Source: Klebsormidium nitens
Lineage: Eukaryota > Plantae > Klebsormidiophyceae
Assembly (NCBI GenBank): GCA_000708835.1
Contig: DF237044.1
Span: forward strand, 1 to 64,000
Length of the DNA: 64,000 nucleotides
Direction of reading: 5' to 3'
Each line of letters starts with the position of its first letter. Position 1 is the stretch's first letter. Under the pieces are notes generated by a model. It had not been told where the DNA came from. It did no database searches and worked only from the letters and a program-made list of their open reading frames with translations. Position numbers and translations under genes: made by a program. Positions 1-64,000 of this stretch are shown piece after piece.

Positions 1-1104
1 ATGACAGAGACCAGCCTACAGGTACCGGCTAAACTGGTACCGTCCGCGGAATATGCTGTGTGTGCCCTAGCACCTCTCCAATGAGCATGCATGATGACAA
101 CCGACTGGCGGCCGGCGCGCACAGCCGCGCCCCTGACTCTCTGACAGTGAAGGCCTGAGCAATGGGCATGTCGGCGCGCCGCCAGGAGCTTGTACGGTAC
201 GGAACCGGGCGGCGCATGTAGCAGGTAGGGACCTGCGGGCCATGCGATGGCTTACATGCAAGCTGCATGCAAGCTCTTGACCGGATCCCGGGCCAATCTG
301 TGCGATTCCTGAATACCGCCAGTAGTCAAAACTCAGGTATTCTTACAAAACAAATGCATATGACAGCGTATGCACATGGAATCACAATAAAACCATCCGA
401 CAGATTATGCATTGGTAACGCGAATCTGATGTGTGTATAATTGACGAATCAAGCGCGCGTTTGAAGAGTGCATCTGAAGCCTGTCACGCAATGAAGCATT
501 GAATGCCTGACGTCGGACGACGGCCAACATCATGATCACCCGAGAAGAATCGAGGATGAGGATCCGGTAGAATGGAGTCGGATTGACCCAGTTTTGAGTG
601 TGGCCAAAAGAGATTCTGTAGGATGACTTTCAAGGACTGTACCGTTATATCATCAGTCGCGAAGGACGCTCATGCAGCCTGGCTTGCGCTGCACGTAGTG
701 ATTCAACTTCAAGGTGGTGGAGTCTCGATCCGGGCCAGACTGCATAATATTTCCGCCGAAGAGCATGCAATGAGCACACCTTCAGTCACACATGCATGTG
801 CAAATTATTGCCAAGCCTGCCTGCTCATGCGGGCGCAGGCTCTCACTTGGCGAAGGGTACAAAGTACCAAGAAAAAACATGTCCGCGTGTATTGACTGGC
901 GCGATCATTCGTAGGTGGTGATTCTTTCGACTGAACTTACAGCGCTAGCTACAGCTGTCTTCGACACTTGAAAGATGCTCAAGCCTCACAAATTTGCGAC
1001 TAGCTGACTCATTCACGACATGCACAAACTCACAACAGTGGACATCAGGCTGGTCACACTGTAACAATGCTTTTGGGACCGTGCTGGGCGATCCATACTG
1101 TAGG

Positions 1105-4100
1105 TCAAGCCTTGACGTTCTCAGAATCCTTTTCAGTTTGTTCCTTGTAGTGCCGTATCACGTCTGCTTCCATGGCCTCGAAGGTCGCACAGAACCCTTC
1201 GGCATCCCGAACTTCGTGTGAGAACGAGAATCGGAACTCGCCCCATTCCCCCTCGTTCTTTCCCATATTCGATCCGGTTTCGAGCGTGACAGGTGTCCCT
1301 ATTTCAGCCGGGTCGATGCTTATGGACCGTTGTACTAAACAGGTGAAGCCCCACCTGTCGATGGACAGGACATATGCATCCTGCAAACATGAACGACGGC
1401 GGGTTAGCACTTGTTGGAGGGCGTACTTAGAAGAGCAAGGTGTCTGACGTATTCGAGTGGGCAAGCATAGAAGATGAGGTGACTTCAGTATGAAGGAGTG
1501 CACAGAACCGATCAATTGGCACACATTGGAGCAAAACGTAGTTCGCAGATTGCGTGCTTCGAAATTCGTTTGGGGCTAGAAAACCTCAAAAAGAATTGAC
1601 GAAAGCGACGGGAGTTCGCAAACCAACGAGATTGTCTGCATAAGACATGCCTGTCGGAAAACGGAGCTTAAATTGTCAGATCGAATCTGCGCATGTGCCA
1701 GCGCCCAAATGCTCGTGAAAGGACCCGAAGTACTACTGCGGCGTGTAAGGAGCGTCTTCTGCATCATTCAAACCACTTCCAGACTGCTCTCGTATAGTCG
1801 TTCACCACATCTGAACGACCGCGCTCCAGTCATACTCGATGTCGGGTGCAGACTGTCGCCCCCCCGATCCCCAAGTTCTTCTTCACTCCAATTGGCATCG
1901 TTGCACGATTGTGAACAGAAACTCGAACATTCAGCGCTCTCCAAATTGCGTCCGTGGTTCTGCCTCTGCAGACCCGTTAGCACCGGCTCGCGGTGGTAAA
2001 ACGTCCTTTAGATCAGCCCCCAAAAGTGTGCCATACAAACTCACCCGAGCTTCGACTTGCATGTACGCTGCAGCGAAGAGGATGAGCCGCTTCCGAGTGC
2101 CTTGGTCCCGGTTGAGTGCGTCGATCAGCGGAACTGAGACGAGCGCTGCACGCGGAAAGTGATGGCGAACCAGCAACATGGAGCTTTGAGGTATGAATCT
2201 CAAAACCGTGTTGAACTGACCGATAGGAAACCATGGAAATCAGAAACTGTTCCTGAAGAAAAGTCGTGAAAATTCAGCGGATGTGTAGGTGCTTCAAGAC
2301 TCCGCAACCCTCAATAGTGCCAGTCTTTGTGGACGGATGGCGTCTTGGCGGACATTCTTTCGCGAACGGATATAAGCTTCAGCTCACATGAAATCCCGGT
2401 ACTCCGAACCAAGCACAGCAATGAGATGGGGAAACAAGGCGTCGCTCCGTCCCGTTCAGATCAAACCTTCGTCAAACTGCTCGAGTGAACGACTTCCTTT
2501 CAATGACACGAAAGAAAAAGCAGGCCCAAGTCGATTCTCACCCAGAGGGTCCGTCAGCGCCCCCTGGAACTCCTCCGCAGTCCCCGACTTCCTTTCCCCG
2601 GCCACGTCCATGTACGTCCACTCCTTGGGCTCCAGTCTGTAGGCCCTCAGTTCACTCGCCCCGGCCATCGCCTCAAGCGCTTTCTGCCGGGCGTCGGCGG
2701 TCGGCCCGACGGTGTCGAGAAGCGCTTTCGCTTTCGGGCCCGCCCGCTCGACCGCGGACAGTGCGCGCGCGGACAGCTTCCGGACACGCTTGCGCCAGTA
2801 CTCGGCCTGCGGGAGCATAGGCGGTGAGAAGATGGCATAAGCGATGGGTAGATAGCATAAGAAATGGGCAGCGAATGAGAGTGAGGAGGACAGCGCGCGC
2901 ATGGATAGCTTTCATACGCGCTTGCGCCAGTATTCGGCCTGCGGGAGCGGAAGCGATGGGCGAGGCATAAGATATGTGAGGTGACGACGGTAAAAGACAG
3001 GGCTGCTGTATGCGCTTGTCCAAAGCATTGGCCTCCGTGAGGGTAAGTGATTTGAAGAGACGCACAAGCAACATGCAGAGGATGAGAGTAAAGAAGGACA
3101 GCGTGCATGGGTAGCTTCGGGACACGCTTGTGACAGTCCCCGGCCTGCGGGAGCACAAGCGATGAGTGGGGCATAAGGGATGCAGAACGACATTGATAGC
3201 GCGCGCGGGGATAGCTTCTGGAAGCGCTTGTGCCAGTACTCGGCCTGCAGGATCGAAAGCGATGGGTGAGGCGTAAGAGATCTGAAAAGAAAGGCGGTTA
3301 GGTTGCACGTCGACCGAAAACCTACTTCGCCTCCAGCGTTGCCTTTGTAGTACCGACAAGTAGGAGGTACGGTATTTCTATGCCATTTTACTCCTCTGGT
3401 ATGTACCCTCGGTAAGCATGTGGATCTAAAAGCCATCCGATTGGCTAAGAAATCCGGAAAGCTTTTTGCAGCTTTTTGGTCAACGCGCACCCTAAGACAA
3501 TAGCGGACGCGATCGTGCCAGTACTCAATTGGCGGGAGCACAAGTGATCCGTGGCTCATGAAGATGTGATCAGGTAGACACAAGCGATGCCCAAACTCGC
3601 ACATCGCTCAAGAGGACGACGCCTGCGCAACATCCAGACCCGCCTATACCCGCGATCGGCCAGGAAGCTTGGGACTTGATTGATAAGGATAGGCGACTCT
3701 TCCGCAGCAGTGCAAGAACACTTACACACTGGAGTTCGAGGCAATAGCAGAGTTTCAAACGCCCTTGCGCCAGTTGCAGCAGGACATAGTCGAAAATGAA
3801 GCATCAACCCTGTGCTAATCTCGACATCAGCCGTGGTCGAACTAGGCAGAATGAACCAGACGACAGCAAAACCCTTTCGTATTCGACGTGTGTAGGCTCC
3901 TCTGTGTCCAAACCGACCAGAGAAGTAGAGCTATGAATACTCGAGCATTTTGCATTGCGGATTTTCTCCCTTAACCCTTCACCATATTCTTCTTAAGGTC
4001 GTTAGGGTCCTGAACAAAGAGGCTCTGGAATATCTTATTGCATAGCTCCTGACGTTCAAAAGAACGGCCTTGCAACGACAAACTTCACATGAGCCCCCAT

Positions 4101-6026
4101 AGTTTTCCGGCCACAACGACAGACTCGTTCCGTTACCCTGTACGACGAAGTAGCTAGAGAAAGCAGCAAGCCACGACATTAAAAGAAATCTCTGATTGGA
4201 ATCTCGACTCACTTTTGATAACCAAATTATCTGACTCACCTCTGAAGGGTCTATTTCTGAAACCTCCCCTAGGATCACAGCCAGAGGGGGGAGCCTCTTG
4301 CAGCCTTTCTGCACCGCTTGCACCAGGGCGGGCGGGTCTGTATGGCCCGCCATTAGAGACGCCCGATTGTCGCCAATGATATTCTGCAAGGTCAAGAATC
4401 ATGAGCAATCCATCGTTTACAAAGGGAATGTGACTGGAACACCCGATTTGGAGCGACTCGATTAAGGGTGCATATACGTAGCATGTTCTTCATTTCCTAT
4501 CTTTAATCTGTGGCACCGAACGGATTGATCGGATATGGGAGCGCGTCGGAATCTTGATGTATGGACTCCAGAAGACTCTCTTTTTAAGAATCACTCATGA
4601 CAATGAACGGGTCCTTTCATCAGATCCGTATCTGTATCAACATGGTACGCATTTTTCTGAGCTTCTTGTTGCTGGTGTCAAAGCTCTTGCCCTTAAATGC
4701 ACTTTTGGCCACAGAGGCCAGCCTCTTGTCTTGGCAACCAGGGTTCGTTCAACCAAAACGTTGTCGCTTCTCCAGCCTCTTTTTCCAAGCCAAGTTCAAA
4801 TACCCGCAACTACAGCTTCCACTCCCACTTCAAGTGCTCCAAACCGATGATTCGTGATGACAACCTGATGGCTCTCAATCTAATTGAAGGATTGCACGCT
4901 CTCACTTTTCAAACCGTGAACTCTCACCTTCTCAGTTGATTGGATCGAATAACAGGCAAATGAGGCCCCTGGACTGTTCCCCATCACTACAACTCTCCTT
5001 TTCATCTCTAAGGATGGCAACTCACCATTTCATGTTCGTCATGCCGTGGCAGCCATATGATTGGCCTCCCGTCCAGTACTGCATAGCTTATGAACGTCGA
5101 GCGCACGGCGTTCCTTTGACCTTCTGCGGCGCCTGGATTGATCGTGGAAAGCTGACCTTTCCAGTTTGATACGAGAACATTCTGCAGAGAAGGTCAACCT
5201 TTTGTCTTCAGATGTATTCCAGGATGCACTTGTCTGGATAGGACCTTTCAGTGACTCGCTGGCCATCAAACTTCAAAAACAATTTCTAAACTTTCAATAG
5301 GAGCCTCAGTCAATGTGACAGAAACTTAGAAACGCTTGTAGGACACAGAGAGAGCCAATAATTCATGGGTTTGAGCTGGCAATAGGACCTTCGCTGTTTG
5401 GACATCTAGTATTCGACAACAGTGCCACCATGCTTGAACGCTGGGTCATCACTTCCGAGATCTGAAGCCCTACAGAAAGTGTCTTTCAGACACCACCACA
5501 CATCGCCCTGCAAGCTGATCTTACTCCAAGGTCACAGAGTTAACATTTTAGATGCTGAAAAGGTAGGAATTTGCAATCTACCAACCCTCACAAACATGTT
5601 TCCTTTCAACACCACAGCAGTTCTTACTTTGCATCGTTGTATCAGTGGCAGTCCGGTTTCGTCTCCGGAGGATCCTGTACCTCCCTTCTGCGGTGGTTGT
5701 TCCCCTTCCTTGGCTAAATCCTCATCATTAGTATCTGTTGAATATGATCTAGACTGAGGTTGATGACAGAAGCTAGAGAACTGAGACAAAGAGCTGCTTG
5801 AATCCACAAGGCTAACAAAAGTCCTCTCCGAGTTGAGAGGCTGTGCACCACTGCAATCAACTGCATGGGTCACCAATGATGAAAGCGAGCGCAAGGATTG
5901 GCCAGATTGAAAGAGAGGAGATGCTTCTACTTGCTTCAAAAAAAAGCTGCTTTCTTGGAAGGGCTCATTTCCGCTCAGCAAGCGGTGCATAAAGCGAAGG
6001 GACGGAAAGAAGCTGCGAAACGCCAT
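1105..6026 (-). CDS. Multi-exon gene of unknown function with an organellar (mitochondrial-like) N-terminal presequence; exon structure only partly resolved
   Basis: Exon 6026-5628 (133 codons, Ser/Arg-rich, RSYS motif) ends at a GTAAGA donor. Exons 2806-2542 (AEYWRKRV...) and 2145-2045 have GT-AG ends with matching phases. The terminal coding segment ends at 1105 (...EQTEKDSENVKA*). Middle exons (3.5-5.3 kb) are unresolved and no family was recognised. Confidence 0.55.
2761..3540 (-). repeat. Acceptor-junction echo array: 4 degenerate intronic copies of the 3' splice site plus start of the AEYWRKRV exon
   Basis: On the - strand ctcccgcag|gccgagtactggcgcaagcg is the true junction (exon start 2806). 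Copies start at 2938, 3144, 3244 and about 3528. Confidence 0.85.
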
Positions 6027-7433
6027 TTGCTTGCGTGCCCCGGTCGCACCACCAATCTATGTTGGTGGCCCTCTCACAACGAGCTCAGACTGCTACAGCA
6101 GCTAACGACGATAATCACCTAAATGCTGTCATTGAAAAGGAGGCACCATTCTGCTCCCTGGTGCTTTAGCTCATGTGGTTGCTGATTAAAAGGAGGTACG
6201 TGCTCTGCTCTTTGCAGCTTGCTGCATGCGAACTCAAAGCCAAAATGGGGTCCTCTTTCGCCTTTGTCCAGCTGCCTTGCGCCAGCACAGAATTGAAACC
6301 CTGAGGTTTAATCTATACTAGTTAGTACCTAAAACCGTTCCGCCGAACCCAGTGACACTGTCAGTGTGACTTGTCAACGCCTCAAAGGAACGATGTTGAG
6401 TCGCTCAGAATCGTTCATGCTCCGACTCTTATTGATATGGAACCGTTCGATGTGTCTGTCACGACTTAGCTGGGGAACTGACAAATGGTGAGCTGCCGCC
6501 ACGTCAGCACTTGCATTGGCGCCGTTTTGCAACTAGCATGACCTGCAATTCAAACTCGATAGTCAACTGCGGCGCCAGGCTCATTGCAGTGCAAAATTCA
6601 ATGCAAAGGCATGCTGGAGAAATTCCTGCAGCCTGCAGGGAAGAAGGTTGGTCTCAGGCGCCTCTGAAGTTTGGTTCTTTGAAAATTGCATGGTGGCGCT
6701 AAGATTAAATTAGATCCAAAGTAGACGACCTGTTCGTTGGCCAGCTTAGTACTTCACTTCTGAATCTTAGCAAGTTTGTGGCGTCCTAGGTTAGATTTGG
6801 AAATCCTCTGGAGGCTGATTCGAGGTGTCTTTTTGGGTAGGGTGCCAGTATTAGAAGACCTAGATCTTACTTCTGGAACACATGTAATTGACAAAGTCCA
6901 GCAAGGCTTGAAGTTGGGCTTCACAAGTTCATATGTCAGAGCACAAGTGTGTTGAATTTTGGCCTTCATCTGTGGGTCTACAAGGTTGAGATCTCTGGCA
7001 GATATCCTAGACCCCCCAAGTCAGGGAAAACTATAGGACATGCGACTTCTTTGACCTTTCAGATCGTGTGACTTTCTAGGTAGCCACAAACTTACCGGGC
7101 GGGCTTAGCTTGTTTCCCACCTTCCGCATACAATCACCTTTGCACGGTCTCTTTGTAGCCACTTGATGGTGGGATCTGCTTCAGTGCAAGCTGTTACTTC
7201 AGAGCGCTGAAGTAGCAGGCTTTTCAAGGCAGGCATTCAACAAGACGGAGGCACTGAACTTCGATACTTAGCTTCTCGAAGAGGTGTAGACAGGCTGAGC
7301 GGAGGGGAGTGTTTCACAAGAGCAAGCCCTATATCAAGCGGACACCAGAGATCAGGCCCCCAGCATTGCCCATGTTTGGGGCACAGCCTCCTCTGCAAGG
7401 GTGGTTTGCAAGTTAGGGTTTGGTGGCTCGACA

Positions 7434-10400
7434 ATGAAGCTGAAGCTGTCGCCCAGCATGCGGCGTATCACGATCACTGCACAGGAGGACTTCCATCCGA
7501 TGGGCCTGAAAAGCGCCCCCGCCTGCTGTTCCTACAGCTGCGTGATGGTCAGCCTTTTAGGGTTAGCGCTCATCCTGCCTATGCTCTTCATCACCACGGC
7601 AATTGTCAAGCTAGACAGCATCGACAACTGTATAGACGGAGGTAAGATTGGTGGAGTCAATTCTTTTTGTCCATGTTTTATCTGCATCTTCCAAGGTGTT
7701 GATATGGTTCTTCCTGCTCGTGTCGAGCTTGAGTAGGCAAAAGGCATAACCACCTTGTTGTCTTTGTTGAGTCTCCGTAGGGTCAGGTATCAACAACCAT
7801 AGTTTCTGGGTCAGGTATCAACAACCATAATTTCTGATGACAGGTTTTCGTGGTTGACCAAATCAGTCTCGCCAACTTTTTCTTGTAACGTAGCTTCCTT
7901 GTGTGTTGGTAAGGGCTGATGAAAGTAGTCAACACGCTTTAGTAAACTACGGTAGTTCCTCACAGTTCTTTGTGGACAAGTGTTTCTCAACCAGGTCTCA
8001 TCAGTGGCCGCATGCTGTGTCAGGGGTCTGTGTTGTTATAGTCCTGGTTATCTGTGAGAATCTCCCAAATTCACAGTCTGGAACACCGTTGCAAACTGCG
8101 GCTTTGAACTCCCTCTTGAGTCAGCTTCTCTTTCTGGTAAAGTATTAATCAACAAACCTTTCTGACTTTGTTCGTCCAATGATCGCTGCGCGGCACCCGT
8201 CGTTTCTGGTTCGCAGACAACCAGCTTGCTGACTGACATATCGAAAGTGCCAGAGTTCTTTCCTACATACCAGTGCATTGGAATCGATGTGTCATGCTGC
8301 TCACACATAGTTGGAATCAGACTCGTTGTATCAGAATTGTTCTTTATGTTGTTGTTATGTTGATGTGTCAAACGGGTTGTGATAGAGTATTCGCGCTTGG
8401 GGAGCAAACAAGTTCCTAGCGGAGGTAGATTTGGTAGTGGCACGCTTCTGAATCCGTTAAGAAACTGACTTATAGACTTTTTTCTCACACAACACCGATC
8501 GTCCTTCACAGAATATTACACTTGCAGAGACTCAGTACTAACACCGATGAAAGACTTTCCCCACCAATACATCACTTTCGTTTGCAGAATGTTACACGCG
8601 CGGAAGGAAGATGTCCCCAACGGACCGAGCGGACGAGCTCGTTACCGGACTCCTAGATGTTCCCGTTAGTGTCGGACGGCAACTCAACGAAGAGCGGACG
8701 GGCGTGGGGGGAGATGCGGTTGTCGGGGAAAGAGAAGAGACGATCGACGACCTGATTGCGCAAGTTTCGGAGCTGAACGATGACAGCGCGAGCGTGATCC
8801 TGAAACTCCGAGCTTTGGTAAGACATGACCGCTTGAATCCGCTTTTGCTGGTCCAATCAAGGTTTGTGGAAGCAATCAAGCCGGTTCAGTGTTCCTTAAA
8901 CAGGGCTCCCCTTTCCATTCTCGGCCTGTTTCTAGAGTTGTGAAAGATACGGTCTCTCCTACCTGTTAGACCTTCGTTGATGTAACCAAAAGGGGGAGTG
9001 CATCAATATTCAAGAGCTCACTGAAGAGCAGGCTGACTAAGTAGCTCCTACAGACTAGGTAGCGCTTACAGGTTGTACCGTTGACTGATCAGATGCGAAT
9101 CCTGATCTTCTCTGAATCCTTCAGTACCCTGGGTAGCCTTCTCTCAGTTACGAAAGTCAATTGCGCATGTTCGCACGCACTCATTCGTTGCTTCTCACCC
9201 GATTGTCCAGATTGAGTTTTGAATCTTTAAGAAAAATCCTTGACTTAAAAAGCGCAAAGTTCAGACCCCTGCAAAGTTCGTTTGCGAATAGGTCGACTTG
9301 CAGAAAGGCAAAGCGCACATTGCCGCTCTCTGCTGTAATTGATCTTTCTCCGCATTTTGTACATCATCTGGCATAGGCACCGAAACCCTGGACCCTAGGT
9401 CTGTTGATCCTAGAGTTTTGCGATCTCCGGAGATTGAGGTGCATAAGGGCACGCCGTTCGCTGTTCTTTGTGTAATTCGATTTCGAGGTCACCGTCACCC
9501 TAAACAACTGAATCTAGAGTCCATAACTTGAGGTCCAACAACGGTTTATTTTAACCTGATGAATCCTGCAATCTCTTCGGGTTGAGTGCATGAGAGGGCA
9601 GGTGCGAACTCTGTGTGCCGCCGGTTTTTCTCGCAGCATCTTTGGTTCTTGTGAGTTTAATCACCAGAACCCTCAGAACTCTGGGAATTTCCGCAGGTCG
9701 AGGTGCACGAGGGCAAGGCGCACATGGCCGCTCCTCCTGTTTTTACTCGTTTGTCTTCGCTTCCTTCGGCCACCATTATTCGAAATCTGAGATCTCAAAA
9801 CTTCAAACTCTGCTTCTAGACCCTTGAACCTCATGGAACCCTTCGCTTTCCTTAGGTCGAGGTGCACGAGAGTAAAGGCGCTCGTGGCTGCTCGCTTGTT
9901 CTCTATGTTCTCTGTTCTTTAGTTCTCCGCTTTTCTGTTCAACGTAACTCCAAAACTTGGTGCCTATCTTTGTACTTTCACTGCTTCTGTGGATACCAAT
10001 AAGACAACCCTAAACTCACTGCCAGGTCGAGGTCCACGAGGGCAAGGCGCGCATGGGTCCTCGCTCTGTTCTTCAATCATCGGCTCTCCGCTTCTCTTGT
10101 CAACCGTACCCTAAACTTTCAGAACCTAGTATCAGTTATAACATGTCCAGTGACTATAATAGACATCACTTTTTGACTAATCTACACTTTCCGCAGGTTG
10201 AGGTGCACGAAGGAAAAGCGCGCATGGCCAAGCTGCAGCGTGCGCTGTACCGACACTTCGCCTCGAAAGGCGTCCCCAAGGGCCTGCACTGCCTCTCGCT
10301 GCGGTTAACGGCTGACTACAGCACCAACCCCGAAGCTAACCGCCCGCTTGCGGGGCCCGAGGAGATATCCCGGCTGACCGACAACTCGCTGCGCCACTTC

Positions 10401-13400
10401 GTGCTGCTGTCAGACAATGTGCTGGCAACTAGTGTGGTGGTTAATTCGACGGTAAGCATGTTGCGAAGCTTCGATGATGACACCCGTATGCTCGATGGTT
10501 GGACGACTTAAAGATTTGTGCAGGGAGCTTTGTAAAACTTCGTATCGTAGCCTCGAGTCTGTTGCTTATCAGGTCGAGGCTTGTCGCAGGAAAGACAATC
10601 ATTGGGCCTTTCGAGAGCTCGCTATTTTCAATCACAAGCACCTGCATATTCAGAAGAAATCAAGGACGACAATTTGTCGAGAATTGTCTTTAGTGCCTTC
10701 AGAACTTCGACCCGTCTTTGAAGTGAGAAGCTGAGTCTCGTTGGAGCAAACTATTGAACAGTTCACTTTGCTTTTTTGAATGCGACCTGCGCATACATAT
10801 GAGCACCGGCAACGAGTATCCCGACTACAGTATCAGAGATGAATAGGCTCGTGAACGAACGACACGCGTCACAATTCGCAGGTGACAAATGCCAAGGAGC
10901 CCGAGAAAGTCGTCTTCCACGTAGTAACGGACGAGACGACGTATAGCGCGATGCATGCTTGGTTTGCCTTGTTCCCTCCGGAGCCGGTGAGTTTCAGGAC
11001 TCGCTCGGGAAGAAGCGAGCGTTATCACGACCGCGAAAAATATGAATCTTCGGAAGGGGCTCAGAAGTGCGTAGTGCAGATCTGAGGACGTCCCACAGAA
11101 AGACGTCTCATGCTTTTCCAGTTCTCCACATAAGAAGTGGTTTTGAGAGCGCTCAGTGCGGGCCAAGAATTGATTTAGAAAGCGTTGCATCATTACCTGG
11201 TATAGTTTGAACGGCCGAGATAGATTCCGAAATGTGTGTGCTTCTCAGCACGCTTGAAGTCACTTGGACCATGAGTGGCGACCTTCTCTGGTACTGCCTT
11301 TCCGAAAGCTGTGAAATGCAGACAGCAATTTTGACATTTTGATTGACACGAAGCTCTCTGATGAGACTCGTTTGAAGAGCGGATCATCTGTAGATACGCT
11401 CCTTGTCCAGAAAGGCAGAACCAGGAAGTGAAGCTTTGTTCTGGCCGCACCCGCTCACGGTACGGGTCTCCGGTGCGAGCTTCACATTGGTAATTAGACT
11501 CTGATTCGTAAGATACAAGTGTGAGACGAAAACCCGATTCTCAAATTGTTTTCTGATTCCACTCGACGATCAAGGTGCGCAGCGTGCACGAGATGCAGTG
11601 GCTGATGGCACTCAAGGCGCCCGTGCTGGACCTCGGTTTATCGACCCTGAAAAGTTGGTTCAGATAACCCAAAACCGTCCTTCACCCACCTCGTCGTCTT
11701 CTCTTAGGCAAGGATTGAAGTGCGCCGCGTCCACGAGATGCATTGGCTGAAGGCAGCCAAGGTGCCCGTGCAAGAACATAACTCTTTGACCCTGAAACTT
11801 AGGTCGGGCTAACCCATATCTTCCTTAATTCACATCTTCGTTCGTTCTCAGGCCACGATCAAGGTGTGCGGCGTTTCACGAGATGCAGTGGCTGAGGGTG
11901 CTCAGTCTTTCCGAAACCAAAATTGACATTGCGATTTCCACTTCGTGGATTGGTTCCCTAATTCTGAGGATGCAATCATGAAACTGGTAACCCAATCTCT
12001 AAACCATTTGTTTTTCCAGGCGACGATCGAGGTGCGCGGCGTGCACGAGATGCAGTGGCTGACTGCGGCGAAGGCGCCCGTGCTGGACCTGATGGAAAAC
12101 TCACTCGCGCTGCAAAAGCTCAACTACGGGGACCGGATCTTAGAGGAGGCCGCGAACGATCCACCGCAGGTGAGCCATCCATCATCCTCAGAAAGTGGCA
12201 GCTTTTGGACAGTCGTAGGATAGTCATTCTGGTTTAGGAGTCTTGGGGTGTCAGCGCCGCTCATGTCGGCTCTCAACGCTTTGAAAGCCTATGCCCTGGG
12301 GACGGTTTCTTCAAAGAGAGGCCTCCGCAAAGTCGCGGTCAGCATGATGTCGGTTTGAGATTTGAGCCTTCCAATGGCTGCAAGCCCTTGCCCATAAGAA
12401 CTCACCTGCGAGCCTCGACTCAAGCAAACCCGGTTATGGCAAGCTCAGTCCTCCCTTCAGTCAACCTGACCACAAACTTAGGTACTTTGCTTAAAGTCTG
12501 TTGCCAAACGCACTCAACCACTTGAAGATTTTGGCAGCGAAGTCCCAAGCGCGTAGCCCCAAGTTCGTCTCAATCATGAACCCTCAACGACTTTCAAATG
12601 AAGCATTCTCCGCTTCCCCTAGCCCACCATGCATTCAGTTTCCGACTCGTGGCCTCGATCTCAGCGAAGAGTTCTGAACTTTCATCCCCAAAATAAGTTC
12701 ATCGCTATACTAGTTACTGGCGGCGAAGCTGAGGTTGGGAGCCCCAAGTTTGAACCACCTGGGACCTTTGTTTTCAGCGTAACCCGTTTCTCGCCAAACC
12801 TAAAATCCACGTTCGATTGATAATTCAAACCTGACCAGCAGCTCGGTCCAGTCTGCCTGATTCCACTTCTCAAACATTTTTGACACCTTTTCAGGTGCTA
12901 GCGGCCAAGCTGCAGGCGTGCAGCCCTAAGTACATTCCCATCTCCAATCCCTTCGAATCAAGCAAACCCCGTTTCCCCCAGCTCCAACCCAACTACAATC
13001 AATGCTTGACCTTTTCTCTCAAAGGTAGCGTCTGAGATTCTAACCCCAAACATACCAACCGCAGTTGACCATTAATCAACCGCTTCTAACCACCCTTAAC
13101 CGGTTTTTTCAGGTGCTGGCCGCAAAGCTGCAGGCGCGCAGCCCCAAGTACATCTCCATCATGAACCACTTGCGGATGTACCTGCCCGAGGTGTTCCCCG
13201 AGCTGGACCGCATCATCTTCCTGGATGATGACGTCGTCGTGCAAAAGGACCTCACCGGCCTTTGGGAGATGGACATGCGCGGGAAGGTGAGGGCGCAAGT
13301 TTTGGAACGCTTGACGTCTTGAACCCGTTAAACCACCTGACGGTTTTGGATCTTTGTCGGAATACTTTACGTTCTTGAGACCTGCGGGATTCTTGACGTT

Positions 13401-15383
13401 CTTGCATCTGCGAGATGATTGGACGAGTGAGGCTCCGACGTTGAATTGGAGGAATCAAGCAGCTCTGTAGTTGTAGACAGGGCACGACGATCTGACCGGA
13501 AGTACACTGCAAGGGCAAGGTCGGTTGTGCGCTCGTTCTGGGCTGTTGCCGTGTCGAGATTCGGCTCAGCTCCAAGTCTTTGATCTCAAGCTTACTTTGA
13601 GCTCTTTACGCTGCATGACCATCCTCATCGCTGGAAAGCACCTTGACGTTTTAACCGCCGAAGGACTGTTACAGACCTGTGCGTCGATTTTTGAAACTTT
13701 AATAAGATTCACATGATGTATTTTTTGAGAGTTTGAGAAGATTCATATGATGCATGCTCTGAAGCGGGGCCAGCCGAGGGGAGGCGTTGGAAGTAGGTAC
13801 TGGCGTGTTACATGTTCGAAAGTTTCAGGAGCTTCTTCAATGCGAGGTGAACTGTGCGGTTTACTGTTAAGCCGGTGCTCCCCGTCCTGAGCAACCTCCC
13901 GATTAAGCCTTTCCATCAAATTCTCTCCTTTCCTGTACTCGGAATCGCAGTCTCTCTCGACCGATCATGCATTTTTATCGATGTTCACCCGCGCCCCTTG
14001 GAGATTGGCAGAGGATCACTAGCAGATTGTTTCCCACTAGCAGATTGTGGAAACAGAGATCATTTTCACGTCATCGTGTGCTAGGGATCAAAGTTTGGGG
14101 GTCTTCTGCTTCTTTTACTCTCGCAAAGAGTAACAAATCGTTTCGCGCTACTGACCGAGACTGTCTGCGCCAATCCTGAGCAGGTAAATGCGGGCGTCGA
14201 AACCTGCCGGGGGGCCGACCGCTTCGCTCTCAGCAAGCAGTTCCGGTCGTACTTCAACTTCTCGAACCCCCTCATTGCGGAGCACTTTGCGCCCGAGACG
14301 TGCGCCTGGGCGTTCGGCCTGAACGTGTTTGACCTCAAGCGCTGGCGGGAGTCCAACATCACCGAGACGTATCACCACTGGCAAAAACAGGTGAGGCGCA
14401 GGCTTCTCTGGACTTTGCCCACGTGTCTTTGTTTGGCGTCTGAAGGACAGTATCTGTGGAGGGGCTGCTTTGTCTGAACATTCGACCCTCAGGAGGCTCC
14501 CGAGTCTGACCGCACCGAAACATAACCCCGCTGGGAAAAGCAGGTTAGGTGCATATTTTCATGACTTTGCAAGCGTATTTTTCCTTGAGTGTTTCCTTTC
14601 TTTGGCTTGTGAAGGCATTCCTCCCTCGGAGGATCTTCTTTGCTTGAATGTTCTGACACGTAGGAGGCTCCCGAGATCGACACACGGAAGTTTACCACCG
14701 CTGGTAAACTAAGGTGAGGCGCACCTGTTGCGCGCAGTCAGATATTGCCGCCGAACCTCCAAGCAGTCTTTTTTAGCTGCAAGAGGCGTGGTGGCTGAGG
14801 CAGGGTTTTCAATGTGCTGGTGGAAAATTGTAAGCGTACCCTGGGTATTTCTGTTCCGACTTGATGGATGTTGCTTGAAGGGTTCTTAAAGTCCAAACGG
14901 AACGGATATTCTGACCCTTACACGCTTTCTTCCAGCTGTTCATGCAGCTCGAGAATGCTCGTCTTTCTGGGCTGTTGCCATTCGATAATGGAACGTGATT
15001 CGAGGGCAGCGACTGTATAGCCAGCGAGGAATCAGATGTCCGGCTTTTCTGATGGACTCGTAGGCTTCTGCTGACATCAGCCCGTTCCTTTGCAGAACAT
15101 GATGTTGAACATGACGCTCTGGCGGCTCGGAACGCTTCCGCCCGCCCTGATAGCGTTCTACGGTCACACCCTCCCGCTAGATCATAGTTGGCACATGTTA
15201 GGTCTTGGGTATCAGCCCGATAGCAGTATAGAGGTCATTAAGTCGTCAGCGGTAATCCACTACAACGGTCCTGCAAAGCCATGGTTAGACATGGCTTTCA
15301 CGGATTTTCGGTCGTATTGGACTAGATGGGTGGATTACGGTAATGAGTTCGTCCACCAATGTAATATTTTCCAAATGAGATGA
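7434..15383 (+). CDS. GAUT: Galacturonosyltransferase (GT8), GAUT12/13/14/15-like, about 538 aa, 8 exons
   Basis: Exons 7434-7641, 8588-8817, 10197-10451, 10882-10986, 12020-12169, 13113-13286, 14184-14390 and 15096-15383 are all GT-AG and phase-consistent. The protein has an [16 protein letters not shown]-terminus plus TM anchor, [38 protein letters not shown] (DxD), [22 protein letters not shown] and HYNGPAKPW. Confidence 0.95.
9690..10230 (+). repeat. Acceptor-junction echo array in GAUT intron 2
   Basis: The motif ag|gtcgaggtgcacgagggcaaggcg recurs with exon-like starts at 9697, 9856 and 10026 before the true exon at 10197. A fainter copy lies near 9430. Confidence 0.9.
11560..12095 (+). 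repeat. Acceptor-junction echo array in GAUT intron 4
   Basis: Copies of (ag|)gcgacgatcgaggtgcgcggcgtgcacgagatgcagtggctg start at 11563, 11708 and 11852; the true exon starts at 12020. Confidence 0.92.
12520..13165 (+). repeat. Acceptor-junction echo array in GAUT intron 5
   Basis: Copies of ag|gtgctggccgcaaagctgcaggcgcgcagccccaagtac start at 12528, 12714 and 12895; the true exon starts at 13113. Confidence 0.85.
14335..14725 (+). repeat. Donor-junction echo array in GAUT intron 7
   Basis: The exon end ...accgagacgtatcaccactggcaaaaacag|gtgaggcgca (true donor 14391) is echoed with donor-like GT at 14544 (gttaggtgca) and 14714 (gtgaggcgca). Confidence 0.75.
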
Positions 15384-15980
15384 ACAAAATTAAGTAGTTC
15401 TGCACGCAACTTGCTTTTCCGCTGTCTCTTGAGTCGTTTCTTTTCACTTCGTCCATGTCTCTGACTGGGGAAGACACGTCTCCTCGTTCACCCGGACCTA
15501 TGATTCTTGATGTCTTACTCCTTGCAATGTGACTGGCATTGGTAGGCGGCGGCGGCCGGAATTGTTGGACAGGGAAAGCCTAGACACAGGTGTCGAATCA
15601 AAGCATCAGGCTGTCCCACACGTGGCCAGTCATGATTTGGCTACTCTCATGGTACAATTCCATGACTCAGTGATGATTGATGCGACGGTGATGCCTTATA
15701 AAGAGGGTGTGCTAAGGTAACATTTAAGGCCTGGCAATGATCCTCATGATGTCAGTGACGCGCATCACCGATCTGAGCTTTAAGCAGGCGCTGCATGACC
15801 GTTCCTTTATACCCTCAGCTAAAGACTTGATCGCGCGGATAAAAGGAATTGGATATATACTTGTTTGTTATAATTAGTACGTATGCATCAGTGCATGTAT
15901 GGCCGCATGCTAACCTACAGCCTAGAGCTTATCGTTTAGTAACTTGAATCAACCATGCGCGTACATACTTGACTTCGATC

Positions 15981-16735
15981 CACAAGCTACCTATGGTGGG
16001 TCTCGACGGTATCGACCGCGCGACGGTCCGGTCTCAAATTTCTTACACCGGTGTTACGCGTCGCGACGAATTGTGTACGCGGCACTGACGACCGTACTCG
16101 GCAGTACTTGAGAATCAGGTCTGAGTTCATGAATTGAACTTTTTCTGACACGTCGATCAACGGTCAAGTGCGTACTATGCGGAGGTACGGTACCGCTCGA
16201 GTCTGCGCGTACATCGATTATGAAATTTATGGTCTTGGTCGGAACTTCCGACTTGAACCACGCAGGAGTACCGCGGTACCCACACTGAAAGGAGAGTGGA
16301 GGGATTTGATAGAGCAGTGTAAGGAAAGGCGCTCTGCAAAAATCAACAATGGCGGCCCACTTTGCGCCTCCTATGCTGTTTCTTGAGATTTGTCCTGAAC
16401 AAAACATGATGTTGGAGCTTGACCTCTAATGACGCCCTCCCAACATTTTTTTGCTTGTCAAAGGTTTCTATAAGCTGCATAAGCCTCCTCATAGTGTGGC
16501 ATTTTTATGCTTCTGTCAAAGTTTAAATTAAAACACTCTGTTACACCATATGACACTCGGTTACGGCCGAGCAAATTTTTGAAAGTACTCGTTGGGTACA
16601 TGTTACGGAAGTCCGAGTCGTCGTAACGTGAACCGCCGGTACTACTGACGAAATTCGATACCGGGTCCCACATTTTCGTCGCGGTTTGAGTCGCGAAGTC
16701 GACTCGGCCGCGGGACCCACCATAGGTAGCTTGTG
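15981..16735. mobile_element. Non-autonomous TIR DNA transposon, CACTA/EnSpm(CMC)-like ends
   Basis: A 22-bp perfect terminal inverted repeat CACAAGCTACCTATGGTGGGTC (15981-16002 and 16714-16735) begins with CAC, and TC flanks both ends (candidate 2-bp TSD). No transposase was recognised inside. Confidence 0.75.
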
Positions 16736-18303
16736 TCCCAGAGTCCTCGATCGCACCATGTTTGCGTCGCGAGGCACGTTGCGCTGATCAGTGTGCAGGA
16801 TTTAGCTGGATTATTTTTTGCATGTACGTACATGGTCGGATCGCGTGACCGTCGGTTGCCTAGCTTCAGCTGCCGCCCGCCCTGATCATCATTCAAACCT
16901 AGCTAGATATTCTGGCAGCTAGCTAGCTAGTGAATCTGCGGGTGCTGCAGCGTGACTGCGCGTGACACCGTGTACATAGCTCTTGAACAGCTGTGTCAGG
17001 CTGGAGTTCAGTCGCCATTTGACTGGGCTGCTCGATTGATAAGAATCTGACCACAGGCTGTAAGATGAGTACAGCTAGGTTGTTTGAATCTTCCACGTTA
17101 GGCTGCATGACCATCGATCCGCAATCATGAGAACCCGTACATACAAAACATCGCATACTGAGTCGTATTTGCACTCTAGAAGATGCTTCATGTCACTCCG
17201 TCTTCGAATCAAGAGTATGTTCATTTGTGGGGAAGAGTGTTTATGAAGAACCTGACTCGTGGAGTAGTCGGTGTACCTTCTAGGATTCATGCTACGCGGC
17301 CTTTTTAATGATCAACCAAGTCAACTTGCTGAAAATCGACCTCGTGTCCAGATTGCCAACGGTAAGTTCAGTCTGGAAAACAATTCCGGCAGATTGAGTG
17401 AGATGGTTCTGTACATAGTTTGATACGTCCACGCTATTCAAGTCGAAACACTAATTATCATTCCCACCGTTCACAGTTTGTAACGCAACAGTTGCCTTTA
17501 ATAAGGTTCCTACCGCACTATCTTGCGCTTGCAACCGTTGGCTGGAGCTCTGACTCCAAGGACTTCATTTTCTTCTCTAACCCTCGTACTGCATCTTTGA
17601 AAAGCCGAAGTAATAACCAGCTCATCACGGCTTCGAAGTACCTGCAAGCCGCAGAAGGTTTTTCTTGTCAATTAACCTGGAGTTGATTGGAGCAATCCCC
17701 TGCTCTACCTCGCCTCTGCAAAGCGAATTTCATTAGAAGATTCCGTAAGGACGTAACATGAATTCAACGGACCTGGAACGGACCTGGAGGTTGGACGTAC
17801 TTTTCGAATAAAACCGTCACAACCGTCACATGACGAACATCACCGTCAAGGAAGCTGAGGACCTTCGAGATCCTTCAACTGTATCAAGACTACATGGCCG
17901 ACAAAGAGAGAAAGAGACAGGAGTCAACGGGGACAGAACCGCGTTTGGAATGTGCAGAGAGAAACACAGTCTCGGCGCACTCCTGCCGAGAAAGCGGCCG
18001 CACGAAGCAGTGCAACTTGATGCAAAGACACAATCCTCACACAATCCCTGGAAATGTTGCGCTTTGAACGGCAGGTCGTTTTTCAACCGCGAGTTAGAGA
18101 TGCGCACCGTACAACAGAACTTGAGCGCACCTCGGTCCACAACTGAAGAAAACTCGGAACGCTCGTACTTTTGTCACGACTCGAGCAGCCTTTTGAGTCC
18201 TCCCCACCAACCATCAACCTGCTGAACAGTTGCTGACCGTCCAAAACAATCTATCCATCAACGTAATTGTAAAGAATACCAAACGGCTCGTGAAGAATCG
18301 TCT

Positions 18304-19893
18304 TCACCTGTACCATCCAGTCAGCTGGATCTCGGAGACGTACGTCACTCGCACGAGGCTGGGGTCTCGATCGTCCCTTTGAAACCACAGGCTGTCGTAA
18401 GAGTCGTGGAAATCGGACACGCCGTAGATCTTCATAAACCGAGGAGGCTCGTACTGAAGAATCTCATATCTGCAGCATCGACAGAGACTCGGCTCATATG
18501 CATTTCTGAAAAGATGACTGCAGATGAAACGGAGGTAGAAAAGATCAGCGCAGCTTGAGAAACGCAGGAGATCTAACACTTGGCTGCCGAGTCCCTTCAA
18601 TGACCGACTGCTGATGAAAACGTGCAGAAGAGAGATTGACGCGGGAGATTGGTAGGTTGTCCGTCTTTCGTTCTTCCGGTATTTTCTCATTCTGCTCTGC
18701 CAACAGTGAAAAAAGGCGACGAAAATGTTTCCAGAAAGAATCGTGGAAAGCTCTCGTTCGAACAGTCGACTCGTTTTGGGAGTGGTGCAGCTTACACTGT
18801 GGGAGTCACGTAGCCAAGCAGGACGGTCCTCAAGTTGAACTGCGTTCCCACCCCCAGTGGGGCCTGCTTCGGCCTTGTGAGCGACGAGTCTTTGTGAGCA
18901 CTGGGTGTTCCTGCAAAGTGAAGCATGGAGAATCAGCATGAAAGATCCTTCCTTGAAATTCTCCACTTAGTAGGCGATTAAGGTCGTGCACACACTTTTC
19001 CCTTGATATACATCATGGATTGATAAGATGTGTGGAACGTGCAGGGAACTCGACAAACAGTGACAGAGAAAAATTTGAGACCAGTACTGAAGAAGTTGCA
19101 ACGGCAGGATGAGCGGGAAGCTCAGCTCGGTCTCAATCTCCAGTCTAGGTGACGAGATAGGTTGGCTTGATGCACAGTGGGATTCACCAGGACATGGCTG
19201 ATTGGTCAGCTTAGATTAACTCCTTCCATGACTTTCTTTCCGTTCGTACCTTGTAGACTACTTCTTCCTTGCTTTGGCTGTCGTCAGTTTGAGATTCGAC
19301 ACTTTCAGCGAACTCTTCATGATATGTGCCTTGGTCCAACCACCTATGGCAGGTATCGTAAGCAGCGACAAGGCCCAACTTCGTCCTTATCTGTATTTTC
19401 TGATCAATCATACTACTTTAGTGCAGTCTTCTGAGTGAAAAACTGGAGCTAAGAAGCACATGCTGGTCAGCATACCTGGATCCCACGCATCGATGTTCGA
19501 AAAGTCACTGGCATACTCAAACACCTTCTGCAGGTCTCCCTTAACCGTAAAAGTATGCTCCCCTTTCAGACGCATAAACACTCCATGTGTCTGCCTGCGA
19601 ACCTGCTTTGCCTTCCGTTCTGAATCTGCTATATGAAGGGGTCTCCCAAGATAACGCGAGTTTGAGCATGAGAGCGTCTTGAAACCTTGCTCAGGACGTT
19701 TCCACGACTGCTCTCCAACACCAGACACATCTCGAGTAACAGACGGACGCTTGAATAGACGTCTAGCAGCTGGAAACGGCAGTACTTTGGATGCTGAAAC
19801 CAGACTGCATTCTGCCGTTTTCGACTCGACCTGTGTCAATCTGCTACTCCATCTTGAGCTGGACAGAGGTGTTGCCCTGCAAGCGGACGCCAT
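18304..19893 (-). CDS. SRPBCC/START-like (polyketide cyclase/dehydrase fold) protein with a putative plastid transit peptide; internal and last exons unresolved
   Basis: A Ser/Arg/Ala-rich leader is followed by VFEYASDFSNIDAWDPG. A downstream exon encodes YEILQYEPPRFMKIYG...DSLWF...VRVTYVSEIQLTG, matching the SRPBCC pattern from memory. Confidence 0.6.
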
Positions 19894-22050
19894 AGAACCA
19901 ATCAGCAGAATCTTGCGCCTTCTTGGAGTGACACTCCTTTCAGCGCAAAATCTCCAACCATCTACGTTTGAAAGGAGAAGATCGAAAAGTGATCAACTCA
20001 TTGGGAGGCGACTTGCAGTTCTGAGACTACGGTTGGATTGCCGTTCTACAGTGGTGTAACGCTTCTTGGCAGACCAAAGCTGCATGAAAATGCAGAAGCA
20101 TCAAAAAGCCCCCATGCGCCTGATTGACTTGAGACTTCTTTGCAGTGTATCACTGCATGCGAGTCTGGGCCCAGTGCATGCACTTTTTGGTTGGCGCCTT
20201 AACCATGGTTTCTGCTGAGGGCATGCATGCAGAGTTGCCACGACCCAAACCCCCCAGTTTGCATGGGAAACCCACTACTTCTGCCAGGCGGCAGCCTCCG
20301 AGTCGCCGCGCGGCGGGGCGCGCGCGGATTGGGCGGCCGCACGCGGCCCGCAAAACACTACGCGGCGTGTGCGCGGCCGCCTCAGGGCGAAGGGACGATT
20401 CTCACACCCTCAGCCTTCTCTTAAAGCTTTTGAACTGCCGCCGTAGTGAAAGCAAGACACGGGCAAGACACATGCCAGGAAACACCCTCACAGGCAGCTC
20501 AGGGCCGCCCGGGGTTCTTGGCAACTGACATCAAGTAAGGGGGCAAGCTGAGGAGCGTTTCGAGAAGAACAGGACTGCTGCTTTACATTACTCCACTGAA
20601 CATGGTTCACAATATGGTGATCCTGAGTCAATGAGATCATTAGTTATGATCACGATGAGCAGCAGAACATCTGTACTGCCCGGTAACTGCAATGGGCGTG
20701 GGACCCCAATTGCAATAAGTACCAAACTATTATCCTGATTTGCAATGCGTCAGCTTCGACGAGCTCGGTAGCGCTAAATTTGCGGATTGATATGCATTAC
20801 TGAGTCACCCTTCAAACGAGGTCACTGAGGCAAAAGGCATTCATTGTCATGACGGATCTGATTCGATGCGCCCCCGGCGCGCTGGTCCGGTACTTCGCCG
20901 ACCTCGCAGGCTCCAGTCAACGATTGCCACCGAGAGAGCTTTGAAGTCACTTCATTGACGTTTGTAAGCACCAGTGCGCGGCTGGTCCGTTGCTGATTGG
21001 GAGCTGACTGACCGGCCTGTACGGCGGGATCTGCATGTACTAGGTTTATCGACAACAGCAACACCGACGTGATTCGATCATATATAGTCGTATTGATGTC
21101 TGGACCGTCTCGATAGGAGCTGGCAGGCCGCGGGGGAATCTCCCATAGGATATGACTATACTTGTGTGTTTAGATAGGGAGGTTACGGTCTCACGAGGCC
21201 CAGTAGCTGAGTACGTTTTCTTTTGAGAGCCGCGCGCGCCTTGCATGTACATGTACCGTACTTGTTAAACGGAAGAGCATCCATATGAACAACTTCCGTA
21301 GAATTATAGCTGGTGAGACGCCAAACATCTCCAGACGTGTCGATCGACAGTCATGGCTTCGGAGAAGGAGACTAGTGAAAACTTTTCACAGATAGCTTTT
21401 GATCACTGGCAGGGTGGGCTGACCGATCAAGAATGGGCAGACGCGAGCTCCGTGCAGAGGGGCAGTATGCTCCGGGCCCTCATGAGCGGGGCACTGTCTC
21501 ACATCATTGGATATCGGAGCTGGTCCGATCAGCTCAGCAACCCGAAGGCGGACTGGAGGCCAGAATTGAGAGCGCCTCTGCTTGACACGACGTACCTTTG
21601 TACGTAAGAACACCAAGTCAGTTCCACACTTGGATCAGAGACGACGCTTGCAGAAGGTCGTCGGCTCAGAACGTTCTGGGACCGTCTTCCCTGACCTTGA
21701 GACGGCCGACAGACGCGTGGAAAGTCAAGCGACTCATTGGGCGCTACGAAGGACGATCGTCAATCTTTTCAATGCTTATGATTTGCAAAGAGGCTTCCCT
21801 TACAAGCTTTGACGTCTTCGATTGTTCTTGTCATCTAGTTGGCTGCAACACGAAAACCGTGAAACTGTATCTATATATGGATCACACTTCAACATAAGTT
21901 GCTGTATGAAAGCTCTTCATTCAGACACCTAATTTGACGGTCCAGTAATGTCAACTATCTACTCGGTTTAAGATCCTCAAACGTCGTGACCTGACGCGCG
22001 AATCATTGAGTGCATAAGCTTAAGCAACTGCGCCTACGTGGTTCCGACAT

Positions 22051-25000
22051 TTAAGGAATATGGTCGGCTACGGGGTTGTCAATAACTTTGAGTTGCTTCT
22101 CCCTACTCATAGCGGTCTCTTTGTCCACTCCTCCAGAGGCCCCCAATGATGTTGGTATCTTCAGAATCTTGTGAAGATGCTTCAGCTTGGCATGACGTCC
22201 AATAAGGGCCAGACCCATCGATACGGCTATGGTAGCAGCGAGGACGATCCAAAGGCCAGAGACCTGCATGAGAGGGCGAGCAAGCGGCTTGTGGACTCAA
22301 TGATATGCAACAAGTTTTCAGATTATGGACCGGGATTTAAGGGGGAGAAGTGCTGCTTCAGAACGGACCCTAAATGCGAAAGCGGTTGCAAACCCATATT
22401 CAACGGAAGGACCCGGCTGTCTTTCCTTGGAGCGGTGTTTCAGAAAGATGAGACAACGGAGAAGCAACATGAAAGAGACAGGTTCCGAGGAGAACTTCTA
22501 GCCACCTTTTCAAAGAGCCGGTTCGTGCCGTCCGGTTAAACAAAGCATAAAGATTGTCGTTCCAAAGAATCTGACTGGGACTGTCCTCCAATAAGCGGCG
22601 CCGACATGGCAGGAAAGAACACCGGAGCAACCTAAAATACTGGAGCCAAAACCCGCCTGTAAAGCTTCGCACGTGAAACAAGTTGGAAGTGAAGCAATCA
22701 GTGCCCGGTCGCGAAGCAATGATTAAGCTGGTCGGAATCCCCCACCTGATTGAATGTGACCTGCTGTTCCGCGCCGGCTGCCTCCTTCTCGCATATTGTC
22801 GAAGTAGGCTCGATGAAAACCTTGTGAAGATGCGAGAGCTCAGAAGTTTCCTCCAGCGTCAAAATTGCGGTGCTAAACGCGTCAACCAGGGACGTGGTTG
22901 CGTTTTGCCAGAAGGCCAACGCTCGGTTGTCCTCCGTTATGCAGTCCCCAACCTGCATCAGTGAACCAAGGTGGTTTACATATAGGTCCTTGCTCAGCTT
23001 CTTTCGCTGGTCACTGACGGTATGTTGCAACGCGCTTCTCTTCAGTGCTGCAACTTACGGTGGATCTGCGCAATCAACTCCCTCAATACAATAAAGATTT
23101 GCCATGCCAGAAATGCAAACCTCAGGCCGTGGCTTCTGCACACCTCGATGATCAACGAAGTGAGGATGAATACTGCACCTTACAGAATTCACAACGTGTC
23201 GCGGTCGTGTAGTCCACATATCCACAATCCCAGACGAGGCCCTCGATGGCTCCCGTGACAAGCTGCTGTAGCATGTCTTCTGTTTCATCCGCGTTCTGCC
23301 TGTGACGAAGTTAAGAGAGCCTCTGAGGTGAATGAGGACCCTTTGCTGGGGTCTGCCATTGTTTGAGCACATGTAAGTGCTTGCGAATCCAACTGAGAGG
23401 GTTTCCTACCATCGTTGGGAAGGAATGCTGAACAAGTGGAACAGCTTCACAACAGATTTGCCACCAGAGCTTTCCGCGGACAGCACGAGTCAGATACACA
23501 CGCCGACTCGGTCTCGTGCTCACACTTTGGTCTCTCAGACTCTCTCGGGATCCTAAAGAAGGGGCTGGGACGACGTAAGCAGTACGGATGCACGCATCTT
23601 AATCCAAGTGAAGCAAGTCGAGGTGAAGTAAGAAGTAAGTCTCTCTGTCCGGTAAACGAGGTGCAAGGATTTGACTTACGGGGCAAACAGTACGGTTGGA
23701 CTCCAACCGTTTAGGTGCATGATGTCAACTGTATTCCTGTAGGCACCCCAGCTCCTTCCTTGCAGATCGTTGATTGCTGCACGACACAGGCAATCAATGT
23801 AAGAGTCTCCAAGCTTGCTGGACCTGTTGGCTGGCATGACTGGATGCGGGATAGTCTCGAGTCAAATTACTGTGCTTGTGAACTTTTGACGCCACGAAAT
23901 GTACAAAAATATTTTCAACGAGCTAAACGAAGAAAAGCTGGAGCCTCGATTCGGATAGCTCAGAAATACCTTCAGACAATTTTGATACTAAGAGCTCCTC
24001 AAAAGCAGTGTCGAATCAGTGGATTGGCGACTCACATTGAATGCTCACGTCAACCTGCGAAGCCGTGAGGATGGCAGCGGCGTTTCCAGTATACATGGCC
24101 ACCAAGAGGAGGATGAGAAAGGCCCAAACGAAGATGATGATCCGGGATGGAAAGGAGAAAGCTCTCATTGGGTCTGCTGCGTTCACAATCTGCGCCCCCG
24201 CTGCAGGAAACGAAGCACTTTTGATTGATACAAGTTCAAATCCAACGCTCAACAGGTCAAATGACGTGCTTTCAGAGGTCACAAGAAGGTGACAACGTAA
24301 ACAACCTAGGGCTTGCCATCAACTCTGTGCACAGAACGCACTTTGGTAGAAAAGCCGGCTGAAGAAGAGCAGCTTTGTCTCCTGAGTTCCTATATACTGC
24401 TCTTTCTATGAAAGATCGAACATTGGCGGTTAAGGTTGCAGCTTATGAAGTGCTTAGGTCTGCTTCCGCCTCCTTGTTGTTCTAAAATAGCGCCTTGATC
24501 AGAAGGCCGCCATACGCGAAGCTCGAAATCTGCCAAGGACCGTCTAACCCATGCAAGTCGTTCAACTCGTACACTCCTGTGCGTTTGTCCTATTTCTAAA
24601 AAGGGTCGACTTTGAAGCAGCTTCAAAGTGGCCTGCTCTTGAATGACTGCTGCAAAAGGTGATAGAAGTATCCTAGCAGCTCAATCGGACTTTCAGACTT
24701 ACCAGACCACACCAATTCCACCACGCCAGCATCGTCAGCTGTGTCGTCGACGCGGTTGGCTGCTTTAGGCTTTGACACGATCTCTACGACCCGGGTTGAG
24801 ACGCCCACCGCCAATGCTACACGCAAAGTGTTTCAATGCATCAGGAAGCAGCCCGGTGCACAGTCTTCGATGGCTGATTCCTCACAGGACTAAAAGTCTC
24901 GATATGTAGTAGTCCTGACGCTTGTGTATGACTTTCATTTTGGAATGGTATTTTTTCCTAGCTTGGGCCTGATCATGATTGTGTTTATCTGCAGCCTTCA

Positions 25001-26761
25001 TGCTTCCTTTATTCTCTGCAACTTTATCTGGGTAAGGGGAATCATACTTGCCAGAAAGTGCTCTAGAAACGTTTCATGCCCCTTTACCTAGACGAAAGGA
25101 TAAGTGCTCCAGGAAGCTTACCGGCAAGGAACAAAAACAACCAGACCACCCAGTTGAAAGGTCTCAAAAACAACCACTTGTTGGTCTTTTTGCCGCTTGC
25201 ATAGACCTGTAAGATGCATTTGATCAAGGATTAACCCCTTGTGGCAATTGGACATCAAGATGACTGAGGATTGTGTCCCCAGTTATTGATCCATCTCGGA
25301 AATAGGGTACAGCTGTAAGAGAGATTTGCGCATTGTCGTCCAATCCTAGCAAAAGAAGGTGAGCAGACTAAAGGAAGCGACCTGAAGTTTATCGAAAGAT
25401 GCAGAAGATCAACATCCAGTAGGTTCCAAGTTGACACTTTTGAGCCTGAAGTCATTGTAGTAAGGTACTTTCACAGATTTACCATGTACAAATTTCGAGG
25501 ATACACATGTGACGGTTTGCTTACCATCAGCCCCTGACCCGTGTGATAGTCTGGATATGCAAACCGAATTCCAGCTTCAACCCTCCTAAGCTGGATCTGC
25601 AACAGCACAGAGCTCAACCGCATGAGACCAGGGTCACGAGACTGGGGAAATACAAATACGCAATAAACTTTAAGCAAAGAACCCTAATCCTGTGGCTGTT
25701 GAAGGTCTCTTTTGATCACGCACGGACCCTTTGTTCGTGCTTTCAGACCATATTATTAGATATTAAATGGAAATCCTTAACTGAGTCTCAACATGCGCAA
25801 GAACCTCAAGAACAGTTTCGATGCACTTTTTCCACAGGCATCCTGTTCGATTGCACCTCTATGCTTGACCATCTAACCAGGAGAACTGCAGACGGAAGGC
25901 TGTTTGCAGCGAGCTTAACCTACCGTTATGCTGGCCGTTGCCATGTCACATATGCCGTTGGGGTCTGTCAGGTCTCTAAGCATAGCAGCATATGTCAGAC
26001 AAACAAGCCGGTAGTTGTTTGGCTTCCAGCCGACTATGCTGGCCGCCCTCTTGAACATTTCCGGAGAATAGCCTGCTTGATATGAAAAACACCAAAAATC
26101 AGATAAAGTTGTGATAAACGTGGGCTCCTTCAAGCCACCAAAGTGCTCTACAGAAGAATCTAGGCCGGTCAATGAGTTATAAATCAAGAACACTGTAACG
26201 TAATTGTAAAGAGACACAACCTGTGGCCTTGGTCCAACATCTAAGTCCGGCTTACTGTCCTTGAAGTGTGCATGTTGCAGCCACTGGTGTCATTCAGGCA
26301 ATCAATATTCAGACTTCTGCCATCTCAAAGTGGAAAGTTCTCGGGGACGCGAGCTTCTGGTCACAAGCGTCCTTTCAGGTAAGCATATCAAGTTGCTGAT
26401 GGTGCTTGGAAGGGGCTCAAGGCTCTCAAGCTAGCCAATGCAGATTACAAAGCCACCTGACCTTCTGATGTTCTGCCGTCAAAATTGACTTGATGCTGTC
26501 AATGGCTATGAACAAAAGGCCATGCAGGGGCTCAATCAATTAAACCTTTGCAGCACCTTTGCGCCATGGATGCTTACCTGAGAAATTTAAAGGGCTTGAG
26601 TTCCCCTCAATGCAGTGCACGTAGGGTGCGAAAGAGGCGGTGCACACTGTGTAGACCTCTCTTGCATAGATTGTTCCATTTGCACCAGGCAGCCTGGACT
26701 CTACTCCGGTCCAAAAGGATACACAAAGCAAACTTGCCAGCAGAACAGGCGCAAAAGCCAT
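22051..26761 (-). CDS. Ionotropic glutamate receptor-like ligand-gated channel lacking the amino-terminal domain (signal peptide-S1-M1-P-M3-S2-M4)
   Basis: Phase-consistent exons 26761-26578, 26072-25924, 25596-25525, 25206-25122, 24816-24703, 24200-24036, S2 exons (about 23.8-22.75 kb) and 22263-22051. Motifs: VCTASFAPYV, CDMATASIT, RFAYPDYHTGQGLMV, WLFLRPFNWVVW (M1), RIIIFVWAFLILLLVAMYTGNAAAILT (M3), SINDLQG and VSGLWIVLAATIAV (M4). Confidence 0.85.
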
Positions 26762-27485
26762 GATGCTGAAGGTTTTTGCGAGACAGTCCTTATTCTTGAC
26801 GATGGCAGCCCGCCCGCAACCAATCTAACCTGGCAGACCCGTCGCGTCACTGGACCCTGAATCTGCTAGACTTGAAGTAATGGCGCTTGGAGCCATCATC
26901 TTGTATTGCGCCTATCCAGCTTTTCATCCTTAGCAGCGCACCCCTGGCTAATCTGTCTTATCAGGCTGGAGGAGCTGGACATGCCGTGTCTATACACACA
27001 CAAAGTCACAAGCTACTTCAGTACTGAGTGGCATACCAATTGCGCTTGTATCTATGAATCACGTGGCTCATAAATTTAAGACAACCCAAGAATCAAGAAT
27101 CAGCTTGAGCAGTGATCATCGGCTGCATATCCTGCCCCCGCTGCTGCCTCATGCAGGTTGTGAGCTTCCGGAATCCGGATCCGATGCTGTTGATTTCATC
27201 TTTGTTGCTACGGCGCACTGCCTAGGTACCATGCCGCAATGCTCAGTCTGGCAGCTCAGCTCAGAGATGCACAAGACAGGCAGCTCAGCTCAGTCAGCTG
27301 GAGCTGTATACCTACCTACTGTTGTACAGAGGCTACCGGTATACCGTAAGTACCTGCCTACATAGGTAGAACGTCCTGGCCTTCTGCAGCAGTGCCCCGG
27401 CCCGTAAGCCGTAGCTAGGTACACAGGTCTCCATTTAATAGGTACATGTTGACTATAAGGGCATGTTGACGAAAGGGAAGCACCC

Positions 27486-27534
27486 GGGGGAAGGGTAGGG
27501 TTGGGTTGGGGGTTAGGGTGGGAACGGGTACGGG
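27486..27534 (+). other. G-rich tract with G-quadruplex potential
   Basis: gggggaagggtagggttgggttgggggttagggtgggaacgggtacggg contains nine runs of 3 or more G with 1-3 nt loops. Confidence 0.7.
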
Positions 27535-27649
27535 TGCGGAGAGTGTGTCATTCATCGGTTTAAGTTGTTAGGTTTGCTCAATGCCCCGAGCACTATCCTT
27601 GGTCATTATGCCCTTAGTCAACATGAAATCGAGAAGTACCGTATTTGAG

Positions 27650-27994
27650 GTACCGTACTACCAAGGTATGATTCCGAATAAATATTTGCATTCGGAAAGT
27701 TGGAAACTACAAATAAGCAGTCGGAATCTGCTTTTTCGAAAGGGGAAATTAATTGCTAAATCCTGTTCGGAAAGTGATGTCAATCAATCAATCAATTTAT
27801 TTTGTAAAAGCCCATATGAACTGAAGTATGTACCGGTAGCCCTTGAAAAGCCAGGAGATAAGGGTACCTGGGTACCTTTGAACCCATTCGGATCTACGGT
27901 CGGATTCCGGAAAATAAGACAAGATTTGGACTCGCATTCTGTAAAATAATTGCATATTTTGAGCATTCGGAATCATACCTTGGTAGTACGGTAC
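27650..27994. mobile_element. MITE-like element with a 30-bp perfect terminal inverted repeat
   Basis: GTACCGTACTACCAAGGTATGATTCCGAAT at 27650-27679 has its exact reverse complement at 27965-27994. The core is AT-rich and non-coding. TA dinucleotides in the ends are compatible with a Tc1/mariner-type TSD, but the exact boundary is ambiguous. Confidence 0.8.
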
Positions 27995-29014
27995 TACCTC
28001 CTGACCTACCTACCGTATGTACCTAGGCACCGTACTACGGTCTACCAGTACCTATACTGGCGGCACTTTGTACCACCGCGTGACATGACTCGATAAACCG
28101 TGTCTTGAACGATCATGCCACATGGCGGCAGCGACGGTACTCTGTAGTCCTACTCCCGGAGTCCCGGGCCCACCCGGGGTGCCCCTTCGCTGCCCGGCCG
28201 AGGAGACGTTCAGCTACGTGAGCACTGACCAGGGGCCAGCCGCCAGACTCCGAAACTCTCGGGTGCGGAGCGGGTAATTATTTGTGTTTAGGTTTTTAGT
28301 TTGATGTGCCCGGGTAACTCGTATCTTCGGTCATCGGTCACACGAGAGTTACCGGTATAGCCGCCAGGGTACCCGGCCCGGGGCAGGGCAGCTGGCCGAG
28401 TCGCTGCCCAGTGCGGACTCCCGCCGGACGGTTGCTTGTAAAGTTCCAAATTAATTGTGAATGTGTTCATTTGATGTACCGTACGGTCTCTAGTACTGCC
28501 GCGGTGCTGCATAGGTACTACGGTACCGGTAAGGTAGATACCGTAGGCGACAGAAATTTCATAGCTTATGGGCAATTGACTCTTGTCTTAGAGATCGGCT
28601 GCAAAATGGCTCGCTCTAGTTGGGTCGGATCCTGCACCACGATCGACGCGCTTGTGCCACGTAGGAAGGCACTTCTACAAGGTAAGGCGACGTGGCCGCT
28701 TAGAAGCGAAGGAATGCTCACCCCTCTCTGCAAGGCGGCAGCCACGTCGATTGCAAGCTCATAAGGTGCTGGAATGCCAAGTACCCAGATTGGTCGCAGT
28801 GTGAAACGATACGCAGTCCTGCAGGGAAAGTCCCAGGGTACTCCTTGAGCTCGCGCCAGGCTTGCTTCCTCTAGAAGACCTGCTGCAAGAACTTGTGCAG
28901 CTTGCTTCAGGACCAAGACTCAAGAGACAGTCTGTCCGGCTCCCGTCTCCTAAGTTGAATTTGCCAGGGGAAGCTGAGAAGCTGTCAGTGTTGTCAAGGG
29001 CGCAAGAACACTAA

Positions 29015-33108
<4,094 letters not shown>

Positions 33109-33977
33109 AAGAGTGTTCCGGAAGTTTCGAGTTGTACAGCGTAGGTAATGCTCAAGGATATTGTGGTTCTACCATGCTGAGAAAGCAAACACTATGCCAG
33201 CCATTCATTTGTCTAATTTTGAACGTTGATCTCTTGATGCCAGGCATCTAGAAGCAACAAACACTTGGCAGCATCTTGGAAAAGCGCTAATAGTATGTGT
33301 GCATGTGTTGCAATGGGGCTGCTGTTGTCAGGATTGATCAAATGATCTGGAGTTCAAACTGAGTGGAATCCTCCCAACACAAACGATCTTAGACATTGAA
33401 AGCTGACTTTTTGTTGTGAACGTACTGTCTCCGGCCTGGGGCTATTTTAGAATGTGTGCACATAAATGCGTCAACACTAGACAATTGCACTCAAGATAAT
33501 TTACAAGTGAACCGATTCCGACCATCGGACATACTGACGGCAATATCATGGCATGTACCTGCAGGCTAAAGAGGTGGTATGCATGGTAGATGCAAATTTG
33601 AATCAATCTGAACTCACGGTTGAGAACACATTTACGTCTGTTAGGAAACGTTCGCATGCGCGTCCATAATTATAGAACAATTCATTAACAATTCAGGCAA
33701 TCTAATGATTGCATGCGCCAACATGATAGTAGCACTCTAAAGTCCGCTGCATTAGTACATATACTATGATAGCTCACGTCAGCTGCAGCCCTGCATGCGC
33801 TTGGGTCATATACATACGTGTTGGCAAATGTGGCACGCATATCCATCAAATTAAACCTATACGTGCGCGCGGCATGAGTTCACTAAATGGTCGGTTGCTG
33901 TTGCGGCCGCACACTGCACGTTGACCCATGCGTCGCCTAGCATGACTTGCGATCAGTGATTAATACATGTTTTAAAA

Positions 33978-34011
33978 ACAGAGAATATATGCTGCAGCAT
34001 ATATTCTCTGT
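33978..34011. repeat. Perfect 34-bp palindrome between the convergent FtsH and CEP95-like genes
   Basis: acagagaatatatgctgcagcatatattctctgt equals its own reverse complement. Confidence 0.9.
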
Positions 34012-34358
34012 ATCATATATATGCTAGGCCTGACGGACGGTTTTTCATAAGTACTGGAATGCATGCATAAATGCGGAAGCGTTCACCTTGCATACTTTCA
34101 CACAAAAGCATCCCACTAGTTTGGCCAGCAAAAAATGCAACTGCCTTATATATCAAAAAAAAAGCTGGCAGGGCAAGCTGGCCAGTGCCAGATGATATGC
34201 TGAGGTAAAGCCATCTTGCAAGCCTTGCGCCTGTCACTGTCACGAGCTAACCAACCCAGGGTATCGATACAACTATTCATGAGGACTGGCCGTACGTGTT
34301 GTTTCACAACAACGAGGTAGGGACCATCGGCACGCACAGACTGGAACCTTATAGGTCC

Positions 34359-37300
34359 TTATCTCGCCTGCACAGCGAGCCGCTCCAACAGCATGGCCCG
34401 CTCTAGTTCCAAGCGCTCCCGCTCCTCCCGTGCCAGCTGACGCATCACCTGCAAACGGGTTCATATTGGATCTCTGTCTCTGTCTTTCAGAATTCCCGAC
34501 TCTGCTATCCTCTTCATACTTTTCCGTCATTGGGCTGTCCCTTCGTCGACCCGATGCAAAATTTGTAGTATAACATGAGTCGACCCCCTTCGTTCTTACT
34601 TACCTGCCTTCCTTCTTCACTCTCCGCTGTATCTACCTTAGCCTTGAAGAGCAGCCTGGGACTCCCGACTGACGTCAGCTGATCGCAACTTGATAAGGCT
34701 CGGTTTGCAAAAGTTGTAAATCAGATGAGGTCGTAGGTTCTCGGAGCTTCTATTTCTTGAGGACCTCTCATGCCTATCCGCTTACCTGCTCTTGTGCGCG
34801 CTCAATCTCCATCCGCTCGCGCCGCTTCGCCTGTATCTCCTCCTTGAGCAGAGCGCAGCGCGCCCGGATGTCCGCTTCCGCCCGTTCTTTGTCCGCGTTC
34901 CGGCTCCGCTGCTCCGCCGCCTTCCGCTCCCTCTCCTTCTTCCGCTGGGCAAGGATCGACTCTCGTTCCAAGGCAAGCGCTCGCTCCAGGCTGCGGAGCA
35001 CAAGTGCGCGAGTGTGAAAAGGAGGACGGAAGCGATGTGAAGGGGAAGGGCTGCGCAAATGTTTGTGGTTCTTTTTTCGAATAATCGAGAACTTCGAACG
35101 ACTCCGGAGTTCGGGGTAACGGGCACTCAGCCGACTCAAGCGCGCGCGTGACGTCAAAGGATTGCAAAGAAAGGTGCGAAGGGGTGCTGGAACCTTGTCC
35201 GCCTTCGCAGCGCCCTTGGCTAAGCGCTGCCAACTCTGACCCTTGCACGTCGGAAAAGCTCGAACCACGTATTATGGTGAGGACAGAACTCTCAAAGTGG
35301 CGCGAAATTCGAACAAAGCGTTTGTAAACGGGGTCTAAAACTCTTGAACAGCTTCGCAGGACGCAACGTCTCTGGTTGTACCATATTCCTGGGTAGAACG
35401 GATCTTGCAAACCGCCTTTCCACGGCGGCCACTATTCGCCCGCCTCGTCTATAATCTGAATGAAGCGCAGCTTAGGATCTTCCTCTCACCCCAACCTTGA
35501 CACTCCACGTTAATCGCCACTTGAGATTCTCAAAAGCGGGTCCAGATAAAAGTATTCACTCAGAATAGCCCCGAAATATCCACTCAAAGAAACCAGTTAC
35601 AGTATGCTCGGAGAATTCCCGGGCGATCGTCTCAAGAAACTCGGTAGCGCCTCGAGGAGCCGGTCCAGAGCGAGACGCCGGAGGCAGTATCCAACTAAAG
35701 TCGAAAACTACAATTTCAATTGTTTGACACTTTTCAGTGTTGGAGCACCACTCACACCCTGTTGCCGATGCTGCTCTCGACCTCGTTGACCTCTCTGACC
35801 GAGGCCACCTTCTAGACCGCGAAAAGACTCGGAACCTAGAAGCGCATTGTCAAGCAGTAGAAAACTGACACTCACAGCGTCTTGACCAGCCGCTCCTCGG
35901 CTTCGGCCTTCTTCACCGCGGCCGCCTTTTGATCCGCTTCCGCTTCCGCTCGGAAGCGTTCTGCGTGGATCTGCTGCAGCTTCCGCTGGTGCGCTTCGAG
36001 GCGGCCGCGCAACCGCGCGCGCGCCAGGCCGCGCATCTGCACCCGACACGTCGAAGGGTTCGACGGGGTTGGATATTGTGGTTGTTGAATACTTGTCGAC
36101 CGTGTTCCTCGGAACAAATTTACGGAGTTGCTCATTCTGGAAAAGCTCAACGCAAGAACGTGGCCTTTAGAGCGCCTTTATGCCGTCGTCCTGGACATCA
36201 CCTTCGACTTTCTACTCAATCTCTCCGTCCGGAAGACTGCAAATGCATCCGGGACGGAACCAATCCGCTTCGCTTCTGTTCTGGAGTAGGGCAAAAATGT
36301 CGGTAGAGGTTTTGTCTGTCGGAGAATCATGGTTGGCAACTGGAATCCGATGGGTCGGAAGAAGGTCCCCACCTTCGGCTGGCTCCTGGGCACAAGCCCT
36401 TCCGCCCACGCCTCCACGTGTCGCCACGTCGCTTCGTCGCTAACCTCCTCAGGTCTGCCCTCAACCTCCGACCCCTTCTTTAGCTCCTTCAGCCCCGCAA
36501 ACTTCTCCGCTAACCCTTTCCGCAACCCGGGGTTTAACGGCAAACCTTCCACCAGTACTTCTGTTTCCTCTCCATCGCTTTCCAACCGCCGGCCAACTAA
36601 AAGCTTCCGAAGTTCCGGATGATTGCGGAGCAGGGTTTGGAGGTTTGGGGTTTGCGCGCGGCCGCCGTCGAGCGTCGAGACCGGGCTTTGGATGACGTCG
36701 TTCAGCTGCTTGAGCGTCTCCTTCGAGAAGAGAGGGTTGGTTCCGCTGGACGTTGGGTTGGGTTCCGGCCGGACTCGGAGCGGGACCTGCTGCAGAGAAC
36801 GGAAAATGTTAAGTGATGGATGCGGACGAAATTCGACGCGGGATGTTGAAGAAAGCAGGTTGTTTCTTTGAAGAATGCTTGAAAGAAGTACGACCTTCTC
36901 AACTGAGGACTAGATCGGTTTTGTGAAGAAAGCCTGGCGATTGTACGACGTTCTCAACCAAGGACCGGAAAATCTTACAACGATACAGATTGAACCGGGC
37001 GTTTCAAAGTCAATCGGGCTCCACCGCCCAGCAAAGCCGCTCAGCACATCAAAGAGCGTAGAAGTACAGGGGACTTCATCAAAATTCTTGGTGAAGCTTG
37101 CGAGATCCAACAAAAGCTCTCCCCAAGCTCGATACTCTCATTCATTTTTGGCCGCTCGCTTGCATGGACCTTGTTCTACTCTGGACCAGGTAGCTCAACC
37201 TTCGCCAATCAGTAGCCCAATCAAGACTCTCGCCAAGCGCGGTCACCAACGCGGTCCATCGTCGCGGCTAAATCCGCAAAATTAGCTCGAAGCCCCCTCA

Positions 37301-39996
37301 GCAAAGCCAAAACCTTACCTGCCCTTTGGGCAAGAACGAATTGTACGCCTTTCGACACCTGACCATACCCGCCCCCGTCTGCGCCCCCACGCGCGGCCGC
37401 AGCGCTACCAACCGCGTCCTCCGTTTCCTCAACCTTTCATCCTCCTCTCTCCGCCAACTTCGGACGCCGGTTCCGCCAGCTGTCAGCGGAATCTTACGGA
37501 CGTCCGGGAGCGGGCGGAAGGGCCAGCGCACGGCGTATGCCCGCCGGCTTATGGACTGCAGCTGGTGGCGAAACGCGGTCTGCTTGCGCTCCCACTCGCG
37601 CTGCTCCTCGCGCGCGACGCGCGTCACCAGCGAAAGCACCTTGCTGACGTCGGCGCTGCGCGTGCTGACGTCACCGCTCTTCCTGCTGTCGCTCTCTTGA
37701 TCTCGACTGGTGTCGCATCTCGTAGGTTCGACCGAAGGGGGTTCGGCGGAAGAGTACGGGGGACACGTTGCTTGGAAGTGCTTGCTAGGGTGTGGCTGTA
37801 CACGACCCCGACTCATAAGGTCTGAGTGGATTCTAGCATATGAGCTTGGTCCTTGAATCGGGCACCGACTGCGTTTGCCAGGCTCAGAACTCGACGAAGA
37901 AGTGTCTGCAGAATCGGACCCTGTTTCCGCCCCATCTGAAGCTGGATGATGTACCGATTCTTCTTCTGAAGAGTCCGTATTCATCTCTTCCGAATTGAGT
38001 CTTGGCCCACGGTCCTTGCGTGTACTCGTATGCCGCCCTTTCTGAGGATCCGACGTGCTTTCTCTTTGTAGCTTCCGACCCGCATTTCTTCTCCACACAG
38101 CAGAAGCCTCAACCTGAGTACTGGAGTCAGACCCACTGCTTTCCGTTTCCCAGTGCTCAGACGCTTCTACCTCAGTGACCTGGCCAGAAGAAACTCTCGG
38201 CTCCTCTCCACCTCCCCTCTTCGACGAACGTGTACGGTATGATTCTCTTCCCATCCTGTCCACGCGGTCCCCTCTCGTCTGATACTTCTTCTTTTCGCCT
38301 GTTGCCTCGAGCCTTCGCTTAGGGATTGCTACGATAAGCTCCAAAAGACTAGCAATATGCTCTTGGTCTCCAAAAACGATCCTCTCTGCCTTGACATGCG
38401 ATAAGTCGAGCTCAAGAAACTTCGCCGCCTCTTGGATCTGCAAAACAGTTGGTGTTCGATCAGTGGAACTTCGAGAGTCTGCTCGGCAAAGAAACATAAG
38501 TTGCGAGTTTTGGCGTTTTGTGCATAAAGTCCTACGAAATCTGAAAACTCGATTTCAAGCCTAAGACAGATTTGTGACGCACCATCATGATATGTTGAAC
38601 ACAATCTTTGTCAGAAATGGTCTTGGCTTTCAGTTGTCTTAGAGTTGCATGTTCTGGAGAAAATACACTCTTTTGAACCGCTCGGTGGAGGGTAAACTTG
38701 TCGTCAGGTGTTTGATAAAGCGCGTCCCTTAACCAAGTTTCTTCACATAGTGCTCTGCATGTTTTGCGACTTCCCTTTGCTTGGTATATTCTCATTAGGG
38801 CTGTCCATGTGTATCGTAGTAGTTGATCGTTCGCCATCCTCCTGCCTCTTTCTAAGCAAGCAAGCCTGCCAATCACACTCTTCAGTTCTGTTCAAATCTT
38901 TCACCAATACAGTTGCGACCAACTCGATAACTTGCTTAATCAAGATTGTCAGTCACAAAGAGGAACACTTACCACACTGGCACAGTTTCCTACTCTATCC
39001 GCAGAGCTCTTTGGGGACTGCTGAAGGCCCGCTATTCTCAGCCCCGTTAGCTGCTCGAAGGCTGCCACAAACACAGAGGTACTGGAGCAGATTGCCACGA
39101 CGTCGTCCACAGTTTGGGCCTGCAGAAGTGGGAGCAGCTCACGGGATTGAATCGGAAAGCGCAGGTGTGTTGAATTGAGTCCATCAATGTTCCAGGGCAG
39201 GAGTATTGATTGTTGAGGTTTGGACAGTTCTCCTCTGGTCAGGACCATGTTGGCATTCAGCAACTTAGCTAGTTGGGGAAGGTGTGGACTTTGTGCGAGT
39301 CTGACTTATGGCAGTAAGCTGGAGGCCCCAATCTTTGGACAAGGGTCAGCGCCTGTATCTTCAAGAGAGTCCACTTGACCACATTGAAAAGATAGGGAAC
39401 TTCCAGCTCACTGCCCGGTTAATCAGGGGCTGCGAAAGTTAGGCCCCCAATCTACACCAGCTAATACTCGGCTTGGAATTTACCTTCATCAGCCCCTTGA
39501 TTCACCATTTGTCCGGCCAAACTCTCATTCATTTTGTTACAAAGACTTACAAGATCCCAGGTACTTATTTTGGAACAGAGCAAGCCATTTGCATTTATAT
39601 TTCGATGAATTGCAATCACCAACTAGATTGTGCCCAGCTGTATCTAGGTCCAAAACCTTCTTTCAAGTTTCCTGAATCATTCCCCGCCCATACGAGCTGA
39701 CATGCTGAAGCTGTGCAGATATATGTTCTTGAGTACAAGCTGCAATGCTCTACAGGATCTCCATTTTCCAGCTCTCTCGACAGCCTGTGGTTCAAAGGGA
39801 GGTTTGGCAAGTCAGCTTCGTCTGAGTTGCTTACGCCTCTGAGACGTGACACTCCTGATAAGCAATCAGTCGGGGGTTTGTTGCTCACCTTTGCAACCAA
39901 ACCCGCTGCGGCCATCATCATGTTGCACAATGCAACTAGTTCTGCGCCATCAAGAGTGCTGCCACCTCCCTCGAAGTATGCATGATGCTTCGCCAT
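34359..39996 (-). CDS. CEP95: CEP95-like centrosomal coiled-coil protein
   Basis: Exons 39996-39889, 39119-38973, a long exon from 38437, several middle exons and a last exon 34448-34359. The N-terminal region AELVALCNMMM...CSSTSVFVAAFEQLTG...LELDLSHVKAERIVFGDQEHIASLLEL resembles CEP95 [22 protein letters not shown]. The C-terminal coiled coil reads ALALERESILAQRKKERE...ERAQEQ|VMRQLAREER. Some middle junctions are unresolved. Confidence 0.7.
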
Positions 39997-40715
39997 TGTG
40001 GATATTCACAAAGAGAACGAGGCGCTCGAGCTAGCTCTATCTGGCGTTGTTCCTGCCGAACTGCATCTCTTGAGCTCAATCCCCCCTAACGAGTGCCTGC
40101 AACACAATTCTGCAATCACCACATTGTCAAAGGATGATTGGCTGCCTTCAGCTGCACATTTCTTACATATAAATGAGAGGCCGCAAAGCAGGTCCTACTC
40201 ATCCGCTCTGTCTTCTGAACACAGGCCGGTATAATTTTTGGAAATAACTTGCCGCGCTGCTTGTTCGTGAGCAATCTGCGAATGGATGACGAACCCTAAT
40301 CTGAGACACGTCCCTGCGCGCATGCGCTCGCGTAGACAGACCATGTTACGGGTCTTTCAGGTTGTGATGGCAATAGCTTATGGTCCTTGGAGTGATAACC
40401 GCAGATTCCTGTCATGATGATATGAGGGGCCTACCGACCTTCTGAAAGCTTTATTGCCGACAATAACTCGGTACTTTTGTATATTGACTTGAGAATGCGG
40501 ACTCGTATTTGTGCATCCCACTGTTCAATCGGCCCCGGTCTGAGTTTGAGAGCGAACGTAGGTACTGGTGACGAACCGTACGTATACGTACGTATCTCGG
40601 TACGTATCCATGGCAAACCATATACGGCGACCTCTTTCGAAAAATTCAACAGCAAATACTGAGTTCACTATTTCTTTGCCCTCTGGGCTATACCGAAAGA
40701 AACCATCCCTCTAAA

Positions 40716-41078
40716 ACCACCACCGGGGGTATAACTTGGGGCAAACCGGCTGTCATTCTCGCCAACGGCCACCGGAATTCAAATTTCGGTCCGAAGGCGC
40801 ATGCTTCCAAGTCATGGAAATTTGAGCTTATAAGTTCAAAAACTGAAGCATTACTCCACCGTTTTCGGCGGTCTTTCTTTCCATGGCTGAGTTTTAGTCG
40901 AGTATGTGAGGACAGGTCGAAACCACCGCTCAAAACGGAAAGAAACGGTCTGTTTTTGTGCTGGCGGACGACCTTCCTGTATGTGTTGCGCCCTGATGCG
41001 CCCGTCGCAATTTTCAAGTTGCGAAGTATGATTATGGCAAAGCTGGTAACCAGCACTATTTATACCCCCGGTGGTGGT
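40716..41078. mobile_element. MITE-like element with 19-bp TIR and TAAA target-site duplication, 219 bp upstream of the DAHPS start
   Basis: ACCACCACCGGGGGTATAA at 40716-40734 has its reverse complement at 41060-41078. TAAA lies at 40712-40715 and 41079-41082. Confidence 0.75.
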
Positions 41079-41296
41079 TAAAAGATATTTAGCAAAATCA
41101 GAATCTTCGCAGAGGCGACTCCGAAGGGCCAGCTTGAACTTGAAGTCGAAGGGGAAAATGAAGTGGTGCAATCCTGGAACTTGCAGGGCCGAACTGGAGA
41201 TTGAGGAGCATTCTGTTGTCTGTCTCCAAAGCTCAGCAGGTTTCCGCAAAGGTTGCAAGTACATTGGTTCTGGTCTCGTAGGAGCAGCTCCACACG

Positions 41297-48840
<7,544 letters not shown>

Positions 48841-50068
48841 GTTTTTGGTAGTGAGTACTGTGTAAAATGAGCGTGTCTGGGCGGGTTTTGTCGCGAGTCA
48901 AGCTACGAGGATAAATGTAACGGCGACTCTTGGTTGTTCAGAACCACTAAATTGATGCTGACGTGATGATTCCGCAATAGTCGTCGAGTTGAAGGTGATA
49001 TCTCCTCTGCATAGGGTTTAAAAGTTCACCGTACTGAATATCATATCTATCTCTATATCAATGAATACACGAGCTTCTCTCACCCCTCTGGATATTCTCT
49101 GGATATTGCACTTACTGGAAAATTATGTTTGTGCACTAGCTAAGTTGCTGGCTCTCATGCAGGCCATCACATACAGTCATGTACAACCGTCCGGTCGATC
49201 GGCACTGCAAACTTGAAGGTACAGCGCCGGGAGCCTCGGAGGCTTTCAAGTTTCAATGCCGGCACATGCCTGATGCCAACCGGGCACAACTGAGCGAGCT
49301 CTCCATACATATGAGCTCCACGGGCCAGGCTATGGATTGTCGATATGATCCAGGCATGCCGGCCCGCCGCCGCGTTAAGATGTTATAGAATGTTCAAGTT
49401 AGGATGAATCAGAGATCCGATCCGCGTGTGCACAAGGATCTCTACCATCTTTGCACATAGTTTCGTCCACCGTCGGTGTCCAATTACATCGATCCGTTGC
49501 CAACTTAGCTTCTGATACAATTACGGTAGCTACTACTTGTTGCGTGACTCAGGCTGCATGCCAGGTGCTTTGCATGTTCGGTCGGACGCGCTTGTATTTG
49601 AAACGTGATCGCGATTCAACGCGAGGCTGGCTGGCAGTGTCGGCCTACACTGTGAGTTGGCCTATTGCCCACTGAAACCTTAACCTCTGATATCCAGAAT
49701 ATGAAGTTGCTGGCCGGTATCTTTGGAGGATCATATGAAAATCTGCTTCCCCAAAAAAGAGGTTGGTGGATCACCCAAAGACGGTCGGCATGCATATTAC
49801 AGCATGTTCATACAGTGACCTGGCTGGAAGTGAAGAGTGAGTCTGAACAAAACCCAATGTGCGTCCCTCGGGCCTCGGCGCAATTTCCAAGCGAGTCATT
49901 ACAGCTCTTGGCGAGCATGCCAGTTTGAATCAGAGGGGGAAGCCTAAAAGTGAGAGGACTAAGCTGAGCCTGCGACCATATCAACTAACTTCAACGAACT
50001 TTTTAAGCTTCCCTCTCTATCTATAAAACGGGAAGGTTGCTTGCGAAGAGCTGTTTAAGAACGGGTTT

Positions 50069-50626
50069 TTAAAGGGTTCGAAAGAACCCTTGACAAGGGC
50101 CGGGGCCTTGAATTGCAGTTCCTTCACGTACCTTGAGCTCCAGTACTATCTTCTGAGCAAAAGCTTCTGTCCACTCTGGGCCCAGTTTGTCAATGGCTGG
50201 CACTTCTTCAGTCCCTGTAGTCTTCTGAAGCTTCTCCTGACCATCAACCACACCTCGATTGAAACTCCCCTGGGCATCCTGAGACCCCTCCTCCACCCCA
50301 AGGAGCTCCGCGCATCTGAGCACGCGCGCCCTGCGCTTGTCCAGCTTAGTGCCTTCCTCCTCCAGCGCGCGCGTAAGCTCAACCATGGTCGCGCGCAGCG
50401 CAGCCGCGGCCGCGTGCACCGCTTTAGAGCGGTCCAGATACAGCGTTGTAGCGCGCTCCATTTCGTCTTCCAGCTGCTCAATCCTGCTGACGTTCTCTGG
50501 TGCAGGAATGATGTCTGTAGCTGAAATCAAGGTTTCTTCCACGCTTGGTTTGGTTTCGGCGATGCTGAGGGAAGCAATGCTTAGCGTTTCCTCATCGCTG
50601 GTCGGGCTGGCGGCTCCCATCTTCAA
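50069..50626 (-). CDS. Hypothetical coiled-coil protein, first exon (50626-50132); downstream exons unresolved
   Basis: The 185-aa ORF has gene-like GC3 and a heptad-like segment (IEQLEDEMERATTLY...LEEEGTKLDKRRARV), with an in-frame GTACGT donor after 165 codons. It is divergent from the YHS gene across a GC-rich spacer. Confidence 0.55.
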   Translation of the reverse strand: MKMGAASPTSDEETLSIASLSIAETKPSVEETLISATDIIPAPENVSRIEQLEDEMERATTLYLDRSKAVHAAAAALRATMVELTRALEEEGTKLDKRRARVLRCAELLGVEEGSQDAQGSFNRGVVDGQEKLQKTTGTEEVPAIDKLGPEWTEAFAQKIVLELKVREGTAIQGPGPCQGFFRTL

Positions 50627-51242
50627 AATCCGCTCACGTGTGCAAGTTATATGCCTCCTCTTTTTGCAGCGCCTTTTTGCTTCACATCTTCTACTGAGCG
50701 TTTGCTTTTGTTCAATTCAAAAGTCTCGGCCTCTACAACGGCGGCCGCGTAATTCCAGCCGCTGCCGGTTCACTTCAGTCAGGGTTTTGAGAGTTCGTCA
50801 TTTGGGCGCGCGACCTGTCAGCGCGCGGCCGCCTCTTAACCAGATTCATCACCTCACACGGGGCGTAGACTGCTTAACGGACTGCATGCGCACGGGTTTG
50901 GTGAAAACCCGACCGCGCGGCCGCTCCACTGGATTGCAGGGCTTGTTCGTGCATGTGATCTCGCAGCAGAAGCATTGCGAAGCTGGACATTAGCCTACTA
51001 ACCAAAGAGCAGATTGAAAACTACTCTTCTTGTGCTCCATTGCAAGGGCTTTCCATGGTTGCATGCTCGCGTGCATACTTCCTTGGCAGCAGCATCTCAA
51101 CGGAGGTTTCCAAGAGTCTTCTAAGTTTGGACTCCTCGAAAGTTGTACGTTTGAAAGGAGACGAACACTTTTGTAAGACGGATACCTCAGCTTTGAATAG
51201 TGCTGGATAATTCAGGAAGGGCAGGAGCGGAAAGCAGGCAGA

Positions 51243-54200
51243 ATGGCGCCCAAGAGACCGGACTTTGCGGAGAATGTGATCGGAGATGACAACGTGGCGC
51301 TCGAAGGATACAGCCCCGTGTCCATCGCTCACGGGAAGCCTACCCTGGGGAAAGAGGACATCACCACAACGGTGGGCATACAGTCTCAAATGCCATAGCC
51401 TCTACGTTCAGAAGTTTAGCTCTTCGTTCATAGCATCTTCATCAGAAGTCTGGCTCTAGGGTAGTAGAACATTGACTTTAGCGGACAAGAATCTTTGAGG
51501 TTCTCTTGAACTATCTTTTGGGCAGACTTTCTAACGGCATTTGATGTTCAATGAGGGCACGAAGATTGCGAGAGTTAGCAGATCGTGCATGGTAGGAAGC
51601 AGAGGTATCAGGCAAACGGAGCAAGTGATTCAGCAGGCCGAGATTGCAAGAATGCAGAAATTGCAAGAAGCGGCTCTACTCCTTCCTGAATGCCTTTGTT
51701 GAAGTTGCATGCTAAGCTAGACGTGGTATCTGCAAGAAAGGAGGGGATGCTGAAGGATGGGGTACTTCGAACGTTTCATATACTTTCGCCATTGTGCTGC
51801 TTTTGATCAATGGAACTTAAGCTTGATTCTGGATCCATTTTGTGATCCTTCTGAGAAGAACCTAATGGAAGCAGCTGGAGGAGCCAAATACATCGGGACA
51901 GCGTTAGGTCTGAGCTACCTTTCTTTGGACTAGAAAAGTCTTTTTAAACAAACAGAGAAGGAACAAAAACAAAAAACTTGTACAATCTGACCTAATCAGG
52001 CGAAAAAGAGATCCTTATAAACCTGCCAGCCGGTGAGTGACACCAGAGTAATCCACCGGTCGTCACACCCAGCCAAACTCGGTGCCTGCAGGAGGGCGGG
52101 ATCAAGTACCGGTTCGCGAGCGAGGACGAGCTGCGCGAGTTCCAGCAGGACCCGAAGCGGTACATACCGGCCTTCGGCGGGTGGTGCGCGTGGCACATGT
52201 ACGAGAACGAGAAGATGGTGAGCCGAATGGTTCAGGACTTTTTGGATCTTCGATTCTGATATGCTTGTGTTATAGGGCTTTTGTTTTCGTGATGGCCTCA
52301 CGATCTTTTGGAGCCAAAGGAAAGGGACCTTCCGATCACTTTTCAAGGCCATTCTAGTCTCTGTTGAGAGAATCGGTCTGCGCTTTCCTACCTTCCCCCT
52401 TCCCTCCCCTACGCTTATTATAAATTCGTGACTGAAACCTCTCAGACCCTCCATACCGAGAGGAGGGTTATACTCCGTTTCGTTTAGGTCGTTCTAAATG
52501 AAGCAGGTCGGACGGCCACCCCCATCGCGCCTTCAACCCTGCAAAGCTGACATCAGCATTCACGGTGTCTGACGCATAATGCCGTACGCTTGAAGCTGTG
52601 ACCGAATCTTCTCAGTTTAAAGAGCTTCTGGTTGCTAGGCCACGCTCTTAAAGGCAGCATTGCCGACACCAACAAACGGCGATGGGAGACGCGATATGGG
52701 ATGCAAGTTGCAATCATCCCAAAACCGCATGACATCTTCGAGCCCTCGTCAGGGAGGGTTCAACATGTATAACTACAGTACTCAATTGACTTCGCAAAAG
52801 ATGCAACGAATGGAGGTGACAAGTCTGATGCATTTTCTCGTGACATGCCGGTCGGCTAAAAAACGGGCTGATTAGAGTGATTCTTTTGTCTTGTTGGACA
52901 TGAAGTGTTCCAAGCCGGCTGAGATTTGCTGATGTGGAGGATTATGGAGCTTTCCTAATCGAGACGTGCTACCCGGCCCTTACGAAGGGACAAATAGAGG
53001 ATTATGATGCTCGCTTCGCTTACCGGCAAACGTTTGCGGGTTTGCGGAACTGAAGCTACCGCGCGCAAACGCCCCCAAAAGTATCTGCTTGGACCGTTGA
53101 TCAGCGCTCGCGCCTCAAATGCAGAGCTTTGTAGACATTCGACTTTCTTTCCCCTTTTTGCCTGCCTTCAAAACAAGGAAAGTCCTGTCCAAAGTCAGTT
53201 GCATATTCCGCGCCCCTCAGACGATTGATCCGCATGTGCCGTTCGCGTAGGCCTACTTCTGTCGGTTCGCAACCCATACGACGGACTTTGTTATCTTCGT
53301 CAACCTTCCGTGAGACGCAGCTGGAATACGCAGCTTTTCCGTGCGCCAATCACTTCATTTGAATCTGAGCTTTGTGACTGTTCTCAGCTGGAAGCCTTTG
53401 TGTCGTAGCCAACTGGTGGGTCTCAAAAGAGTGCGCCTCACGTGAGACTATGTTTTAGTCGCACACGTTCTCTGCAGCATGCCCGCAAACGTGTTTCGCA
53501 TCTCCCTTTCTTGGCTTCTGTTAGGCAATGACTGGCAGAATGGGTCTCGTGTACCCATCCACCTTCAACCAGACGTGGAGGACAGCCTTCGAGTAAGTTA
53601 GCGTATAAATTGTCAAGTGCAGCGCAGCCCAGCTTTGAAGAATCTTATGGGGTCAGGTTCTCGATTTCAGGTCTGCTCAATTTAGTCAGCAAGACAGGCA
53701 ACGAAATCCCCCGATATCTGAAGCAATTGTCTACTTCGTGTTGCTTGTGGTCCGCTTGCATCTTGCTATCCTCCCGGGCAATGAAGATGAAGGTCATTTG
53801 CCCAACATGTCATCATTACCCGGAATTTTGATCAAGTGTTTGAGCCCGCACTTATAACCCTCAATGCTCGTAGATGAAACCGCCCTTTTGAAGTCTTACC
53901 ATCGTGGACTTGATGTCAGTCTTCTGCTAGGAACGCGGGTTCTGGGACTCAGACCCGGGACCTTCAGAGTGGGATTGCACTTCATCTGCTTTGAACCCAT
54001 CCTTGGACCTGATTGGTTTGGACTTCGATGCGCCGCAACGTGGCAGTGAAGACAATCAGCTTGGGGGCGATAGCCCATTGTATGCCAAAGTAATTTTGAG
54101 CCATATGGAAAACTCTCTCAACCGGACTCTTATTGCCGAAATTCAGTCAGAGGTAGTAAATTTGCGTAGCAACTCACTCCAAAGTCTGACGCTCCGCTGG

Positions 54201-57200
54201 ACGGGGGACGTATTACAACCACCTAGCACCGAGTATTTCTCTGGTTCATTGCGCTGCAGATTCAATCCGTCAGTGTGCCTGATCAGTTTCTCATCTTCCT
54301 GTCATGATTACCCTGGACTCTTGGCCAGTTCTTGGCATCGTACAGTGCAACCGTTCTTGGGGTTACTCTTACCGGAATATATTTGTACCACAACTTAATC
54401 TCGCTACAGATAAACTTCAACACGAAGCAGCTGTTGAAATTGTTCCTAGAGCCGACTTTAGTCAGATCCTAAATGGGGAATTTGCTGCCCCACCTTGCGC
54501 TTTTGCGTATCTGTCTTCGGGTCTTCTATTGGGCCCCTTTGTAACCCAGAATTTCTGGCGTTTCCGAGGCTTGCACAACACCGGACCAGTCGCCTATTGC
54601 TGTGACCGTGTGGTCAGCATCGCGGCGACGTCGGTTGCGCCGCTTTTTACGGACTTCTGTGGACGCCGGAAAACCACGTGCTGACGTACACCGAAGCCTG
54701 CTCTACACAGGGGCAGTCGCCTTGCGAGGTGATCGCAACGTCATTCTTTTGCGTGCCATGCTGACGTCAGCCTCACGATGTCTGACGCATGATGCTGCCT
54801 GCGTAAGAAGCTCGAAGTCGAGTTGCCTTAACAAAGCCGCTACTTAAAAACTCTATGTAATGGCAGTGTTGTCTAAGGCACGGACGGGCGATGAGTGGCA
54901 GACCGCGTTGCAACTTGCAACAGTCTCTAGGACCCATATACCTTGCCGAGCCCGTTTGGATGATGTGGAGATCGAGTAGAGAAAATTGTACTGTACGGGG
55001 CAGAAACAATGCAAGGGCTACGCATGACGAACTTCGCAGAACGCTTCTTGTTCTGAACGGCAGCTAACCCCATGTATGATATCTTTTCACTCTGGATTCT
55101 GTGGGACAGCTTGTGTTCAGTCAGGCTGTAAGCTTTCGAATGAAGCTTACTATTTGGTGCTAACAAAGGAGCATGTTGCTCGTTTCGCTCGCCGGCAAAA
55201 TCGCGGCAAGTATCCTTGGCTGTCAAAGACTGAAAGGACGCAACGACTCTCAGAGTATTTGCCTTGGCCTACTTTTGAGCGCTCTAGCCTCACTCGATGA
55301 GCGTCTCTGTAAGTATGTCAATTCATTCCTTTGCTGTCTGCTTCCCCTGATCTTGAGAGGACGATGAACTTCTGGAAAGCTTGCTTCGAAGAAGTCGCGG
55401 GGTAGCCTACCTCGATCAGAAGCATTTGATCCGCGTGCGCCGTTTGCATTGCGCACTTCCTTCGACTGCCCCCACGCATCAAACGCGCCTTCGTTGTTGT
55501 CTTGCTTTGAGTGCTTTCGTCCGAGACAGCAGAGACATGTGCTTTTCCCGCCCGCTTCCAGTCGAAAGACGTCAATCTTGGCTTGCTAGCTGCTCTTTCA
55601 TGAATCTGTTCGACACATTCTCAGATATGGTTCATAAAATACTAGGCCGCACTGAGGATCCGCGCACGTCTGAAACTGCAGCATGCTAACAAAGCTATCG
55701 GATATTCTTTTCTTCTGACGTTTGTGAGGGCAATGATACTCTGGCCATATGGGTCTCATGCAAGTACCCAGGCCCTGTTCTTTTTCACGAGAGCCGTTGC
55801 AATTCGTGAAGGGATTGATATGGCTGTGTGGGTCTCATATACCCAGGCCACGTCGTTCAGAGGAGAGCCGTTCTAATTTCGGTCGCTTGAATGTAGAGCA
55901 CAAAGTGCCGACTGCAGCGCGGCAGAGCTTTGCAGATCCCTGCTGCGGTCAGGTTCTGAAGTCAAATCTGATTACCATCGTCATCATGCATGCTTAAGAA
56001 AAGCTTTAAGGTCCTGAGCTTGGGTCGGATTCAAATACTGCGTCTTTGTTGTAAGTTCGCAAGATTCCGAGATTCCTCAGAGCAGAGAGGATGATTACGT
56101 GTCTGAGGTGCTACCATTCAGAGACCAAATTTGAACCCTGAGTAATATATCTTAATATATCTTGCAAGCATCTGACAATGCGTTTTTGGAGGAATAACAA
56201 AAACAATGACTTCAGAAAACCTCTGAAAATGCGTAGTTGAGTTTGGGGTTTTAAGAACGCACGTCTGGAGTGCAAACAATCTTTCTCTGCTTAAATTTTG
56301 ACGTCCCCGAGCCTTGCTTTTGGTTGATTCACCACCAAGTGGCAGAGAAGACGGACTAGAATGGGTCTGATGGCCCACTTTGTGTTGATCACGTGAGCCT
56401 CTTGGAGTCTTCTTTACACCTTGTTTGCATGCTGACGGACCGAGAAGGTCAAATCCAAACGGTCTGATTCAGGACGAGATCAGGTTTACTTCGCTGCAGC
56501 TTTAGACTTCTACGCTCCACTGTACGAGCTAGAATCTATTCAACGGGATTCATAAGCTGTCACTTGATTACCAGCAGTCAGAACAACATCCTCATCCTTT
56601 TCTTTGCATCGAAGTAACGTCAGACAGTAGATAATGAACGCGTTCTGATGGAAAAACTAACCTGTATTCAGCGCGTCCTGACCAACCGTGATGTGTCATT
56701 ATCACCTCGTCACAGCAGCGCTTCGGCACGCAGACGTGCAGTTCTTGTGGTGCTATCCCAGGCCAGACTTTGAGGGCCTAATCAATCCTGCAGTCCCCGT
56801 TCTGTTTTCAACTTTGGTGGTTAAATTCCAGGGGCTGCTTTGCGATTCCGAACGTCCGGCAGCAGCAAAGCCGCCCGCGCTGCACCGCGTGAGTCGCCTT
56901 GAAGGGTGACCGCCTGCTCAAATCTCGTGGCGAGCGTCTTGGCGCCTATCCGACTTTTCTGAAATATCGAAGGCCATTTGCAACTACTGCACCGCGCCTC
57001 TGTTTGGAGTTGCTCTGTATTTCAGGTGAACAGCAAGTACTTTGATAGTGCTTTGACGATTCCATGCGCTCGATTTACTATCCTTGGTGGGAGCACTTCT
57101 TAAGTCCTTCGCCTACGCGGCACTTTTGAATTGACGGTAGACGTTGGGCTCGATTGATAAGGTGTTCGTTGGACCTTTGGACGTCATGGGCAAGCCAGGC

Positions 57201-60200
57201 TTTTCAAAAAGTGGAGTCCGCTTTTGAGGCTTCCAGACTAGACTCTGATTGTAGACGGCCGAGAGGCCAAAGATTGAGTGTGACTGATCCTCGCTCTAAC
57301 GTCATCTTTCTGCCTCTGGTCCCGTGTCAGAAAGAAACATTTTGCAACAGCATCGTGCGTGACCGCCTTGTCTCTCAAATCGAGGTGGAAGTTGTTCCGA
57401 GAGCGATTCCGATAAGCTGGGCTTGCGCACAATTGGGGCGTAGGGCAGATGGGCTGACGTAAGCCATCCCAGGTGTCTGACGCATGGGTTCCGTTCGCAT
57501 GGAGCTGGGGCTCGAGTTGCTCTAGCTGATAAAGCTGCTGGTTGCTGGCACAATTCCATAAGGGCAGAGTTGAAGAAGGGCTGTGAGAGTGTCACTGGGG
57601 TGCAGCTTTCAACGTTCTCAGCGTGTTGCGACCAATACTCCTTGAGCCCGTTTGACGAAGGCAGGCTCTTGGGAAAGTCGCGTCCGAAAAACTTGTCCGC
57701 ACTTCAGGACGTTCGATCTCATGCGTCGTTCACTTATGCCAACTCCTTTGTGCTCGCCATTCCCACGACGGGCCTTGCCTTCGATCTCTGGCCGGGGAGA
57801 TAGCAACATACGTGCTCTTTCGCGCACAAATCAGTTCTAAGATACGGGCTTTCCTACTGGTCTCGGCAGAAGGCTATTTGGCAGGTGCCTGAAAGGGCTC
57901 GACAGAGCTGGCCTTACGTAATGGAGGCGCAAACGTTTGTCACTGCAGCACGCTCTAAGAATCCTGTCGCCCGGAGGTGCTTGTCAACATGCTTGGGATT
58001 CAAAACGACGTCCTTGGGCTCCTTATGGAAAGCTGAAATCATGTACGAGCGAGAGATCTTGCAAACTTCTACCACCTGCGGCACCGCTAGCCTTCGCGTT
58101 GCGCCGGCTTCATATTTGAGGGCCGAAGAGCTCTTTCTGTATACTGAGAACTCAATCGTAGCCATCCGTGAAGCCACGTTACAGTGGTTGGACGCTGCAT
58201 AATGTGCGCGGTTCTTCAAAATCAAATCTTTTGCCAAGCGTCTTCGGACGGCCTGTCTTGCTTCCTACTTCATGTCCGGTTGATTAGAAAGTTGGGGAAG
58301 GCCGTCTAAGAACAGTTGGTGGTCTAGGCGTTCCAGCATACCGTAGCCGGACGTCTTCTAGCTTTACTTATGAGGGCGATGATCGGGCGGAGTGGGTCTG
58401 TTCTTGCCCATGCGACACTCGTCCAAGCCAGAGCCTCTCGAACAGAATTCGCTCGAACGTGCAAGGTAATGGTCAACTGCATTAGTTTTTTGATTGTTGG
58501 GCAGTTCTGTAATCACGTCTGCTCTCTCTTGTTAGCACGAAAATGAAGAGCGTCTTCCACTTCAAACTGGAGTCAGTTATAAGTCGTCTTTCTTGCGACT
58601 CTCCGCGGACTGTGCCAGGCAGTGAAGATGGTCAACTGCCTGAAATTCCATATCCAGGCACGACTGTATTCCACCAACCTTTGAGCCAGAAAAAGTGTTC
58701 CTTCACATGGAACTGTGGCACTGCGCTCCTTGGAGTGATTCAACGTACGCGCATGTGCCGTCATCCGGCTGTTTGAAACGTACATTTGACCTCGAGTTTT
58801 TGGTGAGGGATTGTCAGAGCGCAACTCGTTGCTTGAATGTCGACTTCGCTGGCCTTGCTTCTAAGTTTTGTCATCTGCGCAACGTGGCAGAGAGGACAAC
58901 CGGATTGGGATTGATGGCCCACTCCGCGTCATGCTCTGACAGGTTCTGAGCCATTTGAAAATCGCAGTCGGGGTCCCATCTCCATGATTCTGCATACGTG
59001 TTTCTGAAGCAACTTCATCAGATTGACGCTGTATTGCATGACAGTTAGGTACGGAATTCGACGCGTCGCTGAGTAGGAATCTGCGAAAAAGAGATCATGA
59101 AGAAGCCTGCTTTCTCAGAGATCTGTATGCACGGAAATCAGAATTGTCTGTAGTCCTGTAGTCCTGGTATGTTGCTCATTTTTCCTGTTATGCTGATTGG
59201 GCAGCTAGTACTTGCACACGTTCTGGCGTTGAAAGTAACCTGGTTTCAGAACGTTCTCAATGACCAACAAGGTATATCTCTCGTCAGGAAATCAATTCGT
59301 GCATCGTTTGGAGTGCTGTCACAAGACCCACTTATAGACCCGCCAGATTTTGCAGTCCCTTTTTTGCTTTGTTCGCTGATTGAAAGGGCCTGCTTTGCGA
59401 GCCCCTTCATTTAAGGGTAACTCAAGGCTTTCACTGCACCGTGTCAGACGCGCGACAGGCGACCATGCTGTCATTTTCAGGCCGGGTGACCTTCTCGCCG
59501 CAATGTTGTCCTCTGTGAACGCCGGCAACCACGTGCAGATACAGCGCCGTTTTCTTGTTTCTCCTGTCTCTCGCGGTCGCGAGTGGGTGACTACTGCTAT
59601 ATGAGTACGCTCTTACGAAACCAAGTCTGTGGGAGACTCGGATATTCAGGACCGCCGATCTGGGTAAGCTAGAAGGGCGCTCTTTGTTGACGGGGCGGTC
59701 TCGATTACACGCTAGAAGTGGGATCGGTTAAGTATGCAACGAGCATGAACCCTTGTACATGGCTGTTTTCTGTGGGATCTGTGATCCTGTGCTTGCTGAC
59801 ACTTTGAGACTATGATCGTACAAGGCCGAGAAGGGAAAGACTGGGACGCGAGCACGTCTCACTTGGCCGCTTCAAGTTCCTCAATACGACGAGTCCGGTA
59901 TCAGAAACAGACAAATTTATGAGAGCATCATATGTGACCAGGCTGTCGCCCACATCATCATCAGGTGTTCAGTTAGGGACTCCAGAGTTTGCGTCCAAGG
60001 AGTTTTCCACGAGAGTAGAGGGAGTAATATCTCTAAGTTCCGGTTTAAAGTGAAGAGAGGTTATACCGTTTTGTTGGGCCTCGAGTCTTTTGACCTTATA
60101 ATCGCGCGCTTCAATTTCTCGTGAGTTACCCTACCATTCTTGACTGCACTTCTGTCGAAGTAAAGAAAATCAAGATTAAAAGCGGCCAGGACGTCATATC

Positions 60201-63200
60201 AAGCTTGGCCCGTGAGTATCATAGCCACAGATTCGTCTCTGACCGGCCAAGAGCGTTCTATGGACGCACACGACGAAACATATCAGAGTGTTTGGGCTGC
60301 CGGAAGGAGGAACAAGTTCGTGTCTCCTTGCCTTATTCAGTTGAGCTTGAGGAAAGGCTAAGAAGTTATGAACCTGGAAGCCAAGCTTCCAGTGTTGAGG
60401 GAGCATTTTCGGAGCCCTATAACTTCAACTCTTCAAATCAGCAGAATTCATGCGGAGATGCAATATTAGTTTCTTACGTCCGTGGAGTGGACGAACGCCC
60501 CAAATATCCAAGAACCCACACTAGTTCCCTTGATTAAATCGCCATGAGCTTTGCTGGCAGCTAGTGGTATATATACGTCAAAGCAGTACTATTTGGCCTG
60601 GAAGCCCTCTTCGAACAGGCCGGGCTGTTTTCAGAATCGCCTGCGAACGAGCCACTCAGGCGCTGGATACAGTGTGATCGGGACTCTGTGTCTGTGTTTA
60701 AGTATGCGCCTCGCTGAAAACGTCTATCTCAAAGTTCGGGAGGAATCACGTATGTACTGGGGGATGGTGGTTCATTCAGAAGAGACGCACCTCCCATTTG
60801 TCAGCCTAATTTGTACCGCTTTCTAGCTCAGCTCACGATTTCGAGTCCTTTTAATCTTAGACTTTAATACCTCGATTTCGGAGAAAGCAATGAAATTGCA
60901 AAGCGCGCGGGCTTTCAGTGCCCAGAAGCGTCAACGTTGCTAAAAGTTGAGCCACTGTTGACGAATGGGCTATTACTGTTCCCAGTCATCGAGCTTGTCA
61001 GGAACCTGGTTTCGGGAAAGCGCTCGGAAACCGTGATGTGCAGACACTATGAAACCTGTTGAACCAAAGCGTCTTCAGATAGGCATGTTGTCCCTGTCGC
61101 TCACCATGTCGTGTTAGGTATCACATTTTTGGAGCCAATGCGCCCTGAGTGTTACAGTACTAGTTACGGGAAGCTTCATAGCCCCGGAACAGCATCTTTT
61201 TCGTGTGAAAAAGAAGCGCAAGAATCCGGCTGCGGTTGGTCGCCCATGCATGAGATTGTAGCAACCAGGGCCTGGATGCAGTCCCAGGTCTGAAAACCCG
61301 TTCAAGTGTTGCGGATCGAGATGTTGACAGTGCATAAATAGGCTCCTGGCAGCAGACAGATCCTGCTGGGTCGTACCGATATCGTCGTGTGTCTAAGCGG
61401 GCGCAGTCAAACCAGCCTTTCTTGTACACACTCTCTACTCGATCGAGCTCTGGCCTAGAGAATCGGAGGCTATTCTCACTAGTCAGATCATTTCATGAAT
61501 AGATATCATTCCAAGGGCAAGGAGGAGAGCTACTCCCGCAGCTGGGCCCATTGTCTGCTCATCGAAAGCGTGCGTTCAATCCTGAAGCTCTCAAAATTAT
61601 CCCTAGGAAGACCCTTGACTGCTACGCAGGTTCCCCGCGAGTATTGCAAGGATTCAGGAACCAATTGCTGCAACCGCCAAAGATAACCTTCTGATGTCTT
61701 TTCTCGAGTTCAATCCATATCGGTGCTGACGCCTGGCCCTTAGAAAAGGGGTATCAGTTTCTGCAGACGATTCAAACCTGCCACGTGGCATCAGCTTTTT
61801 CACGACTTGTGCGTGGACAGCAATTCTTCGTCCGGCACAGTCTGCAAGTGGAAGACATTTTGTCAGGGTTCCAAGCTGTGCTAGAGCCCTGTGCCTCCTC
61901 TTATCTTTCCTAGTCTTCGCTTTGGGCTTTACTCCGCTAAGGCCTTTGCAGGAGGGTGCAATTGGCTGCGCGGCTGATGCCTGATTCATCCCCGGGAATG
62001 CTCCGAGTCAGTTCTCAAACACACGCGATTTTTGTTTCAACTTTCTACCAGTTCCTTTCAGCACATCTCGCAGCAGGTTCCCAAAAACTAAGTAGAATTC
62101 ATTCAAACGAAGGATTCGCCGGTAGGTGCTATCAATATAATGGTCCTATTGGTACGTAAGAACCCTCGGCCCTCATGATCAAAACGTTTCTTTGTAAACA
62201 TCCACTCCTCCGTTCCACCTTTGTTCCGTCTTCTGCTGCGGTAATTCAGACAACAATGAATGCTTCGGCATTGGGGCGCCCTCCAATCTCAAACCCGATC
62301 TTTGAACACGTGTCTGTTCTAAACGAACGGCTCTCCTGGGCAGAGATACCTACAAACTTCCTCTCCAAAGACTTTTACTTTCATCCGTTCCGCTGCGATT
62401 ATCCAAAGCGGCGCCAATCTGCACATGCAAGATTGCTCATCATTTTGCATGAAAGAAAGCGAAAGTCTGAGACTTCGGGCATGCGTACTCATTTCTCTCC
62501 GAGCGGCGATCCGTTCTGCTGCAGCTCCGGTCTTCAATTATCTGCCAAACGCTGCAAGAGACTGGCTTCTGGTTTGGAGCTTCTGTTGATGCTGTTGACC
62601 TGTTGCATCCCTCGGGTTCAAGGTTCTTATTCCGCGATCGATCCGCTCGTTCCGCTCGTTCCGCTGTAGCTCCCGGATCACTGCCATGGCACGAAAGGCG
62701 GCTCCGACGGAGCGAAGCTAGAACAAACACGTTGCAATTTGAATAGTTCCGTCCTGATTCCGTCCTTTCGCTGTTGTTTCGCTGCAGCTTTTCGACCATG
62801 GCCACGGCAAGAGGACGGCATCCAGCGCATTTTGTACTATCTGCACTGCTCTTCACACAAAAATGTTGTGCGCGGTGTATCATGTCACACTTCCGCTAAG
62901 GCTCCGCTCTGATCTCCGCTCGTTCCGCTGCAGCTCCCCGACTACGGCCACTGCAAGAAGGCGGAATCCGGCGCGGAGCTTCTGTTCTGAATCTGTTTGG
63001 GCCAACTAACACCGCAAGTCAGGTATCCAAAGATACAACCGATGTACTCAGTCTTTTCCGCTTTACTGATTCCGCTCGTTCCACTGCAGCTCCCCGACTA
63101 CGGCCACTGCAAGAAGGCGGAATCCGGCGCGGAGCTGCTGTTCCACGCGGACGCGGAGGTGAATTGCCTGGCCATCTGGAACGAAGCGGCGGGAAAGCTC

Positions 63201-63290
63201 GGGGAGCAGCAGCTGATGAACCGGGCGGAGCAGAACTGGCAGCACTACAGGGAGGCGCATGGTCGGGGAGACAACCCGGAGGAAGCTTGA
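51243..63290 (+). CDS. Bacterial-type YHS-domain protein, 151 aa, 3 exons, second intron 10,872 nt
   Basis: Exons 51243-51371 (VALEGYSPVSIAHGKPTLG), 52092-52217 (GIKYRFASEDELREFQQDPKRYIPAFGGWCAW) and 63090-63290 (ELLFHADAEVNCLAIWNE...MNRAEQNW) are all phase 0. Joined, they follow the bacterial pattern GYDPVAYF...YxFxSxxNxxxFxxxPxKYxPxYGGxCA...LYLF...W...ADxNW, recalled from memory. Confidence 0.75.
62505..63150 (+). repeat. Acceptor echo array before the last YHS exon
   Basis: ctgcag|ctccccgactacggccactgcaagaaggcggaatccggcgcggagct is copied at 62525, 62670, 62788 and 62934; the true exon starts at 63090. Confidence 0.9.
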
Positions 63291-63545
63291 GAAGGGGGTT
63301 AAGAAAAGGTTAGGTGGCTTATAATCTAGGTGAGGCTACGGGCGGTGGGGCGGCTCGGGGAACGCAAGCGAAGAACGGATTCGGCAGCGCTACACAGAGG
63401 CGCACGGCAGGGGGGGTAACCCGGAGGAAGCTTAAGAAGGGGGGTTAGCGAGGGTTAGGTAGCGGTGAAATCTAGCTTAGCTTAGGGGCGGAGGGGCGGT
63501 ACATGTCCCAGGGAATGTAAACGAAGAACCGGGCGAACGGATTTG
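63240..63545 (+). repeat. 145-bp tandem duplication spanning the YHS stop codon
   Basis: 63240 onward encodes QHYREAHGRGDNPEEA* plus 3' UTR; this is repeated from 63385 as QRYTEAHGRGGNPEEA* with similar downstream sequence. Confidence 0.85.
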
Positions 63546-64000
63546 AGAAGCATGACCCCCCCATGGGGTGGGGGCGGGAAAAGGAACTATAATAGATTTG
63601 GGCTATATAACTGGCGCTGGGTACATAGGTCTTCGTGTAGCAAATATCAATTGAATAGGAACTTGAATGCTCGGTGGAACGCTATCATTCTTGATATCAC
63701 TCCGTCTTCTGGTTTGAACAAGGATAATGTCGCTCTCCATGGAGAATATATAAACCCCGGGTACCGAAGTCTGGCCGTCCGACGGAATCTTTAGTTAAGC
63801 GCAATCGCGACCTTCTTCTTCGTATGTTCTACCTGTTCTGCAAATGCTTCAAGCGGCACGTTGATGCGACAGACAAATGTCTTAGGAGCTCAGAAAGATT
63901 TGATGCCGTTTTCATGTCCATTCTGATTTTCACTTTATGGGTTTGTGTCTGTTCGTCCAAGAACAAGGAGGCAATGAAGTTGACCTGAACCTGGATGCAA

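What the first reader, a model, noticed from the sequence alone, without database searches (positions are those of the whole stretch)
2761..63150. Window-wide 'splice-junction echo' system: introns carry tandem, decaying copies of their own exon boundaries
Seen directly: in four unrelated genes (unknown gene, GAUT, DAHPS, YHS), ten exon boundaries are accompanied on the intron side by 2-4 tandem copies of splice site plus 25-70 nt of adjacent exon. Both acceptor-side (7) and donor-side (3) arrays occur, on both strands. No comparable arrays were spotted in the FtsH or GLR-like genes. Inference: repeated local duplication anchored on exon-intron junctions. The copy that keeps the full exon stays functional, older copies are pushed into the intron, and the intron grows. 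Recurrence at the same junction suggests a directed mechanism or a mutational hotspot. It also raises the question of how the spliceosome ignores near-perfect decoy sites. I know of no description of this as a genome-wide intron-expansion process, but that needs a literature check.
Basis: partly seen in the sequence, partly recalled or inferred. Interest (0 to 1): 0.92.

Follow-up and report, generated by a model that had tools for sequence, protein, structure and literature searches.

The report
Splice-junction copy arrays inside introns
In this green alga, many introns are padded with rows of worn, unused copies of their own exon edge plus splice site. This looks like a by-product of local DNA duplication that enlarges introns, not a control device, and no paper I found describes it on this scale.

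Summary
Ten exon-intron junctions (7 acceptor, 3 donor, both strands, four genes) each carry 2-4 intronic copies of the splice site plus 28-97 nt of exon. Median spacing is 156 nt. An eleventh array, with the same 145-nt spacing, spans a stop codon rather than a splice site.

RNA contigs fix the DAHPS junctions. They show only the authentic sites in use and confirm the arrays independently of the assembly. Junction-derived arrays make up 33% of the DNA of 12 validated introns. Two related algae carry arrays too, partly at the same junctions and partly at others.

A directed mechanism is not shown. Exon-derived cores stay 75-96% identical to the real exon, while the intron-derived spacers have decayed to noise. 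That implies gene conversion or re-copying from the real exon. With the cores masked, 9 of 10 arrays disappear from my scan, so purely intronic duplications of the same age would be invisible. Counting visible arrays therefore cannot decide whether junctions are favoured.

Single-locus precedents exist (human F7 intron 7 VNTR, potato RdRp). I found no genome-scale description. The scan has already reported this phenomenon many times elsewhere in this genome (183 notes).

The parts
2756..3559 (-). A1: acceptor-side array of the unknown gene. The real exon starts at 2806; decoy acceptors lie at 2938, 3144, 3244 and 3529 (spacing 132, 206, 100, 285).
   Evidence: three of the four decoys keep an intact ..cag| acceptor
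9290..10233 (+). A2: GAUT acceptor-side array. The real exon starts at 10197; decoys lie at 10026, 9856, 9697 and (weak) 9292.
   Evidence: real junction supported by tblastn of GAUT homologues; probe score 32 against a null maximum of 15
11501..12090 (+). A3: GAUT acceptor-side array. The real exon starts at 12020; decoys lie at 11852, 11708 and 11563 (spacing 168, 144, 145).
   Evidence: probe score 60
12415..13171 (+). A4: GAUT acceptor-side array. The real exon starts at 13113; decoys lie at 12895, 12714 and 12528. It is also present in relative B.
   Evidence: probe score 42
14348..14723 (+). A6: GAUT donor-side array. The real intron starts at 14391; echo donors lie at 14544 and 14714.
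   Evidence: probe score 33
44323..44667 (+). A8: DAHPS intron 2 donor-side array. The real intron starts at 44351; echoes lie at 44520 and 44663. It is the only array whose spacers are still detectable on their own.
   Evidence: RNA junction 44349->45442; relative B also has two echoes here
45036..45500 (+). A9: DAHPS intron 2 acceptor-side array. The real exon starts at 45443; decoys lie at 45246, 45136 and 45057.
   Evidence: RNA junction; probe score 56; relative A has an echo at the same junction
46188..46511 (+). A10: DAHPS intron 4 donor-side array. The real intron starts at 46235; echoes lie at 46369 and 46492, and both keep GTGAGG.
   Evidence: RNA junction; probe score 35
47242..47675 (+). 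A12: DAHPS intron 4 acceptor-side array. The real exon starts at 47579; decoys lie at 47421 and 47277. The first 48 nt after the decoy at 47421 are identical to the real exon.
   Evidence: RNA junction
62552..63143 (+). A14: acceptor-side array of the terminal exon of an unnamed gene. The real exon starts at 63090; decoys lie at 62934 (96% core), 62788 and 62670.
   Evidence: orthologous ORFs; relative A has one decoy 60 nt upstream of the same junction
63238..63499 (+). A15: two copies at 145-nt spacing spanning the stop codon (TGA at about 63288) of the same terminal exon. The second copy lies in the 3' untranslated region, so this is not a splice junction.
   Evidence: the stop position is matched by P0272, and relative A's ORF reads through the only GT candidate; absent in relative A

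Best explanation
These are non-functional tandem arrays that lengthen introns.

1. Origin. A local tandem duplication of roughly 60-290 nt (half of the spacings fall between 143 and 171 nt) happens to straddle the edge of a coding segment: an acceptor, a donor, or in one case the stop codon. It is tolerated because the outermost authentic site still gives the normal mRNA or protein, while the extra copy lands in the intron or the 3' untranslated region.
2. Copy number. Once two copies exist, copy number drifts up and down by unequal exchange. This part is inferred.
3. Visibility. The intron-derived part of each unit decays to noise. The exon-derived core stays recognisable because its master copy, the real exon, is held by selection and is repeatedly copied onto the decoys. 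I infer gene conversion; core-only re-copying is not excluded.
4. Consequence. Arrays at coding edges therefore stay visible far longer than duplications lying wholly in non-coding DNA. This accounts for much, perhaps all, of the apparent anchoring on junctions.
5. Decoys. The main transcripts do not use the decoy sites. If used, almost all would give a frameshift or a premature stop.
For: Structure:
- Head-to-tail units with a splice site plus exon edge at ten junctions.
- Spacers are significantly alike in about half of adjacent unit pairs, which shows that whole units were duplicated.
- Intron length differences between relatives match whole periods: 191 nt against a 170-nt period in GAUT intron f, and 263 nt against a 247-nt period in a neighbouring gene.

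Use of sites:
- Only the authentic junctions appear in spliced contigs of three RNA runs.
- 27 of 29 decoys would give a frameshift or a premature stop.

Not splice-specific:
- An array with the same 145-nt period spans a stop codon.

Core maintenance:
- Cores are 61-96% identical and spacers 49-65%. For A14, A12, A3, A9 and the intron-e decoy of relative B, the core is 84-96% identical while the spacer is at or near the shuffled null: p about 0.5 for the four window pairs, p=0.017 for relative B.
- The same junctions carry arrays in species that differ at 35-47% of fourfold sites.

Visibility bias:
- Masking the cores leaves 1 of 10 arrays detectable.
- A faint excess of similarity at lags of 90-260 nt exists outside the arrays (p=0.0036), and there are two weak purely non-coding duplicates.

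Precedents:
- F7 intron 7 (PMC1557585) and potato RdRp (PMC4974935).
- Small tandem duplications can arise at staggered breaks (PMC8355091).
Against: - No fresh whole-unit duplication (core and spacer both near-identical) is present in this window, so the founding event is inferred and not seen.
- The tight mode of spacings near 145-170 nt, and its recurrence in three species, is not explained by random breakpoints.
- Among validated introns, all 8 arrays of this size class are at junctions and none is interior. After allowing for visibility, about 2.4 interior arrays were expected (Poisson P about 0.09), so a real junction bias is not excluded.
- Arrays cluster in some genes and are absent from others such as FtsH.
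- Decoys keep AG/GT in 25 of 29 cases, more than uniform decay would leave.
- Contig-level RNA data cannot exclude rare decoy use, especially if those transcripts are degraded.
Confidence: 0.55

Rival explanations
1. A junction- or coding-edge-directed mutational hotspot. Some feature of exon edges repeatedly causes breaks or template switches there and writes a copy of the edge about one nucleosome length into the intron. Candidate features are positioned nucleosomes, paused polymerase or replication conflicts, and R-loop borders. On this view the anchoring is mutational and not a survivorship effect.
For: - All 8 arrays in validated introns are at junctions and none is interior.
- Spacings cluster at 143-171 nt in the window and at 137-182 nt in relatives.
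- The same junctions carry arrays in different species, once with a quite different period (60 against 118-156 nt), which suggests independent events at one junction.
- The youngest-looking copies share only the core and not the spacer, which fits core-only templated copying.
Against: - With cores masked, 9 of 10 arrays vanish, so the interior-versus-junction count is heavily biased. The corrected test is not significant (P about 0.09).
- The junction sits at very variable positions within the unit, with exon parts of 28-97 nt.
- One array spans a stop codon.
- About half of adjacent pairs do share spacers, and length differences between species equal whole periods.
- Overlap of array-bearing junctions between species can equally come from shared ancestry.
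Confidence: 0.27
2. The arrays are functional. Decoy sites could act in splicing control: regulated unproductive splicing coupled to decay, stepwise (recursive) removal of long introns, or recruitment platforms for splicing factors. Selection would then keep their cores and splice dinucleotides intact.
For: - 25 of 29 decoys keep AG/GT, and cores are far better preserved than spacers.
- Three acceptor arrays have AG|GT decoys that could in principle act as recursive sites.
- Arrays at the same junctions occur in diverged species.
Against: - No decoy junction appears in spliced contigs of three RNA runs. The one apparent decoy joint (46232->47419) is an ambiguous placement inside 48 identical bases, and depth after that decoy equals the intron background.
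- Four of seven acceptor arrays lack the GT needed for recursive splicing.
- Presence or absence and copy number vary freely between close relatives.
- Decoy reading frames are broken.
- Core preservation is explained by copying from a constrained master.
Confidence: 0.06
3. Assembly or annotation artefact. The arrays would be collapsed or expanded repeats, or the 'real' junctions would be mis-assigned.
For: For two of the four genes the junctions rest on ORF and codon-bias evidence only.
Against: - Unspliced RNA contigs from three independent studies and a bisulfite DNA contig run through the DAHPS arrays colinearly with zero mismatches.
- The copies are diverged, so there is nothing for an assembler to confuse.
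- Similar arrays occur in independently assembled contigs of two relatives.
Confidence: 0.01

Closest known systems
[quoted passage not shown]
   Same: It is a head-to-tail array whose terminal unit contains the authentic splice site, so the real donor is followed by a row of intact pseudo-donors that stay silent. Selection of the most upstream donor by 5'->3' scanning offers a ready explanation for why donor-side echoes are ignored here.
   Different: It is a single locus with a 37-bp unit, donor side only, and is a polymorphic VNTR of near-identical units. Here the units are about 60-290 nt and diverged, occur on both the acceptor and donor sides, and sit at a third of the junctions of some genes and across the genome. 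Scanning does not explain why upstream acceptor decoys are skipped.
Potato RdRp tandem duplication of an intron 3' side plus exon 5' side (PMC4974935), and the tandem-duplication models of intron gain (Rogers 1989; Hellsten 2011; Gao and Lynch 2009, as reviewed in PMC3443670)
   Same: The duplicated segment is the same kind: intron tail with branch site, pyrimidine tract and AG, plus the start of the exon. The splicing signals are inherited from the parent junction.
   Different: In potato the upstream exon copy stays in the mRNA and a new intron is created. Here no new exon or intron arises and an existing, conserved intron simply grows. The classic AGGT model is not met: the introns are shared with relatives and their ends are not copies of the opposite exon edge.
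Tandemly duplicated (mutually exclusive) exons
   Same: Intronic copies of a neighbouring exon sit next to the original.
   Different: Those copies are whole exons with both splice sites and an open frame, and they are used alternatively. Here only 28-97 nt of one exon edge with one splice site is copied, the frames are broken, and none is seen in mRNA.
Introner elements and other transposon-derived introns (PMC9860276)
   Same: Both add intron DNA on a genomic scale.
   Different: Introners are dispersed families with copies in many genes. Here each array is derived from its own gene's junction, and the window has essentially no dispersed repeats (1 distant direct hit).

Membership tests
Boundary-spanning intronic tandem array (F7 intron 7 type) | Head-to-tail repeats, with the terminal repeat containing the authentic exon-intron boundary | tested here: met
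   Ten arrays. The terminal copy coincides with RNA-defined or homology-defined junctions.
Boundary-spanning intronic tandem array (F7 intron 7 type) | Pseudo-sites are intact in sequence but silent in normal transcripts | tested here: met
   25 of 29 decoys keep AG/GT. Only authentic joints appear in spliced contigs for the four DAHPS arrays. Rare use is not excluded, because contigs drop rare forms.
Boundary-spanning intronic tandem array (F7 intron 7 type) | Copy number varies between individuals or lineages | tested here: met
   Between species only: arrays are gained, lost or differ in unit number in relatives A and B. Variation within the species was not testable.
Intron gain by tandem duplication of an AGGT-containing exon segment (Rogers model) | The intron is new (absent in relatives), and its two ends are copies of the flanking exon sequence around one AGGT | tested here: not met
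   The same introns exist in relatives A and B, and intron positions are shared with distant GAUT homologues. Only 3 of 7 acceptor junctions are AG|GT.
Mutually exclusive or tandemly duplicated exons | Full-length exon copies with both splice sites and an intact frame, used alternatively | tested here: not met
   The copies hold only one exon edge. 27 of 29 would give a frameshift or premature stop. None appears in mRNA contigs.
Introner or transposon-derived intron sequence | Dispersed copies in unrelated genes, with terminal repeats or target-site duplications | tested here: not met
   There are 36 near hits against 1 distant direct hit and 2 inverted hits in 64 kb. Each array matches only its own junction.
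Recursive splice sites | An intronic acceptor immediately followed by a regenerated donor (AG|GT), used as a splicing intermediate | tested here: inconclusive
   AG|GT is present in the decoys of A2, A4 and A12 only and absent in A1, A3, A9 and A14. Intermediates cannot be seen in contig data.

The most novel reading that the evidence does not exclude
An active, edge-directed copying process operates genome-wide in this algal lineage. It would be tied to chromatin phasing or to transcription and splicing at exon edges. It repeatedly writes a copy of the exon edge plus splice site into the adjacent intron at about one nucleosome length, and keeps re-copying it. If so, intron growth here is driven by a specific mutational mechanism and not by random duplication.
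Probability: 0.22. Interest if true: 0.85.

Novelty: new variant of a known kind. Interest (0 to 1): 0.6.

Why it matters
How introns grow is poorly documented. Most work concerns intron gain and loss or transposon insertion. Here about a third of the intron DNA of two ordinary housekeeping genes is visibly derived from their own junctions, and related species show that the process is ongoing. That makes local duplication a measurable route of intron expansion.

The arrays are also natural experiments in splice-site choice. Rows of intact acceptors or donors, each with its own exon context, are skipped. This could be used to test scanning and exon-definition rules in a close algal relative of land plants.

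The contrast between preserved cores and decayed spacers gives a built-in read-out of gene conversion between an exon and nearby non-coding copies.

There is also a practical caution. Counting visible arrays overstates junction specificity, because only copies with a selected master stay visible.

Tried and rejected
- Tandem Repeats Finder misses almost all arrays because the units are too diverged. A near-diagonal self-BLAST, calibrated against far-diagonal hits, was used instead.
- I first argued that purely intronic duplications of similar age would have been detected, giving a binomial P of about 1e-4 for junction anchoring. I withdrew this after masking the cores showed that 9 of 10 arrays depend on them.
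- DNA run X33, chosen as a possible divergent relative, turned out to be bisulfite-converted DNA of the same organism and gave no comparative information.
- The apparent use of a decoy acceptor (joint 46232->47419 in two runs) is an ambiguous placement within 48 identical bases.
- The metagenome scan for GAUT relatives returned only organisms with tiny introns. These were useful for exon positions only.
- Synteny with relative A ends at 52.2 kb, so it could not be used directly for the 62-63 kb arrays. An orthologue was found by protein search instead.
- Pfam gave no family for the unknown gene or for the 63-kb exon, so the 'YHS' label is not supported there.
- A test of whether spacer similarity differs between real-decoy and decoy-decoy pairs showed no clear difference.
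- Gao and Lynch 2009 could not be read because it is not held.
- One look-up on relative A's contig failed because there was no exact product on record.


Full report
**What is there.** The window is GC-balanced eukaryotic DNA with spliced genes. Tandem Repeats Finder sees little, but a self-comparison shows that almost every repeat in the window is local and direct. There are 36 direct hits within 1 kb, against one distant direct hit and two inverted hits. With a more sensitive setting, and using far-diagonal hits as the chance control, 61 near-diagonal hits reach score 16 where 0.7 are expected. They form 15 clusters. Three are short-period repeats: a 33-mer x8 at 46845-47109, a 34-nt repeat at 13688 and a 55-nt repeat at 36857. 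One is a weak non-coding pair at 54564/54691. The other eleven are arrays with spacings of 79-285 nt (one gap of 405), median 156, with half between 143 and 171.

**Junctions.** For DAHPS, spliced RNA contigs from three runs of different studies give the exon structure. After shifting each cut to GT..AG it reads: exon ..43315-43467, intron 43468-44225, exon 44226-44350, intron 44351-45442, exon 45443-45578, intron 45579-46093, exon 46094-46234, intron 46235-47578, exon 47579-47905, intron 47906-48636. For GAUT, tblastn with full-length homologues places exons at 10197-10451, 10882-10986, 12020-12169, 13113-13286, 14184-14390 and 15096 onward. In every array, the one copy that is contiguous with the exon sits exactly at such a junction.

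This gives seven acceptor-side arrays (real exon starts at 2806 on the minus strand, 10197, 12020, 13113, 45443, 47579, 63090) and three donor-side arrays (real intron starts at 14391, 44351, 46235), each with 2-4 extra copies. The copied exon part is 28-97 nt. A probe test on 24 validated junctions is sharply bimodal. Eight have echo scores of 32-65 against a null maximum of 16, and sixteen are at the null level. Junction-derived arrays occupy 4.05 of 12.4 kb (33%) of these twelve introns. Without their arrays those introns would be about 360-580 nt, like the array-free ones.

**Not an artefact, and not used.** Unspliced contigs from the RNA runs and a bisulfite DNA contig run through the DAHPS arrays colinearly. 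The only joints seen are the authentic ones. A joint 46232->47419 in two runs has only 26 bases on that side, inside a 48-base stretch that is identical between the decoy and the real exon. Depth after the decoy equals the intron background, so this is an ambiguous placement. If decoys were used, 27 of 29 would give a frameshift or a premature stop, so rare use followed by decay cannot be excluded from contig data.

**An eleventh array that is not a splice junction.** At 63238-63353 and 63383-63499 (spacing 145, 78% identity), the duplicated unit holds the last codons, the stop codon and the start of the 3' untranslated region of the terminal exon. The stop is supported by a 92%-identical ORF that ends at the same residues. 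It is also supported by relative A's orthologue, whose ORF reads through the only GT that could have been a donor. So the common denominator of all eleven arrays is the edge of a coding segment, not the splice site as such.

**Relatives.** I recovered two related genomes:
- Relative A is a JGI metagenome contig that is syntenic with window 38.9-52.2 kb and differs from it at 47% of fourfold sites.
- Relative B is a 22.5-kb Logan contig that is colinear with window 13.1-44.4 kb and differs at 35% of fourfold sites.

Introns are at the same positions in both, but their sequence is mostly unalignable. Echoes are distributed as follows:
- Window and relative B share echoes at GAUT intron d acceptor, GAUT intron f donor (weak in B) and DAHPS intron 2 donor.
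- Relative B alone has them at GAUT intron e donor and acceptor (two decoys, core 91% identical), and in an intron of a neighbouring gene that is 584 nt long against 321 nt in the window, with a period of 247.
- Window and relative A share them at DAHPS intron 2 acceptor, DAHPS intron 4 acceptor (weak in A), and the 63-kb acceptor, where A has a single decoy only 60 nt upstream.
- Relative A alone has one at DAHPS intron 5 donor.

Arrays are therefore a feature of the clade. They can persist at a junction for a long time, and they also come and go.

**Mechanistic clues.** About half of adjacent unit pairs have spacers more alike than shuffled controls. The length differences between species equal whole periods. 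Together these show that whole units were duplicated head to tail.

The parts of a unit do not age together, however. Exon-derived cores are 61-96% identical, while intron-derived spacers are 49-65% identical and often indistinguishable from shuffled sequence. The best-preserved cores have spacers at or close to the null:
- A14: 75/78 matches.
- A12: 58/62 matches.
- A3: 41/46 matches.
- A9: 69/82 matches.
- Relative B, intron e: 93/102 matches.

For the four window pairs the spacer p is about 0.5, and for relative B it is 0.017. A recent whole-unit duplication would leave both parts nearly identical. An old one without further exchange would leave the decoy core far more diverged than observed, because the decoy itself evolves freely. 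I therefore infer repeated copying from the real exon edge onto the decoys. Gene conversion is the likeliest route, with the tract limited to the part that is still similar. Core-only templated re-copying cannot be excluded.

**Is the process anchored on junctions?** In the validated introns all eight arrays of this size class are at junctions and none is interior. Taken at face value this looks highly significant, since junction-spanning positions are only about 30% of the tolerated target. But when the cores are masked and the scan is repeated, only one of the ten junction arrays (A8) is still found. Purely intronic duplications of the same age would therefore be invisible. Scaled to that single spacer-detectable array, about 2.4 interior arrays are expected and none is seen (P about 0.09).

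Outside the arrays there is a faint but significant excess of similarity at lags of 90-260 nt compared with 400-570 nt (p=0.0036). There are also two weak non-coding pairs at 54564 (127-nt spacing) and 55742 (79-nt spacing). It needs fresh events.

Three things remain unexplained by the neutral account: the tight mode of spacings near 145-170 nt in three species, the clustering in some genes, and the high retention of AG/GT in decoys (25 of 29).

**Comparison with what is known.** The closest precedent is the human F7 intron 7 minisatellite. Its first 37-bp element spans the exon-intron boundary, so the real donor is followed by intact silent pseudo-donors, and the most upstream donor is chosen by 5'->3' scanning (PMC1557585). 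A tandem duplication of an intron 3' side plus exon 5' side is documented in a potato RdRp gene, where it created a new intron (PMC4974935). Tandem duplication is an accepted route of intron gain (PMC3443670), and small tandem duplications can arise at staggered breaks (PMC8355091).

The case here differs in several ways. Existing, conserved introns are lengthened and no new intron is created. Both sides of introns are affected. Units are about 150 nt and diverged. The phenomenon is frequent. Seven searches of the held literature found no description of this at genome scale or in this group of algae. Gao and Lynch 2009 could not be read.

**Relation to the rest of the scan.** Earlier notes report the same phenomenon in many other windows of this genome (183 notes mention it) and name the organism as Klebsormidium nitens. 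I did not verify the species name. The best named protein hit is from another streptophyte alga, Closterium. My results agree with those notes on the reality of the arrays, the unit size, the non-use of decoys and their presence in relatives. I qualify the statement that arrays sit at junctions far more often than random duplication would give, because the visibility bias measured here was not taken into account.

**Verdict.** The arrays are most likely neutral products of local duplication, kept visible by concerted evolution with the real exon. A junction-directed mechanism remains possible at roughly one chance in four.

Noticed in passing
window 46812-47141: There is a 33-nt minisatellite with about 8-9 near-identical copies (95-98%) inside DAHPS intron 4. 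It lies between the donor-side and acceptor-side echo arrays, is purely intronic and is unrelated to the junction sequence.
   Followed up: partly
window about 19.9-29.0 kb, against relative B (L084) 6172-7143: The window has about 9 kb between two blocks that are only about 1 kb apart in relative B. This is a lineage-specific insertion or deletion between the GAUT-side genes and FtsH; its content was not examined.
   Followed up: no
window 43000-48632 (run X33): A run listed as DNA of the same species label is bisulfite-converted. Hundreds of C (or G) positions across this region read as T (or A) in its contigs (540 listed), which suggests little cytosine methylation over the DAHPS gene body.
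   Followed up: no
window 9697-10233: All three close decoys of the GAUT exon at 10197 agree with one another on G/C-ending codons (GTC, GAG, GGC, AAG) where the real exon has A/T-ending ones. The decoys may preserve an older state of the exon.
   Followed up: no
L087 9049-9897 (relative A): A five- to six-copy array with a period of about 146-156 nt sits in another gene of relative A. This shows the same unit size elsewhere in that genome.
   Followed up: no
window 54564-54735 and 55742-55872: Two weak local direct repeats (spacing 127 and 79 nt, about 71% identity) lie in a stretch with no recognisable coding signal. They are candidates for purely non-coding duplications.
   Followed up: partly
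window 52226 onward, against L002/L003: Synteny with relative A stops just after the YHS-domain exon at 52.08-52.22 kb. The orthologue of the 63-kb gene lies on a different contig of that metagenome.
   Followed up: partly
window 37642-37688: A 21-nt repeat (2.2 copies) lies within the span of a 1.2-kb minus-strand ORF. In the same region the neighbouring coiled-coil-like gene shows weak internal coding repeats at 34777-34950 and 35749-35937.
   Followed up: no
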